From sequence record KM190144: a DNA stretch of 64,000 nt; one strand, given 5' to 3'. Under the pieces are notes generated by a model that ran no database searches, was not told the origin of the DNA, and saw nothing but the letters and a program-made list of their open reading frames with translations. Below are positions 1 through 64,000 of this stretch, piece by piece; positions within the stretch are counted from its first letter, which is position 1; every line of letters starts with the position of its first letter. Origin of the DNA: Escherichia phage Av-05. A program made the position numbers and the translations under genes.

Positions 1-2
1 TT

Positions 3-275
3 TTGGAAATAACTTATTTTCATTCCACAATGGATTCAGGAACAAGAAGCTATCAAGCATATTTTGAAGTGACAACCAAAGAACAAGAGGTTGTTAGGAT
101 TGCCTTTATAGGGCAGGATGAGTATTATTATCCAGAAGCTGATGCAGGGACAACAATCCTTTGCGATGATGATGGCTGGATACTTTGGGCTAACAAACTC
201 TATTATCTCATCAATTTCCGTTTGCCTCGTACAGGCGACGCAACTTGGTGGAATAAGTGGGCAACTAATGAATAA
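3..275 (+). CDS. structural protein, C-terminal fragment (gene begins upstream of window)
   Basis: ORF open to window edge; followed by terminator; sits upstream of baseplate/tail-fibre genes. Confidence 0.35.
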   Translation: MEITYFHSTMDSGTRSYQAYFEVTTKEQEVVRIAFIGQDEYYYPEADAGTTILCDDDGWILWANKLYYLINFRLPRTGDATWWNKWATNE

Positions 276-278
276 TGG

Positions 279-306
279 AAAGGGGCATAAGCCCCTTTAT
301 TTGTGT
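279..306 (+). terminator. rho-independent terminator
   Basis: hairpin AGGGGC-ataa-GCCCCT at 281-296 followed by T-rich run. Confidence 0.55.
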
Positions 307-380
307 TTACTATTTATAATTAAGACATATTGTGGTAAAATAACCACATCTTATAATAATTTACAAGAGGAGGCATAATC

Positions 381-695
381 GTGGCTGCTCAATTTGGATT
401 AAATGACTACGGTTTTTCAATTCCGTCCCTTGATGACTTGATAACAGATACCAAGCAATCCCTTATTAGAGCTTTTGGTGAAAACTTTAACACCCAAACT
501 AACTCCGTTGTTGATAAGATCACTACTATTTTCAACGAAAGGGAATATCAATTAATTCTTTTGGCTGCATCTATTTATGCAGCACAAACGTTAGCAGGGG
601 CAGAAGGTATATATCTTGACGAGATTCTTGGTCGTCGTGGGATATTCCGTAGAGGAAAAACCAAAGGGTCCGGTACTGGTTCAAATGGTAATTAA
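381..695 (+). CDS. baseplate wedge-like protein, N-terminal segment (possibly one frameshifted gene with 616-1875)
   Basis: GTG start at 381 preceded by AGAGGAGG; ORF ends 80 nt inside the next ORF, which is in the +1 frame; A-run GAAAAACC at about 654-661. Confidence 0.4.
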   Translation: MAAQFGLNDYGFSIPSLDDLITDTKQSLIRAFGENFNTQTNSVVDKITTIFNEREYQLILLAASIYAAQTLAGAEGIYLDEILGRRGIFRRGKTKGSGTGSNGN

Positions 696-1875
696 TAACA
701 CAGTGCCGTATAATATGATTTATGATGCCGCAACATACAGTATTGACGGTGGGAATTTTGTGTTAACAGAAGATACTGCCGTTGCTGGTAATATCATAGC
801 GCAGCAAATAACCAATCAGGATTGGGTTCTTGGTAACTACACCATCCAGATAGTTAACCAGAATGATGGGACAACAAAGACACTGAACCTATCTCTGAAA
901 AACAAAACCCCAAACAGCACCGAATTAAACTCTTTTATGATGGCTATGAAAGAGTTTATAGTCGATAATACAACTTATCTGAACGAAGATAAGATCTTTA
1001 TCGAATCTTCTTCAGGAAGTATGTTTATAGGTTATGATCAAAATAAGAAAATGATTGGTCTTAATGCTCCTGTTGACTTTAGAACATCACCCCTGCTTGG
1101 TCAAAGAACAATAACCATGGATGTTATTGCTGTTGAAGCAGGAGAAATATCTAGAGAAGCAGAGACAGTTACCAACATAAGCCCGACACCAAGTGGTTTT
1201 GTTAGCTTGACGAACAGGGAAGCATTTAGTGATGGTACAGATGTTGAGACGGATACAGAATATAAGCTGAGGGCTTCGAGCACCACATCAACAGGTGCTG
1301 CCGCAACACGGCCAGCTATTGTTTCTGCTGTTTTAAATGTGCCTGGTGTAAGTAAGGTTAAAATTTTCTCCAACAATACTGGTGTGACAAACGAGTACGG
1401 TGTTCCAGCGTATAAGTTTGAGACAGTAGTCTATGGTGGGGCCACAGAAGATATCAGTAAGGCACTTTATAATACCATAGCACTCTCTAATGCTACTTAT
1501 GGTGATGTATTCTATGATGTGACTACAGAAGATGACCAAGTAGAAAGAATTTATCATAGCAAGGCAAAAGTAAGGCAACTTGAAATTCGTGTCAGATATA
1601 AAGGTAAATTACTATCCCTTACAGAACAGAACACGATCAGGGATTCCCTTAAAGCTGTTGTTGATCCTCTTAACATTGCAGATACGTTGTACAATATCCA
1701 ACTTGTTTCTGCTGTGGGGTCATCCATCTCATCAGGTAGATTTACTCAACTTTTAGTAGATGTCAAAAACAAAGGTGAACCAGACAGTACGTATACTAAT
1801 GATGATATTGTTGCTACTATGACAGAAGTTTTCGCTGTAGAGTTAAATGACATAACTTTCCAGCAAGTTCTTTAA
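616..1875 (+). CDS. baseplate wedge-like protein, C-terminal segment
   Basis: 419-codon ORF; track start is TTG; first ATG (682) lacks a Shine-Dalgarno; position in a baseplate-like gene order. Confidence 0.45.
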   Translation: MTRFLVVVGYSVEEKPKGPVLVQMVINNTVPYNMIYDAATYSIDGGNFVLTEDTAVAGNIIAQQITNQDWVLGNYTIQIVNQNDGTTKTLNLSLKNKTPNSTELNSFMMAMKEFIVDNTTYLNEDKIFIESSSGSMFIGYDQNKKMIGLNAPVDFRTSPLLGQRTITMDVIAVEAGEISREAETVTNISPTPSGFVSLTNREAFSDGTDVETDTEYKLRASSTTSTGAAATRPAIVSAVLNVPGVSKVKIFSNNTGVTNEYGVPAYKFETVVYGGATEDISKALYNTIALSNATYGDVFYDVTTEDDQVERIYHSKAKVRQLEIRVRYKGKLLSLTEQNTIRDSLKAVVDPLNIADTLYNIQLVSAVGSSISSGRFTQLLVDVKNKGEPDSTYTNDDIVATMTEVFAVELNDITFQQVL

Positions 1876-1885
1876 GGATGTTATT

Positions 1886-2563
1886 ATGGCAGACTATTTA
1901 AAAGATGTAAATCATATACACACACTGCCAGATTTCGTTGAGGGAGGTATTGACTATCTCCCTGGTGATTTTCTGAAAGAGAAAAAGAATCTTGTAAAAT
2001 TTCTGACAATATACCTTGAAAGATTGAAAGCTGTTGATGAGATGCTTGTAAAGCTATCAGAAGGTAGATTATTAAGGAATGCCGCAGGGCTGAATCTTGA
2101 TGAGATAGGTAATCAGGTTGGTATTGAGAGAAACGGGCTTGATGATGCCACCTATAGGGCAATAATAATGATCTTGGCTGCTGGATCTGCAAGACACGGT
2201 ACAAGACCAGAGTTTATTGAAACATTAAATCAACTGTTTGGTGTTGGAAATTTTACAACTTACAAAGGGGATAATTACCGTTTTGACGTAAACGTATCGA
2301 AAAGCTGTTTCGACTTAGCAGCAGCGATAGATGAGATACTTGACCTATTACCGTTACCAACGCATCTTAGACTAACAGAGTCTGTGGGTTTGGCGTTTGG
2401 TTTTAAGAATGACAAACATGCACTTGGATTCGGATCTGTGACAGAGAAATCAAGAACTGGTGATGGTGGTTTAGCCCATCTAGTTTACGTACCGGATCCA
2501 CCAAGAACATCGGATGACATCCTTATTTATGTTGACAATATTTCTGTAGATGCTACAGAGTAG
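1886..2563 (+). CDS. baseplate/tail protein
   Basis: 225-aa ORF tightly packed between baseplate-like and fibre-like genes. Confidence 0.4.
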   Translation: MADYLKDVNHIHTLPDFVEGGIDYLPGDFLKEKKNLVKFLTIYLERLKAVDEMLVKLSEGRLLRNAAGLNLDEIGNQVGIERNGLDDATYRAIIMILAAGSARHGTRPEFIETLNQLFGVGNFTTYKGDNYRFDVNVSKSCFDLAAAIDEILDLLPLPTHLRLTESVGLAFGFKNDKHALGFGSVTEKSRTGDGGLAHLVYVPDPPRTSDDILIYVDNISVDATE

Positions 2564-2575
2564 AGGAGACCACAT

Positions 2576-4639
2576 ATGACAGAGGCTATTTTCACAGCCA
2601 GAAGAGAAGATGACTCTGTAGCTGTTAGCTTTGACTATGAAACAATATCAAACACAGCTATTGCTGGAAGAGATTATACACCCAAAGTAGGTACGGCAAC
2701 AATTCCTAAAGGGGAAAAGTCTGTACAGATACCTGTGGAGATAAAACAACATCCTAAAAACTCATTACCAAGAGAATTTACCTTGAAAATGAGTAATCCG
2801 TCTTTTGGTGCAAGGCTAGACAGGCTGGCTTCCAGATGTGTTATTAGCACCAAGGAGGATATGTCTGAGTTGGGGTGGGGAACAAAAGAAGAGAAAATGT
2901 TTCTACCTAAATATTGGACAATTGATTCTCAGCCCACAGAAAGTTGCTCTATAATATCTAATGGTAATATACTTACAGCTTATATGACTAATAGAACTGT
3001 AAGCGGTTTAGCAGGGGTTATTTGGAGCACAAAAGATAAGTATGATCATAAAGGGATCTCTTTTCAAGATCACACAGATCTTCGAAACGCTAAACTGTGG
3101 TTCGATATAGAGTTGGGCGACGGAATGCCTGATTTTAATAATGAGAAATTGACCCCGACATTAACTCTTAAACTTTTAGATGGGGCGACCCATTATATCC
3201 CTCTGTACGCTTATGCTGAAAATATCGGTGAGGATTATAAAAGAGCCACAATCAAACTTGATTTTTCAAATTTAAAATCCGGCCCTGATGTGAACGTGCC
3301 AGTGGATACCTCTCAAGTGGATCAGTTTTTCTTTTCTATGATATCTGAGAAGTATGCAGAAGGAGAAGATGTTGTCCCTAAAGAAAATCAGAACCTTATG
3401 TTGAAAATAACTCTTAAAGAGCCTGATACAGGCTATACAATGATGAGAGTTAATAATTTGACAATTCCTGCACATGATGTGCGTATGTGTACATCCTATG
3501 ATGATATGTATAACCTGACACCTGAACGAGTGGTGGACAACTGCTTGAAACTTGGGTACAGGGATATGATAAACCACTATAATGGTATGTCGCATTATTA
3601 CGAGTTCTCTTGGGAAAGCTCCGCATGGAAACTGAACAAAGATGTCCCTGTCAATAATGCAACCCTACAATGGATGAATAACTATTTCGCACTGACACGA
3701 GCAAATGGTTATAAGGTTATCAATTCTATTAGTTTTGAGTTGATGAGTACTGTATGTCCGGCAGAATGGGTGCAGCATGATTGGAATGATGCATTAGCTG
3801 AAACAGGATACACACCACCAAGTTGGGTATTATCTCCTAATATTAATGAGGGTATGCAATATATCCAAAGTGTGATAAATAAAATAGCAGCCACATGCGA
3901 ACAAGCTAACCAGGTTGTTATCATTCAGATAGGGGAGCCTTGGTGGTGGTATAATACTGCTACAAATTTACCTTGTGTGTATGATTATACTACAAAAGCG
4001 CGTTTTAATGAAGAGACTGGATTGTATGCTCAAGACATGGGGACAATTTATGACTTTAAGACCGGAACACCCTATGATGAGTATGTAGATTTTCTAAGAC
4101 AGTGCTTAGGGGAGCGAGTGGTAAAATTCGGTGCTGATCTTAAAAAATCTTATCCTAATGCAAAAATAACACTTTTACCGTTTTTACCATCCATTATTGG
4201 TAATGGTATTATGGAAAAGATAAATTTCCCTAGTGGTAGTTATACACCTGAGAATTTTGATCTCTATTGCTCCGAGTGCTATGACTGGTTACTCCAAGGG
4301 AAAATGGAAAAATCATTCCAAGCCATCACCATTCCGCGAGATGTCTTAAAATTTAAAGAAGATAAGATACATTATCTGGCAGGATTTGTTCCAGACGAAG
4401 GGCTAGCACCATTATACGGATTTGACCCTAATTCTAATTATAGAGAATATCTTTGGAAAATGATTATAGGGAACATTGTCCTTAATGAGTTTAAGTTTCC
4501 AGGTATTTATCAATACATATGGGCGTATCCACAAGTAATGCATGATTCTATAACAGTGCACAACTCTCAATCCGCAGTCTTTCATATGGGGCATACAGCA
4601 TTGAAAGGGTATTTAAAAGATACCCCACCAGAAGTTTAA
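2576..4639 (+). CDS. tail fibre/tailspike-like protein with Calx-beta-like N-terminal segment
   Basis: 687-aa ORF; N-terminal ...GRDYTP...GEKSVQIPVEI... resembles Calx-beta; large Trp/Tyr-rich C-terminal domain. Confidence 0.4.
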   Translation: MTEAIFTARREDDSVAVSFDYETISNTAIAGRDYTPKVGTATIPKGEKSVQIPVEIKQHPKNSLPREFTLKMSNPSFGARLDRLASRCVISTKEDMSELGWGTKEEKMFLPKYWTIDSQPTESCSIISNGNILTAYMTNRTVSGLAGVIWSTKDKYDHKGISFQDHTDLRNAKLWFDIELGDGMPDFNNEKLTPTLTLKLLDGATHYIPLYAYAENIGEDYKRATIKLDFSNLKSGPDVNVPVDTSQVDQFFFSMISEKYAEGEDVVPKENQNLMLKITLKEPDTGYTMMRVNNLTIPAHDVRMCTSYDDMYNLTPERVVDNCLKLGYRDMINHYNGMSHYYEFSWESSAWKLNKDVPVNNATLQWMNNYFALTRANGYKVINSISFELMSTVCPAEWVQHDWNDALAETGYTPPSWVLSPNINEGMQYIQSVINKIAATCEQANQVVIIQIGEPWWWYNTATNLPCVYDYTTKARFNEETGLYAQDMGTIYDFKTGTPYDEYVDFLRQCLGERVVKFGADLKKSYPNAKITLLPFLPSIIGNGIMEKINFPSGSYTPENFDLYCSECYDWLLQGKMEKSFQAITIPRDVLKFKEDKIHYLAGFVPDEGLAPLYGFDPNSNYREYLWKMIIGNIVLNEFKFPGIYQYIWAYPQVMHDSITVHNSQSAVFHMGHTALKGYLKDTPPEV

Positions 4640-4654
4640 GAAGGAGATACTTTT

Positions 4655-5725
4655 ATGGCTATACCAAGTATACCAATCGAGATTTGGGCAGCGGGAGATG
4701 TAATTCTCCCTAATACTCACGGGGAGAACAAAATAAGACCTATTGACGACCTTTGGTTAAAAGGTTGGGATATGGGAGAAAAACCAGCTTGTGAAGAGTT
4801 TAACTATGTTCTTCATATGATGACAAGTTGGATAAAATATGTTACAGGGGATCAAATTCCTGAATTAGATACAAGATTTTTAAGAAGAAGTGAAAATCTG
4901 TCTGATTTAGCGGATAAGGAAACATCCAGAGTCAACCTTGATGTGTGGAGCAGATCAGAGGCCGACAACCGTTACGTGAATGTAACGGGAGATACAATGA
5001 CAGGAGCTTTGTCATTGCCGAGATTGAATTTTCAACCTTCTGAGACAGATACTGCGTATATCACAACTACAAATCCGGCTTCTGACTGGACGTACTGGGA
5101 TTTTGTTCTTGGAGATAATCCAGGAACAGCAGGGACAAACGGTGTAGATTCTATACGTTTCCGATTCTCTCCTTCAGGTAACTCTGGGATGTTCACTATG
5201 ATGGAGCTTAATGCTATTAGCTCCTCAGCGGCTTTGTGTAAAGTAACAGGAAATGTTGTTGCCACAGGCACTGTACAAGGAACAAATGTTAATGGCACAA
5301 ATGCAACATTCACCACAACAAGAACATCCTCTTTGACGGCTACAGGGCAAATTCAAGGTCAAACTGTTGTAGCAACAAGCTCATTAACAACACCATATGC
5401 AAGGGTTAATGGGGAAGCGAATGTAAATTCACTGGTTGTAAATAATAACTCTGCAAGGGTTGCGGGGAGAAATATCGTAAGATCTGTTAATGGTGTAGGT
5501 GCTGACGGGAATGGTAATGTTAACTTACCAACAGGAAGTGTTCAGCAAATAAGACTTGGTAATCGTTTCTCTGCGGGGGTTGTTGAGTCTACGTTTTATC
5601 CTGGACATGTAATGACTGGCTGGGCATTTGGTAATAAAAAGGAATTGAGAGGTGGTACGTATTACACTGCTCCTTTGCAATATCTTGTGAATGGTCAATG
5701 GGTAACAGTAACAAATTTAAACTAA
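4655..5725 (+). CDS. tail fibre protein
   Basis: GDTMTG motif typical of phage tail fibres; Thr/Asn/Gly-rich beta repeats; followed by Tfa-like gene. Confidence 0.55.
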   Translation: MAIPSIPIEIWAAGDVILPNTHGENKIRPIDDLWLKGWDMGEKPACEEFNYVLHMMTSWIKYVTGDQIPELDTRFLRRSENLSDLADKETSRVNLDVWSRSEADNRYVNVTGDTMTGALSLPRLNFQPSETDTAYITTTNPASDWTYWDFVLGDNPGTAGTNGVDSIRFRFSPSGNSGMFTMMELNAISSSAALCKVTGNVVATGTVQGTNVNGTNATFTTTRTSSLTATGQIQGQTVVATSSLTTPYARVNGEANVNSLVVNNNSARVAGRNIVRSVNGVGADGNGNVNLPTGSVQQIRLGNRFSAGVVESTFYPGHVMTGWAFGNKKELRGGTYYTAPLQYLVNGQWVTVTNLN

Positions 5726-5728
5726 GGG

Positions 5729-6280
5729 GTGCATATGTACAAAATCTATGGTAATTTTCAGCCTTACACACCTGAAAGAACAGAGTATAATTCGGCCTTC
5801 ATAGACACAGGGGCAGGTTTCCTTAAAGACAGTGATGGTAGAGATTGGTATGAATTATCAAAAGAACTAGCTGATAACAAAGCGGAAAACCAAAAATTTT
5901 TGCTTCTGACTTCGGATGATATAGTCCTCTGTGTCTCACAAGACCCAACCGCTTATTTTCCTTATGGAATGAAAATAGTAGTTATTGAGAATCTTACTGT
6001 AAACTTAGACCCTAAACTCGGGCATATAAAATTTACAGATGGAGAATTTTTTGATTATAACAAAGAAGCGGTAGAACAAGCTCAATCAATTATAGAAACA
6101 GAAATGATGTGGGCTTCTAATCAAATCTCTACCTTGGAGGATATGATCTCTATGGGATTGGGTACAGAGAGTAGAAAAAAATATCTGGAAAAATTAAAAG
6201 AGTATCGCATAAAACTGTTTTCGTTAGACCCTGAAGAAGATATGAATATTTCTTTACCAGACAGACCTTCTAAAAAATAA
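5729..6280 (+). CDS. tail fibre assembly chaperone (Tfa/gp38-like)
   Basis: 183-aa ORF directly downstream of fibre gene; Tfa-like C-terminus. Confidence 0.5.
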   Translation: MHMYKIYGNFQPYTPERTEYNSAFIDTGAGFLKDSDGRDWYELSKELADNKAENQKFLLLTSDDIVLCVSQDPTAYFPYGMKIVVIENLTVNLDPKLGHIKFTDGEFFDYNKEAVEQAQSIIETEMMWASNQISTLEDMISMGLGTESRKKYLEKLKEYRIKLFSLDPEEDMNISLPDRPSKK

Positions 6281-6291
6281 GGAGACAAGGA

Positions 6292-6606
6292 ATGTCTATT
6301 GACCTATTTGCTATCTTAAAAGCCGTATGGGGTGTATTGACGTTTTTCTTAGTTGGTGTTCTGAAGTTAACATACTCAGACTATAAAAAGACACAGCAAC
6401 GTCTTGATGAACTTGATAGGGACATCATAAGAATTAAGGCAGAGATGGTCACTAAAGAGAAACTTGATGAGATTCTTGATAAAAAACTGAAAGCTGTCCG
6501 CGATGATGTTTCAGATTTTAGAAAAGACTTAAAAGAGGATGTGAGCAGTTTGAGAGTTGATCTTATAGACCAGCTTAAAATTCTTATAGAGAGTCAAATG
6601 AAATGA
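6292..6606 (+). CDS. membrane-anchored coiled-coil protein
   Basis: N-terminal hydrophobic helix then charged heptad-like region. Confidence 0.35.
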   Translation: MSIDLFAILKAVWGVLTFFLVGVLKLTYSDYKKTQQRLDELDRDIIRIKAEMVTKEKLDEILDKKLKAVRDDVSDFRKDLKEDVSSLRVDLIDQLKILIESQMK

Positions 6607-7076
6607 TAAGTTCTGCACTGTACTTTATATGCTTTGCAGTGCTACTTCTTGATAATGACAAAGGGATCCGAGCCATGTCAGTATTTGGCATGGTTCATAT
6701 CGTGGCAGAGAATATACTGTACTGGTGGTTCTGTTCCCATATCTACGCATTTGACTTGTCACTCTACCTAACCTTTTGTTGGTTCTTGGATATATCTCTG
6801 ATTTTCTTTACTGCATGTGCTTTGACAGGATGGAGAAAAAAGCTAATGCTTACACTATCTCTTCCTGTTCTGTTTTGCCAAATTTTAGTTATGCAGTTCC
6901 CATTTATTTTACCAATCGCATTAGGCTTCACGATAAATTCATCATATCCAACATTTATGGAAGTTCTTTTATTATGCGCAGCATACAAAAGCGGCACAAT
7001 AAAAGAATTGCTTGAGACTTCTGTTGTTGTTGGTTTCATAATTATAGCCAGAATTGTTCCTGGAGTAAATTATTGA
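6603..7076 (+). CDS. polytopic membrane protein
   Basis: 157 aa with several hydrophobic segments; start overlaps upstream stop (ATGA). Confidence 0.35.
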   Translation: MISSALYFICFAVLLLDNDKGIRAMSVFGMVHIVAENILYWWFCSHIYAFDLSLYLTFCWFLDISLIFFTACALTGWRKKLMLTLSLPVLFCQILVMQFPFILPIALGFTINSSYPTFMEVLLLCAAYKSGTIKELLETSVVVGFIIIARIVPGVNY

Positions 7077-7091
7077 GGATTCTAATGTATT

Positions 7092-7355
7092 ATGCTAAAA
7101 TCAATATTGAAATTTTTAAAAGACCTTGTCAGATCCCCAGTAAATCCAGAGAAGGCCTCTCACACAAAATTTTGGAGTAATATCGGCTTGGCTGCAATGA
7201 CAGCAGTTTTTTTAGATTGGGGTTTCAAAGGCACATTGACGGAGTGGTATATGTGGGTGTATGCCCCCACAGTGGCTGCTCCACAGTTAATAAGTAAGTT
7301 AATATCTCTACGTTGGGGTGTAGAAGCACAACGTAGGGAAGAATCAGACCAATAA
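7092..7355 (+). CDS. small membrane protein (holin-like?)
   Basis: 87 aa, central hydrophobic segment, charged C-terminus. Confidence 0.3.
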   Translation: MLKSILKFLKDLVRSPVNPEKASHTKFWSNIGLAAMTAVFLDWGFKGTLTEWYMWVYAPTVAAPQLISKLISLRWGVEAQRREESDQ

Positions 7356-7365
7356 GGAGATTCTT

Positions 7366-9120
7366 GTGGCAGACATGACTAAATTTGAACAGGCGGTCGA
7401 TCAGGTTGTAGAAGATTCTGAACGCCTTCATAAAGTTGTCAATGGGGCAGCTACTGAAACTGTAGTTACAGAGGATGGCAGTCTGATACCTACAGTCAGA
7501 AAAGCATTTCTTGACAATTTATTCTTTAAAACACCTCCACTACCGTGGGTTGCTGGACAACAGGCAACGGTATTTAATCAGTTGTATGCTTATACAGGGG
7601 AAAGAGGTGTCCAATGGTGGTATGCACCCGGTGCGACAGAGAGTTCACCTGTAACACTACCTTCTAATCCAGTCAACAATGTTAACTGGAGATTATACAA
7701 CGATTCAGAATCTATGTCTCAGCTATTTGCGCCTATTGACAGCCCTATCTTTACAGGGAACCCTCAAGCACCAACACCATCAGCGGATAGTAACAGTACA
7801 ACTCTGGCAACAACACAATTCGTTACCAGAGCTATTGCTACCGCTTTGGCTGGAATTGCGGGTGGAAATGGTACATTCGCAGATCTTACTGTAACAGGTT
7901 TAGCTAGTCTTAATACGCTTTCTGTTGGCGGTGTATCAACATTTAATGGGCCTGTTAATGCTGACAACCAAACAGGAAAATTCCAGAATCTTATCTTAAC
8001 AAAAGATAATTCAAGCCTATCTTTTGCCTACAGTGATGATTCTAACCCGACGTTTATAAAAACAAGGCTTGAAGCATACTCAGCACAGACCCATCAGTTA
8101 CATACAGATATCATCATAAACGGTGTGCCAGTAGCAGACAATACAACAATGTCTTTCACAGGTCTTGGTAATAATACCTTCGACTATGTTTATATTACAG
8201 GCAACTCTAAAAAAGACCCATCTGAAGCTCGTCTCAAAGTTTCTGGGATGACAGAACTTGAAAACTTAAAGATCACAGGTACTGTAACAGGACTTTCTTT
8301 TTCTGTCAATGGGGAAGACATCTCGCCTAATTCTGTAACAACGGCACAAGGGGTTACTGTAGGTGGTGATTTACAAGTCAATGGTAACACCAATCTCAAC
8401 AGTACAACATGTGAGAGCTTAGAAGTTACTAACAACCTTGTTGTTAATGGACAAACCAGCCTCAAGGATTTCTCCTCTACAACTGGTAATGTCACAGGGC
8501 TATTAACTTTAGGGGAGGGATTCACTGCGACTGGTGACGGGTCTGTAGGTGGTGATCTAACTGTCAACGGAACTTCAACCCTTGGTAAGATAATATCTGA
8601 TGGTGATGTGACTTTAAATAGATCTTCTGGCACAACAACAGTAAACAATTTGGTTGTTAAGGGGACTGTATCTGGTATTACGTTTGATTTGACAGGACAA
8701 AACGTAAACGTAGCATCTCTTTCTGCTCAAAGCAGTGTAACGACAAATCAGTTATTTGTTAACGGCCAGGCACAACTTTCTTCCACCAATGTAAGTTTCC
8801 TAACTTTACAATCGGAAGAGGTTGACGATCCAACAGCAACATGGACACCAAGCGGCACATCCAACATTTATAATATCACAGTGAATAAAAATCTGACAAT
8901 CGGAGCATGGCCTGATCCACAGCAACCTTTCTCCGCTATGATTTATCTGACGCAGGATGCCACAGGTGGACACAGTGTAACTCTGGATCCTAATTATGTT
9001 GTCCTTAACAGTGAAACTGTTAATACGGCAGCAAATTCAGTTACCATCCTTCAATTAACCTTTAATGGTGTTGAAGATGGGGTTGTTGACACCATTATTG
9101 TCCGTAGACCACAACCATAA
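7366..9120 (+). CDS. tail fibre protein
   Basis: 584 aa; ...PIFTGNPQAPTPSADSNSTTLATTQFV... fibre motif; long Thr/Gly/Asn/Val repeat region. Confidence 0.55.
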   Translation: MADMTKFEQAVDQVVEDSERLHKVVNGAATETVVTEDGSLIPTVRKAFLDNLFFKTPPLPWVAGQQATVFNQLYAYTGERGVQWWYAPGATESSPVTLPSNPVNNVNWRLYNDSESMSQLFAPIDSPIFTGNPQAPTPSADSNSTTLATTQFVTRAIATALAGIAGGNGTFADLTVTGLASLNTLSVGGVSTFNGPVNADNQTGKFQNLILTKDNSSLSFAYSDDSNPTFIKTRLEAYSAQTHQLHTDIIINGVPVADNTTMSFTGLGNNTFDYVYITGNSKKDPSEARLKVSGMTELENLKITGTVTGLSFSVNGEDISPNSVTTAQGVTVGGDLQVNGNTNLNSTTCESLEVTNNLVVNGQTSLKDFSSTTGNVTGLLTLGEGFTATGDGSVGGDLTVNGTSTLGKIISDGDVTLNRSSGTTTVNNLVVKGTVSGITFDLTGQNVNVASLSAQSSVTTNQLFVNGQAQLSSTNVSFLTLQSEEVDDPTATWTPSGTSNIYNITVNKNLTIGAWPDPQQPFSAMIYLTQDATGGHSVTLDPNYVVLNSETVNTAANSVTILQLTFNGVEDGVVDTIIVRRPQP

Positions 9121-9126
9121 TATAAA

Positions 9127-9151
9127 AGGCCACAGCAGTGGCCTTTGTTTT
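9127..9151 (+). terminator. rho-independent terminator
   Basis: hairpin AGGCCACagcaGTGGCCT then TTGTTTT. Confidence 0.5.
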
Positions 9152-9161
9152 AGGAGGATTA

Positions 9162-11105
9162 ATGTATCCAATCCCTTGTTTTTATATCATAATTTCCAAT
9201 AACCCTCTAGCCAACTCCATTTCCTTAACCTCCCTCGGTACGTGTCTTAAAGGAGGCAAAGCACAATTAATATGGTCTGTTGTGCCAGAAGGTGCAGACT
9301 TGCATGATATAACATTTACACCAGACAAACCGACAATTGTATCTGTTGATCCTACGGGGCTAGTATCTTTTCTTGAAGATGGTGATTTTATCATCACAAT
9401 GTCTGCAAAGACTGGCAAAGGAGATGAAGAAAAGACCTTAACAGCACAAATCAATGGGCATGTTGACACATTACGCATTGATGTTGATCCTATAGGCAGC
9501 AGAAGCATTAGTGATAGATTCTGGTTTGTCTACAAAGGCGACCCGTCTTTTGACCCAGGCAATCCGAATCCGAATATGATTGGCTTTAACATCTCCCCAG
9601 CAGAAGTTATGGAGGAGGATGACTTTTATGTCACCGCAGTTTCTGAAACACCTGATATATTAAGTCTGGCTCCTAGTGGTATCATTACATGTGTTAGTAA
9701 AGGTGTTGGGCATTGTGGCATGAAAGGAACCTATAAAGATGTGACAGTAACGACGCTTACCGATGTATATGTGGATATAGCACCAGCACTTATAAATCCG
9801 ACTGCTGTAGCCAACAGTTATGGTGACGTTAAGATAGCGTGGGATGTTCAATTTCCCTCCTCGGATGATATTTATACCGTAGAGGTTTATGACCCTAAAA
9901 TGCCAGATGCTGTGTGGAGTAAGAAAACCAAAGACACATTCGTATTCTTTGATGTTACAGAATCAGTGCCTATCTTTGGATTCGCCCCTACATATCTTGA
10001 TGTGGTCATCAAAGGATCAAATCCAGAAACACAACCTATAAGTCCTGATAGGAATATAACTGTTGACGACTCTTTTGTTAAAGAGGTGCTTGTTTTTGCT
10101 GGCGGTGATAACGCAGCAGCGCATTTTAACTCTTTTTCTGGTAGGGATAAAACAACCCAAAGTGCGACCACAGCACGTAATGAGTATGCTCTCAGCAAAG
10201 GGTTTTACCCAGCAGAAGTATTACCAATCAATGCCGCATTCATTACATCTTGTGCAGAAGCACAGGCAAACTCCTCTACAGGGTTAGCCACAAATTACTG
10301 GTATGACGTTAGTTCCTCCACAGCAGGTCCGTGTCTAACACAGTTCCTTGCGAAGGTTAAACCTTATAAGGATAAAATTAAGGCTGTTTTCTGGTCGTTA
10401 GGGGAACAAGATGCCATGGTAGCAGCAGCAAAACAAGAGGGAAAACATAGCGATGATGCTCGTTTTCAGACTGCTATGACCGCCATCTTTGAAAATATCC
10501 GATCTGTTATCACAAATCCTGAAGCCAAGATTGTATTGCAGACACTTGGCAGATGCTTTGATGATGATGTGGAAGTAGGTGGTGTTGAGTGGTATCGTTA
10601 TAGAAATATTCAACAACAGTTAGTGGTAGATTCCAAGGGTGGAGTTATAATTGGCTCTTGGGTTGATGGCGCTGAACACTACGGCAATTATGTTGTTTCA
10701 GGGGCAGGGGGTGGTTTAAGAATACACTACCGACCAACAATTTATAAGAATGCCGCAATATCCTTGGCTAACATGGAGGACTTGTCGAGCACACCTCCTG
10801 CTTGGGTGGATATGAAAGTTCCCATGGGAGGAAAGGCAGTAAGGCAAGCAAACCAAGATATTCTTTTATCATGGGATACCAGAGACTACAGCAAGTTCTC
10901 TCTTTTTAACTTTGATGTCCTGACAGGGGCTGTTATATCCCAACAAACATTGACCACCAATAGTTACACATTTACCTACGCAGATCAAGTAAAACAGTAC
11001 GGGTATGCTGCGGGTACAGTTTTGTTTGGTGTTGCATATGTTCAAACAACCAGTAAAGGTGATATTACATCTCCGTTGGCGAAATTCAATATTAATGTAG
11101 CGTGA
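9162..11105 (+). CDS. tail fibre/tailspike protein
   Basis: ATG at 9162 with TAGGAGGA SD (track start 9138 is a GTG inside the terminator hairpin); large beta-rich protein. Confidence 0.45.
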   Translation: MYPIPCFYIIISNNPLANSISLTSLGTCLKGGKAQLIWSVVPEGADLHDITFTPDKPTIVSVDPTGLVSFLEDGDFIITMSAKTGKGDEEKTLTAQINGHVDTLRIDVDPIGSRSISDRFWFVYKGDPSFDPGNPNPNMIGFNISPAEVMEEDDFYVTAVSETPDILSLAPSGIITCVSKGVGHCGMKGTYKDVTVTTLTDVYVDIAPALINPTAVANSYGDVKIAWDVQFPSSDDIYTVEVYDPKMPDAVWSKKTKDTFVFFDVTESVPIFGFAPTYLDVVIKGSNPETQPISPDRNITVDDSFVKEVLVFAGGDNAAAHFNSFSGRDKTTQSATTARNEYALSKGFYPAEVLPINAAFITSCAEAQANSSTGLATNYWYDVSSSTAGPCLTQFLAKVKPYKDKIKAVFWSLGEQDAMVAAAKQEGKHSDDARFQTAMTAIFENIRSVITNPEAKIVLQTLGRCFDDDVEVGGVEWYRYRNIQQQLVVDSKGGVIIGSWVDGAEHYGNYVVSGAGGGLRIHYRPTIYKNAAISLANMEDLSSTPPAWVDMKVPMGGKAVRQANQDILLSWDTRDYSKFSLFNFDVLTGAVISQQTLTTNSYTFTYADQVKQYGYAAGTVLFGVAYVQTTSKGDITSPLAKFNINVA

Positions 11106-11110
11106 TAGCA

Positions 11111-11141
11111 AAATAAAAGGGAGCTAAAAGCTCCCTTTTAT
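11111..11141. terminator. bidirectional terminator between convergent late (+) and early (-) blocks
   Basis: hairpin AAGGGAGCtaaaAGCTCCCTT flanked by A-run and T-run. Confidence 0.55.
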
Positions 11142-11158
11142 ATTAACAAATGCTACTT

Positions 11159-12331
11159 TTAGAAAGGAATATCTTCATCGTAGTCAAACTCAGGTGCTGG
11201 CGACTCCATATTCGGAATATCGCTGTTAGCACTGTTCAAAGGTTCCTTAGCATCCTGTTTGTTCTCTTGTTGTGTCTTCCCATCACCTTTAGATAAGAAC
11301 TCGTAAAAAGGCTCTGACAGCGTTAGGTAAACATCTTTAGCGGCATTAAGAATGCCATCTTCTGTTAGTTTATCGATTTGATGATACAAAGCACAAGCTA
11401 CTAAGATAGCATTACCCGCACTAGCACCCACCGCATTAGATTCCACATCTTTTCCTGTTCTCTCTGCCACAAAAGCCTTCATAGCTACTGTAGCGTTGTG
11501 AACCATCTTCGCGGCAGAGAGACGATCCTCGATCTTAAAACCAGCTTTAATGAGTTCCTTCACACCGTTGATGCCGTGCCCACAAGCAACACCTAAAGCA
11601 TCATAGCCGCCAGATGACTTCTTAGTCTGCCCAGCAGGACCGTAGGCTTTAAATCCACTTAAGACCGTACCATCACTTAGGTTAACAATCGCAGTGACAC
11701 GACCACCTACTGCAACTTGCGACAATTGCTCATCTGTGAGGACAAGGTTTCCTTGACCATTCTTCTCATCATTAACTGTCACCACATTGCCAACGATTGC
11801 AGCAATCTCACCATAAATTTTAGTGCCTTTAACTTGGGCATTTGCAGGTGATTGGGTCGAAGATTGCTGGCGAGGAGCACTTTGACCAACTTTGCTTTCA
11901 TCAAGAATGCTGAAGGTCTTTCCGTTTAAAGTGCCGTTTGTATACGTTTTATCCACACTCTTAGTAATTTTGAGAGGGAAAGAAACAACCATCCCCGCCA
12001 CAATATCTTTGTATCCAGAATCAAATTTCACCTGAATTTTGTCTGCATGGCTTGGGTGAAGTTTTTTCTCACCCATAGAAATCCACTCACCTTGGCTCTG
12101 TGGGTCAATAACGTTGTTATTATCGTCAACCTCTTGCATCAGGAAACTGATTGAGTGCGTGGCCTCAATAACTTTAGCTGGTTGCCCATTGCGAGCAGGG
12201 ATATGGGTACGCCGGATACCATCTGCGTCAGCGTTTTTCACTGGACGAATATTAACATACTTGATAAAACCTTTCGCAAAATAATCAACTTTTCCGTTGA
12301 TTGGGTTTTTAAATTCATTGATTACGCTCAT
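11159..12331 (-). CDS. DNA-binding protein with SSB-type acidic C-terminal tail
   Basis: C-terminus ...EFDYDEDIPF matches the E. coli SSB tip (DDDIPF); start taken at internal ATG with AAGGAGAG SD. Confidence 0.4.
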   Translation of the reverse strand: MSVINEFKNPINGKVDYFAKGFIKYVNIRPVKNADADGIRRTHIPARNGQPAKVIEATHSISFLMQEVDDNNNVIDPQSQGEWISMGEKKLHPSHADKIQVKFDSGYKDIVAGMVVSFPLKITKSVDKTYTNGTLNGKTFSILDESKVGQSAPRQQSSTQSPANAQVKGTKIYGEIAAIVGNVVTVNDEKNGQGNLVLTDEQLSQVAVGGRVTAIVNLSDGTVLSGFKAYGPAGQTKKSSGGYDALGVACGHGINGVKELIKAGFKIEDRLSAAKMVHNATVAMKAFVAERTGKDVESNAVGASAGNAILVACALYHQIDKLTEDGILNAAKDVYLTLSEPFYEFLSKGDGKTQQENKQDAKEPLNSANSDIPNMESPAPEFDYDEDIPF

Positions 12332-12344
12332 TCTCTCTCCTTTA

Positions 12345-12686
12345 TTACTTAACGCCTTCAGCAGTTTCGTTTCCAACGCTCAACATCTTATCTACCACTA
12401 AATCTTCAACTTGATTTAGCAGGTTCAATGCAAAAGTGGAAGCAGTATTTAATTTCAACAAATTGTTGCGGTGTCCTCGGATCCATGAAATTGCATCCTC
12501 TACCGTTTTATAGTTACCACTTTGGATGAGCTTTAGCATCTCTTCTCGAATTTCTTTCGACCCGATTACTGTTCCCATCTGGTGGCTGGCGCTGGACAAG
12601 TATACAATTGTTCCAAACTGCCCTTCATCAAGATCAAGAAAACGGATATCTTCTTTGCTTTCAGGTGTTTGTTTTTCTTCAGACAT
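12345..12686 (-). CDS. hypothetical protein
   Basis: 113-codon ORF in co-directional array. Confidence 0.35.
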   Translation of the reverse strand: MSEEKQTPESKEDIRFLDLDEGQFGTIVYLSSASHQMGTVIGSKEIREEMLKLIQSGNYKTVEDAISWIRGHRNNLLKLNTASTFALNLLNQVEDLVVDKMLSVGNETAEGVK

Positions 12687-12941
12687 GTCTATTCCTTACA
12701 AGGTTGGTGAGTATTACATCTTACACTATGCGTGTATGTATGTCAAGATGATTTTTTGTCTTTTTCTTGGAGAAAAGACAGGACAAATGCTGTAACCGCT
12801 ATAATCAAAGGTGGCATGACAACAATTGCCCATGGTAGGTATAGAGGGGCAAGAACTAACCACCAAGACCAGTCTATAATCTCACACAACTTCAACGCTA
12901 TGAAGAGAATGCTTAACGCAGATAAAAATCTCATAGAGACC

Positions 12942-13223
12942 TCAAGAGAAAAACTCTTCTATAACTTCCCAAACCCTTTCCGAATCCCCTCCTGAAAGGA
13001 TACTCCAAATAACCATATCTTGATAGCCTTTCTTACACACATCCACTTGTCGAAATGCTTTATGGAAACCCTCTGGACAACTATATTCCACAGGGAGCAT
13101 ATCCACATTATCTTCGAAATATTTAAGTAGCAATTCCTCTTCTAAAGAGGGATTGTTGCGAAGTTTCTCTTTGAGATTCTCAACAAGTTGTGCACCTGTT
13201 AACTTTTTGTTTGTCATGTCCAA
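12942..13223 (-). CDS. hypothetical protein
   Basis: 93-codon ORF. Confidence 0.3.
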   Translation of the reverse strand: MDMTNKKLTGAQLVENLKEKLRNNPSLEEELLLKYFEDNVDMLPVEYSCPEGFHKAFRQVDVCKKGYQDMVIWSILSGGDSERVWEVIEEFFS

Positions 13224-13570
13224 TCTCCATTTTTAATTTCTAGTACATCCACGCTCTCTGTTGGTACAAAACCAACAACAGGCTTCATACATTTCTCTTT
13301 TACATTGTCGAAAACATACATTTCATCCAATGCTTTTTGTGTTGTGCACGATTCCCAGTTTTTTGTGTACTCTTTGTAGCCATCCTCGTAAAGGAGAAAG
13401 TAGTTAATAGTTGTTGCCCCAAGAATAACGAACATAACAAAAGAGACAACAACGTGTTTCCATGTTCCTTTGTACGATAAAATGAAAGCCCAAATAGAAC
13501 ACAACACATAAAACGATAAAGCAGGGAACCAGTTATTATGCACCTGGACCCACTCTAAAAAAGACATCAT
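13214..13570 (-). CDS. membrane protein
   Basis: 118 aa with hydrophobic helices. Confidence 0.3.
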   Translation of the reverse strand: MMSFLEWVQVHNNWFPALSFYVLCSIWAFILSYKGTWKHVVVSFVMFVILGATTINYFLLYEDGYKEYTKNWESCTTQKALDEMYVFDNVKEKCMKPVVGFVPTESVDVLEIKNGDWT

Positions 13571-13574
13571 GTTT

Positions 13575-13868
13575 CTATCCTTTATTCATATATCTCTTCC
13601 AGTCAGAAACAATGTTAGATGCAAGCTGATAAGTTCCGTTGGCATGCCCATCAGCTTTTGCAGCCGCTTTTACATATGGTAGGGCTTGTTCGAGAGCATC
13701 CACAATCAAGGGACACATTGCAATAGCCAAAGCTAGGTTCCCGTTTTCAGCGGTACAGATTGGGGAGTAGCTCTCTATTCCGTTTCCGTATTTCTCAAGA
13801 CTACCTTTAACAATAACTTGGTTTTCACCGAACAAATCCTCGTGATGTTCCCACATTTCTTTGGTCAT
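13575..13868 (-). CDS. hypothetical protein
   Basis: 97-codon ORF. Confidence 0.3.
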   Translation of the reverse strand: MTKEMWEHHEDLFGENQVIVKGSLEKYGNGIESYSPICTAENGNLALAIAMCPLIVDALEQALPYVKAAAKADGHANGTYQLASNIVSDWKRYMNKG

Positions 13869-14090
13869 CTAGTTGTTCCTCAATTTTGCCATTGCATTAT
13901 TAAATATTTTTTCGAGTTTCCTGTATTTAATCTTTTGTTTTATGCTTAACTTTTTTCTCTCTCCGGCAACCATTGCGCCATAATACTTAAATAAAACAAC
14001 ACGTCTATTGCTTACTTTTAATACTTGGGATTCCCTTTTCCTTGGCAGGAGAAGGATTTTAGCTTTGCGATTTTTCAACTTTACCTCCAA
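13869..14090 (-). CDS. small basic protein
   Basis: 73 aa, Lys/Arg-rich. Confidence 0.3.
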   Translation of the reverse strand: MEVKLKNRKAKILLLPRKRESQVLKVSNRRVVLFKYYGAMVAGERKKLSIKQKIKYRKLEKIFNNAMAKLRNN

Positions 14091-14601
14091 TCATCTTATC
14101 CAGTTTTCGCCACATATCCCACACACCACCATTACCTATTGTGTTTTTCGATGGAGTCACACAGGCGATAAATTCCAGATCAGTGCCCTTATTCATAAGA
14201 TATTCAGATACCAACCCTGAAGCGATCAGTTTTATATTTTCAAGGTCTTCTTCAAGCTCCTGAATACGAGCCTGTGCTTTTTCAATTTCTTCCTTATGTC
14301 TTTTGTATTCTTGAAAAGCGTGCCAAGATTGTCCTTTATGAACACTTTCACAAATGGCCTCTACTTGCTCTTTTGAGAGCACAGTGAGTGGTTGAGATGG
14401 GAAAATCATTATTTGTCCACTATCCCAATCGAATCCTGCATGTATAGATTGAACATCAACCGAAGGTGTTGCTCCAACAGTGCCTGGGGAATGAATAACG
14501 ATTGTTACTTTAGTGTCTGGATCCAGATATTGTTTTCCACGTAGAGATGCTATGTGATTAACCAAGTCTGTAAATTTTGAAAATTTCATGTAAAACCTCA
14601 A
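14059..14601 (-). CDS. hypothetical protein
   Basis: 180-codon ORF with C-terminal coiled-coil-like segment. Confidence 0.35.
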   Translation of the reverse strand: MRFYMKFSKFTDLVNHIASLRGKQYLDPDTKVTIVIHSPGTVGATPSVDVQSIHAGFDWDSGQIMIFPSQPLTVLSKEQVEAICESVHKGQSWHAFQEYKRHKEEIEKAQARIQELEEDLENIKLIASGLVSEYLMNKGTDLEFIACVTPSKNTIGNGGVWDMWRKLDKMIGGKVEKSQS

Positions 14602-15008
14602 TATGCAAAATAAACTGTTGCCACGCCGTTATAGTGGTCAAACGATACGGCGTTTACTTCATAGCTGGCCGGGAGCTTCGAGCCGAGAACGTATCTGGGC
14701 CACGTATTCCATGGAGTTTCTATACCCTTACCATTTTTATATACGACACATCCAAGCGAACCTACAACCTCCCCAGAACGTTTGCCACATGTTACGAAAC
14801 CTATATTTTTGTTGCTGTCATTAATAACTATTTGGTCATACCTGACTGATGCATTAGCAGCACGCTGTGCCAGTTGAGTTGCGATATTCGTAGAGTTCGC
14901 AGCAGCCACAGTAGCCATGGTCGCGGCGGTAGATGCCATAATAGCCGTTGAAGCCTGCACCTGTTGGGTAATTGTCAGCAATGCCGCTGCAAAAATGATC
15001 TTCTTCAC
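14598..15008 (-). CDS. secreted protein
   Basis: N-terminal signal peptide MKKIIFAAALLTITQQVQA. Confidence 0.35.
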   Translation of the reverse strand: MKKIIFAAALLTITQQVQASTAIMASTAATMATVAAANSTNIATQLAQRAANASVRYDQIVINDSNKNIGFVTCGKRSGEVVGSLGCVVYKNGKGIETPWNTWPRYVLGSKLPASYEVNAVSFDHYNGVATVYFAY

Positions 15009-15073
15009 TTGTTATCTCCTTGATGAAGCTGGGCAACTAACCTATCACAGATATGCCAAATATTTGTTAATGT

Positions 15074-15328
15074 TCATGCGGCATCGCTATGGTAGATAAA
15101 GTCTTCTTTGAACTGTTTGTATGTTAAGCAGTGCTCTAAATAACCCTCGTTAATTTTAATCAAAGGGAAGTCAGTAATCAAGACATGATTTAAACCAACG
15201 GCAGTAACAAGGTATTTCTGCTCTGGATCCCAAGACAATTTAGACTTGTACAAACAACCTTGTCTAATTTTAAAATCTTCCATATACCCACCCTTCGCAG
15301 TTGTGATCACGACATCCTTCAAAATCAT
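15074..15328 (-). CDS. hypothetical protein
   Basis: 84-codon ORF. Confidence 0.25.
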   Translation of the reverse strand: MILKDVVITTAKGGYMEDFKIRQGCLYKSKLSWDPEQKYLVTAVGLNHVLITDFPLIKINEGYLEHCLTYKQFKEDFIYHSDAA

Positions 15329-16043
15329 AAGGATTGTACTGCCAGGTTATTTTTCCGCAGTGCGGACAATTCCAGCGCACCTTCCCGCTTCGCGACTTCT
15401 TTCTTCTGTTCTGCTTTTTCAACCAGTCAGGCATGACCAAACCTGCGCCCTGAACCATTGTTCTGCGGTTAAAGTTATTGATATTGAACGTCAGGCGCTT
15501 TGCTGAATCAGCAATGGAAAATGGCAACCAAACTATTCCTGGTTCGTTTTTGTTGGCGACGCTAAAGATGGTCGCTTTACTGAAGTCATCTGTTGGCAAT
15601 CCACCGTGTTGAAGCCAGTAAACATCGTTGCCGTTCCAGCTACCTTTTTTGTAGGCCACATACGCAGTGCAATCTGGCTCAATCAGGTTTTCTGTAGGGA
15701 TGTACTGGCAATCAACGTGCCACACAGCCATTGCATCAACGCTATCAGCGCAAACAGGCCGATCGATATCTCGACCACAATTCCAGGCTTTTTGGGCTTC
15801 TTCCAGCGTGTAAACATGGGCGCGATCGATATCAGAACTGTAACCATTACCGTTATGGCAATGGAATGAGGCGTTATTACCTACAGTTTCACGCAAGCAC
15901 ATCATGTAAAAACGATTTTTACACATCTTTAGCAACCACCTGTAGACAAGTGAGTAAACCCATGATAAAAGCACCAATATGCCCAGCAAAAAGCAGCCCT
16001 TTATGAACAGGTAGCCCCGCCATAACCAACGCCACAGGAACAC
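15270..16043 (-). CDS. Cys-rich zinc-ribbon protein (start uncertain)
   Basis: C-terminal CPHCG...CRDHNCEGW; GC-richer codon usage than surrounding genes. Confidence 0.35.
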   Translation of the reverse strand: MFLWRWLWRGYLFIKGCFLLGILVLLSWVYSLVYRWLLKMCKNRFYMMCLRETVGNNASFHCHNGNGYSSDIDRAHVYTLEEAQKAWNCGRDIDRPVCADSVDAMAVWHVDCQYIPTENLIEPDCTAYVAYKKGSWNGNDVYWLQHGGLPTDDFSKATIFSVANKNEPGIVWLPFSIADSAKRLTFNINNFNRRTMVQGAGLVMPDWLKKQNRRKKSRSGKVRWNCPHCGKITWQYNPYDFEGCRDHNCEGWVYGRF

Positions 16044-16257
16044 TTACAAGTGTGAACAGGAATGCCCATAATAATTCTTTCATTATTTTCTCTTATGTTT
16101 TGACTTTCTACGTATCTTAGCTGCTCGTCGTGCCGCTGCAATACCTGTACGGCGTTTCGAGGTTGTGATGCCGTTGCCACCCTTCTCTGGCTCTAGAGTG
16201 CCTGTGGCATCCAAAAACGGATCGGATATGGTAATAAACTACATAATGCCACACGCA

Positions 16258-16716
16258 TTACTCACCTCCTTTGCGAAGCTCTGCGGCGAAATATACGGCT
16301 GCGGAAACAATAGCTGCATGTAGGTTTTCACCATCAGAAAATAAAGGATCCCCCTTAAGTGCATTGACGATACTCTGATGATTTTTTGCCAACATCTCCA
16401 CCCCCTGCGCCCGTACTTCAGCCAAGAAAGCATCTGTTGCCGGAGTTTCAGGAATCAGTCTCCTCATCAGTCCTATTGCATGATTGAACCCGAAATCTTC
16501 AGCAAGAGATACGTCATCCATATTGTCATTGTCGTCCTCAATATCCCGTGGTTCTGGAATTGCAGACTTTATTGCCGCATTCTCCGCAGCCAGCGCCGCA
16601 AGATTAGCTTCCAGTTCTGAGATTTTCTTTTTGTCATGGTATTTCTCTTCTAAAAGAGTTGCACATTTAGCACCAAGGCGTTTGATTTCATCAATGTACA
16701 CCGATTTCTCAGTCAT
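16258..16716 (-). CDS. hypothetical protein
   Basis: 152-codon ORF in GC-richer island. Confidence 0.35.
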   Translation of the reverse strand: MTEKSVYIDEIKRLGAKCATLLEEKYHDKKKISELEANLAALAAENAAIKSAIPEPRDIEDDNDNMDDVSLAEDFGFNHAIGLMRRLIPETPATDAFLAEVRAQGVEMLAKNHQSIVNALKGDPLFSDGENLHAAIVSAAVYFAAELRKGGE

Positions 16717-17056
16717 GGCTAATTACCTCTCCCTTCAACAACTTGACATTAATTTTGAGTTCTGCAATTTGACACATAGCGTCAATATTTGTGTCTTCTA
16801 ACTTCTTAATTTCATCAAGAAGTGCCAGCACAAGCTGGGGCGTGACCATAGCACGGTAGTCAGTTATTTCTTGATGAGTACCACCATCTTTTGCTATCTC
16901 TGCTAACTTACGTAATTCTTGGTAGTCAATTTTCATAACTTGATAAGTCCTGTGTTGTTTTATTGACTGCATTATATGCCTCTTTGAGCACCCAGTCAAC
17001 AGCATCTTTCCATGCTCCGGTTTCGACGGGTGGATTCTCACGCTTAACCTGCTCAT
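16709..17056 (-). CDS. hypothetical protein (start uncertain)
   Basis: ORF overlaps the upstream ORF in another frame. Confidence 0.3.
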   Translation of the reverse strand: MSRLSVRIHPSKPEHGKMLLTGCSKRHIMQSIKQHRTYQVMKIDYQELRKLAEIAKDGGTHQEITDYRAMVTPQLVLALLDEIKKLEDTNIDAMCQIAELKINVKLLKGEVISHD

Positions 17057-17312
17057 AGAAGCGCACTGCTTTAATCAATCCTTCTAAGGTTACAGGTGTG
17101 GTGTATAACGCCTGAATTTCGTAGTTTGGTCTGTCGTTACAATCTTCTTTTGTTGGGACATATTTCCAGTCACCAGTCCACAGATTTCCCTGTTTTACAT
17201 AACGATAGCGCCAAGCAACTGGTTGTTGGGTTGCTGTTTTAAGGCTTGGTGACGAAGGTGGGAGCGAAACATTAGCCATTTCCGAGATGACAGGTTGATA
17301 ACCATTGCTCAT
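16926..17312 (-). CDS. hypothetical protein
   Basis: 128-codon ORF, GC-richer. Confidence 0.3.
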   Translation of the reverse strand: MSNGYQPVISEMANVSLPPSSPSLKTATQQPVAWRYRYVKQGNLWTGDWKYVPTKEDCNDRPNYEIQALYTTPVTLEGLIKAVRFYEQVKRENPPVETGAWKDAVDWVLKEAYNAVNKTTQDLSSYEN

Positions 17313-17487
17313 CTAAATCTCCTCCTGCCTCATATGCCACTTGTAACCAATACATAAATGTTTCAATAGAAACACAACCACAATCCACATCAATCTGGTC
17401 ATGTTGTTGTTCCAACCACTGCTGAAAACGTGATTTTTGAGTGTCATTCTCTGGCTGTTCTTTTATCATTATCACCCCCATCGGCAA
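17272..17487 (-). CDS. hypothetical protein
   Basis: 71-codon ORF. Confidence 0.25.
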   Translation of the reverse strand: MPMGVIMIKEQPENDTQKSRFQQWLEQQHDQIDVDCGCVSIETFMYWLQVAYEAGGDLDEQWLSTCHLGNG

Positions 17488-17551
17488 ACTGAGTACACTG
17501 CAAAGGCTACAGCCATTACAACCCCTACCGTTGTGAATGCTTCAGGCCAAG

Positions 17552-18214
17552 TCATTGATTCATCCCCTTCTTCTTGAGCATGGCGGCACGGCAAGCGTTC
17601 CAGCCATCAACATAATCAAACGTATTACTATCGTCTGGCTCGATTTCATCCGGTACTGCCAATGTCGGCTGGGCGGCAACATTGGCAAAGGCTGCACGCA
17701 ACCCTGTCTTAATTTCCTCTACCTCATCAGCGCCTAGCGATGAATCTGACAGTGCATGATGGAATGCGTATGCCATGTCGTCGTTTACTGTTATCGGTTC
17801 CACTTTCTGTACTGTAAGTGTTGGCGGCACATGATACAACGGGATTACACGACGCGGGTCTGTGCCTTTACCTGGTGGGTACGGCATTATCCAGCCTAAA
17901 CCAATCTGATCAACATCCCGCAACTCCTCTTCGTCCGTCCATCCCACCGGTTCTGCTCTCAACTCCACCTGTGCATTAGGGGAGGTGTAGAGCGGGATTC
18001 CTTTCCTCCCACCAGAAAATTCATTGCGAGCGTTATACTCACGACCATCTGCGTCCTCACACATCCATGCTACAGGCTTTGTCTCCAGCACTGCCAAAGC
18101 AATCCGTGCCAGTTCTTGCGCTTCTTCTGCTGGCAGTACAACGTTGCTACCAAGTCCGTATGTTTCACGCCACTGCTTGATTGTCAGAAGGCGTTCTTTG
18201 GTAAGAATACTCAT
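17552..18214 (-). CDS. hypothetical protein
   Basis: 220-codon ORF, about 50 percent GC. Confidence 0.35.
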   Translation of the reverse strand: MSILTKERLLTIKQWRETYGLGSNVVLPAEEAQELARIALAVLETKPVAWMCEDADGREYNARNEFSGGRKGIPLYTSPNAQVELRAEPVGWTDEEELRDVDQIGLGWIMPYPPGKGTDPRRVIPLYHVPPTLTVQKVEPITVNDDMAYAFHHALSDSSLGADEVEEIKTGLRAAFANVAAQPTLAVPDEIEPDDSNTFDYVDGWNACRAAMLKKKGMNQ

Positions 18215-18216
18215 AT

Positions 18217-18480
18217 CTATTTCACCTTAATCTCAACATTTCTCACATCTAGCTCTACGGGGAGTTCTGCCTTTCCAGTCAGTGCTAATGCAAGATTTTC
18301 TGGAGTAATAATGACAGTTATTGTTTTTCCTCTCTCCAGACGAATAGCCATTCTTATCTTGTCATCATCATCACCTGTGTTAGGTCGAGTAATTGATATT
18401 TGTCCGTTCATATATTTATCCTCTGTTATTAACATGCCAATCCTTAACAAATGGTTATGTGAATGAAAGAAAGCAGCCAA
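18217..18480 (-). CDS. hypothetical protein
   Basis: 87-codon ORF. Confidence 0.3.
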   Translation of the reverse strand: MAAFFHSHNHLLRIGMLITEDKYMNGQISITRPNTGDDDDKIRMAIRLERGKTITVIITPENLALALTGKAELPVELDVRNVEIKVK

Positions 18481-18587
18481 AGAATTGACTCAATAGCTGC
18501 CCAACCAATAACTGCACAAACAACACCAAGAAACAAGAAAAAACCAGGACCTGGCAAATTATTGAACATCCTCACTCCCCTTTGTTA

Positions 18588-18893
18588 TTAGCACGCTGTA
18601 AAAGCAAGTGGTGAAGTGTACACTTCAATTTTTCCGTTATCAATAGGCCATTCTCCATCTTTGATATAGTCGCTTGTACCATCGACTCGCTGCTCTGCGA
18701 TATGGAAAGCACCAATCGGTTTTGCTTCTAATGCATTTAATGCGATCTTGGCAATCTCCAAATCAAGAGATACCATATCAAAAATCTTCTTATACTCATC
18801 CCCAGCCTCACCAACACGCTGTTGGAGGTCTTTCAGATGGTCAACATTAGAGCGCACATGCTTAAGTAGCTTCTCTTTTGTAAATCTTTTCAT
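18588..18893 (-). CDS. hypothetical protein
   Basis: 101-codon ORF. Confidence 0.3.
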   Translation of the reverse strand: MKRFTKEKLLKHVRSNVDHLKDLQQRVGEAGDEYKKIFDMVSLDLEIAKIALNALEAKPIGAFHIAEQRVDGTSDYIKDGEWPIDNGKIEVYTSPLAFTAC

Positions 18894-18901
18894 AAGTCAC
18901 C

Positions 18902-19165
18902 TTATCCTGCTGTACTTGCCACTACCGAGGGAAATGTAATACTCTCTTCAAACAAAGCGCCAAGGTTTTCAACAGCCATGCAAAAATCAAATGCCGTCCC
19001 AGAGTCCAGTGCCTTAAAAATTTCATCTTCACGGCGTAAATCGTACAGATAAATATGCCTATCCCCTATGGTATAAAAACCTATCCTTTTTGGGGATGGG
19101 TAACGATCAATGATGCTTTGAAGGTCTCTTAACCACTTCTTTTCTTCTTTTGTCAGTTTTGGCAT
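18902..19165 (-). CDS. hypothetical protein
   Basis: 87-codon ORF. Confidence 0.3.
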   Translation of the reverse strand: MPKLTKEEKKWLRDLQSIIDRYPSPKRIGFYTIGDRHIYLYDLRREDEIFKALDSGTAFDFCMAVENLGALFEESITFPSVVASTAG

Positions 19166-19167
19166 AG

Positions 19168-19659
19168 TTACTCTTCCCTTTTGAATAATACATCCCGTAA
19201 TACAGGAACGCTTTTATCCATACTTGCTTCAAGTTGCTTACTGTCCGCACTTGCCCATGCATACACAACCATTTTAGCAACGTCGCTCAAAGTTTCATAC
19301 TTATTTCTTAAAGCTCCTTGCTCCTTCTTGAAAAAATCTATATTGTCTTGTACCCATTGCAAGCGTTCTTTGTTCTCATGGCAAGTATTTTTAAACATTT
19401 CTCTACTATAGGGACTTGTCTGGTTAAAAGGCAATCTTTTATCTAGCCCCGCCTTTTCGAAATCATCATGCAGCATGTCTAGTAGGTCATCTCTGTAGCC
19501 GGACAAATGATTCACATTACACCAATCATATAAATTAGCACACAAACCGCAGTCACGAGAGAAAATATCAGAGTCTGGTGCTCCTCTTTTTACCCAAGCA
19601 TCGTAAGAAAGGTAAAAACTTTGTAATAAGACATGTAGCTTTGTAATATCAAAATTCAT
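19168..19659 (-). CDS. hypothetical protein
   Basis: 163-codon ORF. Confidence 0.3.
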   Translation of the reverse strand: MNFDITKLHVLLQSFYLSYDAWVKRGAPDSDIFSRDCGLCANLYDWCNVNHLSGYRDDLLDMLHDDFEKAGLDKRLPFNQTSPYSREMFKNTCHENKERLQWVQDNIDFFKKEQGALRNKYETLSDVAKMVVYAWASADSKQLEASMDKSVPVLRDVLFKREE

Positions 19660-20117
19660 TGCTCGAAATCTCCATTGCGAAGTTGCTCTGCATAAAGAAG
19701 GGCTTGTTTTCCCGCATAGATGATGCTTTCTTCTTGCTCCTGCTCTCCGATACGGATTGTGAGCATACCGTACATATGAACACCTTGAGCCATCATCTCT
19801 GTGGAGAACTTCTTTGTGGCTTCCAAACTGGGCATCAAAGGTGACTGATCTGCTGGGGTATATGCATCAGAGATATCAGATTGTTCCCCATCAAAAACAT
19901 AACAACTCTCACGAATGAACTTCTTTAGGAGTGCATTTTCTGATGCTACGTCAATGAACATACCCTCCAGTTTCTTGTAGTCATCGTAAGAAACCATGTC
20001 TGTACAGAAGGAACTCCCTTGTACAGGGGGTGATAAATAGTCACTTGGTATTGCATGTATCTTTACATTTCTCATAGAAATTCTCCACAAAGTGTCAGGT
20101 AGTGAAATGATACACAA
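19656..20117 (-). CDS. hypothetical protein
   Basis: 153-codon ORF. Confidence 0.3.
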   Translation of the reverse strand: MCIISLPDTLWRISMRNVKIHAIPSDYLSPPVQGSSFCTDMVSYDDYKKLEGMFIDVASENALLKKFIRESCYVFDGEQSDISDAYTPADQSPLMPSLEATKKFSTEMMAQGVHMYGMLTIRIGEQEQEESIIYAGKQALLYAEQLRNGDFEQ

Positions 20118-20141
20118 ACAGATTGCCTATAGCAAGTGTTC

Positions 20142-20513
20142 TTAATTAGCCAATTCAGCATCCAACGACATTATATACTCAGGTAGCTTTCGAATGTTCT
20201 CATACAGCACAATCTCTCCGTGTGTCAATGGCCTGATTTCTTTATCCACACCAACATTATTATGGTAATCCCAATCTGCATCGACATGGACGAAGACCAG
20301 CGTTCCTCTATTGCCAGTCTTAGCGGCCTTTCTTACGATAATCTCTCCGTCTATTGAAGGTAGGCATCTTTTAAAGAACTTGTTTAAAAGTTTTTGTTGA
20401 ATTGCTTCTGCCAAGATCATTTTGTCTTGGCTATCTATGATTCTTTTAATTTCAGAGTTGTTTACTTCAACATCAATAAGTTGTGTTGTTGTCTGGGTTC
20501 CTTTTACTTTCAT
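20142..20513 (-). CDS. hypothetical protein
   Basis: start taken at internal ATG with TAAGG SD just after the HNH stop; longer track ORF overlaps the HNH gene. Confidence 0.3.
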   Translation of the reverse strand: MKVKGTQTTTQLIDVEVNNSEIKRIIDSQDKMILAEAIQQKLLNKFFKRCLPSIDGEIIVRKAAKTGNRGTLVFVHVDADWDYHNNVGVDKEIRPLTHGEIVLYENIRKLPEYIMSLDAELAN

Positions 20514-20523
20514 TATTTTTACC

Positions 20524-21162
20524 TTACTCTGATATAGGGTCTGTTTTTGATCTTCTTTTCTGGACTTTCTTGGGTCTTCCTGTGATATGTGACCATGAGT
20601 ATCCATTATTTAAAGAAGATATTGTATTTCTGGAAACTCCGAATAGTTCCGCAATAGCTTTGTGTGTTATCCCACAATCAATAAGCCGTACAATCTCTAA
20701 AACTTTCTCCTTTGTAAGGACAGATAAATGATAATCATCACCAAATTTTTGGATTCTCCCCATACTATAAGCCACTGTATTGTTATGGCTATAGGTACAC
20801 CACTCAAGATTTTCAACTCTATTATTATGTCTGTTACCATCTATGTGGTTTATAATTGGAACTCCTAGCACAGTTTTTCTGCATTCTTTCTGCAATTCTG
20901 GAGAAGGAGGCTCTTTAAAAGCCTCCGCTACAAGTCTATGGACTGAAAAACTTTTCCCTGAATCTTTACCCCTTTTGTACAAGCACACGCTCGGATAGCA
21001 TTGTGGAGATAAATTTTCACTTTTAGTTTTTAAATATTTCCACATTCCTGATTTAAAAGATCTTACATTTCCATAATTACTTACTTGATAATCAGGATAC
21101 CCTACAATATCCTTCCAAATTTCCTCTACTTCATCAGTGGGAATCTGCCCATGTGTATCCAC
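20524..21162 (-). CDS. HNH homing endonuclease, free-standing
   Basis: YQVSNYGNVRS (NUMOD4-like) and INHIDGNRHNNRVENLEW... (HNH) motifs; overlaps 3' end of polymerase exon 3. Confidence 0.65.
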   Translation of the reverse strand: MDTHGQIPTDEVEEIWKDIVGYPDYQVSNYGNVRSFKSGMWKYLKTKSENLSPQCYPSVCLYKRGKDSGKSFSVHRLVAEAFKEPPSPELQKECRKTVLGVPIINHIDGNRHNNRVENLEWCTYSHNNTVAYSMGRIQKFGDDYHLSVLTKEKVLEIVRLIDCGITHKAIAELFGVSRNTISSLNNGYSWSHITGRPKKVQKRRSKTDPISE

Positions 21163-21433
21163 AAAGATATTCTCCTGTAATTAAAACGGGAAGCCCCATT
21201 ATCTTAGACGCTTTTTCTACACATTTTGTTGCAAGCTCTCCTACTGGGCAATGCAGTATCCTGTATTTCCCATACACATCAGGTTCAACAATAACTTTAC
21301 CTGCTTTCACATAATGTCCGTCGAAACGATGGCCTTTTTCAAGCATCATATCTACATAGCTTTGTGCAGCCTCTAAGTTAGAATGCTCCGTTATTGATTT
21401 AAATCTTTCCGGTACTTGTACCTGTATCTCATC
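21134..21433 (-). CDS. DNA polymerase, family A (T7 gp5-like), exon 3 of 3
   Basis: starts DEIQV (motif C HDE after splicing to ...YYH); C-terminus resembles T7 gp5 end. Confidence 0.6.
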   Translation of the reverse strand, partial: DEIQVQVPERFKSITEHSNLEAAQSYVDMMLEKGHRFDGHYVKAGKVIVEPDVYGKYRILHCPVGELATKCVEKASKIMGLPVLITGEYLCGYTWADSH

Positions 21434-22276
21434 CACTAGTTCAAGGAGTTCGCTACTCTCCCCCGCACCGTTACGTGCATAGCCACAAGATTTCTCCTGT
21501 GGGTCAGACTATATCATAACCCTTTTTCAAGGGTTCCTCCCGTTTGGACCGCGCTTGCTGGCCTACTCTACTCGCTTCTTCACATCAGATGAAGCTGATG
21601 CTATGCTTTCGATAGTCGTTGAACGTCACTTACCAAGTATAGTCTTTAGAGATATGCACCCACAATCTCCGTTGTTTAATTCCTTTTACGGATGGGTAGG
21701 GGTATCCGAGATCTCTAATCTCGCATTGCCTTAGCCCTGACTGTAGCAATTCACAAATCTCTCTCACATCTTTTTCTGTGAGAATGGCATTCGCATTGTT
21801 TTCACCAATAGGTATAACACGTAATCCTGTATCGTAAGCATGTTTTATATTGCTGCCATGTGTCCCCCACTCAAGATTCCACGCTGCGTTATTAAGTTTG
21901 TTTCCATCTTTATGATTAACGCTGGTGAATCTTTCTGGATCTGGATTAGGCACAAAACATTCTGCCACCATCCGATGTATGGCTTTCGTACAGGACTTAC
22001 CGTCTATCCTTATAATTGTACACAGATATCCCCTCCCATTATCAAATACCTGCAAGGGAAGTTTATCTCTTTTTGAAAGAGGCGTGGAACCATCTTCAAA
22101 AACTGTATACCCATGGTAATCTTTTGCTTTTACCATTTTACTATACCTCTTTAAGTTTTCGCTGCGGATTGGCATATTGTCCTTATAACACAATACATTA
22201 TAAGAATCAACTTAGCTTTCCCGACAATTAGAGAGGTTTTCGACATGCATTACTGCATGAAGCCACAATGTTATTT
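21434..22276 (-). mobile_element. group I intron 2 in DNA polymerase gene
   Basis: on sense strand: starts right after exon T, in-frame stop, P-like aattgtcgggaaa, Q-like caatccgcagcg, R-like cgttcaacgactatcg, S-like gatatagtctga, ends in G; boundaries within a few nt. Confidence 0.6.
21630..22136 (-). CDS. intron-encoded HNH homing endonuclease
   Basis: HKDGNKLNNAAWNLEWGTHGSN HNH motif; start at ATG preceded by AAGAGG. Confidence 0.6.
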   Translation of the reverse strand: MVKAKDYHGYTVFEDGSTPLSKRDKLPLQVFDNGRGYLCTIIRIDGKSCTKAIHRMVAECFVPNPDPERFTSVNHKDGNKLNNAAWNLEWGTHGSNIKHAYDTGLRVIPIGENNANAILTEKDVREICELLQSGLRQCEIRDLGYPYPSVKGIKQRRLWVHISKDYTW

Positions 22277-22609
22277 ATGGTAGTAGATAACCCTTCTGAC
22301 ACCCTGGTCGTACCATCCCCGTTTCACCAATTCCCAATGGAACAGGACTCCCATGAGGTCAAACAATGAAGCACCACCGTTTTGTTGGTAAGCATTCAGC
22401 AGAGAATGTTTAGAACGAGTCCAAATTTTACGCCCATCCATACCTGGAATATAGCGTCTCCCATTTGCCTCCCAGAATTTTTCTAACCACTCCCTACGCA
22501 TTTTCAACCCGAAGTTACTATCCCAGAATGCGTCTATTACAGCCTGTGCTCTATTAAGGGGGATACCCAGCATTGCGGCTATCTTAGGAGCTTGTGCTCC
22601 ATACATGAT
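22277..22609 (-). CDS. DNA polymerase, family A, exon 2 of 3
   Basis: IMYGAQ... and GMDGRKIWTRSKHSLLNAYQQNGGASLF align with T7 gp5 motif B region and downstream. Confidence 0.6.
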
Positions 22610-23343
22610 CATATTGTTCAACATGGCTCGCTACACCATGCCCGTCCTTTTAGGAACTGCTACATATTTCTATGCAGATCAGACTATATCTTCATCCTTT
22701 TCAGGATGCCCACCGCTTCGGCAGTCTGAAAGACTGGAGGTTTCCCTCACCGCTTGGCCCTACGCCTTTCGGCTAGTCGTTGAAGTTTCGAATGCTTCCC
22801 AACATTTATGTTCTATTTGATGGCATTTTTTACAAAGTAATTCAAAATTACTTATTTCGTTATTCGTCCTGTCATGGTCAATATGATGAACGCACCATTC
22901 ATCTTTACCTGCATAAAGAAGATCTTTATTACATCTATTACAGTATCTTCTCTGTTCCTTTATGACAGGGGATAACTTACGAAACATCGATATGCCATTT
23001 TTATAAAATTTGGACAATTTCCCACGAGGCTGCCCACCACCTTTTCCTATGCCAACTCTGTCAAGCCTATTTTCTCTTTCGGCCTTTCTGCGTCTATATT
23101 CTCTGGTTTTTATCTTTGAATATTCTCTTCTACAACCTTCAGAGAGACATACTTTTTGATTTTTACCAGTTTTAACACATTGTTCACCGCAGATTATACA
23201 ACAAAATGTGCCCATATTCTCCCTCCTTTTGTAAGAGGGAAGCATTCGCTTACCTGCTGATTATCTTCGACATAACTCGGTCAGATTTCCCAGCAATTCA
23301 ATGGGTGCACCTTACAAATTACTTTGTAAGGGGGCTATCATTA
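22610..23343 (-). mobile_element. group I intron 1 in DNA polymerase gene
   Basis: sense strand begins taa after exon ...ITYG; P-like aattgctgggaaa, Q-like aatcagcagg, R-like cttcaacgactagcc, S-like aagatatagtctga; boundaries within a few nt. Confidence 0.6.
22760..23215 (-). CDS. intron-encoded HNH homing endonuclease
   Basis: Cys-rich N-terminus, CVHHIDHDRTNNEISNFELLCKKCHQIEH HNH motif; ATG with AAAAGGAGGG SD. Confidence 0.65.
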   Translation of the reverse strand: MGTFCCIICGEQCVKTGKNQKVCLSEGCRREYSKIKTREYRRRKAERENRLDRVGIGKGGGQPRGKLSKFYKNGISMFRKLSPVIKEQRRYCNRCNKDLLYAGKDEWCVHHIDHDRTNNEISNFELLCKKCHQIEHKCWEAFETSTTSRKA

Positions 23344-25380
23344 ACCATACGTAATCCCCTTTCCTCCAGAGCGTGTTACCTCCTTTCCTGCTGCTATTGT
23401 GTATGCTCTTGCGTTTCGTTCATGGGCATCCTCTTCCATCATGATACGTAAATACTCACCACCATCAAACTCAAAAGCCCCTGCTGCAGCAATCATACCT
23501 TCTAAGTTAGACCCGTCACAACCCATCAGGTAGTAGCCTTCAGGGACTGTCCAAAGACCCCGCATTTCTTTTCCCAACAAAACCTTCGGATCAGGCTTGG
23601 GCATGTTTGCGCAAACAGTGTGCTTGCACCTGCCCGTGTTAGTGATTCCAGAAAAACGTGCTGGAAGTTTTCCGTCAATGTCTAAACGAGGGTGATTTAA
23701 TAACCCTGTATCCGTCTTGTCCTCATCCATTGGGTCTAAAACAGATCGCCTGTTACGAAGTGATAACCACTTAACAATCTGTTTTGCCATATGCACATCA
23801 ATTTTCTCCAGATTTGGACACAGATGCCCAAAATTATCTTTTAGTTGAGGAGATGTCGGTAACTGGCGTGCCTTACGCCGAAATTTCTTAAATATCTCTG
23901 AATAACCTCTTTCAGATGCATGTCGATGGTCAAACTTACGCTCTGAAATGTTGAATTTCTCATCTGAATCATTAAGGTAGTCAAGAATAAGAGATTTATA
24001 CTCAGACTCAGCCAACTCTTCTATGTACTTCTTAACTAGTACATCAATTTCAGAATCTTCTCTGGCCTTTTTAAATTGATCCTTCGTAACGTCCTTTACA
24101 CGCCACAGTGTAGGTTTCCAACCAGCATCTTTGATCAGATATTTTTTAATGTCATCTTGATTGGAGATTTTCATTGGAACCATTAAATCTGGCATTTTTC
24201 TGTTTCGAAGGTCTTCTTTAGCCTTCTCTAGAAGATCCGGCGGCAAAGGTTCGAGTGTGTTCTCTTTGGTTCGCTGGGAACGAATGAAATTACCGTATAA
24301 AGCCGGATCTTCAATGCCATTCTGGATGCAATATCTCTCCCCTGCTGCACTTACATCCCCATTACTCTTAAAAGCTGTTTTTGGTGGGGCTTTAAACTCT
24401 AGAGCTTCTCTGTTAACAGGATAACCAAGTTTATATTCCAACCAATTCCACCCATGATAAGATATATTACCCGCTGTGTCAAAAGGGTTAGCTGGGAATT
24501 TTGGTTGTTGGGATTTCGTCATCTCTTTTTTTGGAAGAAGTGGTTCTACCTCTTCTTCAATCTCCCGCATCATCTTATCTATGCGGTCTCTTAATTTTTC
24601 TGCCTCCTCTCGATTAAAGTATACACCCTGTATTTCTTGCTCTATCATCAAATAGTCTGTGAGCATTCTCCTACGTAATGCATTTTTCCAATTAATCTGG
24701 TGCATCCCGTGAGGTTTATCAGCATACATGAACTGCTTGTCATCAGGCCATCGCGTACCATTTGACTCGTCAATAAGAGCTTTCCACACAAGTTCGTTAA
24801 TGATAACGTCTTCCCACACACGGTTTACATATTCCCACAATGGTTGATTACGCCAATCATCAATCTGTACTTTCTTGTTTGCCACACGATAACCCCATGC
24901 CAATAAGCCGTGTGGCCCAACCCTATCACGTTTTCCTGTTACAGGGTTTAATACAGAGTCTGGGCAGCCATTAGGCAATGGGCGATCTGGGTAAAGAACA
25001 CGACTCATTGAAAGAGTGTCGTAAAGATTTACCTGTTTATTACCTATCGTCCCCATACATTTTGGGTCTTTGAACATATCATATTCAATCCCAGAAAGTT
25101 TTTTCCACAGACGTAAATCATAGCCAAACAGGTTATGTATTGCTATCCCTCTTGGTTCGGTCTGTAACCAAGAGTAAAAATCATCATAAGAAAGGATTCG
25201 TAAATTAACACCTTCTTTGCTGCGTGCAAAATTAACTGCACTCTGGTATTCCTTGTGAGCAGGATCGAGAAACAACACCCAGTTATTTACAGCATATTCT
25301 TTAAAAAGTGTGCAGTGATATTTAGTTGCCTCTTCTAATAATCCGTCAGCCTCTGTATCGGCTAAAAAAAGTCCTTTCAT
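23344..25380 (-). CDS. DNA polymerase, family A, exon 1 of 3 (3'-5' exonuclease plus N-terminal polymerase part)
   Basis: MKGLFLADTEADGLLEEATKYHC resembles T7 gp5 N-terminus (exo motif I); ends KGITYG at motif B; start at ATG with TAGGAGGAG SD. Confidence 0.65.
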
Positions 25381-25575
25381 ACTCCTCCTATTCAAGATGG
25401 GCTTGACTGTATCGTCGCCCATCTCTTAGTTGGTTATAGATTATGTGGAAAACTACCTATTTTTGATTTATGTTTCTTTGCCAAAGGGCTTCTCTTGGCG
25501 GGAATGTATCCCTCAAGCCCCTTGGCAACACGAATAGCTAACTCATCATATTTTACATGTATCCTCTTTTTTCTC

Positions 25576-27576
25576 TCAAAATGGAGAATCGCTATCTAAA
25601 TCTTCAGGTTGCTCAATCACAACAGCAGGTTCTTGTTGAGGAACAGAAACAGCAATTTTCCCCACAGGTGTTTCAAGTTCCAGACTTTGAATCATTGATT
25701 TAGGTCTTAGCATTACCTCCCCATTAAGTTTAAACATACCATCTTCCCACACCCAACCAGATGCATCAGAAAACTGACCATTATCATCCATAATCAGAGT
25801 ATCCGCTATGCCTAATTTTTTGTGTGGACGGTTTTTCAAAACAACACTACGAATACGCCCACGAGATCGGTCAGGGAGTTCTTCAGGCTCGACACCTAAG
25901 ACAACCCACGATAACTGTTCGAGTGCTGCACTTCCCCTTAAAGATTCTTTTCTCACCGGATACCAGAAAGGTAACAAATTACCTTCTTTATCTTTCGGAA
26001 TTTGTATATCAACACGCTTCATATGACTGATACTGAGGATAAACACGTCATATTTTTTGCAGAAGGCAGCCAATTCCGTCATGATGTTATCTAAATCTCT
26101 TCTCTCGTTATCAGATTTTAATCCTGATATCACCATCGACAAGTGATCTAAAATAATCCACCTACACCCGTCAAGGAAAACCATCTGTTTCAATTTTTGT
26201 AGTAATTGGTCAGTCGGTATTGAACCAAAGTGATCAAAAATTTTAACCTTATCTTCGGCAATCCACCGTTGGTGTATAGCTAAGTGCTGCTCATCGGTAA
26301 GAAATTGCTCTGGATCTGCAACAAATGCTTTCGGGTCAATTTTTAACTCCTCAGCATATAGACTGTTTACAGACTCCTCTTCATCCTCCTCTAGACGGAT
26401 AATTGCAATTTTCTCGTTCTCTTTCCAACCGTCCAGTCGGGGAATATCCATGTTACGGAGGTACTCGATAATTGCATACTCAATCTTTCTTGAGAAAGTT
26501 GATTTCCCAGCTCCAGATGGGCCTGTCAGTGTCCACAATTCTCCTGTTCGTGGGCCTCTTGTTAGTTCATACAAACGAGGAAAGCACGGCAACGGAACGC
26601 CATCTTTTTTCTTTTTACGGAGATTTTCAATAGATATTCTCTCCAACCCAATCAATTTGTCTGGAACATATTTATCCTGCGCTTTAGCAAACATGTTCCA
26701 GATATCCATCCACTTACCTTTTTTGTAAATATCCCGGATATCTTTAACACCATTTGGGTCATTGCGTTCATTTGGGTATCGTGCAACGTAGATATTGTCA
26801 GACAGTAAAAAACCTGCGACATCATCTGTAGCTTCCTTGCCTTTCTTAATTCTGTGTTCTTTTTCCCTTGCTGTGGCTTCATCATTGTCTAAACCAAGGA
26901 CAATCTTTTCATATTCCCTGATAAACTTTTCGTTGTGGGCAAATGTATCTACCGCATTGGCTGTTCCACAGTTCAACCCGATAAAAGGTAATGTCGGGCA
27001 ATTAGAAACCTCCTCACCATCCTGAATGGCTTTGATACCTTTTAAAGCATTGTTTGCCCACTCACGTACTGAACGTGACGTATTAGGATTACTATGAAGA
27101 AATTTAATATACTCAAACCCAGCTTGCCAGCCAGCCGTTACATCGCCTTCCCCCTCAACAATAAAGATCTGTTTTTTACCAGATCCCATAGAGGCCTCAT
27201 GTTGACCAAAAAATTGAGAGGAAGCCTTTACTGTGCCAACAACAGAGAAATGCCCCTTTTTCTCTTTCGGAACAGTCCAGTCTCGTTTCTTGTACCCTGT
27301 CAATTTCCCATATTTGTCATAATATGGAAGATATGTTGCCACTACTGTAGTACCGTCTTTCAAATCTGTTGCAGATCTGATCTTGAAGTACTTAGCTGCA
27401 TCTAAACTAATATCCATTTGGGGGACAGCCAAGATCCTTGTACTATCCAGGACAGACTCTACAGTTTCTTCTTCTTTTTTCTGATAATTCACTTTACCAC
27501 CACTTTTTGTAGGTCGGAATGCTTTTGGGTTCTCACCTTCAAAGTATGCACCAGCCCCCCATTTTGTAATCTTCAT
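25576..27576 (-). CDS. primase-helicase (T7 gp4-like)
   Basis: Walker A GPSGAGKST, Walker B-like WIILDH, acidic C-terminal tail ...DSDSPF. Confidence 0.6.
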   Translation of the reverse strand: MKITKWGAGAYFEGENPKAFRPTKSGGKVNYQKKEEETVESVLDSTRILAVPQMDISLDAAKYFKIRSATDLKDGTTVVATYLPYYDKYGKLTGYKKRDWTVPKEKKGHFSVVGTVKASSQFFGQHEASMGSGKKQIFIVEGEGDVTAGWQAGFEYIKFLHSNPNTSRSVREWANNALKGIKAIQDGEEVSNCPTLPFIGLNCGTANAVDTFAHNEKFIREYEKIVLGLDNDEATAREKEHRIKKGKEATDDVAGFLLSDNIYVARYPNERNDPNGVKDIRDIYKKGKWMDIWNMFAKAQDKYVPDKLIGLERISIENLRKKKKDGVPLPCFPRLYELTRGPRTGELWTLTGPSGAGKSTFSRKIEYAIIEYLRNMDIPRLDGWKENEKIAIIRLEEDEEESVNSLYAEELKIDPKAFVADPEQFLTDEQHLAIHQRWIAEDKVKIFDHFGSIPTDQLLQKLKQMVFLDGCRWIILDHLSMVISGLKSDNERRDLDNIMTELAAFCKKYDVFILSISHMKRVDIQIPKDKEGNLLPFWYPVRKESLRGSAALEQLSWVVLGVEPEELPDRSRGRIRSVVLKNRPHKKLGIADTLIMDDNGQFSDASGWVWEDGMFKLNGEVMLRPKSMIQSLELETPVGKIAVSVPQQEPAVVIEQPEDLDSDSPF

Positions 27577-27727
27577 CTCTTCTCCTTAGAAGGGTTTGGC
27601 AACTACAGCCATATACCAGCCATTACACACAGATATGCCACCTGAGATACAGTAGCCTTTTCTAAACCAAGTGTTTAGTTTTGATTCTAATTCTGAAATA
27701 CTGGTTCCTGTGAGAATCTTGACATTT

Positions 27728-28468
27728 TTATCCACCAACCCTCCTAAAATCATTATATAGGAATACAGCTTTGGCAAAACCTCTTGGGGTTAACGATCTT
27801 ATAACCTTTGTCTTTTTTGATTTGCCACCCAATTTTAGGTGCTGCTCAGAATACCCGTCTAACACGGGGACGGGTAATTTCTCAGGCATCTTAAAACCAT
27901 TGCCTGTCCACAAACAAGTCTTTTTAGGGTAGGCATCTCTGGGTTTTATGTATTCTGGAAAAAATGGATGAACATCATTCTCTGGTAGATACCCGCCGTA
28001 CTCATAAGGATGAAATGAATAGTCTGGTTTACGCCACAGAGAAGATAGAACACTAACTGGATTTTCTATCATGTAAGGGCAGCCGTATTCATCTGCCAGC
28101 CTTGCTGCCACTTTTGCTGTATTTACAGCCTTTATCTGGAATAAAGGGTCTTTTGCAGCTTTTCTTGCGAAATGCGCTGCGCCACTAACAGCCATATCTG
28201 TGCATGGTGGGAATGCGAATATAATACTTGGCGTACATATCCCTATCTCTACTGGGTTAAACTGGTCGTCTATCCAAACATTGATATATTCTATATTTTT
28301 GTGTTTTATTCTGATACTTTCATAACCACCGTGATCAGCGCCATCATAGTTAAGGCATATTACTTTGTACCCATTCTTTGCCCACTCATAACCCATGATG
28401 CCGGATCCGTCAAACATGCACAAAACTGTATCACTCAATACACCTCCTATACCAGAAAACAGGCCCAT
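27728..28468 (-). CDS. DNA (cytosine-5) methyltransferase-like protein
   Basis: FSGIGG (motif I-like), PPC (motif IV-like), ENP (motif VI-like); short, no obvious target-recognition domain. Confidence 0.4.
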   Translation of the reverse strand: MGLFSGIGGVLSDTVLCMFDGSGIMGYEWAKNGYKVICLNYDGADHGGYESIRIKHKNIEYINVWIDDQFNPVEIGICTPSIIFAFPPCTDMAVSGAAHFARKAAKDPLFQIKAVNTAKVAARLADEYGCPYMIENPVSVLSSLWRKPDYSFHPYEYGGYLPENDVHPFFPEYIKPRDAYPKKTCLWTGNGFKMPEKLPVPVLDGYSEQHLKLGGKSKKTKVIRSLTPRGFAKAVFLYNDFRRVGG

Positions 28469-28495
28469 AGCTGGGCCTTTTAAGTTACGCTAAAA

Positions 28496-28717
28496 TCAGT
28501 GCAATACTGCATGAACAGGGCTTCCATCAGCCCCGTAAGGAATGTCTCGTACCTGGGCCAGCCTTTTCACTAAAGTATACACCAGCCAACCTTCAGCTTC
28601 ATGTTGTCCTGCAATATCATAACCATCATCAAGAAGTTCAGCCAGTTTGTTCTCTACTTCTTCTCTTTTTGTTCTGCTAATTTTGAACTCAATGAGTTTA
28701 ACAGTGTTTTTAACCAT
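28496..28717 (-). CDS. hypothetical protein
   Basis: 73-codon ORF. Confidence 0.3.
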   Translation of the reverse strand: MVKNTVKLIEFKISRTKREEVENKLAELLDDGYDIAGQHEAEGWLVYTLVKRLAQVRDIPYGADGSPVHAVLH

Positions 28718-28721
28718 AATT

Positions 28722-29006
28722 CTAGAAACCTTCTTCTCTATTGTAACACCCGTTTATCTCTAGATCTCTCAGGTATTCTCTTAAATGATGGTATAGCACA
28801 TCATCTGGAATGTCAAGATAGATTTGCTTACCGTTTTTGAATACAGCGTAATATTCCAGTTCCTGAAAGCCGTTGTAATCCCAGTCGCTTTCTTTACTGA
28901 AGAAGTCAGGTTTTTGAACAGAAAATAGAGCTTCGACAACCACCAATCCGCAATCCTCATGGTCGTATTCGAACTCAATGTCTACCATAGGGGATTTGCT
29001 ATTCAT
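28722..29006 (-). CDS. hypothetical protein
   Basis: 94-codon ORF. Confidence 0.3.
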   Translation of the reverse strand: MNSKSPMVDIEFEYDHEDCGLVVVEALFSVQKPDFFSKESDWDYNGFQELEYYAVFKNGKQIYLDIPDDVLYHHLREYLRDLEINGCYNREEGF

Positions 29007-29472
29007 ACTCCCCCAACTCTTGTTTTAACTCAATATTTTCTTTTAACAGGGCATTCACAAAAGCTAATATGTGAACAAGAGAACTCTGACAACCATTAGC
29101 ATATAGTTCAGCTTCTACACGCTTTTTCAATTTCGCACCATAACCGTCTAAGTTGTCGAGATGCTCTTTAATTTTATCATAAGCATCTCGTTTTCCTCTT
29201 AGCTCATTAATAATGTACAGAACATTATCTGGGCTTGCGGTGGCAATGTAACTGGCATCGTAGTCATTTTGCCAGTGAGATAAATTCCCAGTTCCCTCAT
29301 GTCTCTTTGCCGGACCCATTTTAGGATCTGTGATGAAAACAGTTTTTACCTCCTTATCATCCTGAAAGGATACCATCGAATGTCCATGGCTATCTATCCA
29401 CCAGTGCCCTCTGGTGGCTTTCTTTGCCAGTTTCTCAATATCTCCGATTAAGATATCAGCTTTTGTCTGCAT
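28999..29472 (-). CDS. hypothetical protein (Ea22-like?)
   Basis: 157 aa; ATRGHWWIDSHGH N-terminal motif and C-terminal coiled coil. Confidence 0.3.
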   Translation of the reverse strand: MQTKADILIGDIEKLAKKATRGHWWIDSHGHSMVSFQDDKEVKTVFITDPKMGPAKRHEGTGNLSHWQNDYDASYIATASPDNVLYIINELRGKRDAYDKIKEHLDNLDGYGAKLKKRVEAELYANGCQSSLVHILAFVNALLKENIELKQELGEYE

Positions 29473-29725
29473 TGATATCCTCCTTCTTCAAGACTAAACT
29501 TGCTCTTGAGATCTCAGAAGAAACATACTCTATGTGACTAATCACATATGTCGTTACTTCGCTTCCATCGCCAAAAATATTATCAAGATCTACGATAACA
29601 AGATCACCATTCTCCGGTTTTTCTACATCATCGGATAAGATAATCACAGCTTCTGCAACCTCCCCAGATTGGTTGAGACGCAGTGTAATATCATGACCAT
29701 TACCCCTATACTCAGTAAAATCCAA
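29456..29725 (-). CDS. hypothetical protein
   Basis: 89-codon ORF. Confidence 0.3.
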   Translation of the reverse strand: MDFTEYRGNGHDITLRLNQSGEVAEAVIILSDDVEKPENGDLVIVDLDNIFGDGSEVTTYVISHIEYVSSEISRASLVLKKEDINADKS

Positions 29726-29938
29726 AACCTTTTTCTGCTTTTTGGTGTGGTGGGAAAAACCACTTAAAGAGCTTCTTCAACATGCATTCGCTCCTTAATT
29801 TCATTTAGGATGTCTTCGTATCGCTGCCACGACTCTTCGGCAGACAACTTTGCTTCGAGAAAGTTGTCTCGTGCAACATCTCGTAATTTCAACAATTTTT
29901 CAGTTGAAACTTGACTCAAATCTGTAAAGTCTTCGACT

Positions 29939-30310
29939 TTAAACATCTTTATTTTCCTTAAAGTAGTTAAATAAATCAGTGATTTTCTCTTCCACACCTT
30001 TATAGAAGAGATACTTTGTGTCTGCCATACGAGAATTATATGCGTCTTGACCTTTTTCCTGCAACCAGAAGAACGCTTGTGCAAACTCACCCTCTTTGAG
30101 GGTCGGGTCATATTCAAAACCAATTCTTTTACAGGCTTGCAAAGACTGATGGATAAGAACATCCAAGGAGTTTATTATATGTGCAGCATTCTCAACATCG
30201 CACGCCATACGATGCTCACCTTTTGCAGAGAGTTCTTTAGAAATCTCCATAAGTCGACGGAAAGTTTCTTCTGCCACTGTTCTTGTACCTTTACTTGTAG
30301 ATATTTTCAT
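29939..30310 (-). CDS. hypothetical protein
   Basis: 123-codon ORF. Confidence 0.3.
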   Translation of the reverse strand: MKISTSKGTRTVAEETFRRLMEISKELSAKGEHRMACDVENAAHIINSLDVLIHQSLQACKRIGFEYDPTLKEGEFAQAFFWLQEKGQDAYNSRMADTKYLFYKGVEEKITDLFNYFKENKDV

Positions 30311-30312
30311 AA

Positions 30313-30738
30313 TTAGTCCTCGAATTTAATCCAACGCTTCTGGGATTTGATCTGACCTTTCTCACCTTTACCTTTCAAACGCTGGACAGCCACCTGTTGT
30401 ACAATTTTACTCCGTAAAGCAAAGCTGATAGCGTCAGGAGCTAAAACACGAGCTTTACAAACACAATTATTATGAAGTGACACAGCATCTTCAAAAGACA
30501 GGTTTAAAGGGTGTTTTTCAGAACCCCAAACACGATAATATCCAAAACGACCATCCTTAACATCTGGGTAGTTAGGTAGTAAACGAGGTGCATATCCTAA
30601 TGCAGCCATCATTTCATCAACCGATGCCATCTGGATATGTGTGGTGTCTTTACCATGATGAGATTCTTTATTATCCCACCAACCCTTTAATTCAGCTTTA
30701 AATTTCTTCAAAAGTTCACTTTTTGAATATGAGGTCAT
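30313..30738 (-). CDS. hypothetical protein
   Basis: 141-codon ORF. Confidence 0.3.
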   Translation of the reverse strand: MTSYSKSELLKKFKAELKGWWDNKESHHGKDTTHIQMASVDEMMAALGYAPRLLPNYPDVKDGRFGYYRVWGSEKHPLNLSFEDAVSLHNNCVCKARVLAPDAISFALRSKIVQQVAVQRLKGKGEKGQIKSQKRWIKFED

Positions 30739-30748
30739 CAGCTATCTC

Positions 30749-32053
30749 CTACTTACCAGGGAAAGTCTCTTCATAAAACTTAACAAGACGTTGATCAACG
30801 ATAATATCTTTATCCCTGATCCTACGTAATAACCTTAATCCTTTTGCACTTGTTGCTCTGCTAAAAGCCACGTATGCCATGCCCGGTGCAAAAGTCCCAT
30901 TGCCAAAGTCAACATTAACTTCCGGTAATGTTAATCCTTGTGCTTTGTGTATTGTAACAGCCCACCCAAGACGAATCGGTAAAGCCCTGTACTCACCAAT
31001 GATAATCTTCTCAATTTCTTCAGTTATTGTACCATCTGGGTTTTTCACCTTTATGGGGTTATACTCAACATTTTCCCACACATAAGGTTCTACGTCAACA
31101 ATATCCCCATTTTCAAGACGGACTCTAACACTGTACCTACGTAGTTCAACAATCTCTCCACGGGAACCATTCACATAGCTTGGTTCATTTAGTCCTTTAG
31201 GGTCATTGACAGTAATCATCACCTGCGCCCCCTCTTTCAGATACAACTCTTCCGGTACAGGTGTCTGGTTAAATTGCCCTGTCTTTTTTGCCTTGTAAAC
31301 TGTTGGGATTCCAGGTATTGCATCAAAACGTTTTTTGTTTATTTTGTCTGCTGCCGCGTTTGTTGAGGTTATTGTTATAGCATCCAAGGGTTTTCCCATG
31401 TTGTAGCAATAAGTATTCATAAACTCAACAATCTCTGGAATACGCTCTCCCTTGCGAAGGCAATTAAGAAGTGTTGAAAAATGAACACTACTTTGCCTGT
31501 ATATTTTATCAAGAAATACAGGATATGGGTTCAATTCTTTCCATGTTTTAGAAAAGCAACAAAGTTCTGTGTCGTGGAACTGGTAGTAGATCTCTTTTTC
31601 TTCACCTTTCAAAACAGGTGGATTCTGTAAGAAATCCCCGAACATGCACACCTGCAAACCACCGAAAGGCTCTTTAGGTTTTTTACGTGCCAGACGACAT
31701 TTCATGTCCATTTCCCAAAGTTTGTCTGCCCTGAACATACTTATCTCTTCAATAATAAGAATCTTCAGTGCTTTACTTTTAAGCAACTTCTTAGCCTTTG
31801 CCTTTATCTCTTCTGCATCTTTTTTAGTGGACACGCCTAATGAAAGTCCGAAAGCTCTGTGTGCCGTCATACCATCCACATTAATGGCAGCAGCCCCTGT
31901 AGGGGCCACTGTCAAGACTGAACCTGCGTATAAGGATTGGATAGTTTTTATGGTATGGCTCTTTCCAGCACCTGCATAACCACTGATAAACACATTTTCA
32001 CCGGACATTATAGCGCCAAGAGCATCTTCAACGCCAACCCCGTATTGAGACAT
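30749..32053 (-). CDS. SF1 DNA helicase (Dda/RecD-like)
   Basis: Walker A GYAGAGKSHT; C-terminal HKAQGLT...AYVAFSRA helicase motifs. Confidence 0.6.
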   Translation of the reverse strand: MSQYGVGVEDALGAIMSGENVFISGYAGAGKSHTIKTIQSLYAGSVLTVAPTGAAAINVDGMTAHRAFGLSLGVSTKKDAEEIKAKAKKLLKSKALKILIIEEISMFRADKLWEMDMKCRLARKKPKEPFGGLQVCMFGDFLQNPPVLKGEEKEIYYQFHDTELCCFSKTWKELNPYPVFLDKIYRQSSVHFSTLLNCLRKGERIPEIVEFMNTYCYNMGKPLDAITITSTNAAADKINKKRFDAIPGIPTVYKAKKTGQFNQTPVPEELYLKEGAQVMITVNDPKGLNEPSYVNGSRGEIVELRRYSVRVRLENGDIVDVEPYVWENVEYNPIKVKNPDGTITEEIEKIIIGEYRALPIRLGWAVTIHKAQGLTLPEVNVDFGNGTFAPGMAYVAFSRATSAKGLRLLRRIRDKDIIVDQRLVKFYEETFPGK

Positions 32054-33066
32054 CAGTCCTCCTTAGATTCTTGTAGATAAATCTCTTCAAGAATTTTACC
32101 CTGTACACCAATGACAATAATATCTGGCGCACCTGCTGGTTTTGGTGTTCCTGTCAGAACTTCATAACGACAGCAACGGCATTTTTTCTGGTTATAGTCA
32201 TAAGGGACACTGACAATATCTGCCGGATCCACAGATACTTCTACAAGTACCCTTGAAGTCTTCTCAAAGGTAGTGGCATAGTCAATAGATGCAACATGCA
32301 AACCTTGGCTACATGTTCTATTGGGATTATCCTCAACCATATTACGTGGCATGGAAATAACTTGCCCTTTATAATTAGGAACTTTACCTGTATGACAATC
32401 TCGTGGGCCATCTACAGTTATCTTAATTTTCTTGTATGCCTTAATATTTCCGTTTTCAAGGATCTCAAGATCATTATGTTTTACAAAATCATAAAGCATT
32501 TTAACAGAAGCATACGACGGGTTGTGTAGCAACTTCTGCATGAATTTGACATATCGTTCGTCAAAGCAATCATTCTCAATATCTTTAATGATTCGTTTAG
32601 CAATACTGCTTTCCTGTTTTTGCCCGTGCCAATACAAAACACCATCTATCAATACTAAATTATCACCAAAATCAATGGTCTTTTTCTTTTCTGCTTCTTT
32701 CTCTTCTAAAATACGTTGTACAGCAGCATCTATTCCTCCTGTCCAAAGGATAACACCAACTTCTTTGAAGATGGGGCTGCTACTATTTAGAGTATATTGT
32801 TCACCATTTAACAAAGTGATATGAATATTGTCTTGGGTAACAAGGACAATTGGTTGTGCAAGAGAATGCACTGGCTTCATAATACCTACAGGATCTTCCT
32901 TGGCCTTTTTGGTTGTCGGCATTCCTTTTTTGGGTGCAACTGTCCAGCGTTTAAGAACATTTAGACCACGATCAACAACCATCATATTATTTTTCTTAGC
33001 GTATTCACGAGCTTCACGACGTGACATGAATAAAGGATTACTCACCTTTTCCTCCTTTGCTGTCAA
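32053..33066 (-). CDS. rIIB: rIIB-like protein
   Basis: C-terminal region ...RTCSQGLHVASIDY...VSVPYDYN... resembles T4 rIIB; directly downstream of rIIA; start uncertain. Confidence 0.7.
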   Translation of the reverse strand: MTAKEEKVSNPLFMSRREAREYAKKNNMMVVDRGLNVLKRWTVAPKKGMPTTKKAKEDPVGIMKPVHSLAQPIVLVTQDNIHITLLNGEQYTLNSSSPIFKEVGVILWTGGIDAAVQRILEEKEAEKKKTIDFGDNLVLIDGVLYWHGQKQESSIAKRIIKDIENDCFDERYVKFMQKLLHNPSYASVKMLYDFVKHNDLEILENGNIKAYKKIKITVDGPRDCHTGKVPNYKGQVISMPRNMVEDNPNRTCSQGLHVASIDYATTFEKTSRVLVEVSVDPADIVSVPYDYNQKKCRCCRYEVLTGTPKPAGAPDIIVIGVQGKILEEIYLQESKED

Positions 33067-35038
33067 TAAATTTACGATACTCTAGCATCTCTGGAGTATT
33101 GAAATGCCTAATATTAATGTATTTTAACAATGGGTAGCGATCTTTCTTAATTTGTAGCAGCTTTTTACCAATTCTCTTCTTGGCCTCTATCATCCATAAT
33201 GCTTTCTCACGGCTATCTTCGTAGCCAGGAACTGAACAATAACTGGGCATGTTTACCTTCATCTCCCATTTTGGGAAACTGGCTACCATCACACCAAAAT
33301 AGCTAAGCTCTTTAACAATGTTATGATACTCATGATCTTTCCCCACTTCTTGATATAAATGATATTCAAGAAGGTTAGTTTTTGCAAGAGCATGAATATC
33401 CTCCTCAGTTATAACCCGTGCCTCATCTGGCAGCCAACTTGATCTGTTTAAAGGCACAATGTATAACTTACCTGCCACACCAAGATGTTTAAGAAATGTT
33501 GGTGGTTGCTTTCTCCAAGTTGTTCTAAGATTGGAAACGTATCCTAACGGGCATAATCCTTTCACCTGCCCACCCCAGTAGACCATAGCCGCCTCAATAT
33601 CTTCAAATTGAGCACGGGAAATACGGGTTACATCTACGGAGCCATCTTGGTTGATTATCCAAACTTTATGACCCGGTTCGTAATAACCATAGCCACCATA
33701 CTTTTTATCTGCTTTTTGCACTGGTCGTTTTTCAAGTTCAGATAACTTGAAAATCATCCCTTCAAAGAATTTATCACTGTATAAGGACAGAGCGTAATCA
33801 GCATCGGTTATAAACGATCTCTTACCGAACTTCTCTGCAAGCCAGTTACATTTAGAACGCACATACTTGCGATCATCATTGTAAACCAGTGGATGACCAT
33901 TCATCAACTCTGCGTATGAATAACGCTCATCCTTACCACGGCGTGAGCCTTCGCCACCATATGTTTCACAGTAATCTATGTAAGAACCATCAGTATAATT
34001 CTTGAATTTATTTGCAATAAAAGCAGCACCGTATTTTGTGGCGAAGTAACCGCCAATAAACTTCATATGATCAAGGACTGCTTTTAAAGTTGGCAGATCG
34101 CTTAATTCTTTTGTGATTTCTTCTCCGCGAAGTCGGATAGCTTTCGTCACAAAACTTTCAAGTTTATCACGGAATCCTCCGTCATTCTTTCCTTCTACTG
34201 TCCATTCTCGGCCTGGGTCTACATTACAATCCCCAATAGGGATAGATACCGTCATCATGGGCAGTTCTTTACGAGTCGAGAGATAATCAGAAAGATATGG
34301 TTGCTGACCCATGATAACAACACTATCCGCGTTTCTTGAAATGCTACTATACATCTCAAGAACCCAGCCAGTCTCCTCATCCTCATAACGATACTGAACA
34401 GGATAAGTGCGATCTTCAATCTGAGTTTTAACAAAAGGATCGTTAATGATATATGGAAATTTAGCATAGCGAAGGCATTTTACAATAGCCAGCCGATAAG
34501 CTCCTGTTTCCCAAGTGTTTACGTTAAATTTAACCTCTACACCATTCTCCTCTGTTGTTTCACAAGAGAATAAAGGCACAACCTCTGGGATTCCACTGTT
34601 TTTATGGACAGAGTATGTTGTTTTCACTCCATCTTTAACAGAAATAACTGTGAACATATCTGTTACTGCAAGAGGCGCTTTTGACCCAATACCTTTCGCG
34701 CCAATCAGATCATTACTGTTTCTTTTTGTGGACTCACCAATCATCATGAATGTACGTGTTACCATCTCATGATCCATACCTAACCCTGTATCCTTAACAG
34801 AATACCAAGGTTCCAAGTCTGTTGGTGAGTGGATGATGATGGGTTTGTCAGAACACCCTGCCTCTGTGTGAGCATCTACAGCGTTGAAGAGAGGCTCTCG
34901 TACTGCTGCTAAAGGTTTATCTTTATAAATTCCATCGATAAGAATACTGAAAGTCTCAGGATTCATTGCAATTGATGCTTGGTATCTTTCTACGTTCCCA
35001 GTTACCTGAACTTTGTTGTCAGATCTTTGAATAATCAT
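33038..35038 (-). CDS. rIIA: rIIA-like protein
   Basis: GHKL/HATPase-like N and G boxes (EPLFNAVDAH, GAKGIGSKAP) as in T4 rIIA; size 666 aa. Confidence 0.7.
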   Translation of the reverse strand: MIIQRSDNKVQVTGNVERYQASIAMNPETFSILIDGIYKDKPLAAVREPLFNAVDAHTEAGCSDKPIIIHSPTDLEPWYSVKDTGLGMDHEMVTRTFMMIGESTKRNSNDLIGAKGIGSKAPLAVTDMFTVISVKDGVKTTYSVHKNSGIPEVVPLFSCETTEENGVEVKFNVNTWETGAYRLAIVKCLRYAKFPYIINDPFVKTQIEDRTYPVQYRYEDEETGWVLEMYSSISRNADSVVIMGQQPYLSDYLSTRKELPMMTVSIPIGDCNVDPGREWTVEGKNDGGFRDKLESFVTKAIRLRGEEITKELSDLPTLKAVLDHMKFIGGYFATKYGAAFIANKFKNYTDGSYIDYCETYGGEGSRRGKDERYSYAELMNGHPLVYNDDRKYVRSKCNWLAEKFGKRSFITDADYALSLYSDKFFEGMIFKLSELEKRPVQKADKKYGGYGYYEPGHKVWIINQDGSVDVTRISRAQFEDIEAAMVYWGGQVKGLCPLGYVSNLRTTWRKQPPTFLKHLGVAGKLYIVPLNRSSWLPDEARVITEEDIHALAKTNLLEYHLYQEVGKDHEYHNIVKELSYFGVMVASFPKWEMKVNMPSYCSVPGYEDSREKALWMIEAKKRIGKKLLQIKKDRYPLLKYINIRHFNTPEMLEYRKFIDSKGGKGE

Positions 35039-35058
35039 TCAATACCTCTATGAACTAA

Positions 35059-35604
35059 TTATGCGTCAGGATGCTTGTAAAAAATATGATTCCCAACCTT
35101 CACTGTTCTCACCATAACTTTTGTCCAAGATGGTCTAACAGTAGTTGCATGATAGTACGTTGCTGATTTTGTGTAGTCAAGAGCTTTGTATAAACTTTTG
35201 TGGTCTTTATGCAATCTCATCAAGATTTTAGCATAAAATTTAGCCCTCAACCATCTATCCTTTTCATAAACTTTAAAGGATTGCCCACCGAATGTCCAAG
35301 AGAATTGCCCTCGCTGATAAACTACTTTCTTGATAGTACGAGGGAAATTTTTGTCATCCTTTCTGTTCAGCGTGGCAAACGCGACACCCATCATTCCATA
35401 ATCGCCTTCACCTCTTCCTTCTTTATACATATTACAGGCAAGAATATTAAGCTCTGTATCATTCTTCTTGCAAATGTGAAGAACTCTGGGCTTCTTTGCA
35501 CTTTCTTTGGCTAGAACAGGAGTAATAGACAGAGAAAGTGCACAGCAAACTGCAAATAATAAAGATCTTATTTTCAAAACTAACTCCAGACAAATAAGCC
35601 CCAT
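35059..35604 (-). CDS. secreted SleB/CwlJ-like cell-wall hydrolase
   Basis: signal-peptide-like N-terminus; GRGEGDYGMMGVAFATLNR and YQRGQFSW motifs; start uncertain. Confidence 0.45.
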   Translation of the reverse strand: MGLICLELVLKIRSLLFAVCCALSLSITPVLAKESAKKPRVLHICKKNDTELNILACNMYKEGRGEGDYGMMGVAFATLNRKDDKNFPRTIKKVVYQRGQFSWTFGGQSFKVYEKDRWLRAKFYAKILMRLHKDHKSLYKALDYTKSATYYHATTVRPSWTKVMVRTVKVGNHIFYKHPDA

Positions 35605-35618
35605 GAAGGGGCTTCTTG

Positions 35619-35960
35619 TTAACGATGGGTAATATCTCCAGATATTGTGTTCACACTACCATGGATCGTATTTGCGCAAACATCACCAGACACCGAAGAC
35701 ACATTGCCTAAAATATCTTTTTCAACATTAATATCCCCAGATGTTGAGATCACACCATTAGAGACATTTCCATAAACATTGATACCACCTGATGTTGTGC
35801 GTACCTCTTTAGCATCACCTTTGATAATAACTGTGATGTTTTTATCGTTTGTGGTGTGAACTAAATCACCATTGATATATACATTATCACCCTTAGTAGT
35901 GATAGAGATACTACCATTGGTATAGTTTCCAGAAATTGTATTGCCGTTAATTGTAATCAT
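35619..35960 (-). CDS. beta-repeat protein (bactofilin-like?)
   Basis: repetitive ...INGNTISGNYTNGSISITT...GDINV...GNVS... pattern; start at internal ATG. Confidence 0.35.
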   Translation of the reverse strand: MITINGNTISGNYTNGSISITTKGDNVYINGDLVHTTNDKNITVIIKGDAKEVRTTSGGINVYGNVSNGVISTSGDINVEKDILGNVSSVSGDVCANTIHGSVNTISGDITHR

Positions 35961-36131
35961 TGTTTTGTTTCTCTTTAACAATATGTGCTTTCTGAACAGA
36001 GTATACAAATGTTTTATTGTCTTCAATAAACTCTCTGCCCTGTTCTTCATTCTCAAAAATAATTGTGTCACACTTTGCCTTTAACATACCACGTTCTACA
36101 GTTGTGTGTGTCGTAGAAACAATTAAAGCCA

Positions 36132-37172
36132 TTAAGACACCTCGTTAAGTTGTTCCATGTACCAGCTACGGGCTTTATTTGTTGTAAATTTTGCCACGTC
36201 TTTCATAGAAAGAGAATTGGCTTCTAGCACATCAGCTTCTTCTTTGTTGATATCTCGGTTAACCCATGCGATAAATGCCCCCAGAGATGCGATGTCCAAT
36301 CCAATCTCTTGCAAACCTTGTTGCAAGCGGTTCTCGGTGACTGCATACTCCACAAAATCTTTGATAGATTGCAGTTTCACAGGATCAACAAAGGCTAGGG
36401 TTTTCACTTTAGAGACAGAATGTTTTTGCCCTTTCACTTTAAACCAAAGTGCAGAAACATGTGCCAAGTGGCGATCTTTAGGTGTCCATACCACACCCTC
36501 ACCAACACCAGATACACCAAAATATTTACCTACTGGGCACTCTTTTTCCACACCTTCGGTGATCTGTGCAATTTCTGATTGCACTGTCTCTGGCATGTTA
36601 AAAGGAATATCCAGTTCCCACTTACCAAAAGTTAAAATATTATAAATGCGTTGTTCTGGTAATCCAATGCCAAGAATATCGTCTAAAGCTAACCATTTTC
36701 GATGGTCATTCTCTTTTCCTACTGCCACACGGAAAATAGTAAAGAAAGGCATGATTTCAGATACCGCAACACCTTTCTGGATACCTTTTCCTGAAAATTC
36801 TCCAGCAATTTCTACTGGGAACTTAAATTCAATACCCCGATCTTCGCAGAGTTGCTTAACTTGCTCCAACAGGAGCTTATGGTCCTTTTCAACCATAAAG
36901 GCCATAAACCCATAATTGTCTTCTTCCAAAGACAAAACGCGTTCTTTGGACTGGTATACAACCTCATCTTCAGAATTAAAGACTACACGGCAATTAGTCC
37001 CGTGAATTTTAACTGTTCCCACATAAGGAATGAGATATTGGTCTGGAGAGGCAACCTTACGCTTTATATTGCCATTCTCATCACGACCATCATAGGTTAA
37101 ACGATCATGAATCGCTCGGATAACATTGCGAAATTGGCTAGTGCTTGGATACTTAGTTACTTGCATTATCAT
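36132..37172 (-). CDS. RNA ligase 2-like (Rnl2 family)
   Basis: nucleotidyltransferase motif I KIHGTN and EFSGKGIQK segment as in T4 Rnl2. Confidence 0.6.
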   Translation of the reverse strand: MIMQVTKYPSTSQFRNVIRAIHDRLTYDGRDENGNIKRKVASPDQYLIPYVGTVKIHGTNCRVVFNSEDEVVYQSKERVLSLEEDNYGFMAFMVEKDHKLLLEQVKQLCEDRGIEFKFPVEIAGEFSGKGIQKGVAVSEIMPFFTIFRVAVGKENDHRKWLALDDILGIGLPEQRIYNILTFGKWELDIPFNMPETVQSEIAQITEGVEKECPVGKYFGVSGVGEGVVWTPKDRHLAHVSALWFKVKGQKHSVSKVKTLAFVDPVKLQSIKDFVEYAVTENRLQQGLQEIGLDIASLGAFIAWVNRDINKEEADVLEANSLSMKDVAKFTTNKARSWYMEQLNEVS

Positions 37173-37539
37173 CTTCCTTATTAATAAAAGTCACACCAAG
37201 AGTTGCCTGGGCAAGAAGTTTCGTGATCTCCTGGCTCCATACAGGACTGGAGATAAAATGTTGTAATTGGAGGCTACCTAAGCGATAGGCACTGTTCATC
37301 GTAATAGCATAGATTTCTCCATCGTGCAGGATCAGACTTTCGACAACAGAAGTCCTGATATTAGAACCACTAAATCCACGCTTTTTGAGGTCATCTGCTA
37401 AGTATCCACAAATGCATCGAACATCTTTTGTATAACCAAAACCGAAATAGGGTTCAGCACCGAACAGGATACCAGCGTATCTCTTCCCACAGACATAGGT
37501 ATCTTTAGATATGCCTGTTACAGATTTACTTTCCATCAT
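37153..37539 (-). CDS. hypothetical protein
   Basis: 128-codon ORF. Confidence 0.3.
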   Translation of the reverse strand: MMESKSVTGISKDTYVCGKRYAGILFGAEPYFGFGYTKDVRCICGYLADDLKKRGFSGSNIRTSVVESLILHDGEIYAITMNSAYRLGSLQLQHFISSPVWSQEITKLLAQATLGVTFINKEDDNASN

Positions 37540-37739
37540 TGGCCCTCCACATCGTCAATATCTTCCATACCATCTTGCCACAGAACTTCATAGCAAGCGT
37601 CATAAATTGCGCTCATAGCATCTTTACGATCTAACACATCTACAATTTTTGGATCAATACTTTTAATTGCTTCCGCAATTTTATCGTAAGCAATATCAGG
37701 ATGCATGTTCTTTTTTGCCATCTGGGATCTCCTCTTCAT
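37536..37739 (-). CDS. hypothetical protein
   Basis: 67-codon ORF. Confidence 0.25.
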   Translation of the reverse strand: MKRRSQMAKKNMHPDIAYDKIAEAIKSIDPKIVDVLDRKDAMSAIYDACYEVLWQDGMEDIDDVEGQ

Positions 37740-38217
37740 TTAAGACATAAATTGTCACATCACAATCATGGAGAACAGATTCTATCATAGTTTCTATGAT
37801 TTTCCAATCCCCACCTGCTAGTCCAGCACCTATTTTTGGCAGCCCGATCTTATAATCAGACATAAAACCATCTGTGTGCCTTTGCAAACAATCTCGCATT
37901 GCTGCTAAGGAATCGTAAAGGGCGTTATAATTCAGATCCCTCACACCCATTCTACGCCCATTATAACCGTATTGTGTGTACAGATTAAAACCAGCCAGTT
38001 TACCTTCGTTCATGACAACCCAAGTATAACTGCCCAGTTTTGTTCGATCACCTTTCTCTGTCTTTAAATCTTCAGCATACATTTTTGGGAATGCATTCTT
38101 TATTTCTTTAGCAATTCCAGACCCCATGGTGCAAAATGTATTACAACCATGAGCTATTACATTAACATCCCTTTTAAGTGCTGCCTCTATTAAGCAACCA
38201 ACTTTATACTTAAGCAT
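37696..38217 (-). CDS. macro-domain protein
   Basis: VIAHGCNTFCTMGSGIAKEI and IGAGLAGGDW motifs; paralog of 54450-54917; start by alignment to paralog. Confidence 0.55.
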   Translation of the reverse strand: MLKYKVGCLIEAALKRDVNVIAHGCNTFCTMGSGIAKEIKNAFPKMYAEDLKTEKGDRTKLGSYTWVVMNEGKLAGFNLYTQYGYNGRRMGVRDLNYNALYDSLAAMRDCLQRHTDGFMSDYKIGLPKIGAGLAGGDWKIIETMIESVLHDCDVTIYVLNEEEIPDGKKEHAS

Positions 38218-38564
38218 TGTCTGATACCTCTTCGCATTCGTATGGATAGATATCCAGTCTTTTCCCATTCCATTCGCAAGAGTAACACTCAAGAAAACTA
38301 CCATTAAATATTTCTTCTCTTACTTCAAGAATATCTCCTGTTTTTGGATATCCATCAACATCCGAAAAATCAGAAATCATTTTAACCTTCATTCACAACT
38401 CCTTTCAAGGAAGGCATTCATACTTTCCAATGCCTCGCTTTTATTTTTAGCACAAACAACAAACACACGCTTATTTTTATAGGTGTATCCTGCCATGACC
38501 ATATCGGATCTTTCAATCCACCATTTCTCATGTAGCTGGTCTTTCTTAAATTTATGTTTTGCCA

Positions 38565-38981
38565 TCAACGATTATACCATACCACATGTGTGGCCCAGTC
38601 TGGTTTTTTATCCCATACTGAAACGTCAGATTCATAGCTATCGTTAGGACACCAGTATCCGTTCCCATCTTCAGGGCTGAAAATCGCAGCTAGGACACCA
38701 AAATTCCAATCATCAAGATCCATCACCTTAGCCCCAGCGGTCTTAAAATTAGCCTCTGTTTTAAGATGATCTTTCAGAAAATCACTGATAGATGGAATTG
38801 GCATGTAAGCAATAACAGGTTCAAAATCAAAGTAGAAAGACCCATTGATGACATGAATAATACAGTTATTGCCTTGATAGGATTCACAAATGCCAATCTT
38901 ACCATCTGCCAAGACGACAAGCCATCTACCAACATCAAGATCTTCAACACCATTGGGAGTTTTTATCCACACATCATTCAT
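38565..38981 (-). CDS. hypothetical protein
   Basis: 138-codon ORF. Confidence 0.3.
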   Translation of the reverse strand: MNDVWIKTPNGVEDLDVGRWLVVLADGKIGICESYQGNNCIIHVINGSFYFDFEPVIAYMPIPSISDFLKDHLKTEANFKTAGAKVMDLDDWNFGVLAAIFSPEDGNGYWCPNDSYESDVSVWDKKPDWATHVVWYNR

Positions 38982-39021
38982 TTAGGTATTCCTAGGAAAA
39001 GCAGCCATTAGGCTGCTGCTA

Positions 39022-40230
39022 TTAATTTAAAATTGCATCTACATCTTTTGCAAAGTTCTTGTGATATTCAGTAATAATCTGCATGACAACAGGATACTTC
39101 TTAAGTAACTTCGCTGGCAGTCTGTCACGAAGGCCATCTAACAAAATACCCTTCCCTGTAGAGCTGTCATTAATAAACGTCATGAAGACAGATGATACAA
39201 AATCACGGTTGGAATGAGCATCATCTTTACCAAAGTTATCATACAGATATTGCAAGAAATTGGCTGAGAAGTCAATAATCTGATCATCTGTGTAGTTGGT
39301 ATTCTTCATAGCCTTACGTAGCCAGATGCAACCTTGTGATCCTAGCGTCCACAATACATCAGAGCTATCAGAGCCAGTGTGTTCTTTAATTGAACCATCC
39401 ATTACTTTCTCAATGGGGACCATATCAGCAACGCGAGTATGGTAATACCATAACTCTTTCATTAATGGCCCACCAATACACCCTTGCAAAGCAGCCATTG
39501 CAAGACGGGAAGTCAGATCACCATCCTCATACGCATACAGAATATCACTTGCAGTAACCCAAGTTCGTGGTGTGGCATATGCAGGACTGTTAATCTCATA
39601 CATGGCCTCGAAGTTTTCCAGTTTATCGGGATTGGCCTGGATAAAACCAATTACTGATGGATGCACATTTTTACGCAACGCATAATCCTGCATCCACACA
39701 GAGGCATCGTAATCAAGTTCCACAACAATAAAACGGTTAGCCAAAGGAGCTTCCATCATGGTCACTGCCGTACCATCACCAGGACGGTTCCCTGCCGCTG
39801 CAAAAACTGCACCTTTTGGAAAGGTGTACTTACCAATTTTATGATCCAAAACAATCTGGAAAGCTACTTTCTGTAAGTAGTTATCTGCATGTAAAAGTTC
39901 ATCAAGGAAAATAATACCTTCCCAATCTGGGTCTTCTGGCCAGAAATCTGGTAGCGCATAGACTGTACGTGTTTTTCCATTGTCGTCTGTTACAGGAATC
40001 TGTACACCTACAACGTCTGTCGGATCTTTATCCGCAAGACGAAAATCAACGAGATTATCATCTCGTTCACCAAACATCTCATTGGCAACTTGCTTCATGA
40101 CTTGACTCTTACCAAGCCCAGCACCACCAAACATCATAAGTGCTTTGTTTGCCTTCTTACAAAATTTCATGAGGCTTGGAATATCACGGAGTGTAACACG
40201 ATGATCTTCAAAAATATTTCTACTAGACAT
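39022..40230 (-). CDS. MoxR/CobS-like AAA+ ATPase
   Basis: Walker A GGAGLGKS, Walker B IIFLDELL, arginine-finger region. Confidence 0.6.
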   Translation of the reverse strand: MSSRNIFEDHRVTLRDIPSLMKFCKKANKALMMFGGAGLGKSQVMKQVANEMFGERDDNLVDFRLADKDPTDVVGVQIPVTDDNGKTRTVYALPDFWPEDPDWEGIIFLDELLHADNYLQKVAFQIVLDHKIGKYTFPKGAVFAAAGNRPGDGTAVTMMEAPLANRFIVVELDYDASVWMQDYALRKNVHPSVIGFIQANPDKLENFEAMYEINSPAYATPRTWVTASDILYAYEDGDLTSRLAMAALQGCIGGPLMKELWYYHTRVADMVPIEKVMDGSIKEHTGSDSSDVLWTLGSQGCIWLRKAMKNTNYTDDQIIDFSANFLQYLYDNFGKDDAHSNRDFVSSVFMTFINDSSTGKGILLDGLRDRLPAKLLKKYPVVMQIITEYHKNFAKDVDAILN

Positions 40231-40465
40231 TCGTCTCGTTCCTTAAATCGTTCTTCTGCTCAAGATAACTTTCAATGATACTGTCTATATCTGCTGATTC
40301 AATATCAGCATACAGATTTGTAATGCTTGATGCAAGGTCTTTGGCAGAAAGATTGTCTACTCTTTCTGCACCAAAAACTAAAAACCATTGTCGCCGTGTC
40401 ATCCTCGCTCTAACAACAGTTTTTAAAAACTCCGCTCTCTCTGAAAAATCAAGAGGTTTTACCAC
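40223..40465 (-). CDS. hypothetical protein
   Basis: 80-codon ORF. Confidence 0.3.
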   Translation of the reverse strand: MVKPLDFSERAEFLKTVVRARMTRRQWFLVFGAERVDNLSAKDLASSITNLYADIESADIDSIIESYLEQKNDLRNETNV

Positions 40466-40707
40466 TTATCCACCCAAACTCTGTTCTCATCACACCAGTC
40501 GTAGAACTCGTTCAAAGCCAGATTGAACTGCTGTAGAGGACTCACGATAAGGTTGGGGTTATCTTCTTTACTACAGATTTCCAAGTATTCCTCATATGTG
40601 AGAATATGCTGCATTTCTTCAAGAATATCATATAACCACCCATCGAAGTCAGCATTCTCTTCATCAGTCTGCTTTGGTAAAAGTCGTTTTACTCTTTTTA
40701 CAAGCAT
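40459..40707 (-). CDS. hypothetical protein
   Basis: 82-codon ORF. Confidence 0.3.
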   Translation of the reverse strand: MLVKRVKRLLPKQTDEENADFDGWLYDILEEMQHILTYEEYLEICSKEDNPNLIVSPLQQFNLALNEFYDWCDENRVWVDKW

Positions 40708-40807
40708 ATCTACAAACAGGTGAATATTATCATCTGCCCAAGGCTCTACCTTACCTTCTACGGGATTACCTTTCCAGATATCACGTAAATCAAGTCGATG
40801 TTTCCTT

Positions 40808-41005
40808 TTATAGCTCCTTAAGAGATTCTAAATCAAGATAGTCAATATCTTCGTCCACTCGTTTACCGTCTTCCTTACGGTATTTTACCTTAGTTTCAAA
40901 TGCTACCCAATAATCACCTTCATCTTTAAAGGTATCTTCCCACCCTAACCGGACTGCTGTCTTCCTGATGGTTCCTTTGTGAGTATATATCTGTTTACAA
41001 TACAT
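40808..41005 (-). CDS. hypothetical protein
   Basis: 65-codon ORF. Confidence 0.25.
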   Translation of the reverse strand: MYCKQIYTHKGTIRKTAVRLGWEDTFKDEGDYWVAFETKVKYRKEDGKRVDEDIDYLDLESLKEL

Positions 41006-41006
41006 T

Positions 41007-41222
41007 CTAATCCTCCCATTTTATCCATAAAGGGTATTCTGCAACATGCACTTTCTTACCCTTTTTGTTAATAAAAGTATACTCAACAAACTTTGCTATG
41101 TAAAACCTATTGTAATCCTCTGTACCTTTAACAGGACAGTCTGTCTTCCTTCTCTCCACCCATTCTCTGTGGATCACCGCTTTGTTCTTTGGATCAAAGG
41201 GGTGTGGTTGATAAACATCCAT
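41007..41222 (-). CDS. small conserved protein (paralog of 54899-55126)
   Basis: QPHPFDPKNKAVIHREW...EYTFINKKGKKVHVAEY shared with the + strand ORF. Confidence 0.4.
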   Translation of the reverse strand: MDVYQPHPFDPKNKAVIHREWVERRKTDCPVKGTEDYNRFYIAKFVEYTFINKKGKKVHVAEYPLWIKWED

Positions 41223-41719
41223 TATTTCCCCTCGAATCTTTTTCTTGCATCAACAAGTTTAAGATGCATTTCATGGTATTTCTTTAACCTTACCAAATCC
41301 TTATCTGATAAGGATTTAAGACGTTTTACGTCCATATTGTCTTTTAAATCAGCGAGTTTTACACGAATCGCATCATAATTAGTACAGATGCCCTCAATGT
41401 ACTCTTCTTCAGTCAGGCTCTGTTTCTTTGTTAGCAGAAGAACTGCATCTTTTACTCTGTTAGTGAACCCCAACATTACCAAATCGTAAGCTGTAACTTT
41501 GGTATCCTCAAGGATATCGTGAAGGACACCGATTGCCATTAGCTGTAAGTCATCATTACCAAGTTCATGCATCACCCTTAATGGGTGAAGAATGTATGGC
41601 ATTCCACCACGATCTTTCTGCTTAAGATGGTTTTCAGAGGCCAACTTTATAGCTAAAGCTAACTCCTGATGGGGTCTTAAATCTTGCATGTTACTAGGGA
41701 CAGACTTCGATTGTACCAT
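41222..41719 (-). CDS. HD-domain hydrolase (small alarmone hydrolase-like)
   Basis: HPLRVMHELG...VLHDILEDT resembles the SpoT/Mesh1 HD motif. Confidence 0.5.
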   Translation of the reverse strand: MVQSKSVPSNMQDLRPHQELALAIKLASENHLKQKDRGGMPYILHPLRVMHELGNDDLQLMAIGVLHDILEDTKVTAYDLVMLGFTNRVKDAVLLLTKKQSLTEEEYIEGICTNYDAIRVKLADLKDNMDVKRLKSLSDKDLVRLKKYHEMHLKLVDARKRFEGK

Positions 41720-42534
41720 TCATATGCCTCTTTCATATCAAAGGGTTTTATACCAATATTATCAAAATCTACAAGAGAATCAAGAAAAAATTCTCCTTTG
41801 TACCCAGCCATTTCTATCATTAAGCGTTCCTCTTGGGTAGGGATCTCCCCCAAGATAAGCTCTTCCAGCTCCTTTTCTACAACACGATGATACATTACTT
41901 CTTGGGTATTACACACCAAGTAGTAGTGCGATTTCTTATTCTCTACGCCTGGTGTGTTGGTTATCTTAATTCCAGCATGGCCTACATAATCATACATCTT
42001 TGTTTGGTAACGCATTCCATAACAACCTACCAGGGAAAAGGGTCCACAACTGGAATTAATCTCCCTGATGTGGAGAATATCTGGGTTTGTTCTGACATAG
42101 GAAGCCTTTATGGAAAACATATTACCATCCCAATGCCCCAATTGGGACAAAACAGACAGGAATTTTTGTGTTCGTGCAGACAACGACCCTGCTAAACATA
42201 TTCCATAATTAAAGCCTTGGAAAGAGATTGTTATTTGCCCACAAGTAATATCATAGCTTGAAAACTCATGCGTTAAGTTTACGCTTGCCATGTAAGCACG
42301 CTCGTCAGCTTCAACATAATATTTCCAATAACATTTCCTATCCCGAGTATCAAAACACATAAGCACAGCATGTTTTATGAGTTCTATTAAAGGGTTTGGT
42401 TCATGGTGGCGACTTTCAACTTCCCTTATAATGGCTTCACGGAGTGCATTAAAATTTATTTTCATAGATTTTGTGTGATGCAGGTAGTCATCAAAATAAA
42501 AATCCCCTTTATAATCCGTCAGCTTCTTCATCAT
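41677..42534 (-). CDS. hypothetical protein
   Basis: 285-codon ORF, first gene of the minus-strand early block. Confidence 0.35.
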   Translation of the reverse strand: MMKKLTDYKGDFYFDDYLHHTKSMKINFNALREAIIREVESRHHEPNPLIELIKHAVLMCFDTRDRKCYWKYYVEADERAYMASVNLTHEFSSYDITCGQITISFQGFNYGICLAGSLSARTQKFLSVLSQLGHWDGNMFSIKASYVRTNPDILHIREINSSCGPFSLVGCYGMRYQTKMYDYVGHAGIKITNTPGVENKKSHYYLVCNTQEVMYHRVVEKELEELILGEIPTQEERLMIEMAGYKGEFFLDSLVDFDNIGIKPFDMKEAYEWYNRSLSLVTCKI

Positions 42535-42644
42535 GTCTGTCCTCTAAAAAACTTTCATTAGCTCTTAAGAGAGTACAGAACTAAAAAATCAAAGTCAACG
42601 CTTGACAAACTGGAAATTTGTGAGATACTACGAACACAAGCTAA

Positions 42645-43460
42645 GTGACAGAGATATTCTGTATGGACTGGAATGAAGAGTTTACAACCAAAGAGATAAG
42701 GTATCTCAAAACACGACTCTTTTTCAAAAAGAGGAATGCCAAAGCAAGGGGTATAGAGTTTAATCTGACAGAAGATGACTGGTTTATGATGGGTAAAGGC
42801 TTACTTGGGAAAGGTGTTTGTGATTACACAGGCCTACCTTTTTCTGCAACACCTAATGACCCTCTCTACCCATCTGTTGAACGAATAGATGACAAAAAAG
42901 GGTATGTTCGTGGAAACGTTTGTGTAGTCGGCAAGAGAGCAAACCAGTTAAAAGATTTTCTTGTAGACAAAAAGAAAGCTCTAACGATTGTAGACCCACT
43001 TGACATGGATATCGTCCAAGGGATGATATTAAATATGTCAAAGGACCACTTGGAAAAGTTAAAACTTAAACACATACCTACGGAAACAGATATGAAAGAG
43101 ACAGAGAATGTAATTATTAATGAGCAGGTTGAAGAGATGAAAGAAAAATCTCTTCCTGACGATGTTGAAATTGCACTTGCATACGCAAACTACTGTAAAA
43201 CATTTGCGGAAGCAGGTATGAATGTTAGCGTTACTTATGCACAATTTAAGGCTAAATATTCAAGAAACACCTGTTCTCTGACAGGGGAGAAGTTAACAAA
43301 AACACCAAAACCTATTCTCATTATGGATTTAGATCTTGGGTTCGCAAAAGACAACTTTATTATTGTTTCTGAAAAGATGGAAACAGCATTAACACAACTC
43401 ATGATCAATACGAAAATGAGTTTACCAAAAATCACAGCTATGCTGAATAAGGTGGTTTAA
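42645..43460 (+). CDS. hypothetical protein with two internal repeats
   Basis: two C.(Y/S)TG... modules; first gene of + early block. Confidence 0.35.
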   Translation: MTEIFCMDWNEEFTTKEIRYLKTRLFFKKRNAKARGIEFNLTEDDWFMMGKGLLGKGVCDYTGLPFSATPNDPLYPSVERIDDKKGYVRGNVCVVGKRANQLKDFLVDKKKALTIVDPLDMDIVQGMILNMSKDHLEKLKLKHIPTETDMKETENVIINEQVEEMKEKSLPDDVEIALAYANYCKTFAEAGMNVSVTYAQFKAKYSRNTCSLTGEKLTKTPKPILIMDLDLGFAKDNFIIVSEKMETALTQLMINTKMSLPKITAMLNKVV

Positions 43461-43663
43461 TGAAAGATTTTCTACCAAAACAGTGTCCATTTTGTAAAAA
43501 TGATGCACTTTTGCTTAAACAGAAACGCTCTGGGCAAACAGTTTTCCACTACATTTATTGTCAGAAATGCGGGACTTCTGGACCCCACGCGCTGAGTGAG
43601 CTTAGTGCTATAAGTTGGTGGAATATCGGCAGCAAGAAATTAAAGGTAAAAATGTATGTTTGA
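43460..43663 (+). CDS. Lar-like zinc-ribbon protein (restriction alleviation family?)
   Basis: CPFC...C.KCG...WN pattern in 67 aa. Confidence 0.4.
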   Translation: MKDFLPKQCPFCKNDALLLKQKRSGQTVFHYIYCQKCGTSGPHALSELSAISWWNIGSKKLKVKMYV

Positions 43664-43919
43664 AGAAATTCTTGGGAGACCAGCTACCCTTCAGGAAGCC
43701 CAGATGATTGAATCTGGAAATAAGCCAAATTTTAAAGTTGGTGATAGGGTTATTTATAAAAATGCAAAGAACATTAAAACTTCTGTAGAAGCTATCGTAC
43801 TTTTTATGTTCCCAAGCCAACCATCAGGAAAGCAAGTTCCTGTATGGGGAGCCAGATTAACTGGTGGTAATAATTTTATGCCGCTTGATACCATAGAATT
43901 ATTTACAAGTAAAAAATAA
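43656..43919 (+). CDS. hypothetical protein
   Basis: 87-codon ORF. Confidence 0.3.
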   Translation: MFEEILGRPATLQEAQMIESGNKPNFKVGDRVIYKNAKNIKTSVEAIVLFMFPSQPSGKQVPVWGARLTGGNNFMPLDTIELFTSKK

Positions 43920-43970
43920 CAAGTATAATAGGCTGTCGAAAGATAGCCTATTTTTGTATGGAGAATAGTT

Positions 43971-45407
43971 ATGCAAAAAGAAGAATATGAAATGATTGCC
44001 AGATTAGAGAAGGATGCTGTAAAAATTATCCAATCGGCACGAATAGCTCTTTTAAAGTACCGACCATTCTACGGTACTTTGTTAAGTTCTCTTCCTTTAG
44101 TTGCGAACTGGAAATGGTTGCCAACAGCAGCTACTGACCACAAAAACCTCTACTTCAACCCTGAGTTTATTATGGGTATGCCTGAAGAAAGGAAGAAGAA
44201 GGTTTTTGAGCGTGTGGATAATCACCCCACAATGACACAACAAGAAAAAGATGACTATAAAGACTATGTGAACGTATTTTATCGTAAGAAAACACCCAAA
44301 GAGGTTGTTGTTATTCTTATGCACGAGCTACGTCATATTACAAATGACCATCTATCTCGTGGAAAAGCATTTGACTCTAAAACCTACAACACAGCAGCGG
44401 ACCACTATATCAATACAGATTTGGTAGTATCAGATCTCGGACCGCGCTCAAACCAGATGTGTTTCTTCCCAATGGGGAAACAGACAATCTTTGACAAAGA
44501 TAAAGAGTTTGGGTTTATGGCTTATTGCTATTGTGATTTTAATTTCCACGGCATGACAGCAGAGGAGATTTACAGTCTCATAAACAAAGGCCAGCCGTCT
44601 GTTGGCAAACCTATGGGCACACACATAGGGGATTATGATCAGGACAGCAATATCCTAGGGTATGAAGATCCTCACCCAGTGCCAAGCCAGACAGAAAAAG
44701 ATGATAATATGTCGTGGTCATCTGGTCTTATCGAAGCAGCAATGGAAGCAGCGGGAGGAGAGGGGCCGAAAGAGGTGCGTGATGTTATTGCAAGAATGCG
44801 TAAACCACACATAAATTATCTTCAGATAATAAAACAGCGTATGCTTTCTCGGATCAAGTCTAACCTGACATACAGGAAGCCATCTCGTAGGTCTGGATCT
44901 ATGACACAGGCACTTCGACAGTACGGAGCTATCGGTAAAAAACAGCATATCGTTTTACCAGGAAGAGAGTACGATAATACTATCGATATAGTTATTGGTT
45001 TTGATGTGTCTGGATCAATTTCGAAGGCAAATTTGGACAAAATCTTTGGAGAAATCGTAGGATTATGCCAGCTTTACCGTGTTTTTCGCGTGACATTGTT
45101 CTGTTGGTCAACAAAAGTCGGAGAGGTTAAAGTTTATACACACGAAAACATCAAGGAAATGCTTGATTATAAAGTGAATTCTACTGGTGGGACTCTTGCA
45201 GCATCAGCTTTTGAGTATATTGAAAATAACATTTTTGATGCAAAAGACGTTATTATTTTTACAGACGGGTATATAGAGGATTTAAGCCACAAGAAAAAAG
45301 ATTGGGGACGCAAATGGGATATTCTTTGGGTTATTTGTGGTCGTGGAAATAATAAATTTGTACCACCTTTCGGAAGGGCTGTAAATTTAGATGAACACGC
45401 AAAATAA
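43971..45407 (+). CDS. vWA-domain protein with N-terminal HExxH metallopeptidase-like motif (CobT/CoxE-like)
   Basis: LMHELRHITNDH motif; C-terminal MIDAS-like DVSGS; likely partner of the AAA+ ATPase at 39022-40230. Confidence 0.55.
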   Translation: MQKEEYEMIARLEKDAVKIIQSARIALLKYRPFYGTLLSSLPLVANWKWLPTAATDHKNLYFNPEFIMGMPEERKKKVFERVDNHPTMTQQEKDDYKDYVNVFYRKKTPKEVVVILMHELRHITNDHLSRGKAFDSKTYNTAADHYINTDLVVSDLGPRSNQMCFFPMGKQTIFDKDKEFGFMAYCYCDFNFHGMTAEEIYSLINKGQPSVGKPMGTHIGDYDQDSNILGYEDPHPVPSQTEKDDNMSWSSGLIEAAMEAAGGEGPKEVRDVIARMRKPHINYLQIIKQRMLSRIKSNLTYRKPSRRSGSMTQALRQYGAIGKKQHIVLPGREYDNTIDIVIGFDVSGSISKANLDKIFGEIVGLCQLYRVFRVTLFCWSTKVGEVKVYTHENIKEMLDYKVNSTGGTLAASAFEYIENNIFDAKDVIIFTDGYIEDLSHKKKDWGRKWDILWVICGRGNNKFVPPFGRAVNLDEHAK

Positions 45408-45825
45408 ATTAAAAGTTTTCGACATGTTAGTGGATATTCACTTCCTGTCTCTGGGGTGTGCTATAGATATATCATGGAAGAGTTGGAACGGTGGCAAATT
45501 TATTTTTGGGTCGCTTAGACAAGATACCACAAAATATTTTGTAAGTTGCACAAGGAAATCTCTTGAAATACAGAAATTTTCTGGGTCTGGTTGGAAAACA
45601 TTAATTGACCCCAGCATGACACTTGACCCACAAAATATCTCAGAGAGTGAAAAACTCTTGGTAAATATCCTCCCAGGACTGACCGATTTTGAGAGGGAAC
45701 TCTACGAAGTGGCTGGGAATGTGGCTAAAATGTGGGCAGATGACCACACACAAGAAACGGATGCAAGGGAGTACGTGAGGAAGTTTCTCCGCAGACATCT
45801 CGATTGGGATACAACAGAAGAGTAA
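45391..45825 (+). CDS. hypothetical protein
   Basis: 144-codon ORF. Confidence 0.3.
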   Translation: MNTQNKLKVFDMLVDIHFLSLGCAIDISWKSWNGGKFIFGSLRQDTTKYFVSCTRKSLEIQKFSGSGWKTLIDPSMTLDPQNISESEKLLVNILPGLTDFERELYEVAGNVAKMWADDHTQETDAREYVRKFLRRHLDWDTTEE

Positions 45826-45928
45826 AATTTAACCACACAGGGAGGCTAACGCACGTAGTCTCCCATATGTCCCCATTTCAGGGACTATGTTATAGTAGTC
45901 CTAACAAAACAACAAAATGGAACCTAAA

Positions 45929-46192
45929 ATGAAAACTTTCAACGAATTCATCTCAGAATCGTCTGGTGTGAAAATTAACAAAGCGGTCAATCAGGTTATT
46001 GCTGATATTCTTAATTTGTATAACATTGACTTAACTCCGCATATCACGCTTGGTAACAAACGAAACTTTTTCATATTTAACACATCCGAACTTGACGAAA
46101 ATCAGTTCAATAACATTCAACGTTTTGCGAATGATAAAGGTCTTCGACATGAGCCTGGTGGCTATAAAAAATACGCAATATATTTGAAATAA
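45929..46192 (+). CDS. internal-protein-like small protein
   Basis: N-terminus MKTFNEFISES resembles the T4 internal protein capsid-targeting sequence. Confidence 0.4.
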   Translation: MKTFNEFISESSGVKINKAVNQVIADILNLYNIDLTPHITLGNKRNFFIFNTSELDENQFNNIQRFANDKGLRHEPGGYKKYAIYLK

Positions 46193-46252
46193 AGGTATAC
46201 AAGCCTATAGGACTATGTTATAGTAGTCCTATTAAAACATGAGGAGAATATT

Positions 46253-46558
46253 ATGAAATTAGGCGAAACCAACCGAATTGGTCTTTTTACAATATTTGCA
46301 TCACCTTTTTACGCAGCTCTTTCTGTTGCAGTATTACAAAAGGCTTACGATATGGATGGTGTTCCTGGTTTTGTATTCTTATCACCATTTTTATTATTCG
46401 TCGGGGCTTTGTTATTATATGCCACGACTAGTTTTGACCATAACGTCTGGGTTAATTATAAATGTAAATTGTCTGAAGAAGAACATGCAGAAGCTCGTAA
46501 AAAAGCTATTGAATCTACCAATCTAGAAAATTTCATTAAAGAATGCCGAGGAAAATAA
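46253..46558 (+). CDS. membrane protein
   Basis: hydrophobic helices. Confidence 0.3.
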   Translation: MKLGETNRIGLFTIFASPFYAALSVAVLQKAYDMDGVPGFVFLSPFLLFVGALLLYATTSFDHNVWVNYKCKLSEEEHAEARKKAIESTNLENFIKECRGK

Positions 46559-46559
46559 T

Positions 46560-47246
46560 ATGAATAGTTCTAAAGTGTTTAATAGTCAAGCTCGTGCAGT
46601 AGGTGGTTTTGCTCATAACGTACAAAATGACCAAATCAAAAATGAACCAATGTTCTTTAACTGTGATTTGAGTTTTGCTTGGGATAACGGTGGTCCAATT
46701 ACTCGTAGCTTTATCCAAAATCTCCCTGACGATTGGAAAGGCTCGGATGTAGTATTTGATTCACGAGTCCACATGCTGATGCCTGGTTGGTATCCTGCTA
46801 TTCCTGGATATCACCATGATGATGTTCCTCGCCCTGATATTCCAGTCGGCCAACACTTTATTACTGCAGGACAACCTGACTATGATAACCCTCGTTACCA
46901 TTCTGAACATATTCTTGGTCTTGTTAACGCTGATGTGTGTCCTACTCATTTTGCAACAGGAACTGCAGAGTTCAGTCAGATTCCTGATGGCGAACTTATC
47001 TATCGCCAGTGGCACAAAGAAGTCCTCGAAAAAATTGAAAAAGGTGAACTAGAGAAATGGGAAGCTCCGGACCGTACTCTTCTTCAGTTTGATTGGCAAA
47101 CATGGCACACTGGTTCTCGTGCAATTAGTAATGGATGGCGTTGGTTCGGACGTGTATCTCGTAATACAGACCGAGTTAAAAAGATTACTAATGAAATTCG
47201 TGTCAATGCTCAAGTTTATCTGGAATTCCCTATGGAAGGCTGGTAA
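46560..47246 (+). CDS. hypothetical protein
   Basis: 228-codon ORF, His/Asp/Trp-rich. Confidence 0.35.
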   Translation: MNSSKVFNSQARAVGGFAHNVQNDQIKNEPMFFNCDLSFAWDNGGPITRSFIQNLPDDWKGSDVVFDSRVHMLMPGWYPAIPGYHHDDVPRPDIPVGQHFITAGQPDYDNPRYHSEHILGLVNADVCPTHFATGTAEFSQIPDGELIYRQWHKEVLEKIEKGELEKWEAPDRTLLQFDWQTWHTGSRAISNGWRWFGRVSRNTDRVKKITNEIRVNAQVYLEFPMEGW

Positions 47247-47737
47247 TGATTAACAAAACATATTGGTCTAATATAGACGACGGTAATGAAGGTATTTCGT
47301 ACTATTCAGTAGATTGGACAGGATGTCCATCCTACTTAGTGAAACGTATTTGTCAAGAATTTAAAATCGACCAGCCAGCAGGTATTATCGTGAACAGATA
47401 CATTAATGGATATCAACCTATCGATGAAGTAATACGAACAACTCAAGCTGAGCTTGAAAAGTTTTTCAATAAGTGCCAATGGATAACAGGATGGATTATA
47501 TTTGTACCGTCGGTATGGTTTTTTAGTACTAAAGTAAGTGCCTTTGCCATACCAGATATTATCGCTATATTATTAGCATCTACTATCGTAAGTATTATTG
47601 GTGGTATTATTGGTGGAGGTACTATAGGCATCATTATTAATCTTGTTAAAAGTAGTTTACAGGAACGTAAAGACAAGATAAAGGCCAAGAATAATGAAGT
47701 TGAACGTTTTATTACCGAATGCAGGAATTTGAGATGA
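47246..47737 (+). CDS. membrane protein
   Basis: hydrophobic segment with GG(I/T)IG repeats. Confidence 0.3.
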   Translation: MINKTYWSNIDDGNEGISYYSVDWTGCPSYLVKRICQEFKIDQPAGIIVNRYINGYQPIDEVIRTTQAELEKFFNKCQWITGWIIFVPSVWFFSTKVSAFAIPDIIAILLASTIVSIIGGIIGGGTIGIIINLVKSSLQERKDKIKAKNNEVERFITECRNLR

Positions 47738-47970
47738 GTATAGCAATTTACATTAAATCAGAATCATGTGATAGTTATCTGTACACATATGATAAAGATG
47801 TGTCAGAAGAAAAAATCAAAGACGATCTTAATATGGACCTTGATATGTTCTGTCCTATTGCAGATTACAAACTTGCGGTTTCTAATAGTGAAAGTCCATC
47901 TAAAGAAACGCGCATTGAAGAATTTATGTCCGAATTAATGGCCAAATCATGGGACCGAGATGATGAGTAA
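47719..47970 (+). CDS. hypothetical protein
   Basis: 83-codon ORF. Confidence 0.3.
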   Translation: MQEFEMSIAIYIKSESCDSYLYTYDKDVSEEKIKDDLNMDLDMFCPIADYKLAVSNSESPSKETRIEEFMSELMAKSWDRDDE

Positions 47971-48418
47971 GAAAAATAAAGTGAAAGAACTATCAGCCGG
48001 TATTATCTTCATGACAAAAGATAAAGAGTTATTCATGGGCCGTGTAACTGGTTCTCGTCCTAAAGGTGCATTAGCTCATCGGTGGGATATTCCTAAAGGC
48101 CGTGTCGAGCCAGGTGAATCTCCTATTGAAGCCGCTATTCGTGAATGCGAAGAAGAAACTGGGTTTACACAATATGACCCTGCCTTCCTGAAAGACCTAG
48201 GCGAACATCATTACTCAGACAATAAGAATATTCATCTATTCCAATATACCATCCCTGTAGAGCACGAGCAATTCAGAAACAGTGTTTGTAATTCCTATCA
48301 TACATTCCCAGACGGACGACAGATTCCTGAATTTGATGCATTCGCTTTAATTAAACCTTCTCAATGGGAATATGTAATGGGCAAATCATTATATAAGGTG
48401 CTCACTACCATCCTATAA
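47960..48418 (+). CDS. nudE: Nudix hydrolase
   Basis: Nudix box GRVEPGESPIEAAIRECEEETG; immediately upstream of e as in T4. Confidence 0.6.
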   Translation: MMSKKNKVKELSAGIIFMTKDKELFMGRVTGSRPKGALAHRWDIPKGRVEPGESPIEAAIRECEEETGFTQYDPAFLKDLGEHHYSDNKNIHLFQYTIPVEHEQFRNSVCNSYHTFPDGRQIPEFDAFALIKPSQWEYVMGKSLYKVLTTIL

Positions 48419-48425
48419 GTAATAA

Positions 48426-48451
48426 ATACCTCCTATAAACGTAGGAGGTAT
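48426..48451 (+). promoter_or_regulatory. SD-sequestering hairpin with late-promoter-like TATAAACG in the loop
   Basis: perfect inverted repeat ATACCTCCTA/TAGGAGGTAT; 3' arm is the ribosome-binding site of e. Confidence 0.5.
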
Positions 48452-48452
48452 T

Positions 48453-48941
48453 ATGAATATATTTGAAATGCTTCGTAATGACGAAGGTCTTAGACTGACT
48501 TTATACAAAGACACCGAAGGCTTTTGGACGATTGGCATAGGCCATTTAGTAACAAAGAACCCGTCTTTAGCCGTAGCTAAAGCTGAACTTGACAGAATGA
48601 TCGGTCGTAAATGCAACGGTACAATTACCCTTGATGAGGCTGAAAAGCTATTTAATGAAGACGTCGATAAAGCCGTTCGCGGAATCTTGGGTAATGCTAA
48701 ACTTAAACCGGTATATGATTCTTTAGATGCGGTTCGTCGATGTGCATTGGTCAATATGGTCTTTCAAATGGGTGTAGCAGGCGTTGCTGGTTTTACTAAT
48801 TCTCTTCGTATGCTTCAACAGAAACGTTGGGATGAAGCGGCAGTAAATCTAGCCCAATCTAAATGGTATCGTCAGACACCTAATCGCGCGAAACGCGTAA
48901 TCTCAACATTTAAAACAGGAACTTGGAAAGCGTATATATGA
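48453..48941 (+). CDS. e: T4-type lysozyme (endolysin)
   Basis: about 80 percent identical by eye to T4 lysozyme (MNIFEMLR...EGLRL...YKDTEG...TIGIGHL...). Confidence 0.9.
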
Positions 48942-49219
48942 AAACATACAGTGAATTTTTATCAGAATCTATTCTTAACGAAGCTACTGACACATTTGCA
49001 ACTAAGCTAGGTGCAGCTTTAGTTGAAGCTGAAAGTCTATTAGCACGTATTTCTGAACTTGCCAGTAAGATAGATACTCGCAAATTTGAGCGCACCAGTG
49101 ATATCGTTAAGCTTGAAGCACTGCTGCGTATGTGCGATAAACCGGAAGAAATCGCTAAGAACGGCTCGTTAATGAAACAACGTCTTGAAAAATATATTTC
49201 AGGCGCTTCAGAAAAATAG
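48938..49219 (+). CDS. internal-protein-like protein
   Basis: N-terminus [11 protein letters not shown]; ATG overlaps the e stop (ATGA). Confidence 0.5.
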
Positions 49220-49220
49220 T

Positions 49221-49250
49221 GTTTACTTCCTCCAAGGGTTTTGATACTAT
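49221..49250 (+). promoter_or_regulatory. T4-early-type promoter
   Basis: -35 GTTTAC, 17-18 nt spacer, -10 TACTAT; spacer is inverted-repeat partner of the denV SD. Confidence 0.5.
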
Positions 49251-49277
49251 ACATCTATCAACTACTTGGAGGAAATT

Positions 49278-49691
49278 ATGACTCGTATCAATTTAACACT
49301 TGTTTCTGAACTGACCGACCAACATCTTATGGCTGAGTATCGTGAATTACCTCGTGTATTCGGTGCAGTCCGTAAACATGTTCAAAATGGTAAACGTGTA
49401 AAAGATTTTAAAATCTCTCCAACATTTATTTTAGGCACGGGCCACGTAACATTCTTTTACGACAAACTCGAATTTTTACGTTTACGTCAAATCGAGCTAA
49501 TAGCTGAATGTTTGAAACGTGGTTTCAAAATCAAGGACACGACAGTCCAGGATATTTCCGACATTCCTGTAGAATTTCGTAATAATTATGTCCCGTCCGA
49601 AGCGTCCATTGCGATAAGTCAAGCACGCTTAGATGAAAAAATTGCTCAACGTCCCACTTGGTACAAATACTATGGTAAATCAATTTACTAA
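49278..49691 (+). CDS. denV: endonuclease V (pyrimidine-dimer glycosylase)
   Basis: near-identical by eye to T4 endonuclease V ([12 protein letters not shown]...[16 protein letters not shown]...). Confidence 0.9.
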
Positions 49692-49697
49692 GGAAAA

Positions 49698-49958
49698 ATG
49701 AAAATGTATCAAGAATTTATCACTGAAGCGGATGCCAAAGACCCCAAATTTAAAGTTAAAGCTTTCATTGGTGATGCGGAAGACTTTGGCTCATTAAAAC
49801 GTAATGGGTATTCTTTCTTAGGTGGCGATGGTAAAGAAATCAACACCTATGCAAAACGTAGTGAAATTGCTTATGTTGTAGCAAGTCCTAAAGTAGATGC
49901 TGATGATATTGGATACGATTTTAACAACTTCGGAATTATTTCTGGCGGTAAAGCTTAA
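49698..49958 (+). CDS. internal-protein-like protein
   Basis: N-terminus MKMYQEFITEA. Confidence 0.5.
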   Translation: MKMYQEFITEADAKDPKFKVKAFIGDAEDFGSLKRNGYSFLGGDGKEINTYAKRSEIAYVVASPKVDADDIGYDFNNFGIISGGKA

Positions 49959-49961
49959 ATT

Positions 49962-49991
49962 GTTTACGCTTAAGTATTAATATGGTATAAT
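49962..49991 (+). promoter_or_regulatory. T4-early-type promoter
   Basis: -35 GTTTAC, about 18 nt spacer, -10 TATAAT. Confidence 0.45.
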
Positions 49992-50021
49992 TACTCTATC
50001 AAAACAAACAAGGAAACAAAA

Positions 50022-50600
50022 ATGAAAACATATAAAGAATTTATCGCCGAGGCCTTTGCAGGAAAAGCTCAAGGCATTAATAAGGACGAGTGGAATTATC
50101 GTGGCGGAAATGGTTTTGACCCTAAAACTGCTCCACTTGAACGATATCTAGCCACAAAAGCTTCTGATTTTAAAGCCTTCGCTTGGGAAGGACTACGCTG
50201 GCGTAACGATCTAAATATTGAAGTTGACGGACTTAAATTTGCTCATATTGAAGATGTTGTTGCTAGTAACTTAGACGCAGCTTTTGTTAAAGCCGACAGT
50301 GACCTTCGTCGCTGGAATTTAAAACTGTTCTCTAAACAAAAAGGCCCGAAGTTTGTGCCTAAAGCAGGTAAATGGGTCATTGATAATAAATTGGCTAAAG
50401 CTGTCAACTACGCTGGTCTTGAATTTGCCAAGCATAAATCATCATGGAAAGGTCTTGATGCAATGACTTTCCGTAAAGAATTTGCCGATGTTATGGCTAA
50501 AGGTGGCTTTAAGGCAGAAATAGATACCTCTAAAGGTACGTTTAAAGACGCTAATGTTCAGTACGCTTACGCCGTCGCTAATGCGGCCCGTGGTAATTAA
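50022..50600 (+). CDS. internal-protein-like protein
   Basis: N-terminus MKTYKEFIAEA matches the T4 capsid-targeting sequence. Confidence 0.5.
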   Translation: MKTYKEFIAEAFAGKAQGINKDEWNYRGGNGFDPKTAPLERYLATKASDFKAFAWEGLRWRNDLNIEVDGLKFAHIEDVVASNLDAAFVKADSDLRRWNLKLFSKQKGPKFVPKAGKWVIDNKLAKAVNYAGLEFAKHKSSWKGLDAMTFRKEFADVMAKGGFKAEIDTSKGTFKDANVQYAYAVANAARGN

Positions 50601-50629
50601 TAAGGCCTATTTACATTTAAAGGAAACAT

Positions 50630-50959
50630 ATGAAAACGTATCAAGAATTTATCACTGAAGTTACATTATCTGCGGAACAGAAAGCTGCTATCGAAGAAGG
50701 TAAAAATCCCAAAGTAACATATAAAGTAAATGGTAAAGGCGTTTTTGATGGCTTGGTTCAAGACCCTGAATTGAAAAAAGCTCTTTCTAAAACTAATGCA
50801 TACTTTGCTCCTAAATTTAACGCAGCTGGTGTACTTATTGGATTGGATGTATTCAACTCTAAAGGTGTTCTATCTAATGCCTTTGGTTATGCCGCTAACA
50901 AAATTACCAAAGCCGCATGGGAATCCAATACCAAACAAGCTCAAAAGCCTAGAGTATAA
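50630..50959 (+). CDS. internal-protein-like protein
   Basis: N-terminus MKTYQEFITEV. Confidence 0.5.
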   Translation: MKTYQEFITEVTLSAEQKAAIEEGKNPKVTYKVNGKGVFDGLVQDPELKKALSKTNAYFAPKFNAAGVLIGLDVFNSKGVLSNAFGYAANKITKAAWESNTKQAQKPRV

Positions 50960-51133
50960 TTCTTGCCTAATAAAGGGAAACGCAACCTCTCCTCATGAAC
51001 GTCGAGTCCTCTGAGTGATGTACCTTTTCCAACCTGTAATAAGGTCGAGCCCAAGTGCGGTAATGGGTTTACATAGCGAGTCGAAGGACCTAACATGTGC
51101 CATGGAATGGCCCCAACCTAAAAGAGAAACTAA

Positions 51134-51673
51134 ATGAGAACATTTTTAACCGGACCTTATCTATCCCTGATGAATGCTTTTACACACCATTCTGATGCTA
51201 GAGTAGAAGAAATTTGTAAGAACGGTTATGCCCCACCATTTGAAGACGTACTCAAGCAGTACTGTACACTTCGTTTAGACGGCGGCAGACAATCAGGTAA
51301 ATCGACCGCAGTAACTAATTTTGCTGTTAATTGGCTGTATGATGGCGGAACAGTTATTGTTCTTTCTAATACTTCAGCTTATTCTAAAATTTCTGCTGGC
51401 AACATTAAAAAAGAATTTTCTCGTTATTCTAGCGACGATATTCGATTCCGTTTATTTACTGATTCTGTTCGTAGTTTTATTGGCAATGAAGGTTCTAAAT
51501 TCCGTGGATTAACGCTTTCTCGTATTCTATACATAATTGACGAGCCTATTAAAGCTCCTGATATGGATAAGATTTACAATGTACATATTAAAACAGTCCA
51601 ACACTGTTGCAAAAGCAAATATTGCAACGGCGGTAATGCTCGTCCTCAATTTTTTGTGATTGGAATGCAATGA
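51134..51673 (+). CDS. P-loop NTPase-like protein
   Basis: Walker A GGRQSGKST and Walker B-like ILYIIDEP. Confidence 0.4.
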   Translation: MRTFLTGPYLSLMNAFTHHSDARVEEICKNGYAPPFEDVLKQYCTLRLDGGRQSGKSTAVTNFAVNWLYDGGTVIVLSNTSAYSKISAGNIKKEFSRYSSDDIRFRLFTDSVRSFIGNEGSKFRGLTLSRILYIIDEPIKAPDMDKIYNVHIKTVQHCCKSKYCNGGNARPQFFVIGMQ

Positions 51674-51978
51674 TGACCACTATTGAAGTTTTTGAGTATT
51701 GTTATAACAGCCCAGTATGCAATAAAAGGGCTCTTGTAGAAAATTACGAGATTTACCATTTTAAACCTAAACGATATCGTTTGACTAAAGGTCCGTTCGC
51801 AGGGCAGCAGGTTCTTTGTACTGCTCCTAATGCACGACTGATGACTAGTATTCCGCATTTCAAAATGGAATTTATTGATGGGCCATTTAAGGGATTAATC
51901 ACTCAAAGTTTAATGGCGTTTAATTCCGACCCATTTTTGATTAAAGAAAAAACTTGGATAAATTTATTTTCTAATTGA
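51670..51978 (+). CDS. hypothetical protein
   Basis: 102-codon ORF. Confidence 0.3.
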   Translation: MMTTIEVFEYCYNSPVCNKRALVENYEIYHFKPKRYRLTKGPFAGQQVLCTAPNARLMTSIPHFKMEFIDGPFKGLITQSLMAFNSDPFLIKEKTWINLFSN

Positions 51979-51984
51979 GGTTAT

Positions 51985-52347
51985 ATGAAAGCATATCAAA
52001 TTCTTGAAGGTACACATAAAGGCACTATTTATTTTGAAGACGGTACTCAAGCCCGGATTATTGTCTCTAAGACTTTTAAAGAAGACGCTATTGTAGACCC
52101 GGAAATTTTCTACGGTTTGAATGCCCGTGAAATTGAAATTGAACATCAACCTAAAGTTAAAATTGAAGGTGGTCAACATCTGAACGTTAACGTTCTGCGT
52201 CGGGAAACTCTGGAAGATGCAGTTAAGCATCCGGAAAAATATCCGCAGCTGACCATCCGTGTATCCGGTTATGCAGTTCGCTTTAACTCTCTGACTCCGG
52301 AACAGCAGCGCGACGTTATCGCTCGTACCTTTACTGAGAGTCTATAA
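51985..52347 (+). CDS. autonomous glycyl-radical cofactor (GrcA/YfiD-like; T4 Y06I-type)
   Basis: C-terminal 60 aa with RVSGYAVRF glycyl-radical motif appears identical to E. coli GrcA; codon usage shifts mid-gene. Confidence 0.7.
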
Positions 52348-52571
52348 TGGCTAAATTGATTATAGAAGGGTCTGAAGATGTTTTAAAATGTTTTGCCGCC
52401 TGGTTTAGTTGCTCAGGCGAGCAATCATTCACTGAAGCATTTAGAATGGGTGATATTACTGGAAACTATCCGACAACTGATATCATTGTACGTGGATATG
52501 GTATTAATGAGCCTATCCAATTGGTCGAATATGACCTTGCCACCGATGAGGAAATTCCTTATGTCGATTGA
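52347..52571 (+). CDS. hypothetical protein
   Basis: 74-codon ORF. Confidence 0.3.
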   Translation: MAKLIIEGSEDVLKCFAAWFSCSGEQSFTEAFRMGDITGNYPTTDIIVRGYGINEPIQLVEYDLATDEEIPYVD

Positions 52572-52827
52572 AGATATTAAAGGCTACAAGCCACATACCG
52601 ACGATAAAATAGGTAAAGTGAACGCTATTAAAGATGCAGAAGTCCGTCTTGGATTGATGTTTGATGCTCTGATTGAAGAAGCCTATATCTTGAAAGAAAA
52701 TGAAACAGAGCATCAAACCAAAGAAGATATGGATGCAGTGCAGGCTCTTAAGTACGCTAAGCAACATCTAAAAGAAGCCAGCATGTGGGCCTGTCGTGCA
52801 GTATTTCGTCCTGAGGAAAAATACTAA
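52560..52827 (+). CDS. hypothetical protein
   Basis: start at ATG 52560 overlapping the upstream gene end. Confidence 0.3.
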
Positions 52828-53042
52828 TGGCTTCTACTATTACTGGGTTATTGGACTTCCAGGAAAAGGTCAACAAAATTTGTAGTGAATACTTAAAGTA
52901 TCTTGAAGAAGACCTTGAAGATTGTAAGGAAGAAGGCGAAGAAGATTATGCTGACCAGCGTCGTCGCCAAATCGAAGAGATGAGACATTTCGCCGATATG
53001 GTATCTAAAGAATCTTGGACTTTAACTCCATTTTATCAATAA
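52827..53042 (+). CDS. hypothetical protein
   Basis: 71-codon ORF, acidic. Confidence 0.3.
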   Translation: MASTITGLLDFQEKVNKICSEYLKYLEEDLEDCKEEGEEDYADQRRRQIEEMRHFADMVSKESWTLTPFYQ

Positions 53043-53046
53043 AGTA

Positions 53047-53075
53047 GTTTACTTCTCCTCTAGTTGTGTTACTAT
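53047..53075 (+). promoter_or_regulatory. T4-early-type promoter
   Basis: -35 GTTTAC, 17 nt spacer, -10 TACTAT; spacer TTCTCCTCTAGTTG is the perfect inverted repeat of CAACTAGAGGAGAA at the regB SD. Confidence 0.55.
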
Positions 53076-53103
53076 AGACCTGTCAACTAGAGGAGAAATA
53101 AAA

Positions 53104-53562
53104 ATGACTATCAATTCGGAAGTTTTTATCCGTCGCAATAAACTCCGTCGAATCTTTGAAACGGAGTTTCGTCAAATCAATGCCGGTATAAAAGATGCTG
53201 CAAAGTCTCTTGGACTACCAGGCTTTCATATCAAGTATTCTCAACATCTCTTAGATCGTGCCATCCAGAGAGAAATAGATGAGAATTACGTTTTTGAATT
53301 ATTTCGTAAAGTAAAAAATCACGTTAAAGAAGTTGCAGAATTTTTATCAATGCCGGCACGTCCAGATGTTGATGAAGATTTTGTCGAAGGTGTCGAATAC
53401 CGCCCAGGCCGTTTAGAAATAACTGATGGAAATCTTTGGTTAGGCCTTACAGTTTGTCGCGAAAATCCGGCATTCAAAATGAAGACTCTTCAATGTAGAA
53501 TGGCTATTATTAACAATAAACGACTACCAGGAAAAGCTTCTAAAGCAGTGATTAAAATCTAG
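53104..53562 (+). CDS. regB: RegB endoribonuclease
   Basis: close match by eye to T4 RegB (MTIN.EVFIRRNKLRR...YSQHLLDRAIQREIDE...LQCRMAIIN..RLPGKASKAVIK). Confidence 0.85.
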   Translation: MTINSEVFIRRNKLRRIFETEFRQINAGIKDAAKSLGLPGFHIKYSQHLLDRAIQREIDENYVFELFRKVKNHVKEVAEFLSMPARPDVDEDFVEGVEYRPGRLEITDGNLWLGLTVCRENPAFKMKTLQCRMAIINNKRLPGKASKAVIKI

Positions 53563-53570
53563 AGGTAAAC

Positions 53571-54113
53571 ATGAGAAAAGCACTACTCGCTGGTCTATTT
53601 GCTCTTTCATTATCAGCACATAGCTCCGAGCATACTTTTAGTAATGTCCAACTCGATAACTTGAATTATGCTTATCAGTTTGGGGAACAATTTTCTAAGG
53701 ACGGAAAATTTAAAACGCATGAAAATATGCATAAGAAAGGACTTGGATACATAATGGCCGCAATACTATGGCAAGAATCATCTGCCGGTATTAATCTTAA
53801 AGATAAGAAAGGTCACCATGCGTATGGAATGTTCCAAAACTATCTACCAACAATGAGGGCAAGAATTAACCAGCTTGGTTATAATATGACTGATGCCCAA
53901 ATTAAGAAAATGCTATCTAAGCGGTCTAATTCAGCCAGATGGGCTTATATCGAATTTTCTTATTGGTTAAATATACATAACGGGGATATAAGAAAAGCTA
54001 TATCCTCATATAATGCGGGATGGAAGACAAGTGCTGGAAGTAAATATGCTTCTGAAGTCCTAGAAAAGGCTAATTACCTTAAATCAAATAAACTACTGGA
54101 AATAAAAGAATGA
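53571..54113 (+). CDS. secreted lytic-transglycosylase-like protein (T4 vs.1-like)
   Basis: signal peptide; position after regB. Confidence 0.45.
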   Translation: MRKALLAGLFALSLSAHSSEHTFSNVQLDNLNYAYQFGEQFSKDGKFKTHENMHKKGLGYIMAAILWQESSAGINLKDKKGHHAYGMFQNYLPTMRARINQLGYNMTDAQIKKMLSKRSNSARWAYIEFSYWLNIHNGDIRKAISSYNAGWKTSAGSKYASEVLEKANYLKSNKLLEIKE

Positions 54114-54457
54114 CCAAAATGTTGGCTTTAATAGTTAGCTTGGTTTCATTTAACGCTCTTGCTAATACTACATATACTGATGTAACGGAGTATACAAACA
54201 GAACGGCGTCTGATTACTGTGGTAAAAGTCAAGAGTGTAAAGTAGATTTTTCACAAAAATTGTTATATGCGTATAAAGACGGAGAAAAAGATGGGGCGTC
54301 TAGTAGGTTCAAGGCGTCTACCTTAATTAAACGATATCATAAAAAATGGCAAATATTAGAATGCTCGGTGGCGGAACCTAAAGATAAGGCAGCATGCAAT
54401 TCTATGGTGGACCGTCTAGTTGACTCTTATACTAGAGGACTTGTAGCAAGTGATTAA
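54110..54457 (+). CDS. secreted protein
   Basis: signal peptide MTKMLALIVSLVSFNALA. Confidence 0.35.
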   Translation: MTKMLALIVSLVSFNALANTTYTDVTEYTNRTASDYCGKSQECKVDFSQKLLYAYKDGEKDGASSRFKASTLIKRYHKKWQILECSVAEPKDKAACNSMVDRLVDSYTRGLVASD

Positions 54458-54917
54458 AAACTATATCAAGGGCGATATTGTCGCCCTGTTTTCTAAAGGT
54501 AATAATATTGCTCATGGGTGCAATTGTTTTCATACAATGGGCGCCGGTGTAGCAGGTCAATTGGCAAAGGCTTATCCAAAAATTCTGGAAGCCGATAAAC
54601 TTCAAACTGAATTCGGAGACGAGTCTAAACTTGGGACTTATTCGGTTTATGAAAAATATTTTAAGACTCATAAAGCTTATTGCTTTAATCTTTATACTCA
54701 GTTTGAGCCGGGACCTAATTTTGAGTACTCTGCTTTAATGAATTGTATAATAGAATTAAATGAATTCGGAAAAAATAAGATAACAAAGCCTGTGATTTAC
54801 ATGCCAAGAATTGGAGCAGGTATAGGTGGTGGAAACTGGGATATCATTGAAGAAATTCTTGATACATATTCCACTAAACTAGAAATTGTGATTGTTGATT
54901 GGGAACCATTGTTATGA
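54450..54917 (+). CDS. macro-domain protein
   Basis: NIAHGCNCFHTMGAGVAGQLAKAYP and IGAGIGGGNW motifs; paralog of 37696-38217. Confidence 0.55.
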   Translation: MIKNYIKGDIVALFSKGNNIAHGCNCFHTMGAGVAGQLAKAYPKILEADKLQTEFGDESKLGTYSVYEKYFKTHKAYCFNLYTQFEPGPNFEYSALMNCIIELNEFGKNKITKPVIYMPRIGAGIGGGNWDIIEEILDTYSTKLEIVIVDWEPLL

Positions 54918-55126
54918 ATGTGCATTATCCTCACCCGTATGACCCAAAGAATAAAGCAGTTATTATTCGTGAATGGGAAGAAATTCGTCAGACTAAGTGT
55001 CCTATTAACACCCCTCACGATGTTGAACGTCGTTATCATGGACGCTTTATGGAATATACCTTTATTGATAAGAAAGGTCGTAAAAAGCATGTCGAAGAAT
55101 ATTGCATGCAGGTCAAATGGTTATGA
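54899..55126 (+). CDS. small conserved protein (paralog of 41007-41222)
   Basis: shared HPYDPKNKAVIIREWEE...EYTFIDKKGRKKHVEEY. Confidence 0.4.
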   Translation: MGTIVMNVHYPHPYDPKNKAVIIREWEEIRQTKCPINTPHDVERRYHGRFMEYTFIDKKGRKKHVEEYCMQVKWL

Positions 55127-55329
55127 GCCAAACAAAAATTCTTACAGGTGCTAAATGCGAAAAATGCGAATGGCCTGTAGTTTTTGCTTTATGCAATGAC
55201 GAAATGGCTTGTGATTTTGATTATTGGTGTTACTGTTCGAACAAAGGTTGTAGCAATCATAAAGGTGAAGGGTTTTACTCAGGATTTTACCCTTACCCAG
55301 ATTTCGTTAAAGAAGGTGAACCTAAATGA
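55102..55329 (+). CDS. Cys-rich small protein
   Basis: 75 aa with CxxC pairs. Confidence 0.3.
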   Translation: MHAGQMVMSQTKILTGAKCEKCEWPVVFALCNDEMACDFDYWCYCSNKGCSNHKGEGFYSGFYPYPDFVKEGEPK

Positions 55330-55508
55330 AATTGACTAAAGAAGAGAAAACTAAACTGTTCGAACTTATCCATGACCTATTGGATGAGCAAGCAGCCACC
55401 AATGCGTACGATGAATATGCTCCTTTAACAGACGAAGAATATCAAGCATTGATGGAATCATTTGACAGGAAAGAACAAGAACTCATTGACTACGTGAATT
55501 CACTATAA
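55326..55508 (+). CDS. hypothetical protein
   Basis: 60-codon ORF. Confidence 0.3.
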   Translation: MKLTKEEKTKLFELIHDLLDEQAATNAYDEYAPLTDEEYQALMESFDRKEQELIDYVNSL

Positions 55509-55517
55509 GGGACTCTT

Positions 55518-56099
55518 ATGGCTAGTTTAATTTTTACCTATGCCGCTATGAACGCTGGTAAGTCTGCTTCATTACTTACTGCCGCACATAACTATAAAGA
55601 ACGTGGCATGGGTGTATTAGTTCTTAAACCGGCTATTGATACTCGCGATTCAAAAGGTGAAATAGTCTCTCGTATTGGTATTCGTCAGGATGCCAATATA
55701 ATTACAAAAGACATGGATATCTTTGAATTTTATAAATGGGCTGCAGCACAAAAGGATATTCACTGTGTATTTGTTGACGAAGCTCAGTTCTTAACTACTG
55801 AAAAGGTGTATCAACTTAGTCGTATTGTTGACGTATACAATGTGCCGGTAATGGCATACGGACTACGAACAGATTTTAAAGGTAATCTATTTGAAGGTTC
55901 TCAAGCATTAATGGCTATTGCCGATAAGCTTGTTGAACTTAAAGGTGTCTGTCATTGCGGTAAAAAGGCCACAATGGTAGCTAGAGTCACGGAAGACGGA
56001 CTTCCAATTACAGATGGCAGTCAAATTGAAATTGGTGATACCGATAGATACGTGTCATTATGCCGGAAGCATTGGAATGATTTGACAGGGTTGTTATAA
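55518..56099 (+). CDS. tk: thymidine kinase
   Basis: MASLIFTYAAMNAGKS P-loop, VFVDEAQF, C-terminal CHCG...C zinc motif; close to T4 Tk by eye. Confidence 0.9.
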   Translation: MASLIFTYAAMNAGKSASLLTAAHNYKERGMGVLVLKPAIDTRDSKGEIVSRIGIRQDANIITKDMDIFEFYKWAAAQKDIHCVFVDEAQFLTTEKVYQLSRIVDVYNVPVMAYGLRTDFKGNLFEGSQALMAIADKLVELKGVCHCGKKATMVARVTEDGLPITDGSQIEIGDTDRYVSLCRKHWNDLTGLL

Positions 56100-56126
56100 A
56101 TACTAATATCTAACCAAGAGGTATAT

Positions 56127-56339
56127 ATGCAGCAATTAAACGAAAGACAACTTCGTAATCTTACTGTAACCCAATTGGACGAAATCCGAAGAGAATTAGG
56201 ACATTCTATTTCTCATTTAAACGAGGATATTCGTCAAACTGGTTCTAAAGCTGATTATACACGCAAGCGCAAGCTGGAAAAATACCTCGCAGATGTTAAG
56301 GCCGTTCAAAGGCGAAAAATAAATACTGGCCAAAATTAA
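56127..56339 (+). CDS. hypothetical protein
   Basis: 70-codon ORF, basic. Confidence 0.3.
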
Positions 56340-56351
56340 CAGGAGGCCTAT

Positions 56352-56654
56352 ATGGCCTTAAGAGCGATAGCTGTCATGGCGATGCTGGGGTTTTTTGCAG
56401 CAACAACTCCTATTGTTGGCACTGCATATGTTGACCCGTACTTTGATAACTTTATGGAATCAGGGATTAAAAACGTATATACTTTGTTCGAAATTCAAAA
56501 TGTTGAGAATTCTGAAAAATTTTATAAGTATATGGCAAAGCATTACAAAAATAGCCCCTGTGATGATGCATTTGAATGTCATGAACAAGGCATAAAAACT
56601 GCCAGAAAATTTGCTGAGTTCATGAAAATAAAATTAGAGCCTACATCTATCTAA
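56352..56654 (+). CDS. secreted protein
   Basis: signal peptide MALRAIAVMAMLGFFAA. Confidence 0.35.
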   Translation: MALRAIAVMAMLGFFAATTPIVGTAYVDPYFDNFMESGIKNVYTLFEIQNVENSEKFYKYMAKHYKNSPCDDAFECHEQGIKTARKFAEFMKIKLEPTSI

Positions 56655-56660
56655 TTTACT

Positions 56661-56690
56661 AGCCCCTTCCGAAAGGTTGGGGCTTTTTTG
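56661..56690 (+). terminator. rho-independent terminator
   Basis: AGCCCC-ttccgaaaggtt-GGGGCT then TTTTTG. Confidence 0.55.
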
Positions 56691-56699
56691 CATCTATCA

Positions 56700-56728
56700 G
56701 TTTACTTCTCCTCAGGTTGTGTTATAGT
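56700..56728 (+). promoter_or_regulatory. T4-early-type promoter
   Basis: -35 GTTTAC, 17 nt spacer, -10 TATAGT; spacer TTCTCCTC is complementary to the downstream SD GAGGAGAA. Confidence 0.5.
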
Positions 56729-56755
56729 AGACCTTACTTACTAGAGGAGAACGTT

Positions 56756-56935
56756 ATGTCACGTAAAGAAAAAATTTCTAAGTTAATGTTTTTGATTGAA
56801 GAGTACGCTAACGCTGTATCCGATTGGGAAAATGCCCATGGGTGTGAAGACGGTGATATCGATATCAATAAGGCAATGAAAAAGATGGCTGATACGCACA
56901 CTGAATTGCAAATGTATGTTAACGAGATTATGTGA
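56756..56935 (+). CDS. hypothetical protein
   Basis: ATG at 56756 with GAGGAG SD. Confidence 0.35.
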   Translation: MSRKEKISKLMFLIEEYANAVSDWENAHGCEDGDIDINKAMKKMADTHTELQMYVNEIM

Positions 56936-56942
56936 GGATATT

Positions 56943-57149
56943 ATGCTTTACGATTATACTGGAAAATCTGAAGACGGTGTACTTGAACTTTTACCTGAAA
57001 GCGCTGAAGATGATGATATGGTGGCGATGTTTTGTAAAAATGGTCCTGGGGATAAGGGATGGATTTATCTTCGACAAGAAAATGACTTAATTGTTTTGGA
57101 CCCTAAACAAGTTGAAGAACTTTATCAACATTTAAAACACAATCGGTAG
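56943..57149 (+). CDS. hypothetical protein
   Basis: ATG at 56943 with GAGGAT SD, overlaps the upstream stop. Confidence 0.3.
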   Translation: MLYDYTGKSEDGVLELLPESAEDDDMVAMFCKNGPGDKGWIYLRQENDLIVLDPKQVEELYQHLKHNR

Positions 57150-57180
57150 TTTACATCTTGGTAGGACTAAAAAAAAAATT

Positions 57181-57690
57181 TTAAGATGCTTCTAATTCAG
57201 ATTTAAGATCAGCAATCATCTTTTCAAAGGATTTGTTCTTAGTCAGTGTAACACCTTTAGAAAGTGCAAACTCAACTAATCTATCTTTACTACCTTTTTT
57301 ATCAGCTTCATCATTCAGAGACATTGCTTCCTCTAAAATCAGATCAATAGATAGATTTTCTTTGTCATCCTTTTTATCTTGCACTTCTACAATCTTGGCA
57401 TCAACTGCCTTACCCATACTATTTGGATTAGGAATATCTTTGTTAAAGAATACAATATAAGAACCCATACGAATAGTAGAGTGCTGTGCATCAACATCAA
57501 GACCAGACATCTCAGCAAGAGCAGTGAAAAACTCAACAGTGTTTCTGAATGCCTTGTGTTGTGTCCCCACACATAAACCATTCAAAGGCAGTCTTGCAGA
57601 TACCGCTGCATTCAATTGTGGTGCATATGCTCCGAAAAACTTAAACAGTTCCACTTTATTAGGGAAAATACGATAATTTTGATTTGCCAT
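57181..57690 (-). CDS. hypothetical protein (head-module associated?)
   Basis: 169-codon ORF downstream of the major capsid gene. Confidence 0.35.
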   Translation of the reverse strand: MANQNYRIFPNKVELFKFFGAYAPQLNAAVSARLPLNGLCVGTQHKAFRNTVEFFTALAEMSGLDVDAQHSTIRMGSYIVFFNKDIPNPNSMGKAVDAKIVEVQDKKDDKENLSIDLILEEAMSLNDEADKKGSKDRLVEFALSKGVTLTKNKSFEKMIADLKSELEAS

Positions 57691-57764
57691 AAAATCTCCT
57701 TTTATTCCTTAGTAAAAACCACTTGACAACACAGGATAAGTGGCTATTATTAAGGTCAGAATGT

Positions 57765-57794
57765 GAAAAAGGGGAGGTGATAATTCACCTCCCC
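57765..57794 (-). terminator. rho-independent terminator after major capsid gene
   Basis: 10-bp stem GGGGAGGTGA/TCACCTCCCC, followed on the minus strand by a U-run. Confidence 0.55.
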
Positions 57795-57820
57795 TCATTA
57801 GAGGTAGCATTTAAGCTATC

Positions 57821-58834
57821 TTATGCGAAAGTACCAGTAGAACGTACAACCAGTTCAGGACGGGTGTTAACCGTCAGGAAGGAAGTTTCAGATTCAACTT
57901 TCTCTTCACGCAGATATGCAGAAGATTTGTACCACAGATACAGTTCTTCAGCTACAGTGTTTGCTTCACGAACATCATCTGCCGGAGCATAATGGATCTG
58001 GAACATATCATCAATACCTTGCGGCAGGATGTATGCTTCACCATCTGGGATATATCCAGAGATGTCTTCAATGTAGGTTACGTTCTTATGAACAAACATA
58101 CGGTTGTTGGCATTCTCAGAACCCATACCCAGACGACGACGCAGCGGTTCTTGGGTAGAAGAGTAATACTGGTAAGCGTTCATGATCAGCGGGTGGGCGA
58201 TCAGAGCAGAGAACCATTTACGAGAAGCCAGAACAATGATATTATAGTTATTGCCGTTATCACCTGCATTGTCGATGATGTATGCACGAGCGTCTTTCTC
58301 AATCAGATCAGACGGGTCAACTGCAACATCTGTGAAGTTGATATTGGCAGTATGCTGGGTAACTCCCCACTCAGTAAAGTAGTTGTACTGTGCGGTCGGA
58401 TCTTGTGGAGACCATGATTTACCCATGATTGCCTGAACCATTGCTTTTTCTTTCAGTTGTTCATGAGAAACGCGAATACGCTTAACTACGCGAGCAACTA
58501 CGTCTTCAACAGTTCTCGGAGCGTCCGTAGTGAAGTATTTACGGAAGTTCTGAACATCTGCCGCAGTGATCTGACGATCCAGAGGGAAGAACGGAATGTT
58601 GAAGTTCTTGATTTGGGCTTTTTCACTACCCACATAGTTACGTTCTCCACCACGACGACGTGCAGGAATATCCGCAACAATTTCGTCAACACGCTCAACA
58701 CGAGCAATTGTGGTTTCACCATGGTAGGCGGTGAACAGATCCATGTTGGTAATCAGGCGATACTGACGTGGAACAAGTTCCAGTGCTGCGCCAAGGTTTA
58801 CGATTTGAAAGTCGTTAGTCTGTACTGCTGCCAT
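57821..58834 (-). CDS. major capsid protein (lambda gpE-like)
   Basis: 337 aa; several segments parallel lambda gpE; highly expressed-type codon usage. Confidence 0.6.
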   Translation of the reverse strand: MAAVQTNDFQIVNLGAALELVPRQYRLITNMDLFTAYHGETTIARVERVDEIVADIPARRRGGERNYVGSEKAQIKNFNIPFFPLDRQITAADVQNFRKYFTTDAPRTVEDVVARVVKRIRVSHEQLKEKAMVQAIMGKSWSPQDPTAQYNYFTEWGVTQHTANINFTDVAVDPSDLIEKDARAYIIDNAGDNGNNYNIIVLASRKWFSALIAHPLIMNAYQYYSSTQEPLRRRLGMGSENANNRMFVHKNVTYIEDISGYIPDGEAYILPQGIDDMFQIHYAPADDVREANTVAEELYLWYKSSAYLREEKVESETSFLTVNTRPELVVRSTGTFA

Positions 58835-58857
58835 TTATAAATTCTCCTTGATGCAAA

Positions 58858-59280
58858 TTAGCTGATAGCCGTTACTTTAATATCTTCAGAACCATCGAAA
58901 TATTTATCGGTGATTTTCAGACCTCTTGCCTCAAGAGCTTTAATAGCAGTCTCGTCAATTCCTGTGGAACCATCAGAGAACACAATCTTGGACTTATTCA
59001 GAGTAAGGCCACGAACAGCAACAACAAAATTATATTTGGTTCCTACTTTGAACGGGGTAACAGGTTCGTATGCAGGTACAAGGTCATGGTCAACCAGAAC
59101 ACCATAAGCCTGAGCAGCATCACCAGATGCAGCTAAAGTACCGTCTTCTTTAACGATCATACCTGCTTTCATACCTGCTGCGTACTGAATCTCCATTTCC
59201 TTGAAGCTATAGCCTTGGTCAGAAGAATCAACTTTACCCAGTACAATGTCAGAGTAGAAACCTTGAATTGGATTAGCCAT
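58858..59280 (-). CDS. head decoration protein (gpD-like)
   Basis: 140 aa between scaffold and capsid genes. Confidence 0.45.
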   Translation of the reverse strand: MANPIQGFYSDIVLGKVDSSDQGYSFKEMEIQYAAGMKAGMIVKEDGTLAASGDAAQAYGVLVDHDLVPAYEPVTPFKVGTKYNFVVAVRGLTLNKSKIVFSDGSTGIDETAIKALEARGLKITDKYFDGSEDIKVTAIS

Positions 59281-59298
59281 TTATTTAATCTCCTCGAA

Positions 59299-60300
59299 TT
59301 ACGCTTTCATTGCAGCCGCTTCGCGTGCACGGGCGCGAGCTTTTTCTACGTTGGCTTTCAGAATATCTTCAGCAGACTTATTAATGTCGTCTGTAGTAGC
59401 TTCAGCACCGGAACCATGTTCAGCGGTAGCAAATTCTTTTTTCACAGTCTTAACTTCTTCTTCAAGTTCCTTAATACGAGCCTGTGCTTTTTCCAGAATA
59501 GCCACCACAGGAGCATTAGCTTTCTCGATAATAAAGTTAGCCAGTGCTTCATGATCAGAGTCAGCAGCGAAAGTGAAAGTTTTTGCTTTATTCAGAGCTT
59601 CTTTCTTTTCCACTTCAACGGCAGCTTTGATAATTTCATCAGCTTTAGCAGCTTTGGCTTCAGCTTCTTCTAATTTTTTAACCAGATCCAGATATTCCTG
59701 AGATTTGGTCACATCAACATTATTAGACACTGAGGTCTCCTCTTTTTTCTTGGATTTATCAACTACAGGTTTTGAACCTGCTTCTTTGACGACCCCAGTC
59801 ACCTGGAGATCTTTATCATCACCCTCTACGAAAGTGACTCCTAATTCTGCAACACCTTTTTCAAACAATTGTTGTAATTTTAGCAACTCATATTGTTTAG
59901 CGAGATCTAATTCTTTACCTTCGTGAGCAGCTTTAGCAATTGTTATTGCTTGCACGCGTTCTTCAAGAAATTCTTGATGTTGTGCATTCCATGCCACAAT
60001 AAATTCATCATCAGGGTTTTGCGCCGCATCGTATTCAAGTTCAGTTTCAAAACCAAGAAGTTTTGCCAGCAGTTCTGCATCATCATGCCACATGTAGAAG
60101 AATCTACGCAGAAATTCTTCAAAGCTCATTGTAACAGTTACTTGCTGGAGGGCTTTGATAACGTCTTTAGTAAGCTGCTCAGGTTTAAGATCAGACTTCA
60201 TAAGAAGTGATACTGGTCTTAAATTAGCAGAATACCCTTGAAGCTCATGACACAGTGCAATACCCTTCTCCTTAATGGCTTTGGCCTTTACAATTGTCAT
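59299..60300 (-). CDS. scaffolding protein
   Basis: 333 aa, Ala/Glu/Lys-rich coiled coil; between protease and decoration genes. Confidence 0.5.
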   Translation of the reverse strand: MTIVKAKAIKEKGIALCHELQGYSANLRPVSLLMKSDLKPEQLTKDVIKALQQVTVTMSFEEFLRRFFYMWHDDAELLAKLLGFETELEYDAAQNPDDEFIVAWNAQHQEFLEERVQAITIAKAAHEGKELDLAKQYELLKLQQLFEKGVAELGVTFVEGDDKDLQVTGVVKEAGSKPVVDKSKKKEETSVSNNVDVTKSQEYLDLVKKLEEAEAKAAKADEIIKAAVEVEKKEALNKAKTFTFAADSDHEALANFIIEKANAPVVAILEKAQARIKELEEEVKTVKKEFATAEHGSGAEATTDDINKSAEDILKANVEKARARAREAAAMKA

Positions 60301-60986
60301 TCGTCCTCTTCCTCTGTTTCATCTAGATAACCCAGACATTCGATACCGAAATCAACATCTGTTATTTCTCCTGTTGCTGTGTCCACACGCCCAGAGCACT
60401 GGATGCTTAAACCACCAACAACATTTGCTTTTTTCAAATCCCACAAAGCAGGATCATTATACTTAACCTTGGCTACCCATGTTCCTGCTTTAATTATCTG
60501 TTCCGTCCCAATGACCACAACATCCAGTTCTTCTTGAATCCAAGTTTTTTCAATAGTGAATGCATCAGTCTCGCTAAGATGGAATAAATTTTCTTTCACC
60601 AAACCAGCAGCGAGTGCCTTATCGTAGGATTCTTTTGCCTTTACTATCGTTTCAGGAGACATCCACTCTCCATGGGCATCCTTAGTGTTTGGCTCATAAA
60701 TAACCTCATAAGAGATCATTTGTTCCGCATCTTTTTGGATATTAACTACAGATGTTTCTTTATTAAGACTCTTTTTAAGATTTAGAGATAAAACTCTCTC
60801 AGAAGCCTTTTCTACAGAAATTTCTGGAGAATGGCCTGAGGCAATCAGGCCATTAGCGATATTCAGTATCTTGCTCTTTTGAACAAGAGACAGATCAGAT
60901 ACTGATGAAGGAAGGTCTTTAATGCTTTTAAATTTCATTATTTCCCCATTAACAGTTATTTTAACATCGTTCTTTTTCTTTTGCAA
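60297..60986 (-). CDS. prohead protease
   Basis: 229 aa between portal and scaffold; acidic C-terminus. Confidence 0.45.
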   Translation of the reverse strand: MQKKKNDVKITVNGEIMKFKSIKDLPSSVSDLSLVQKSKILNIANGLIASGHSPEISVEKASERVLSLNLKKSLNKETSVVNIQKDAEQMISYEVIYEPNTKDAHGEWMSPETIVKAKESYDKALAAGLVKENLFHLSETDAFTIEKTWIQEELDVVVIGTEQIIKAGTWVAKVKYNDPALWDLKKANVVGGLSIQCSGRVDTATGEITDVDFGIECLGYLDETEEEDE

Positions 60987-61007
60987 GTTATTTCAGAAGG
61001 TTGAGTG

Positions 61008-62549
61008 TTAATTCTCTAAATTAGAAACAGAATTATCCCTGACAGTAGATATTTTTGATGTTCCGTTACCTGTTGATCCTGGTGTCATACCATCTCCAGA
61101 ACGGCTTACATCCTGACCAAGAATTTGCAACAATTCATCAAGCTCCATATCTTCAGGGATTTCTTCGTCAAAGCCACCAACCTCAAGAATTTTATTAATA
61201 ACTGTAGGTGTTTTAGGCAAATACCCAACAGCACCAATACGCTGAACAAATTTAGAGAAGCCTTCCATATCGACTTCTTGAATAAGTCCAGGTTTCAGTC
61301 TTGGCATATCTTCGTCAGACAATCTTATATCGTTCAAAGCAAGAAGTTGAGGTATTAAGTTCTTATTGAACGCCTCAACAATAATATCAATATCTCTCTG
61401 GACAAAATGACCATGAATAGTTTGTTTTGATTCTGAAAGATTATAAGATCCTTGCCCATCGTTACCTAAGTTAATAAACCCCGCACCAAAACGATCAAGA
61501 ATAGCCTTCTTGCGAGAATTAACAAGCTCTTGAGTGCTGTATTGTTTACCTGCCCCATCTATCCCTTTGAGGGACATTTCATATTGTTTGCCACCTTGGT
61601 TATTGAGATCAGATGGTAAAATAAAGTAGGCTTGTTCTCCAGCATGTGCGTTAGCAGCATCTGCCATTAATCCTTGCACCATAGCAGCTTCTGGTGATGT
61701 TGGATCTATTGCTGCTTTATTAAGGATTTGGGAAGGTATTTTAAGTTCTATGATACCACCAAGGTCTTTAGATGCCCCAATAGTCTCCAAATTTTCTATA
61801 AGGATCTTCTCTCGGAATGCCCTATAACAACCCACTAATGGTGATACCCCAGCCGGGTTTGATTCTGTGCCTCCCAAACTCATTATCATTAACTTATTAA
61901 CTGGAATAAAAACATCATCACCATTAGTTAATTTACGGATAATGCTTAAAGTGTCACCTAGCATTCCGTTTTGTAAATTAGAGAAAGCCAAACTGCTTTG
62001 GTTAATGCCCTTCAGCGTCTTGCCATCGGCATCAAATACCCAAGGCTTTGATCTAGAAAGGCTGCACTGTGGCCTGAATGCAATTTTATCAATCGTAATA
62101 TACCCAGCATACCTTGAAGTCTCTGACTCAGTACGATAAACTTTTTCAAATATCGAAAACCCATACTCATTGAACGTTGCTGCGCTTCGGGCTATATCAC
62201 GCAGAGTTTGTTGGTTAGCAAGATTCTTCAGCGCATACTCCACAAACTCAGCAGCTTTCTTAGATTTTCTGCTACCTCTGTTGTACAAGATTTTAAAATC
62301 ATTGAATGCTTTGGTCACAAAGACATACTTTGTATCAAGGGCTGTGGAAACTGTATGGTCTTGCTTCATGGCTTCAACAGTGGCGATGAAATTAGGCCAT
62401 CTCAACTCCTTAACTTTCATAATCTCTGATTCAGCCCTAAGTTGAGAAAGAGCACCAGAGCCTAACTCTCCGGTGCGAAGACGACTAACAGCAAGTCTCT
62501 CATTACCTGCTTTAGAAATCTCTTCTTGTTGTGCAAATCTTGTTGACAC
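61008..62549 (-). CDS. portal protein
   Basis: 513 aa immediately downstream of terminase fragment. Confidence 0.55.
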   Translation of the reverse strand: MSTRFAQQEEISKAGNERLAVSRLRTGELGSGALSQLRAESEIMKVKELRWPNFIATVEAMKQDHTVSTALDTKYVFVTKAFNDFKILYNRGSRKSKKAAEFVEYALKNLANQQTLRDIARSAATFNEYGFSIFEKVYRTESETSRYAGYITIDKIAFRPQCSLSRSKPWVFDADGKTLKGINQSSLAFSNLQNGMLGDTLSIIRKLTNGDDVFIPVNKLMIMSLGGTESNPAGVSPLVGCYRAFREKILIENLETIGASKDLGGIIELKIPSQILNKAAIDPTSPEAAMVQGLMADAANAHAGEQAYFILPSDLNNQGGKQYEMSLKGIDGAGKQYSTQELVNSRKKAILDRFGAGFINLGNDGQGSYNLSESKQTIHGHFVQRDIDIIVEAFNKNLIPQLLALNDIRLSDEDMPRLKPGLIQEVDMEGFSKFVQRIGAVGYLPKTPTVINKILEVGGFDEEIPEDMELDELLQILGQDVSRSGDGMTPGSTGNGTSKISTVRDNSVSNLEN

Positions 62550-62564
62550 GAATTATCCCCTCTG

Positions 62565-63350
62565 TTATATTCTTTTATACAAGGTAGGAGCTACAATTTT
62601 TGGAATAACAACAGGTTTGACTATTTCTTCTTTTTCAAGATAATTTATCCCAGAAGAAATGGCGTCGACCCAATCGTCTTTTCTTGTCGTCGTACTCCTT
62701 TCCCCATTGAACTTTTCAAGCTCTGTCATAAGGGCTTCATAAGTTTTAGGATCAAAACTATCACGAACTATTCTCACCATACCTGCTTGAGCAAGTTTTG
62801 CAAACGGTGTGAATCGTGTTAATTTTGATTTATTGCTTGGTGTAGGATCTTTTTCTACTGTAAACCCTTCCGCTATTAGTTCACGGGAGCTTGTTAAAAA
62901 TTCACTTATTCCTGCTTGTCCTGGGTCAACACTGAAAATTATGGTGACATCATCACCATCAAAATAAGCCTGTTTCTTAATGATAACATCACGTTCCCCA
63001 GCTTTTTTACAGAATCTTCCCTGCGTTTGAGTCGAATATCTACCATCATCAAAAAATTCAGGACAATAATCACCAGACAAGTAGTAAAAACCATCATTGT
63101 CTTTACTTACCTTAACAGATGCTGTAAAGTCAGGATATCTGTTTCCAGATGTTCTTTCTGTACCTGCTTTATCATACGGACGAACAGATACAACACCGAG
63201 AGGTAAGCAGGGAACCTCTTTTAAATAAGATCTCTGGAAATAGTTTGCCCCTTCAGGTCTTGCATTCCAGTTCCCATGCAACAACTGGGCTTTTTCTACC
63301 TCTGGAAGACCTTCAAGGAATGCTAGATAATCTGGGTTATTCTCCAGCAT
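62565..63350 (-). CDS. terminase large subunit, nuclease-domain portion (N-terminal ATPase portion not contiguous)
   Basis: RNase H-like motifs incl. ...RKDDWVDAISSG...; no Walker A/B; reading frame open only to 63374. Confidence 0.55.
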   Translation of the reverse strand: MLENNPDYLAFLEGLPEVEKAQLLHGNWNARPEGANYFQRSYLKEVPCLPLGVVSVRPYDKAGTERTSGNRYPDFTASVKVSKDNDGFYYLSGDYCPEFFDDGRYSTQTQGRFCKKAGERDVIIKKQAYFDGDDVTIIFSVDPGQAGISEFLTSSRELIAEGFTVEKDPTPSNKSKLTRFTPFAKLAQAGMVRIVRDSFDPKTYEALMTELEKFNGERSTTTRKDDWVDAISSGINYLEKEEIVKPVVIPKIVAPTLYKRI

Positions 63351-63398
63351 GGGAGGATTATCGAATCCTTGTATTCAAGGTTGGACGCAACGCCAACC

Positions 63399-63450
63399 CC
63401 CGCACCGCTACGTGCTGCTGCATGTCACCAGCAGCACGTAGTGGTGCGGG
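63399..63450. repeat. 22-bp palindrome with 8-nt loop (one G-T pair)
   Basis: CCCGCACCGCTACGTGCTGCTG / CAGCAGCACGTAGTGGTGCGGG; each arm continues into sequence resembling the 3' end of pol intron 2. Confidence 0.8.
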
Positions 63451-63864
63451 ATAAGAGTAGCGATCTTATCTGAACAAAAAACGACACAATTCACATGGTC
63501 ACAGATAGATTATCTGATATCTCGTCTACGTTCAAACTCTAAATATCCGAGCAGGATGGTTATTTCTTGTAACCCTGATCCAGATCATAAGATCAAGGAG
63601 TTGATTTCTTGGTATTTAGATGATGAGGGATATCCTATACCTGAACGCGATGGGGTGATTAGATGGTTTATAAGACGTGACGGGGAGTTTATCTGGGGTG
63701 AATCAGAGCAAGAATTAATTGAAAAGTATTGGGATGGCAAGGATGAGAAAAGAAAGCCTAAACCACTTTCATTTTCCTTCATTTCCGCAACCATTAAAAG
63801 AATAGTGGCTTCATGCAGTAATGCATGTCGAATAACTTCGTTAATTGCTGGAAACTCTCAATAA
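63442..63864 (+). other. open frame on opposite strand with possible terminase ATPase motif-III-like segment
   Basis: frame open 63442-63864; ...SRMVISCNPDPDH... loosely resembles terminase ATPase motif III; ends with TAA directly before intron-like core. Confidence 0.3.
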
Positions 63865-64000
63865 GAGACAATCAGCAGCGAAGCGTCTATTGACGAACGT
63901 TCAACGACTATCCCGTAAGGGAGTAGAGCGCAAGCTAATGGCGTTCGAAAAGCGAAGCACCCATTATGTGTGGGTGGTGATATAGTCTACTCTGCATGGT
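63865..64000 (+). mobile_element. group I intron-like core on + strand, truncated by window end
   Basis: Q-like caatcagcagcg, R-like cgttcaacgactatcc, S-like gatatagtctac in plus orientation, near-identical to pol intron elements. Confidence 0.5.

Follow-up and report, generated by a model that had tools for sequence, protein, structure and literature searches.

The Escherichia phage Av-05 record places a T-even fragment within Vequintavirinae DNA and is very probably an assembly chimera of two coliphage genomes

Results

Vequintavirinae backbone

The window (the whole 64,000-nt stretch of Escherichia phage Av-05 that was analysed, record KM190144) opens with baseplate, tail and tail-fibre genes on the plus strand (1-11,105), homologues of Salmonella phage PVP-SE1 gp051 to gp039, which show 94-96% nucleotide identity to positions 43361->32190 of Escherichia phage vB_EcoM_TH18 (TH18) in reverse orientation. 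When each ORF was compared by tblastn, most were 92-100% identical in amino acids to TH18, with a swapped tail-fibre cassette at 4655-6280 (84% and 31%), and 37-85% identical to PVP-SE1, where the order is the same. On the minus strand follows the early and replication block (11,159-42,534), identified by PHROG and Pfam matches and collinear with TH18 3426-32131 and with PVP-SE1 gp219 to gp038. It encodes rIIA (33,038-35,038), rIIB (32,053-33,066), a PIF1-like helicase (30,749-32,053), a gp4-like primase-helicase (25,576-27,576) and a split family A DNA polymerase (23,341-25,422, 22,271-22,624 and 21,134-21,436), and also an accessory island of small genes of unknown function (13,200-18,300) with ead/Ea22-like, EaA-like and DUF551-like patches. 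The last part of this first piece (piece A) lies on the plus strand (42,645-45,825) and holds homologues of PVP-SE1 gp218-gp215 (TH18 peg5-peg1), a unit that in PVP-SE1 runs on into gp214 to gp180 on the same strand.

The head module (piece B, 57,169-63,429, minus strand) matches TH18 58378->64645 in the forward direction with 97.1% identity, whereas piece A is reversed. In it are found a gp069 homologue (57,181-57,690), the major capsid protein (57,821-58,834; Pfam Phage_cap_E), a decoration protein (58,858-59,280), a further head-module gene (59,299-60,300), an XkdF-like protease (60,297-60,986), the portal (61,008-62,549) and exon 3 of the terminase (62,565-63,350) with the last bases of its intron, the protease and portal also being recognised by Pfam. 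Amino acid identities to PVP-SE1 are 66-91%. The final piece (piece C, 63,430-64,000, plus strand) runs in the direction opposite to exon 3 and contains a group I intron tail (63,430-63,483), terminase exon 2 (about 63,484-63,784), which matches TerL, and a second intron stretch that starts at 63,785 and continues past position 64,000. This last is a group I intron in the terminase gene (Rfam RF00028, 71.2 bits against a gathering threshold of 50 bits), with TerL as upstream exon and the downstream exon beyond the window end. Numerous intron and homing-endonuclease polymorphisms are seen in the rV5-type phage lineage.

Altogether, 1 to about 45,881 and 57,169-64,000 are 94-97% identical in nucleotides to TH18, which is classified in Vequintavirinae, and most ORFs are 37-91% identical in amino acids to PVP-SE1. 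A reading made from the sequence alone had described a mosaic of T-even-like early genes, a T7-like replisome and a lambda-like head. The T7-like replisome is confirmed by the family A polymerase (phrog_17, 1e-76), the primase/helicase (phrog_239, 2e-156) and its DnaB_C domain. This is a similarity of type only, as the polymerase and the fused gp4-type primase-helicase are both native to the backbone, with 76-84% identity to PVP-SE1. The lambda-like head stands for the major capsid protein, of the lambda gpE family (PF03864 Phage_cap_E, 2e-43), but not for the portal (Portal_Mu, PF06074) or the protease (XkdF-like, S78_2 family), neither of which is lambda-type. As for rIIA and rIIB (32,053-35,038), described as closely resembling T4, they are only 34-35% identical to T-even rII (rIIA over just 163 residues), and 66-68% identical to rIIA/rIIB of PVP-SE1. 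The combination of replisome, head and rII genes is thus the standard rV5/PVP-SE1 gene set and no mosaic, because the backbone blocks all fall in Vequintavirinae and follow the PVP-SE1 gene order.

Real small-scale mosaicism is confined to the ead/Ea22-like island (13-18 kb). Its patches, with 93-95% nucleotide identity to P1, P7, SJ46 and Stx phages, were found in 1293 of 5426 E. coli genomes, within prophages or plasmids. TH18 has part of the island at the corresponding locus, and the PHROG matches of the island are all of unknown function.

T-even fragment

Between pieces A and B lies an 11.3-kb fragment of T-even, Mosigvirus-type early genes, vs-region genes included (45,882-57,168, all on the plus strand), which was recognised by PHROG matches and by its identity to phiC120 and phiE142, the product names being taken over from phiC120. 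It carries an ip gene (45,917-46,192), nudE, encoding a nudix hydrolase (47,960-48,418), the lysozyme gene e (48,453-48,941), denV (49,266-49,691), four further ip genes (from 48,923, 49,698, 50,022 and 50,630), a GrcA-like gene (51,985-52,347), a regB-type endoribonuclease gene (53,104-53,562) and tk (55,518-56,099). These T-even genes, which had been taken as one ingredient of a mosaic genome, are indeed present, but they are confined to this single block.

The identity to existing T-even phages is nearly complete, with 2 differences in 10,964 nt between 46,206-57,169 and phiC120 (Mosigvirus c120; 99.98%) and 99.7% identity of 45,882-46,239 to phiE142. Within the fragment there is a further join at a second copy of the core of the PeSL repeat described below (46,206-46,239), which sets the ip gene directly beside the e.x-tk cluster; its two sides are around 7-9 kb apart in every T-even record listed. 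The ip gene at 45,917-46,192 was not found in the 49-kb phiC120 stretch around the match, and matches phiE142. The possibility that phiE142 was an rV5-like phage was rejected, its paper and its taxonomy placing it as a T-even relative. Vequintavirinae DNA was likewise suspected inside the oversized phiC120 record (186.6 kb) and none appeared in the parts examined; the excess length of that record is an untrimmed duplicated end.

A T4-type capsid-targeting N-terminus had been noticed from the letters alone, and five genes do begin with MK(T/M)(Y/F)xEF(I/L)xE. T4 core genes such as the gp23 capsid, gp20 portal and gp43 polymerase were not found in the window, the capsid, portal and polymerase of which belong to other families than those of T4. 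The presence of targeting signals without a T4 prohead core is no longer a puzzle, because the ip genes belong to another phage, whose head genes lie outside the fragment.

Two DNA sources and broken gene order

The window contains DNA from two sources. The per-ORF tblastn map separates into TH18-type and phiC120-type sets without overlap, and the ORFs outside 45.9-57.2 kb showed no match to the phiC120 stretch used, except for two distant paralogues. The tetranucleotide composition of the T-even piece correlates poorly with every other segment of the window (0.16-0.45) and well with an unrelated part of phiC120 (0.72), the non-T-even segments giving 0.71-0.90 among themselves. Two Tk.4-like phosphatases are also present, a native one (37,696-38,304) and a T-even one (54,450-54,917), only 34% identical to each other, a redundancy that counts for a chimera.

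The gene order is broken as well. In PVP-SE1 and TH18 the early genes (+) are followed by tail, head and terminase genes (-) as one co-oriented unit, and gp215 is followed by gp214. In the window this order is kept within each piece and broken at 45.88, 57.17 and 63.43 kb: the head module is flipped and severed from its tail-fibre neighbour, and around 68 kb of backbone are absent between the two flanks. The flanks of the T-even piece map to TH18 positions 74 (reverse) and 58,378 (forward); around 58 kb separate them, with opposite orientations, in both TH18 and PVP-SE1, and the latter confirms that they are not neighbours. At 63.43 kb, TerL exon 2 (+) and exon 3 (-), neighbouring parts of one gene, stand back to back; exon 2 matches PVP-SE1 TerL at 60035-59796, immediately upstream of the match of exon 3 at 59780-58998. 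The real discontinuities are therefore at 45,881/45,882 (junction 1), 57,168/57,169 (junction 2) and 63,429/63,430 (junction 3), with the further join at 46,206-46,239, whereas the block borders proposed from the sequence at 11.1 and 42.6 kb are normal changes of strand that TH18 and PVP-SE1 share.

Repeats at the piece ends

Of the six piece ends, five fall within a short sequence repeated elsewhere in the genomes of the relatives, each keeping around 22 nt of it (counts that are ambiguous by 1-4 nt per junction), and the sixth is at a homopolymer. Piece A ends with the first 22 nt (45,860-45,881) of a 28-nt hairpin motif, CTCCCATATGTCCCCATTTCAGGGACAT, which in TH18 forms an inverted-repeat pair (72-99 and 79420-79447). 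Those copies are both ends of the 79.4-kb contig that makes up the sister records 18-1-2, 19-1-2 and 24-2-1, and the four assemblies of the TH18 group end 19-78 nt past junction 1. The T-even piece starts with the last 22 nt (45,882-45,903) of a 39-nt repeat, TAGTTTACATCTTGGTAGGACTATGTTATAGTAGTCCTA, similar to the promoter-stem-loop elements (PeSL) of T4-like phages, and ends with the first 22 nt of the same repeat (57,147-57,168), the 23rd nucleotide being ambiguous with the A run that comes next. Piece B begins at that run, the sole homopolymer of at least 9 bases in the window (A10; A11 in TH18), and its final 22 nt (63,408-63,429) come after the base separating piece B from the intron copy of piece C. 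Piece C begins with 22 nt that are the end of a 38-nt motif common to the TerL and nrdD introns of TH18.

All three joins are in or beside hairpin-forming sequences, with microhomologies of GGAC (junction 1) and A. Junction 3 gives rise to a palindromic hairpin of 22 bp (-29.3 kcal/mol), which is missing from the native TH18 sequence. It was first read as a foldback of piece B on itself, an explanation that was dropped because the second arm matches the TH18 intron motif exactly and not the reverse complement of piece B; this arm belongs to a related intron read in the sense direction.

The full 39-nt PeSL repeat is present in its natural context in phiE142 and phiC120, and its hairpin folds with -10.6 kcal/mol (z -5.9). 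The core occurs in 6 copies in 119 kb of phiC120 (around 0.12%), and nevertheless both T-even ends fall inside it; no copy was found in the 50-kb structural block of phiC120 or in TH18. The left end corresponds to positions 18-39 and the right end to positions 1-23 of one repeat, in such a way that circularisation of the piece restores a single complete PeSL, the two ends overlapping by 6 nt (GGACTA), as expected for the ends of a mini-circle. A contiguous target site in the recipient, which transfer of such a circle would entail, is lacking. With a sigma-70-like early promoter and a stem-loop repeated in hyperplastic regions, these elements qualify as PeSL cassettes, with a predicted promoter and terminator. 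In a consensus scan of 42.4-57.6 kb, promoter and terminator counts were no higher than in shuffled sequence.

Searches for the junctions

Neither T-even junction was sighted a second time. Searches of IMG/VR, JGI metagenomes and GTDB genomes with exact 35- and 36-mers spanning the two gave no match, and a conserved 31-mer beside junction 1 was not found in IMG/VR. A 1.2-kb probe across junction 1 had no match in E. coli complete genomes, none of the phage records searched spans either T-even junction, and exact-protein look-ups with the two genes flanking the T-even piece retrieved no record.

Discussion

The data indicate that the window is very probably an artefactual assembly chimera of two unrelated coliphage genomes. 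The sequence-only reading had left open a mosaic lineage or a chimeric contig, and it is the second of these that finds support. It had also named a single known genus with conserved synteny as the outcome that would speak against the mosaic, and this is largely what appears: everything outside 45.9-57.2 kb is Vequintavirinae in PVP-SE1 order, and the block in between falls in one known T-even genus.

The record probably arose as follows. Two phages would have been sequenced together, a Vequintavirinae phage close to TH18 and a T-even phage nearly identical to the Mosigvirus phiC120, and the short-read assembly would have broken both genomes at short repeats, namely the 28-nt hairpin motif, the T-even PeSL repeats, the motif common to several group I introns and a long A run. 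The contigs so produced would then have been abutted, wrongly ordered and oriented, to give A (reversed), T-even, B (forward) and C (reversed). We infer that the joins arose in silico, through an assembler, a scaffolder or manual finishing, and that the contigs were those of a k = 23 de Bruijn graph, for which remnants of around 22 nt of repeat at abutted ends would be the expected appearance. The broken gene order is attributed to this misjoining and not to the phage itself. Some observations fit less easily: both T-even junctions are intergenic and leave every flanking gene intact, the T-even genes are co-oriented within an early-gene region as in a possible real acquisition, and the two T-even ends jointly rebuild one complete PeSL, as a naturally excised PeSL mini-circle would (PMC2839356). 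Moreover, a pure k = 23 unitig model leaves it unexplained that the pieces are unbroken both at a 28-nt inverted repeat (22239/63805) and at a shared 23-mer (49706/50638).

That the joins belong to a real aberrant molecule or an in vitro chimera, faithfully assembled afterwards, is highly unlikely. Template or strand switching at hairpins in a mixed lysate, during amplification (e.g., MDA or PCR) or library preparation, would be in line with the hairpins in or near all three joins, the short microhomologies (GGAC, A) and the inverted orientation at two of the three joins, such inversion being typical of displacement-amplification chimeras. Template switching was nevertheless demoted to a minor rival as the cause of all joins because it does not predict the 22-nt pattern, polymerase switching giving no reason for the repeat remnants at five ends. 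It would furthermore take at least three independent switches within 18 kb of one molecule, which would have to dominate the assembly, and the coincidence of junction 1 with the contig ends of four other assemblies points to a property of the assembly graph and not to a single molecular event.

A genuine recombinant is less likely still. Here the joins would be real, and in a mixed infection a PeSL-bounded 11.3-kb T-even cassette, with injected internal proteins and their T4 capsid-targeting signals, would have been excised and taken up by a Vequintavirinae genome, probably through a PeSL mini-circle. A role of such mini-circles as vehicles of horizontal transfer has been proposed (PMC2839356, PMC4122927). 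The T-even piece does span from inside one 39-nt PeSL copy to the equivalent point in another, its closure as a circle restores an intact PeSL, and the intergenic junctions, the GGAC at junction 1 and the co-orientation with the upstream early unit would agree with such a capture. Against it, the flanks are not contiguous in the recipient but far apart and inverted, a third and unrelated rearrangement 6 kb away splits the essential terminase gene, and the non-T-even ends share the 22-nt repeat signature, for which a PeSL mechanism cannot account. The fragment shows no sequence adaptation, keeping its near identity to phiC120 and a foreign tetranucleotide signature, and the junctions are missing from every public collection searched. 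T-even phages, with their modified cytosine, also degrade the cytosine-containing DNA of co-infecting phages, and internal proteins require the T4 prohead core. If the joins were real, this would be the first direct case of genes leaving the T4 superfamily by way of PeSLs, with an unrelated myovirus whose DNA is unmodified as the recipient.

An old, stable mosaic lineage, as first proposed from the presence of all three gene kinds in one contiguous sequence, can be given practically no credence, since the replisome, rII and head genes are the standard Vequintavirinae set in standard order, the close relative TH18 is without the T-even block, and this block is not an old acquisition because it is virtually identical in nucleotides to an existing T-even phage.

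If taken at face value, the record would stand in the databases as a striking inter-family hybrid, the acceptance of which would distort phage classification, networks of shared genes and estimates of how much virulent phage families recombine. Recognising the misjoins clears a false lead and yields no new phage lineage. It does provide a reusable diagnostic, in the form of piece ends each retaining k-1 nt from a short repeat, and it flags likely assembly problems in public records, among them the untrimmed duplicated end of phiC120 and the second half of TH18, which is seemingly inverted in its record. The modest real biology is an rV5-type virulent lineage whose ead/Ea22-like genes are nearly identical to their counterparts in temperate coliphages.

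Among known phages, TH18 (ON075799) and its sister records (Vequintavirinae) have the same genes as the backbone of the window, including the ead/Ea22-like island, the split PolA and the intron-split terminase. In contrast to the window, TH18 is free of T-even DNA and has its tail and head modules on one strand, the head module coming after the tail module; there is an HNH gene in its TerL intron and a 0.9-kb insertion in its primase-helicase; small cassettes that differ include those at 5.5-6.3 kb and 13.2-15.3 kb. PVP-SE1 (NC_016071; Seunavirus, Vequintavirinae) belongs to a different genus (around 70-78% nucleotide identity in conserved genes) and has collinear homologues of nearly all backbone ORFs of known function (37-91% in amino acids), among them rIIA/rIIB, the PIF1-like helicase, primase-helicase, PolA, baseplate, capsid, portal and TerL. 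It lacks homologues of the small early ORFs in the 13-20 kb accessory region and of a few others, its TerL is uninterrupted, and its gene order provides the arrangement expected at the three break points. Escherichia phage phiC120 (NC_055718; Mosigvirus, Tevenvirinae), a T-even phage, agrees with the fragment in gene content and gene order from the e.x cluster to the genes downstream of tk, but there the block is embedded in a complete T-even genome that continues on either side.

With respect to the T4-like PeSL cassettes, the repeat described here, TTTACA-N17-TATAGT, compares with a published T4/PST consensus of TTTACW-N17-TAYWAT, and its stem-loop AGGA...TCCT with the published form AGNA-loop-TCNT (Arbiol et al. 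2010, PMC2839356; Comeau et al. 2014, PMC4122927). As in the published PeSLs, the elements are repeated in the hyperplastic early region and missing from the structural genes; unlike them, they bound a foreign fragment, and their stem-loop overlaps the -10 region.

Sources of the DNA

The window was compared by megablast with about 50,700 phage records, in which two sources account for it, and an exact map was drawn by local BLAST. The backbone, made of pieces A (1-45,881), B (57,169-63,429) and C (63,430-64,000), follows Escherichia phage vB_EcoM_TH18 (TH18; ON075799, Vequintavirinae, 133.9 kb). Window positions 1-45,885 match TH18 43,361 to 74 in reverse orientation (90-97% identity), 57,169-63,434 match TH18 58,378 to 64,645 in forward orientation (97.1%), and 63,484-63,879 and 63,899-64,000 match, again in reverse, TH18 65,869 to 65,472 (95.7%) and 64,738 to 64,637 (98.0%). 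The T-even piece (45,882-57,168) consists of 45,882-46,239, 99.7% identical to the T-even phage phiE142, and 46,206-57,169, 99.98% identical to the Mosigvirus phiC120 (2 differences in 10,964 nt), both in the same orientation as their matches.

The two sources do not mix ORF by ORF, as seen by tblastn against TH18, the Salmonella phage PVP-SE1 and phiC120. Backbone ORFs match TH18, mostly above 90% at the amino acid level, and the majority also match PVP-SE1 (37-91%), while phiC120 is the sole match for the ORFs of 46,253-57,149, nearly all at 99-100% and one at 89%; the internal-protein gene at 45,917-46,192 matches phiE142 and not phiC120. Tetranucleotide correlations were 0.71-0.90 among backbone segments, 0.16-0.45 between these and the T-even piece, and 0.72 between the T-even piece and an unrelated 50 kb of phiC120.

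Gene families and gene order

The sequence-only reading had described the window as a T4/T7/lambda-like mosaic. The T-even genes that it named were borne out, since PHROG identified internal head proteins, nudix hydrolase, lysozyme, endonuclease V, a RegB-type endoribonuclease and thymidine kinase, and the phiC120 homologue of 51,985-52,347 is annotated as GrcA. The proposed capsid-targeting N-terminus was also found, in that MK(T/M)(Y/F)xEF(I/L)xE opens five genes; we take it to correspond to the T4 sequence MKTYQEFIAE.

The other families are present as well. The replisome genes called T7-like encode a 693-aa DNA polymerase (phrog_17) and a 666-aa primase/helicase (phrog_239, DnaB_C), and in the head module called lambda-like the capsid protein is Pfam Phage_cap_E, the portal matches Portal_Mu and the protease is XkdF-like; all of them belong to the Vequintavirinae backbone. 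The close T4 likeness claimed for rIIA (33,038-35,038) and rIIB (32,053-33,066) did not hold: rIIA is 34% identical to the phiC120 protein, and only over 163 residues, versus 68% to that of PVP-SE1, and rIIB 35% over 245 residues versus 66%. As the rII genes are nearer to PVP-SE1 than to T-even phages, they form with the replisome and capsid genes one Vequintavirinae backbone. PVP-SE1 has the same gene set in the same order, with rIIA, rIIB, helicase, primase-helicase and PolA as early genes and, on the opposite strand, tail fibres, baseplate, tape measure, sheath, neck, gp068, gp069, major capsid protein, decoration protein, protease, portal and terminase large subunit (TerL). The block borders suspected at 11.1 and 42.6 kb are conserved strand switches (about 24.05 kb and 135.7 kb in PVP-SE1), not discontinuities.

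The window encodes a native Tk.4-like phosphatase as well as a T-even one, with 34% identity between them. The native gene and its small neighbour (37,696-38,304 and 41,007-41,222) are distantly paralogous (34% and 58% aa) to the pair in the T-even tk region (54,450-54,917 and 54,918-55,154); these common genes are old and unconnected with the misjoin.

Breaks at the junctions

Gene order is broken at three junctions. At junction 1 (45,881/45,882), T-even DNA starts where the gp218-gp215 unit should continue into gp214 and more small early genes. At junction 2 (57,168/57,169), T-even DNA stops 20 nt past a gene and the backbone restarts 12 nt downstream of the gp069 homologue's stop codon, separated from its tail-fibre neighbour and oriented opposite to piece A. 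At junction 3 (63,429/63,430), TerL exon 3 (62,565-63,350, minus strand) and exon 2 (63,556-63,864, plus strand) face apart, while they match directly adjoining parts of the PVP-SE1 gene (59,780-58,998 and 60,035-59,796); a group I intron lies 3' of exon 2 on the plus strand (Rfam RF00028, 71.2 bits). Taken as it stands, the sequence either interrupts the terminase gene, which is essential, or holds the head module as an inverted copy of DNA beyond the window. Junction 3 also carries a 22-bp hairpin (-29.3 kcal/mol, z -10.9), whereas the native TH18 sequence there has only a 7-bp stem. There is an extra join within the T-even piece (46,206-46,239), between the internal-protein gene and the e.x-tk cluster, two places separated by some 7-9 kb in the T-even genomes listed.

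Repeats at the ends of the pieces

Both T-even ends fall within an early-promoter/stem-loop element that is present in several copies. An exact repeat of 39 nt, TAGTTTACATCTTGGTAGGACTATGTTATAGTAGTCCTA, is common to the phiE142 copy upstream of the internal-protein gene and the phiC120 copy that follows the tk-downstream genes, and by its sequence it fits the PeSL published for T4-type phages, with promoter TTTACW-N17-TAYWAT and stem AGNA-loop-TCNT (PMC4122927, PMC2839356). Six copies of the 24-nt PeSL core were found in 119 kb of phiC120; the 50-kb structural block that was scanned has none, nor does TH18. A second family of early-promoter-like elements (GTTTACTTC...TATAG), different from this core, is repeated within the T-even piece (49,206-49,256, 53,031-53,081 and 56,684-56,734).

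With an ambiguity of 1-4 nt per junction, 22 nt of a repeat are kept at end after end. The T-even piece begins with the last 22 nt of the 39-nt repeat (45,882-45,903) and finishes with its first 22 nt (57,147-57,168; the 23rd is ambiguous); piece A finishes with the first 22 nt (45,860-45,881) of a 28-nt motif, CTCCCATATGTCCCCATTTCAGGGACAT; piece B runs 22 nt (63,408-63,429) past the base that tells its intron copy from that of piece C; and piece C begins with the last 22 nt (63,430-63,451) of a 38-nt motif common to the TerL and nrdD introns of TH18. The left end of piece B (57,169 onward) is the only homopolymer of at least 9 bases in the window, an A10 that is A11 in TH18, the longest there. 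In TH18 the 28-nt motif forms an inverted-repeat pair (72-99 and 79,420-79,447), with one copy at either end of the 79.4-kb contig of which sister records 18-1-2, 19-1-2 and 24-2-1 consist, and all four TH18-group records end 19-78 nt past junction 1.

A probable misassembled chimera and its alternatives

The best-supported account is that the window is a misassembled chimera of a Vequintavirinae phage and a Mosigvirus, which we consider very probable. A mixture of both would have been assembled from short reads, the contigs would have ended at short repeats and a homopolymer, and they would then have been concatenated in wrong order and orientation. A de Bruijn graph assembler retains k-1 repeat bases at a contig end, so that 22 bases would point to k = 23, which is the SOAPdenovo default. 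This k = 23 model is incomplete, because neither the single shared 23-mer (49,706/50,638) nor a 28-nt inverted repeat (22,239/63,805) broke the pieces; assemblers resolve some short repeats with reads. No second sighting was obtained: both T-even junction sequences are absent from IMG/VR, JGI metagenomes and GTDB genomes, complete E. coli genomes gave no match to a probe extending over junction 1, searches of phage records gave none spanning either T-even junction, and the exact proteins flanking the T-even piece are not on record.

Amplification or library chimeras arising at hairpins are an improbable source of the joins. Such chimeras predict neither the 22-nt pattern nor the fact that contigs of other assemblies end at the same place. 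Slightly less credible is a real PeSL-mediated capture of the T-even block, to which one could attribute that its ends together rebuild one PeSL, that its junctions are intergenic and that its genes run in the direction of the unit upstream; however, the key test yielded no contiguous target site, two more unrelated rearrangements would be required, one within the terminase gene, and the same repeat signature at the backbone's own ends would be left unexplained. An old mosaic lineage can be practically discarded given the near-identity of the block to phiC120 and its absence from TH18. Thus the observation is borne out in part; of the two options raised from the sequence, mosaic lineage or chimeric contig, only the chimeric contig is upheld, and the T4/T7/lambda feature is not real biology.

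The related records show irregularities of their own. The second half of the TH18 "complete genome" (79.45-133.9 kb) seems inverted with respect to the PVP-SE1 gene order, peg210-206 match PVP-SE1 gp100-gp106, and 79,742-79,860 is the reverse complement of 133,764-133,882, a 119-nt inverted duplication. In phiC120 (NC_055718, 186.6 kb) the baseplate region is present at both record ends, with 30-6,986 being 100% identical to 169,359-176,315; this duplication probably reaches about 17 kb, which accounts for the roughly 17 kb by which the record exceeds other Mosigvirus genomes.

Variation within the backbone

Small genes of unknown function make up an island at 13,200-18,300 (minus strand) in the early region of piece A. 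Patches of it are 93-95% identical in nucleotides to P1, P7, SJ46 and Stx phages (ead/Ea22-like, EaA and DUF551 genes), and 1293 of 5426 E. coli genomes carry these patches in prophages or plasmids; nothing in the phage collection closely matched 13,200-15,288. Judged by these matches, the island is probably a real, small-scale acquisition reflecting gene flow from temperate to virulent (rV5-type) phages, because the TH18 group, which was assembled independently, has part of it at this locus.

A tail-fibre and tail-fibre-assembly cassette is exchanged at 4,655-6,280, where the 183-aa protein of 5,729-6,280 is 31% identical to its TH18 counterpart versus 53% to PVP-SE1 gp044; the swap probably reflects differing host ranges among members of the lineage.

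The family A polymerase gene is in three parts on the minus strand (23,341-25,422, 22,271-22,624 and 21,134-21,436), interrupted by an HNH endonuclease gene (20,524-21,162), a second HNH-like ORF (21,630-22,193) and an unknown ORF (22,760-23,245). Three group I intron-like matches here are below the Rfam threshold of 50 bits (22,660-22,863, 47.5 bits; 22,023-22,286, 41.1 bits; and a weak one at 21,486-21,790, 24.5 bits), and 22,239-22,266 forms the 28-nt exact inverted repeat with 63,805-63,832 in the TerL intron. The TerL gene (63,430-64,000 and 62,565-63,434) has at least two group I introns, with the Rfam match running from 63,785 to the window's end at 64,000 and beyond. The TH18 TerL intron contains an HNH homing-endonuclease gene (TH18 64,743-65,429) that is missing from the window's intron at the same place, and the PVP-SE1 gene is intron-free. 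The primase-helicase gene (25,576-27,576) is uninterrupted in the window, whereas TH18 has a 0.9-kb insertion (TH18 19,871-20,802) and PVP-SE1 an HNH-containing one.

Follow-up and report, generated by a model that had tools for sequence, protein, structure and literature searches.

An interrupted gene at the left end of the window

We analyzed a window of 64,000 nucleotides, the whole stretch under study, from the sequence record of Escherichia phage Av-05 (KM190144). Near its left end two open reading frames (ORFs) overlap in different frames. The first, ORF 381-695, opens with the GTG at 381-383 and closes with the TAA at 693-695, as read from the sequence, and its start is preceded by a Shine-Dalgarno element (Table 1), bearing out the original prediction that this start is a strong one. 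It terminates, as also foreseen there, inside the second frame, ORF 616-1875, which opens with TTG and lies in the +1 frame relative to the first (616-381 = 235 = 3x78+1). The +1 frame is open from position 595, and hence the two frames overlap across 595-695. The TTG at 616 has only a weak GAAGG upstream of it, and no Shine-Dalgarno element is present in the sequence ahead of the ATG at 685; the downstream ORF is thus without a convincing start of its own, in keeping with the same prediction.

The split is already on view in the public annotation of Av-05, in the form of two adjacent coding sequences (CDSs). The 104-aa product of the first frame is an exact protein match to AII27639.1/YP_009111170.1 and the 396-aa product read from the ATG at 685 is one to AII27640.1/YP_009111171.1, both of Av-05, and a neighboring 225-aa product likewise matches an Av-05 protein exactly. 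An exact contig look-up for the 104-aa product found no entry. Upstream, ORF 3-275 corresponds to the C-terminus of a 175-aa protein of the relatives with a Sheath_initiator domain (PF10934; gp25-like), and downstream, ORF 1886-2563 matches DUF2612 (gpI/DUF2612-like). The resulting gene order, namely gp25-like sheath initiator, wedge gene, DUF2612 protein and then the tail-fiber module, is that of the relatives.

Table 1. Coordinates of features in the window
Feature	Position	Strand	Evidence or remark
Shine-Dalgarno element AGAGGAGG	366..373	+	7-nt spacer to GTG 381; identical GTG start annotated in relatives
Codons 1-99 of the wedge gene, frame 0	381..677	+	100% aa identity to TH18 residues 1-99; PHROG 6 positions 61-154
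A5 run, not the site of the shift	656..660	+	GGAAAAACC unchanged in frame-intact 18-1-2
38-nt quasi-palindrome CGGTACTG...CAGTGCCG, enclosing the extra base	671..708	+	Predicted RNA fold; inverted in Logan contig L004
GG, a single G in every relative; frame-breaking base	678..679	+	Sole gap in alignments to six relatives
Codons 100-497 and stop, +1 frame	679..1875	+	TH18 identity; dN/dS; Pfam; PHROG 6 positions 188-407
ATG chosen in the Av-05 record to start the 396-aa 'baseplate wedge subunit' CDS	685..687	+	Internal Met 102 in orthologues
Premature TAA, frame 0, product of the extra base	693..695	+	Translation; 104-aa product
Small hypothetical gene	~29459-29783	-	108 aa in 8/8 members of the TH18 cluster
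Major capsid	57827-58834	-	Head module
Portal-like	61011-62549	-	Head module
TerL, C-terminal part	62568-63350	-	Head module
TerL, N-terminal part	63451-63852	+	Strand opposite to the C-terminal part

The two frames correspond to a single baseplate wedge protein

The Pfam Baseplate_J profile (PF04865) is recovered by the 419-aa part of the protein with 38.9 bits against a cut-off of 21.1 (E 7.8e-10). An intact orthologue matches positions 61-407 of the PHROG 6 profile, 'baseplate wedge subunit', in one stretch (E 2e-49), and the N-terminal (E 5e-15) and C-terminal (E 6e-28) pieces from Av-05 match consecutive parts of this very profile (Table 1), which marks them as belonging to one gene. Among the NCBIfam profiles there was no match for any form of the wedge protein. 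For comparison with homologues of solved structure we used the reconstructed 497-aa protein, with G678 removed: its residues 1-496 align with residues 1-493 of the 'Wedge 2 protein' 9cuy_T (494 aa; E 9.2e-172), and residues 3-494 are collinear with Phi92_gp145 (495 aa; E 3.2e-59), both of which were solved as single chains.

At the DNA level the region is 96.6% identical to Escherichia phages 18-1-2, 19-1-2, 24-2-1 and vB_EcoM_TH18 (hereafter TH18) and about 74% identical to the group of PVP-SE1 and SSE121, all of which are Vequintavirinae. Phages 18-1-2, TH18 and PVP-SE1 each carry the gene as one CDS of 1494 nt (497 aa) with the same GTG start, and the product of PVP-SE1, gp48, is annotated as 'baseplate wedge subunit'. 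The Vequintavirinae orthologues (PVP-SE1 gp48, rV5 gp036, TH18 UOX40070.1 and WP_115447806.1) share this GTG with Av-05, as well as the count of 497 codons once the extra G of Av-05 is removed; the Av-05 protein is 97.5-99.6% identical to those of the TH18 family and of contigs from E. coli assemblies, and 79% identical to those of the PVP-SE1 group. Whereas these orthologues are single 1494-nt CDSs, the Av-05 span 381-1875 measures 1495 nt and is annotated as two. The downstream stretch shows 97.5% amino acid identity to TH18 over a 405-residue aligned stretch, and codons 100-497 differ from those of TH18 by 45 synonymous and 6 non-synonymous changes (dN/dS 0.035), with no further stops, indicating that the +1 frame is still under strong purifying selection and has been kept coding.

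A wider search with the reconstructed 497-aa protein recovered 106 homologue clusters, 104 of which are uninterrupted proteins of 486-500 aa aligned at 99-100% coverage, down to 31% identity. The first of the two short clusters is a 274-aa product on a contig of 1,574 nt, probably cut by the contig end. The second comes from Salmonella phage SPLA5a, whose annotation gives a protein of 396 aa beginning at the internal Met also used in Av-05. We considered SPLA5a as a second instance of a gene split at this place and rejected it: the ORF is intact in OR413583.1 (1201-2694), with 497 codons from the GTG, and the 396 aa reflect a choice of start codon during annotation. Twelve further 497-aa variants of the 90%-identity cluster are also intact, one of them (P0126) on at least 24 contigs.

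These comparisons bear on the arrangement that the GenBank/RefSeq annotation implies, that of two separate genes for a small N-terminal baseplate component and a wedge subunit. It can point to the separate annotation of the two in the Av-05 record and to the annotation of the 396-aa protein from the same Met in SPLA5a. Against this, the short SPLA5a protein sits in an intact frame, all other orthologues are fused, and the two Av-05 products align to successive segments of a single profile as well as to a single solved chain, making two genes hardly credible. Orthologs with two independent genes, the finding which the original prediction had named as speaking against its reading, were looked for with the opposite outcome: the orthologues, SPLA5a included, are single genes. 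Its proposal of one baseplate gene laid out in two frames is upheld in that the orthologues are single proteins and the pieces fit one profile.

The single-gene identity of the locus is thus directly apparent, and on sequence grounds we assign 381-1875 to one gene predicted to encode a baseplate wedge protein of about 497 aa, of the T4 gp6/Mu gp47/P2 J family, in the Vequintavirinae phage Av-05. After removal of the G it is collinear with the Baseplate_J family (PF04865, PHROG 6; 9cuy_T, Phi92 gp145) and lies in the same neighborhood; it differs from this family in that, in the Av-05 record only, an inserted nucleotide breaks the ORF after codon 99. Members of the wedge family are expected to occupy one ORF, which is uninterrupted in all relatives examined, and the failure of the window to show such an ORF is attributed by us to one extra base in the Av-05 record.

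The frame is broken by one extra G downstream of the A-run

In alignments the window reads ACTGGTTC, as against ACT-GTTC in 18-1-2 and ACT-ATCC in PVP-SE1; in other words, ACTGGTT stands in the window where relatives of the 18-1-2 type have ACTGTT. Relative to six independent sequences at 96.3-98.5% nucleotide identity (phage 18-1-2, one contig from Logan, and a further four from ENA or Logan), the gene has no gap other than the extra base at G678/G679, which is also the only gap across window positions 1-5544 aligned to TH18. Both the exact position of the base and its absence from all relatives examined are directly evident from these alignments. Pattern scans of the IMG/VR viral contigs for the site with and without the extra base matched neither version and are uninformative.

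The frame switch had originally been placed beside an A-run, GAAAAACC, at about 654-661. This motif does exist, one base further on, at 655-662, but it is not where the frame changes: in the alignments the extra base lies 18 nt 3' of the run. The site reads GGGAAAACC in a contig from Logan ERR7123791 and GGTAAAACC in PVP-SE1, both of which are frame-intact and differ from the window by substitution without an indel. In a protein alignment of 23 sequences reaching down to 31% identity, frame 0 past the A-run still encodes the conserved R-R-G-K-T-K-x-x-G, with the conserved K-T-K-G-S-G following the run and G98 (672-674) invariant in the 23 orthologues, while the +1 frame encodes a nearly invariant V-P-Y from residue 108. 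Conserved residues thus flank the site on both sides and confine the change of coding frame to about 675-700, which fits an extra base at 678/679. Slippage on the A-run at 656-660 was accordingly discarded as a candidate, as the run is unchanged in the intact 18-1-2 and conserved frame-0 residues follow it.

Programmed frameshifting

In a programmed +1 frameshift, ribosomes would pass from ORF 381-695 into the +1 frame, either at the A-run or closer to the stop, and so make the full-length wedge protein. In favor of this, an essential gene shows two overlapping frames of which the first alone has a good start, and a hairpin can form over 671-708 according to the predicted fold. Programmed frameshifts are conserved among relatives; however, two frames are seen in 0/6 close relatives and 0/104 full-length homologue clusters. 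A shift at the A-run would replace the conserved K-T-K-G-S-G, including the invariant G98, and the run itself varies by substitution in intact relatives. The conserved residues instead require a shift within 675-681 (ACU-GGU-U), where inspection shows that neither the move from ACU to CUG nor that from GGU to GUU allows re-pairing of the P-site tRNA; at the stop, the move from AAU-UAA to AUU renders re-pairing impossible as well. By inspection, no slippery codon is present either at 675-681, where the frame must change, or at the 0-frame stop, and PVP-SE1 does not share the arms of the hairpin. The layout recalls the +1 frameshifting of prfB (RF2) only superficially, through a 0-frame stop inside a +1-frame ORF; unlike prfB, the Av-05 gene lacks a slippery codon of the CUU-U type, offers no re-pairing where the shift would be needed, and shares its arrangement with no relative. 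Judged by these features, we would not place the Av-05 wedge gene in any class of programmed frameshifting, and we give this mechanism next to no credence.

A quasi-palindrome around the extra base

The extra base lies within a quasi-palindrome (Table 1), whose predicted RNA fold has an energy of -13.1 kcal/mol when the extra G is present and of -11.8 kcal/mol when it is removed. A function for this element is unlikely given that its arms are not conserved in PVP-SE1. Template switching at the quasi-palindrome was examined as a source of the G and rejected by sequence reasoning, the product expected being ACTGTGTT and the one observed ACTGGTT.

A separate observation concerns the Logan contig SRR14663239_1575 (L004), where positions ~1728-1765 correspond to window 671-708. 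Here the segment GGTACTGT...ACAGTGCC is exactly inverted, a 35-nt inversion which creates an in-frame stop and a product ending in ...GSGTVLLITI; the contig end is a foldback. This inversion is either an artefact of the library or assembly, or a hairpin-mediated inversion hot spot at the place where the extra G of Av-05 sits. The cluster member of 105 aa (P0003), which might have been taken for a second truncation, stems from a Logan contig with a 35-nt inversion of the quasi-palindrome and a foldback at its end, and is regarded by us as an artefact or minor variant resulting from a different event.

Further anomalies of the Av-05 record

The genome announcement describes Av-05 as assembled de novo with Geneious from 36-base GAIIx reads into 120,938 bp with '97% identity with RB69'; the relatives have genomes of 134-148 kb as against this length. 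Within Vequintavirinae sequence the window holds a T4-like block (Tevenvirinae, Mosigvirus) at 45882-57169, with genes for thymidine kinase, internal head proteins, lysozyme, endoribonuclease and endonuclease V, and with its right junction on an A10 run. The part at 46206-57169 (10.96 kb) is 100.0% identical to the T4-like phage phiC120, which was isolated and studied in the same laboratory as Av-05 (LANIIA/CIAD, Sinaloa, Mexico; shared authors Amarillas and Leon-Felix). This T4-like block of about 11 kb was earlier read as a probable horizontal transfer (PMC5885020). We consider cross-contamination or chimeric assembly more likely than horizontal transfer in view of the perfect identity to a phage from the same laboratory, and hence the Av-05 record is probably chimeric.

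The head module at 57169-63434 is inverted relative to the baseplate and tail-fiber genes, whereas in TH18 all of these lie on one strand. The large terminase gene (TerL) switches strand, and is broken, at a near-perfect palindrome of 48 nt (63401-63448); the window lacks the HNH homing endonuclease by which TerL is split in TH18. The TH18 segment 108000-133882, tried as a counterpart of window 46-64 kb, gave no match, this stretch being made up of the T4-like block and the inverted head module.

A second isolated 1-nt insertion of G, absent from TH18, is found at 29723, where the coding strand reads GGTTTTGGATTTT as against GTTTTT-GATTTT. Codons 1-18 (MLKKLFKWFFPPHQKAEK) of a small hypothetical gene thereby come to lie in a different frame from the remainder of its sequence (DFTEYRGNGHD...). 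These anomalies are directly visible in the record.

Several observations on other genes of the window, all on the minus strand, may be added. The primase/helicase gene at 25579-27576 is without a 307-aa segment found in TH18 (TH18 residues 551-857), which suggests an intein or homing-endonuclease insertion in TH18. The DNA polymerase at 22253-25380 is encoded, as in TH18, by two pieces (679 aa and 123 aa) that flank a 151-aa ORF; at this place an HNH endonuclease is annotated in related Klebsiella phages, and the gene looks to have been divided by a mobile element. Genes named EaA-like and Ea22-like in TH18 occupy ~17275-18214; numerous matches of this region are to Stx-converting lambdoid phages, content not usually met in a lytic genome of the Vequintavirinae.

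Origin of the extra base

We posit, at a probability of roughly 0.8, that the extra G is an assembly or sequencing artefact and not a real biological feature. One spurious G at 678/679 would move codons 100-497 to the +1 frame and create the premature TAA at 693-695, giving rise to the two CDSs of 104 aa and 396 aa in the record. Such a base would most likely have arisen in the de novo assembly of the 36-nt Illumina GAIIx reads, and the real phage would then encode a normal 497-aa protein by conventional translation from the GTG at 381. The step from these observations to an artefact, as opposed to a real mutation, is one that we infer from several lines of evidence. The base difference occurs in one record only, in a gene otherwise under purifying selection, and the same record contains independent assembly faults in the form of the chimeric block, the inversion and the second 1-nt insertion. 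Av-05 was grown as a lytic phage that forms plaques, and in contractile-tail baseplates one would expect the wedge protein to be essential. In all this the case resembles artefacts of early short-read phage assemblies, which likewise present an isolated 1-base length difference in a single record, within an otherwise perfectly conserved gene expected to be essential; in the Av-05 record it stands alongside the chimeric block, the inversion and the second frameshift.

Two considerations weigh on the other side. Indels are rare in Illumina chemistry and the sequencing coverage of Av-05 was very deep, so that an insertion in the consensus calls for a fault of the assembler or of consensus building and not of base-calling. 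Further, only two frame-breaking indels were found in the 71 Av-05 CDSs compared with TH18, and the record is therefore not one full of small errors. The scarcity of Illumina indel errors also lends some weight to a real, unprogrammed insertion in the Av-05 stock that was sequenced. A mutant of this kind could be a passenger in the lysate, sustained through complementation by wild-type genomes; alternatively, the 104-aa and 396-aa fragments could assemble non-covalently, the second of them made by ribosomes reinitiating at ATG 685, shortly before TAA 693, or enough full-length protein might come from rare spontaneous frameshifts. The deposited sequence does have the base, the ATG at 685-687 overlaps the end of the upstream ORF in a coupling-like arrangement (ATGGTAATTAA), and the location inside a quasi-palindrome, for which an independent Logan contig displays the 35-nt inversion, could be mutation-prone. 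Yet the insertion is absent from every other contig and genome examined, and with a downstream dN/dS of 0.035 and no secondary damage the mutation could only be of extremely recent origin. All orthologues and solved structures have the wedge protein as a single chain, the ATG at 685 has no Shine-Dalgarno element before it, template switching would have given ACTGTGTT in place of ACTGGTT, and several other assembly faults mar the record. Taken together, a real insertion appears unlikely, though its probability is not negligible.

Within that scenario, a real G in a viable phage would mean either that the wedge is built of two non-covalent fragments (1-104, and 102-497 by termination-reinitiation at ATGGTAATTAA) or that unprogrammed +1 shifting takes place at a low level. 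Were the insertion real, the stop-start arrangement formed by ATG 685 and TAA 693 could in principle permit coupled translation of the two fragments; nevertheless, we regard such a viable phage as very improbable. If true, it would be a natural experiment showing that a gp6/J-like wedge tolerates a split after its N-terminal segment of about 100 residues.

The products predicted are distinct. A protein of ~54 kDa containing ...GSGTVQMVINNTVPYNMIYDAATY..., with GSGTVQMVINN across the site, would be expected of an intact gene, or of frameshifting should the G prove real, whereas a real split should yield proteins of ~11 and ~43 kDa, the former with a ...GSGTGSNGN end. As to the three options initially offered, namely a programmed +1 shift, a homopolymer error or a real disruption, a 1-nt length error or mutation is retained, while the A-run as its site and the programmed shift are not.

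Conclusions

We trace the apparent overlap of two frames in the Av-05 baseplate region to one extra G within a gene that is a single ORF in its relatives. The frameshift itself is of little weight, being likely a database error to be corrected: YP_009111170.1 and YP_009111171.1 should either be merged into a single baseplate wedge protein of 497 aa or carry a frameshift flag. Nevertheless, Av-05 is what we take to be the founding genome of the genus Avunavirus, and by virtue of this status its errors can spread; the 396-aa start in SPLA5a may be an annotation error propagated from the Av-05 record. Beyond the wedge gene, a chimeric Av-05 record affects the taxonomic and gene-flow analyses that have been built on this genome.

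Follow-up and report, generated by a model that had tools for sequence, protein, structure and literature searches.

Embedded in the baseplate and tail-fibre operon of Escherichia phage Av-05 (sequence record KM190144) are three consecutive genes, referred to here as A, B and C, which we propose encode inner-membrane proteins that are made late from this operon and stay out of the virion, both the topologies and the late timing being predictions. Owing to the architecture of the products, their position in a late operon, their conservation and the fact that no holin has been confirmed in this group of phages, a holin-like set is the best single guess at their function: tentatively, the trio may be a late lysis-timing module, with C as the holin and A and B as its regulators. 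The window (the whole stretch of DNA that was analysed, 64,000 nt) carries the trio in an rV5-like context at 6292–7355 (Table 1). An initial annotation had placed three membrane-protein genes there, between a fibre-assembly gene and the next fibre gene; three consecutive plus-strand ORFs occupy exactly these coordinates, and both neighbours are confirmed.

Table 1 Features of the trio and its surroundings in the window
Feature	Position	Strand	Size or evidence
Gene A	6292–6606	+	104 aa; ORF and translation
Gene B	6603–7076	+	157 aa; ORF and translation
Gene C	7092–7355	+	87 aa; ORF and translation
Tail-fibre assembly (chaperone) gene, Caudo_TAP / Tfa	5729–6280	+	Pfam 1.5e-08; phrog_136 5e-41
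Tail-fibre gene downstream of C	7366–9120	+	phrog_4549 5.7e-223; sequence; synteny
Bidirectional terminator	11113–11141	.	13-bp stem; closes the plus-strand structural operon holding the trio

Each protein matches a PHROG family over its full length (8.7e-46, 2.2e-72 and 1.5e-30 for A, B and C, respectively), with essentially the whole profile covered, and comparison of the trio with its Seunavirus homologue gives pN values of 0.06–0.20 and pS of at least 0.74, synonymous sites being saturated. The full-length matches, together with low pN at saturated pS, indicate that A, B and C are genuine genes rather than chance ORFs. Searches against Pfam, NCBIfam, PADLOC and PDB sequences returned nothing above noise for any of them, and homology of the trio to holin, spanin, Imm, LysA or defence families was not found. 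None of the three translations contains a signal peptide or lipobox suited to an outer-membrane location.

Gene A (phrog_5345, with matches in 220 phage records by tblastn) is preceded by an AAGGAGA ribosome-binding site, and its product has one strongly hydrophobic N-terminal segment (residues 5–23, Kyte–Doolittle 2.22; predicted TM helix at about 5–24). Following this segment are about 75 residues, including 20 K/R and 20 D/E, that form a highly charged helical coiled coil. Homologues are PVP-SE1 gp44, CB7_33 and rv5_gp031, with phi92 gp149 more distant; the families of the window type and the phi92 type cross-hit each other's PHROGs, and an alignment of A contains the conserved motif L-E-K-D-L-I...M-V-T-K-D-x-L-D. 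In all lineages the N-terminus is acidic and basic residues follow the TM helix, and the coiled coil is therefore most likely to be cytoplasmic, the reverse of the predicted orientation of the group's i-spanin. Generic coiled-coil hits of A (ATP synthase b, and LeoA in PADLOC at E 0.008) are noise and not a family assignment; B and C have no PADLOC match.

A TM helix followed by a charged coiled coil is also the layout of an i-spanin, and 4 of 14 members of the A family weakly match Rz-like spanin PHROGs (best 8.8e-4). That A is a second i-spanin-like protein, spanning the periplasm through its coiled coil, is nevertheless very improbable. A conserved i-spanin/o-spanin pair is already present beside TerL in the group (in CB7, rV5 and PVP-SE1), and the charges around the TM helix of A are opposite to those of PVP-SE1 gp78, which reads as the i-spanin against the CB7 spanin annotation. 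The hhalign probabilities are 0.55% with gp78 and 0.13% with P2 LysB; no lipobox ORF is embedded in or adjacent to A, and inspection of the plus strand inside A for an embedded o-spanin gave no ORF of at least 30 aa.

The stop codon of A and the start codon of B overlap as ATGA, and B is translationally coupled to A. Its product (phrog_7451, 105 records with a match) is polytopic, with four to six hydrophobic helices by hydropathy and octanol-scale analysis, and carries the invariant charged or polar residues E36, N37, D51, D63, K79, K80, E120, E135 and R150, several of them in or beside predicted helices. PVP-SE1 gp43 and CB7_34 are homologues, and PF26221 is listed for every relative of B in a precomputed table. 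Missing from rV5-like and most phi92-like phages, B is by this distribution dispensable in some lineages and not universal. The gene that follows A in KP13-16 is polytopic but unrelated to B (hhalign probability 0.2%), and a single-sequence AlphaFold model of B (pLDDT 51.7) is too poor for a fold search.

The polytopic form of B, with conserved charged residues in or near its helices, and the location of the trio among receptor-binding protein genes would suit a protein that, alone or with A and C, modifies or masks LPS, capsule or another surface receptor and thereby stops progeny or competitors from adsorbing; the initial annotation had listed receptor-modifying proteins among its options. 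This role is disfavoured and has hardly any likelihood in our estimate: B has no match to glycosyltransferase, acyltransferase or GtrA-type/flippase families in Pfam at E up to 0.1 or in NCBIfam at E up to 1, it is lacking in the lineages named above, and the trio has no outer-membrane targeting signals. Moreover, A and C are conserved across seven host genera with differing receptors while the fibres vary.

Gene C, whose ATG stands 12 nt downstream of a GAGGA ribosome-binding site, is a member of phrog_1322 ('membrane protein'), a family matched by all 15 C-family members tested and filed by PHROG under 'moron, auxiliary metabolic gene and host takeover'. Its homologues include PVP-SE1 gp42, CB7_35, rV5 YP_002003531.1 and phi92 gp144. 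The predicted layout is an amphipathic basic N-terminal helix, two helices with a short loop between them and a charged C-terminal tail, which reads RWGVEAQRREESDQ. No segment of C rises above the Kyte–Doolittle threshold; on the Wimley–White octanol scale two moderately hydrophobic segments appear (residues 27–45 at −5.1 kcal/mol and 52–70 at −4.8 kcal/mol), and four divergent lineages share them. For PVP-SE1 gp42, Octopus and Phobius predicted one TMD only, and the second TM helix of C is weak and uncertain. The initial description (one TM-plus-coiled-coil protein, one polytopic and one small membrane protein) agrees with the hydropathy and octanol-scale segments, least firmly for C: the topology check proposed with it bears out one TM helix in A and four to six in B, whereas C shows its two segments on the octanol scale and none by Kyte–Doolittle.

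Conserved in C is the motif S-H-T-K-F-W-S-N...E-W...L-R-W-G, with invariant polar motifs at the predicted cytoplasmic face; its single-sequence model is poor (pLDDT 61.2). The label DUF2644 (PF10841), precomputed for a few relatives, was rejected after a direct scan of C (E about 0.1, 13 bits against a cut-off of 22), and a literature search found no mention of DUF2644. Rejected too was a dual-start motif: some homologues begin M-L-K-S-I-M-K, but the second Met is not conserved, its position being Leu (TTG) in the window, and the start of other lineages lies one codon further upstream.

The trio is tightly packed within a long plus-strand baseplate/fibre operon, with spacings of 11–15 nt or overlapping genes around it, and the AAGGAG ribosome-binding site of the next tail-fibre gene begins at the stop codon of C. 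A promoter and terminator scan of the window found no convincing internal promoter or terminator in the trio. The only promoter-like plus-strand match near it (10/12, 5763–5791) falls within Tfa, and overall there is no enrichment of such matches (47 observed, 36.2 ± 6.6 expected); the T4-type late promoter TATAAATA has 4 matches across the window, where 4.9 would be expected, and all of them lie away from the trio, and the single terminator-like hit inside C is a weak 6-pair stem. In the PVP-SE1 record the equivalent block has no annotated promoter and the equivalent bidirectional terminator is annotated after gene 40, and in rV5 the block falls within transcription unit 27–81. Owing to the tight spacing, the lack of a credible promoter of its own and the transcription annotation of PVP-SE1 and rV5, the trio is likely to be co-expressed late with the baseplate/fibre operon.

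Genes A and C are present across the Vequintavirinae, the Stephanstirmvirinae and Aeromonas relatives, in phages of Escherichia, Salmonella, Klebsiella, Cronobacter, Erwinia, Pectobacterium and Aeromonas. In the synteny table A directly follows the Tfa homologue in every locus where one is recognised, and the gene that comes directly after C, through three gene orders, is always one for a fibre or a baseplate wedge, with C often running into its start. C occurs in 373 phage records and looks like a core gene: its counts equal those of the baseplate wedge in the groups free of confounding FelixO1-like phages (40/40 in Klebsiella, 15/15 in Cronobacter and 15/15 in Aeromonas phages). All 37 IMG/VR loci of C relatives (complete genomes of about 135–153 kb or fragments of such genomes) have the same baseplate/fibre context, and distant relatives in other genomic contexts were sought among them and not found. 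In the Seunavirus comparison the pN of C is 0.062 against 0.164 for the wedge, so that C is, judged by this rate, under stronger constraint than the wedge; the adjacent Tfa has a pN of 0.50. Tfa and the fibres adjoining the trio diverge freely while A and C stay conserved.

The genes themselves are already known, having been annotated since 2011. PVP-SE1 gp44/43/42, CB7_33–35, GEC_vB_MG gp045c–043c and peg58-56 of Escherichia phage 18-1-2/TH18 are direct homologues of the trio that keep its order between Tfa and the next fibre gene, and existing annotation calls them (conserved) hypothetical membrane proteins, the numbers of TM domains being 1, 4 and 1. The homologues in the 18-1-2/TH18 group share 97–100% protein identity, and those of Seunavirus about 81% (A), 67% (B) and 85–91% (C). 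The difference from 18-1-2 lies upstream, where Tfa and the fibre are another allele and the nucleotide match begins only at position 6278 of the window; between the trio and its equivalents in PVP-SE1, CB7, GEC_vB_MG and 18-1-2 the sequences indicate no substantive difference. phi92 and other Stephanstirmvirinae carry distant homologues of A and C (in phi92 gp149, labelled 'lipoprotein', and gp144, labelled 'membrane protein'), the phi92-type C being 32–36% identical to that of the window. In phi92-like phages A still follows Tfa, B is absent, and C is relocated directly upstream of the baseplate-wedge gene, which it overlaps and to which it is translationally coupled.

Conservation and timing both bear on superinfection exclusion or late manipulation of the host membrane, in which the trio would alter the inner membrane and so keep out the DNA of a secondary phage, or would protect the envelope of the infected cell, as Imm and Sp do in T4. 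Imm is, as predicted for C, a small inner-membrane protein of a large virulent myophage; with its 83 aa, hydrophobic helices and a tail of charged residues it resembles the trio in architecture, as does Sp, which has an N-terminal anchor and a soluble domain. The PHROG category of C is in keeping with such a role, and exclusion genes embedded in tail regions have precedents in HK97 gp15, cor of lambdoid phages and T5 llp, which lies beside the receptor-binding gene. Homology of C to Imm is rejected, however (hhalign 0.47%), and no PADLOC match stands above coiled-coil noise. Exclusion genes are typically accessory, whereas A and C occur almost universally and evolve under strong purifying selection. 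In T4, imm is expressed early; the trio lacks a credible promoter of its own and is therefore probably expressed late, at a stage when exclusion would be of least use. The initial suggestion of exclusion keeps the likeness to Imm and is weakened on promoter and conservation; we consider it unlikely.

In the lysis-timing module that we prefer, C would enter the membrane as a hairpin of two helices, its N- and C-termini both cytoplasmic, and build up without harm before it oligomerises and depolarises or permeabilises the membrane. The phage muralytic enzyme would thereby be released or activated. A, held in the membrane by its N-terminal helix and with a coiled coil that is most likely cytoplasmic, and B, polytopic and coupled to A, would both modulate the time at which C triggers, as antiholins or accessory regulators do. 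Every one of these mechanistic steps is conjectural, built on the observed genes, membrane architecture, operon context, conservation and absence from one virion proteome.

A holin is confirmed for none of the rV5-, PVP-SE1- and phi92-like phages, though endolysins and spanins have been assigned. None was reported for KPP-1; for CB7 and BME3 neither a lysis cassette nor TM proteins adjoining the endolysins were reported; and PVP-SE1 gp146 is without a signal sequence and has neighbours that are not membrane proteins. By our own count about 26 products in the PVP-SE1 record are labelled membrane proteins (gp32, named a transporter, also has TM notes), and four only are noted as similar to rV5: gp42 (C), gp44 (A), the large gp57, which is probably the tape-measure protein, and gp78. 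The i-spanin aside, A and C are thus the only small predicted membrane proteins noted in that record as shared with rV5. With 87 aa, at least one TMD and a charged hydrophilic C-terminus, C has the make-up of a holin, though its second TMD is weak. Homology does not add to this, as C matches no holin model in Pfam, NCBIfam or PHROG and no PDB entry; the holin-like set of the initial annotation draws its support from architecture, late-operon position and conservation.

Two published candidates speak against C as the holin: rV5 ORF129 (78 aa, two strong TMDs and a basic tail), which shares a transcription unit with the endolysin, and CB7_82, which adjoins a SleB-like gene. ORF129 is found in only 116 records, which without exception belong to rV5-like Escherichia/Shigella phages or are mislabelled as Campylobacter phages, and the holins of the group could be genus-specific. 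In BME3 a protein of 81 residues was put forward by the authors as a possible holin of topology II; phi92-type C proteins have 80–82 aa, and the BME3 candidate may be of the same kind. The absence of B from some lineages was counted against a lysis module.

The trio is not adjacent to a lysis cassette, lying between fibre genes, with the endolysin and spanins of its relatives tens of kb away. In T4 the holin gene t follows g37–g38, with endolysin and spanins encoded elsewhere; its product T combines a single TMD with a large periplasmic domain. T7 encodes its holin in gene 17.5, immediately after fibre gene 17, with the spanin genes flanking those of the terminase and the endolysin at another site; since the T7 holin follows a fibre gene, distance from endolysin and spanins does not necessarily count against a holin. 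C, T7 gp17.5 and T4 T are all small membrane proteins encoded beside fibre genes, the late expression of C being probable, and C has the predicted two-helix, charged-tail layout of class II holins. It has no sequence relationship to gp17.5 (hhalign probability 2.1%, with 10 aligned residues only), and an apparent 'L-x-E-W' resemblance to the T7 holin was rejected on the same score.

In P2, the holin Y, the polytopic timing regulator LysA and LysB, with a TM helix and a coiled coil, match C, B and A in architecture, and both sets of genes are part of a late operon, in phages whose baseplate/fibre module is of the J-I-H-G type. B is like LysA-type regulators (about 140–160 aa) in size and polytopic form only. 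The trio differs in containing no endolysin or o-spanin gene and in the predicted cytoplasmic orientation of A, LysB being a periplasmic i-spanin, and homology to Y, LysA and LysB is rejected (hhalign 0.07%, 0.81% and 0.13%). Phages of the rV5, PVP-SE1 and phi92 types are widely used in biocontrol and phage therapy, and their lysis pathway is incomplete without a confirmed holin. If A or C is a holin or regulator, a new holin family would be defined; a holin here would mean that T4 and T7 are not alone in keeping the lysis clock within the fibre operon, and would open a way to engineer when these phages lyse their hosts.

Tandem mass spectrometry of CB7 virions (Table 4 of the CB7 paper and GenBank notes) confirmed CB7_27–31, 36 and 37 and not CB7_32–35. 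The trio homologues CB7_33–35 were thus undetected, as was the Tfa chaperone CB7_32; small membrane proteins being hard to detect, this is weak negative evidence that the trio is not a virion component in CB7.

Absence from the virion would also fit an inner-membrane platform, formed by A and C, with B where present, that localises or chaperones baseplate and fibre assembly. Its cytoplasmic surfaces would bind conserved wedge parts or the N-termini of fibres, the proteins staying in the membrane, outside the virion. Arguing for assembly are the strict positional link to structural genes across three gene orders, the divergence of C at about the wedge rate by identity (51% to the rV5 type and 32–35% to the phi92 type, against 56% and 31–33% for the wedge), the charge pattern of A, which implies a cytoplasmic coiled coil, and the sharing by the trio and the Tfa chaperone of their absence from CB7 virions. 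The polar motifs of C at its predicted cytoplasmic face, together with its coupling to the wedge gene in phi92-like phages, suggest a structural partner better than a holin. Against assembly, the strong divergence of Tfa and the fibres has no counterpart in A and C, and no fibre or baseplate assembly factor of a tailed phage is known to us to be an integral membrane protein. We regard the platform as rather unlikely. A docking platform of A and C (with B where present), distinct from both classical holins and exclusion systems, that tethers late tail assembly to the membrane and possibly couples virion completion to the triggering of lysis as an assembly–lysis checkpoint, is improbable; in it, the cytoplasmic coiled coil of A and the cytoplasmic motifs of C would bind conserved baseplate or fibre components. 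A role in assembly, if true, would be more surprising than a holin, and a docking or checkpoint role would be the first description, in a contractile-tailed phage, of a morphogenetic or checkpoint module integral to the membrane.

The initial annotation had also drawn on the trio being far from the lysozyme. The argument from this distance is unsound because the Phage_lysozyme ORF (48453–48941) lies inside a T4-like segment of a chimeric window. This segment (45.88–57.17 kb) is 100% identical to phage phiC120 and 96–98% identical to RB69-like T4-type phages; on these matches the window is chimeric, and the lysozyme, within 11 kb of T4-like DNA, belongs to another genome backbone. In the rV5-like part of the window the only peptidoglycan hydrolase is a SleB-like ORF with a signal peptide (35059–35604).

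Tightly packed between the gene of the fibre-assembly chaperone (Tfa) and the next fibre gene are three small genes, here A, B and C; the flanking ORFs thus bear out the position that the initial annotation had given them. The 11-nt spacer ahead of A contains an AAGGAGA site, A and B overlap by ATGA, C has a GAGGA site 12 nt upstream, and an AAGGAG site starts at the stop codon of C. A sequence scan found no convincing promoter or terminator inside the block. Promoter-like matches are not enriched (47 observed against 36 +/- 6.6 expected), the sole plus-strand one near the trio falls within the Tfa gene (5763-5791), and the one terminator-like match within gene C is weak.

Features of the trio locus and of other genes discussed, with pN for the window against one Seunavirus
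Feature	Position	Strand	Length, match or remark	pN
687-aa protein, baseplate/fibre operon	2576-4639	+	TIM-barrel_NCTSP 5.5e-77; NCTSP_N 2.2e-18; Calx-beta	
Tail fibre gene, upstream of trio	4655-5725		phrog_4465, 7.5e-155	
Tfa gene, upstream of trio	5729-6280		Pfam Caudo_TAP 1.5e-08	0.499
Gene A	6292-6606	+	ORF, 104 aa	0.127
Gene B	6603-7076	+	ORF, 157 aa	0.203
Gene C	7092-7355	+	ORF, 87 aa	0.062
Fibre gene, downstream of trio	7366-9120		phrog_4549	
Tail protein gene, downstream of trio	9138-11105	+	weak, mostly sub-threshold Big_2 and SASA-esterase matches	
Bidirectional terminator, strong	11113-11141		closes plus-strand block	
SleB-like cell-wall hydrolase	35059-35604	-	Pfam Hydrolase_2 2.1e-19	
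Phage_lysozyme ORF	48453-48941		T4 e-type	
gpI-like protein				0.161
Baseplate wedge				0.164

The tail protein encoded by the final gene before the terminator, with its weak matches to a Big_2 immunoglobulin-like domain and a sialate-O-acetylesterase-like region, may be a receptor-deacetylating enzyme. The 687-aa protein matches 'non-contractile tail sheath protein' domains although the tail of this phage is contractile; it is probably a baseplate appendage that binds or degrades glycans.

The description of the trio as a transmembrane-plus-coiled-coil protein, a polytopic protein and a small membrane protein is correct, since the hydropathy and octanol-scale profiles fit it. Protein A has a single strongly hydrophobic N-terminal helix followed by ~75 highly charged helical residues. 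In all lineages A has acidic or neutral residues ahead of this helix and basic ones immediately behind it, the reverse of the pattern in the i-spanin of the group (PVP-SE1 gp78), where lysines precede the helix; by the positive-inside rule, the coiled coil of A would therefore be expected to face the cytoplasm. Protein B has 4-6 hydrophobic helices by hydropathy and seven in an AlphaFold model of low confidence, and its family alignment contains invariant charged and polar residues, several within or beside predicted helices. Protein C stays below the Kyte-Doolittle threshold. It has two segments on the Wimley-White octanol scale (27-45 and 52-70), present also in rV5-, phi92- and Aeromonas-type homologues and scoring in the range of holin sequences, which served as a rough yardstick only. 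The N-terminal helix of C is amphipathic and basic, its C-tail charged.

As an observation the trio is already known: its counterparts in relatives are annotated as conserved membrane proteins with no function assigned, and the window copy is structurally nothing new. PVP-SE1 gp44, gp43 and gp42 are noted as 'membrane protein' with one, four and one transmembrane domains, respectively, CB7_33-35 and GEC_vB_MG gp045c-043c bear the label 'putative membrane proteins', and phi92 gp144 and gp149 are labelled 'membrane protein' and 'lipoprotein'. Each of A, B and C has a full-length match to a PHROG of unknown function, and searches of Pfam, NCBIfam, PHROGs, PADLOC and the PDB gave none of them a match to a model for holins, spanins, Imm, transferases or defence proteins. 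DUF2644 matches in a few C relatives are sub-threshold (E ~0.1); PF26221, listed for B relatives in a precomputed table, is absent from the Pfam copy searched. Profile comparisons were likewise negative for C with T7 gp17.5 (probability 2.1%), T4 Imm (0.5%) and P2 Y (0.07%), and for B with P2 LysA (0.8%). For A, which might have been thought spanin-like from its anchored coiled coil, they gave 0.55% with gp78 and 0.13% with P2 LysB, and we regard such a role as highly improbable.

With tblastn, C is found in 373 phage records, against 220 for A and 105 for B; the IMG/VR relatives all lie on 135-153 kb genomes or fragments thereof. Three gene orders occur among 46 loci tabulated from GenBank and IMG/VR. 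Seunavirus, Certrevirus, Mydovirus and the window have wedge, gpI-like, (sheath-like), fibre, Tfa, A, B, C, fibre. In rV5-like phages the order is fibre, Tfa, A, second fibre copy, C, fibre, with B absent. In Stephanstirmvirinae (phi92, phAPEC8-like, ZCKP1, KP13-16) it is tailspike, C, wedge, gpI-like, fibre, Tfa, A, tailspike, with C overlapping the start of the wedge gene. An Aeromonas Plateaulakevirus retains Tfa-like, A, B-like and C genes, its B-slot ORF showing weak likeness to B (hhalign E 0.0026, probability 12%); hhalign detected no similarity to B in the polytopic ORF that follows A in KP13-16. B is thus dispensable, an accessory gene. A and C are core genes, each with a fixed positional rule: A lies immediately downstream of the Tfa gene in each locus with a recognised Tfa homologue, and C immediately upstream of a structural gene in every tabulated locus. 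C is essentially universal in the group, with record counts equal to those of the wedge for phages of Klebsiella (40/40), Cronobacter (15/15) and Aeromonas (15/15).

Occupying the B slot of rV5-like phages is a diverged second copy of the upstream fibre gene (for example 3940-4983 in Escherichia phage FFH2, L005, and in loci L031-L039), which shares the N-terminus of the upstream copy and lacks its own Tfa. A B homologue is unannotated in Salmonella phage SPLA5a (L002, 6312-6785), as is the B-slot ORF of Aeromonas phage 4L372D (L006, 4520-4960). In the A homologue of 4L372D (4179-4498), the transmembrane helix (4179-4316) and the coiled-coil part (4217-4498) are in different frames, suggesting either a frameshift from sequencing or a wrongly called start.

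Synonymous sites are saturated between the window and the Seunavirus (pS at least 0.74). C is under tighter constraint than an essential baseplate protein, its pN lying below that of the wedge, and neither A nor C co-varies with the adjacent hypervariable receptor-binding module. This decoupling argues against a receptor-specific role, and modification of the receptor, which the position among fibre genes might have suggested, is very unlikely. The pattern favours a conserved partner, which may lie in the inner membrane of the host or among conserved proteins of the phage itself. Of the products encoded at this locus in CB7, the flanking CB7_27-31, 36 and 37 are confirmed in the virion proteome; CB7_32 (Tfa) and CB7_33-35 (A, B and C) are not, small membrane proteins being hard to detect. 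As far as CB7 shows, this is supportive, not conclusive, of the trio not being virion components.

The core status of A and C, the accessory status of B, the positional rules, the decoupling from fibre variability and the absence from one virion proteome narrow the functions that the initial annotation had proposed, a holin-like set, superinfection exclusion or receptor modification. Control of lysis timing by the trio is the reading towards which we tentatively lean. Authors working on this group have repeatedly reported an endolysin and spanins, and a confirmed holin does not figure in their accounts. The endolysin type is swapped among genera (Fels-1-like in PVP-SE1, T4-lysozyme type in rV5, T5-like peptidase in CB7) and no membrane protein adjoins the endolysins, which suggests a holin encoded elsewhere and retained. 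Some 26 PVP-SE1 products are labelled membrane proteins, of which gp42 (C), gp44 (A), gp57 and gp78 alone carry a note of similarity to rV5; the large gp57 is probably the tape-measure protein, and gp78, read against the published account, is the i-spanin. C resembles a class II holin in size, two-helix layout and charged tail, and is encoded within a late structural operon. The overall arrangement is shared by T7, where holin gene 17.5 follows fibre gene 17, the spanins adjoin the terminase and the endolysin is distant, and P2 Y, LysA and LysB offer an architectural parallel to all three proteins. In T4, holin gene t sits after fibre genes 37-38.

Control of lysis timing has, however, no homology behind it, and the published holin candidates are located elsewhere: rV5 ORF129, a 78-aa protein with a basic tail and two helices of strong hydrophobicity, belongs to the same transcription unit as the endolysin, and CB7_82 adjoins a SleB-like gene. 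ORF129 is limited to rV5-like records (n=116), so the holins of the group may be genus-specific. C has invariant polar motifs, evolves very slowly and is translationally coupled to the wedge gene, features that would equally suit a partner of structural proteins. A membrane-anchored role in assembly we consider unlikely. Exclusion, or another takeover of the membrane, is rather doubtful. The probability left beyond these readings is assigned to none of them.

The nearest nucleotide relatives (96% over 6278-7400) are Escherichia phages 18-1-2, 19-1-2, 24-2-1 and vB_EcoM_TH18 (Vequintavirinae), whose records are of odd size for the group (77-80 kb for the first three, 134 kb for TH18). The window is composite: it is rV5-like from 1 to ~45.88 kb and at 57.17-63.44 kb, and the intervening 11.3-kb T4-like block (45.88-57.17 kb; junctions near 45882-45889 and 57169) matches Escherichia phage phiC120 at 100% identity and RB69-like T4-type phages at 96-98%. 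The match to rV5-like relatives stops again near 63435-63441, and the rV5-like segments flanking the block are non-adjacent in related genomes; the chimera probably arose when a mixed phage sample was mis-assembled. Since the lysozyme ORF lies within the T4-like block, the argument that the trio is far from the lysozyme does not apply to the rV5-like backbone. Complete relatives do show the separation: PVP-SE1 carries the trio at 28 kb and the spanin pair at 60.6-61.3 kb, with lysozyme gp146 at 102 kb and SleB at 145 kb.

The SleB-like hydrolase, encoded immediately upstream of an ORF resembling rIIA, has an N-terminal hydrophobic signal or anchor ending VLA|KE, and PVP-SE1 gp243 shares this N-terminus. 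The enzyme could act as an endolysin of the secreted or signal-anchor-release type, in which case the type of holin required by the group would change. About 20 'Campylobacter phage' records (MG0656xx, labelled as from C. jejuni) contain the rV5-type genes A, C, wedge and ORF129, the last up to 100% identical to that of rV5; these records seem to be rV5-like genomes of Escherichia phages, either mislabelled or present as contaminants. The megablast matches of 14001-39000 also include dozens of records from Stx-converting (lambdoid) phages, which would not be expected of an rV5-like backbone.

Follow-up and report, generated by a model that had tools for sequence, protein, structure and literature searches.

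A predicted two-OB-fold protein of Escherichia phage Av-05 with a bacterial SSB-type acidic tip is a candidate phage SSB

The SSB of Escherichia coli joins an OB fold to a disordered linker and an acidic C-terminal tip, PPMDFDDDIPF, and docking of this tip (SSB-Ct) onto its partners needs the free carboxylate of the last phenylalanine. Phage T7 provides a second arrangement, in which an SSB, gp2.5, and a primase-helicase, gp4, carry acidic, Phe-terminal tails (ending ...DGDF and ...DTDF) beside a family-A DNA polymerase, gp5. Both tails dock on basic patches of this phage polymerase, and gp2.5 cannot do without its terminal Phe. The SSB of phage HK620, described as distantly homologous to bacterial SSB, ends in an NDYPPF tip through which it recruits the phage protein Sak4; these last six residues resemble DDDIPF and are needed for the SSB to work with its partner. 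Phage N4 encodes a phage-specific SSB (gp45) that has no sequence relation to bacterial SSB and ends in a basic tail, ...SLFGKK, with no acidic tip.

The system closest to the one analyzed here was described in April 2026, in a preprint reporting that phage Bas52 escapes the reverse-transcriptase defense DRT10 (UG17) through D252V or Y351C substitutions in the protein Bas52_0087 (bioRxiv 10.64898/2026.04.29.721553). The prediction for Bas52_0087 was an "SSB-like" protein in which two OB folds are combined with a disordered C-terminus that carries FDDDIPF. The dosage of SbcB/ExoI, a host exonuclease that binds the SSB tip, was found to modulate DRT10 defense, and Bas52_0087 expressed alone neither harmed E. 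coli nor triggered DRT10. The authors of the preprint proposed an interaction with the host and suggested competition with, or displacement of, SbcB.

We analyzed a window of 64,000 nucleotides from Escherichia phage Av-05 (sequence record KM190144), in which an initial annotation made from the letters alone had pointed to a gene for a protein ending in an SSB-type tip. The product has 390 aa and the C-terminus ...NMESPAPEFDYDEDIPF*, and it matches exactly Av05_00107 (YP_009111181.1), which is annotated as hypothetical. A longer open reading frame starting from a TTG at 12376 was rejected: all homologues begin with MSVI or MTVI, and AAGGAGAGAGA lies immediately 5' of the ATG at 12331, which is therefore the right start. 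The limits first given to the gene, 11159-12331, agree with these homologue N-termini and with the position of the ribosome-binding site. The gene is the last in a minus-strand block of about 30 kb that also includes genes for a primase-helicase, an interrupted family-A DNA polymerase, a PIF1-like helicase and an RNA ligase. A sigma-70-like promoter match (10/12) is found at 12718-12746, upstream of the small gene that precedes the SSB-like gene, and these two genes may be co-transcribed behind it. Past the terminator-like hairpin lie convergent plus-strand ORFs, in a block that carries tail-type family matches. Coordinates are collected in Table 1.

Table 1. Positions of the SSB-like gene of phage Av-05, its predicted domains, flanking signals and related features (window coordinates, except in the last row)
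Feature	Position	Strand	Basis or remark
SSB-like protein CDS (390 aa + stop)	11159..12331	minus	ATG at 12331, stop 11159-11161
Ribosome-binding site AAGGAGAGAGA, strong	12335..12342	minus	read from sequence
Intrinsic-terminator-like hairpin right after stop codon	11113..11141	minus	sequence; allele without C-terminal extension
N-terminal divergent OB-fold domain, residues 1-150	11882..12331	minus	predicted structure
Q/S/A-rich disordered linker, residues 151-166	11834..11881	minus	pLDDT <50; length and sequence variable
Compact second beta-barrel, probably a second OB fold, residues 167-233	11633..11833	minus	predicted structure
Four-helix domain, about residues 243-349	11285..11605	minus	predicted structure
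Disordered variable linker rich in Q/K/P/acidic residues, residues 350-379	11195..11284	minus	pLDDT 29-35; variable columns
SSB-Ct-type acidic tip PEFDYDEDIPF with free terminal Phe, residues 380-390	11162..11194	minus	sequence, alignment
113-aa acidic protein, function unassigned	12345-12686	minus	13 nt upstream of SSB-like gene
Primase-helicase (DnaB_C domain)	25576..27576	minus	100% identical to Av-05 protein
Family-A DNA polymerase, N-terminal part, 693 aa	23341..25422	minus	candidate phage partner of both tails
Extension loci in other records	L007/L008 4174-4218; L003 2725-2772; L009 5017-5064; L012-L131		

Av05_00107 matches PHROG 4477, a family with no assigned function, over its full length (residues 1-390, E 2e-155). 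Homologue searches returned 54 clusters at 100% coverage, and 192 relatives came from a profile search run exhaustively against 1.84 billion representative proteins. By tblastn, members of the family occur in 359 phage records, which all belong to rV5-like groups; almost all of them are annotated as "hypothetical", with an SSB annotation already given to a few homologues (ESCO5, ESCO32). The window protein is 38.9% identical to the Vequintavirus orthologue of MaxTheCat/Bas57, a sister phage of Bas52, and this orthologue has D at position 252, Y at position 351 and the end FDDDIPF. On the strength of these residues and this end, we infer that Av05_00107 belongs to the same family as Bas52_0087 (QXV84166.1), the match running through the Bas57 and Bas49 orthologues. 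Judged by its sequence, Av05_00107 is thus a further member of the family first described in the 2026 preprint. Like other rV5-type members, it shows full-length homology and the order of two predicted OB folds, helical domain, disordered C-terminus and FDDDIPF-type tip. It differs from the Bas52 protein in coming from the genus Avunavirus, in a tip that reads DYDEDIPF instead of FDDDIPF and in a shorter linker between the OB folds.

Searches of Pfam and NCBIfam with the SSB-like protein gave no match, and single-sequence and profile searches of the PDB returned nothing except a match of the tail to E. coli SSB. We detected no similarity to the bacterial SSB family (PF00436 / TIGR00621; hhalign probability 0.1% against E. 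coli SSB, phmmer E 2.9), to T7 gp2.5 (hhalign probability 0.3% and no phmmer match) or to N4 SSB (hhalign probability 0.3%). A Foldseek search against viral predicted structures gave significant E-values for family members only. This lack of sequence relation to any characterized SSB, with hhalign values below 1% for the SSBs of E. coli, T7 and N4, counts against reading the protein as an SSB.

The domain limits were taken from a full-length predicted structure, low pLDDT being read as disorder. OB-fold prediction had been proposed as a check in the initial annotation, and it yielded two predicted OB folds with ssDNA binders as their best structural matches. A short G/S-rich linker, predicted to be disordered (residues 234-242), separates the second barrel from the four-helix domain (helices at residues 245-348 in the model), for which a structure search returned generic helical bundles only. 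In many family members of 260-300 aa the middle barrel is missing, whereas the N-terminal OB fold, helical domain, linker and tip are all retained; ESCO5 gp88, annotated as an SSB by its depositors, is of this short type. An assignment of the short members to N4-type SSBs was rejected, given the hhalign probability of 0.3% and the basic tail of N4 SSB. Together, the predicted structure and the tail support an SSB-like overall build of two OB folds, a disordered linker and an SSB-Ct-type tip. As in bacterial SSBs, an acidic tip with the ending D-[IVL]-P-F comes after the disordered linker. In contrast to E. coli Ssb, however, the OB folds show no detectable sequence similarity to that family, and each chain would carry two of them plus a four-helix domain.

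The SSB-like tail noticed at the outset is real: the protein ends ...PEFDYDEDIPF, and its last nine residues, FDYDEDIPF, are identical at 6/9 positions and similar at 8/9 to the MDFDDDIPF of E. coli SSB. The consensus terminus of close relatives, PPMDFDDDIPF, is identical to that of E. coli SSB over 11 residues. In an alignment of 42 relatives, D385, P389 and F390 are invariant, whereas the linker that leads up to the tip differs greatly among them in length and in sequence. Among 181 clusters of homologues of at least 220 aa, retrieved from two homologue searches, a C-terminal PF is found in 142 and [IVL]PF in 135; Asp makes up 69-78% of the residues at positions -3 to -5, and the last 10 positions hold almost no basic residues. 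In the PDB, the family profile matches a single sequence stretch, the last ~26 residues of E. coli SSB (1eqq_A, residues 153-178, E 0.023), which comprise the linker end and the tip; this match supports the identity of the two termini. We also surveyed PF endings in the window and in the complete genome of TH18, a close relative used as a stand-in for Av-05 outside the window; six-frame translation of both gave 1,385 ORFs with a length of 50 aa or more. The only long ORFs with an acidic PF tail encode the SSB-like protein and the primase-helicase; the remaining PF-ending ORFs are 50-67 aa long, non-acidic and unannotated. These patterns support strong purifying selection on the tip, and they indicate that the DIPF ending is more than a chance match.

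The primase-helicase ends ...EQPEDLDSDSPF*, i.e. ...EDLDSDSPF, with its tail at nt 25579-25602, and the acidic ...DSDSPF end that had been ascribed to it is indeed present in the translation of 25576-27576 (minus). Among the 118 clusters of its homologues, 100 end in PF, with an acidic tail and S, T, C or E at position -2. The SSB-like protein thus shares with T7 gp2.5 an acidic Phe-terminal tail that is paired with a similar tail on the primase-helicase, and, as in T7, both genes accompany a family-A polymerase. Unlike gp2.5, to which it shows no sequence similarity, Av05_00107 belongs to a family with Pro at -1 and I, L or V at -2, which are features of bacterial SSB-Ct; the T7 tails are without the I-P-F motif.

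Several side observations concern the replication genes themselves. The window primase-helicase has 666 aa, and many relatives that are 98-99% identical to it (P0217-P0252, 974-975 aa) are longer by about 308 aa. This difference is the size of an intein, and a more distant homologue (P0307) carries Hom_end/LAGLIDADG Pfam domains; the Av-05 copy appears to be without the insert. The family-A polymerase gene is split (22271-25422, minus): after its N-terminal part come an HNH endonuclease ORF (22760-23245) and, behind this, an ORF for the remainder (22271-22624). It is annotated as split in the same way in the relative 18-1-2, and a DNA_pol_A Pfam match was found on the uninterrupted homologue in L009. 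The TH18 gene for the ribonucleotide reductase beta subunit (L006 13420-14505) encodes a product ending ...EEEIWDF, a third acidic, aromatic-terminated tail in this phage type; it is the known small-subunit tail that binds the large subunit.

Neither the window nor the complete 133.9-kb TH18 genome, in which no SSB is annotated, yielded a homologue of a bacterial-type SSB, gp2.5 or gp32. This search comprised phmmer --max on the six-frame ORFs of the window and TH18, together with Pfam and PHROG scans of 81 window ORFs in which the best 25 families per scan were considered. Within the sequences covered, the window and TH18, Av05_00107 is the sole SSB candidate that we found. Given its genomic context, its distribution and the fact that no other SSB was found, the simplest reading is that it is the replicative SSB of the phage, and we consider it probable that Av05_00107 is a functional SSB with a docking tip.

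On this reading, the two OB-fold domains (residues 1-150 and 167-233) would bind ssDNA at the phage replication fork, as their predicted fold suggests. The four-helix domain (residues 243-349) may mediate self-association, as suggested by the positions of the substitutions that let the orthologue escape DRT10. A disordered linker of about 40 residues presents the acidic tip ending D-I-P-F-COOH, as sequence conservation shows. The E. coli SSB-Ct and T7 gp2.5/gp4 serve as models for the function of this tip: it would be a docking peptide whose terminal Phe, with its free carboxylate, enters a basic and hydrophobic pocket of a partner, and through it the ssDNA-bound protein would recruit or compete for partners. 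T7 and the HK620 SSB with its partner Sak4 are precedents for docking through a tail. Candidate host partners include ExoI/SbcB, chi, PriA, RecQ and RecO; on the phage side, the family-A polymerase is a candidate. The primase-helicase probably contacts this polymerase through its related ...D-S-P-F tail.

The chances that the partner of the SSB-like tip comes from the host or from the phage are roughly even, and both may be involved. The main alternative to the reading above is that the tails serve the phage internally, as in T7: both would bind to basic patches on the family-A polymerase that the phage encodes, thereby coordinating polymerase loading and SSB displacement, their likeness to the host tip reflecting shared chemistry or ancestry. 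The phage has the same replisome composition as T7, with a gp4-like primase-helicase beside a family-A polymerase, and the conservation of the helicase tail, the docking of the T7 tails on gp5 and the service of the HK620 tip to a phage partner all fit. So does the harmlessness of the orthologue expressed alone, which argues against gross titration of host SSB partners. However, an 11-residue identity between the consensus of close relatives and the E. coli terminus exceeds what shared chemistry would need, and the residue at -2 differs between the SSB-like family and the helicase, which suggests different pockets. Moreover, SbcB/ExoI dosage modulates DRT10 defense against Bas52, the phage whose SSB-like protein triggers this defense. 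The consensus identity, the I, L or V at -2, as in bacterial tips, and the SbcB link favor host partners, and we regard a purely internal use of the tails as possible but rather unlikely. In sum, the proposal that the phage may recruit or compete for SSB-interacting host proteins through a host-like tip, which coincides with a published hypothesis (10.64898/2026.04.29.721553), is partly supported. The SSB-like build, the tip conservation, the standing of the protein as the only SSB candidate found and the genetic link of its orthologue to DRT10 speak for it, whereas the helicase tail and the family-A polymerase fit the T7 arrangement at least as well.

A further alternative holds that the protein is a decoy or anti-host factor whose tip sequesters or inhibits ExoI, RecQ and similar proteins, shielding phage DNA ends or disabling repair or defense, with the OB-like domains acting as scaffolds. 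The absence of a sequence relation to known SSBs would suit such a factor, as would the fact that ssDNA binding is read here from a predicted fold, and the preprint itself suggests competition with or displacement of SbcB. We nevertheless judge a decoy role improbable: the protein is conserved across all 359 rV5-like phage records, its gene sits within the block holding replication genes, no other SSB was found in the window and TH18, its two predicted OB folds best match ssDNA binders, and its orthologue expressed alone is harmless to cells. A functionless chance resemblance of the DIPF ending, in favor of which only the shortness of the motif speaks, is refuted by conservation, the invariant residues standing beside a hypervariable linker and [IVL]PF recurring across the homologue clusters.

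The residues equivalent to D252 and Y351 of the Bas52 protein are D244 (nt 11600-11602) and Y343 (nt 11303-11305), both in the four-helix domain. D244 is found in 41/42 of the aligned sequences. In the orthologue, the escape substitutions and the effect of SbcB/ExoI dosage on the defense count in favor of an SSB with a docking tip. Y343 is found in 23/42, and this moderate conservation counts against that reading.

Although the window allele stops directly after DIPF (11159-11161), some relatives continue beyond the terminal Phe. An extension of the form [AS]P[IV]GL[QP]Y plus 6-9 residues follows ...PF in 16 of 200 SSB-like proteins and in two primase-helicase clusters. It is 14-17 aa long, with the pattern AP[IV]GL[QP]Y-x-x-h-x-h-x-h, and its commonest form is APIGLPYPRHAIYVI. 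Fifteen members are listed for the cluster of at least 90% identity that holds Av05_00107 itself: six have 390 aa like the Av-05 protein, and nine have 405 aa and carry the extension, as seen in the sequence of the representative P0001 and, for the other 405-aa members, from their length. P0001 is 98% identical to Av05_00107 and ends ...DIPF-SPVGLQYGKHRVYIL. A degenerate-DNA scan of IMG/VR for PF-AP[IVM]GL[QP]Y found at least 120 loci, and in 120/120 of the loci listed the motif lies in frame right after a ...D-D-[IVT]-P-F tip, at the end of the ORF. Among these listed matches, 104/120 carriers are canonical bacterial-type SSBs, mostly on phage contigs of 40-60 kb. The NCBIfam SSB profile stops exactly at DDIPF, and the extension falls outside it. 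A megablast search of complete E. coli genomes with two extended SSB genes found nothing, and the motif is absent from the literature that we searched.

HNH homing-endonuclease genes adjoin or overlap extended 3' ends in L003 (2744-3367; EmilHeitz/Bas49) and L009 (5121-5666) and lie downstream of them in L014, L025, L027 and L043. The genes with such neighbors encode SSB-like proteins and primase-helicases in several rV5-type cases and a canonical SSB in one case. This suggests either that homing takes place at the conserved DNA encoding the tip or that the extension travels with HNH elements, and the extension appears to spread partly with HNH homing endonucleases located just downstream. We rejected the idea that it is solely a by-product of a homing endonuclease at the stop codon, because L007/L008 and most of the 40-60-kb carriers have no common downstream endonuclease and because the extension persists through many synonymous codon changes.

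A separate observation concerns the plus-strand gene that converges on the SSB-like gene from downstream (9138-11105). Its product has 655 aa here and 210 aa in L007 (4404-5036), with identical N-termini, and the SSB-like protein of the L007 phage is 98% identical to that of Av-05. Sequence similarity between Av-05 and L007 reaches to the end of CCTTTC, the codons for the Pro-Phe of the tip, and breaks off exactly there, which marks a recombination junction.

Since SSB-Ct docking needs a free terminal carboxylate, the extension should mask the tip or replace its function. The 15 extra residues after Phe in alleles of the same cluster of at least 90% identity and in the viable phage EmilHeitz/Bas49 count against docking by a free tip, and they suggest that the free tip is not always required, being dispensable or regulated in some phages. 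We tentatively raise the possibility, which we hold to be doubtful, that the tip is a switchable element masked by the extension in four settings: the cluster of Av05_00107 itself, other rV5-type SSB-like proteins, some rV5-type primase-helicases and at least 104 canonical SSBs. Masking could avoid titrating host partners or tripping DRT10-like defenses; alternatively, the extension could add a second docking motif.

If Av05_00107 is indeed an SSB with a docking tip, rV5-like phages (Vequintavirinae, Stephanstirmvirinae and relatives), which are common therapy candidates, would replicate with an SSB whose scaffold shows no sequence relation to known SSBs, and this scaffold would carry an apparently exact copy of the host SSB docking peptide. 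Such a protein would provide a natural test of how far the SSB-Ct "interaction code" is transferable between scaffolds, as well as a handle on phage interference with host DNA-processing enzymes such as ExoI. It would also explain why defenses such as DRT10 sense the SSB-like protein. The hypothetical protein of Av-05 and its homologues in the 359 phage records could then be re-annotated as putative SSBs.
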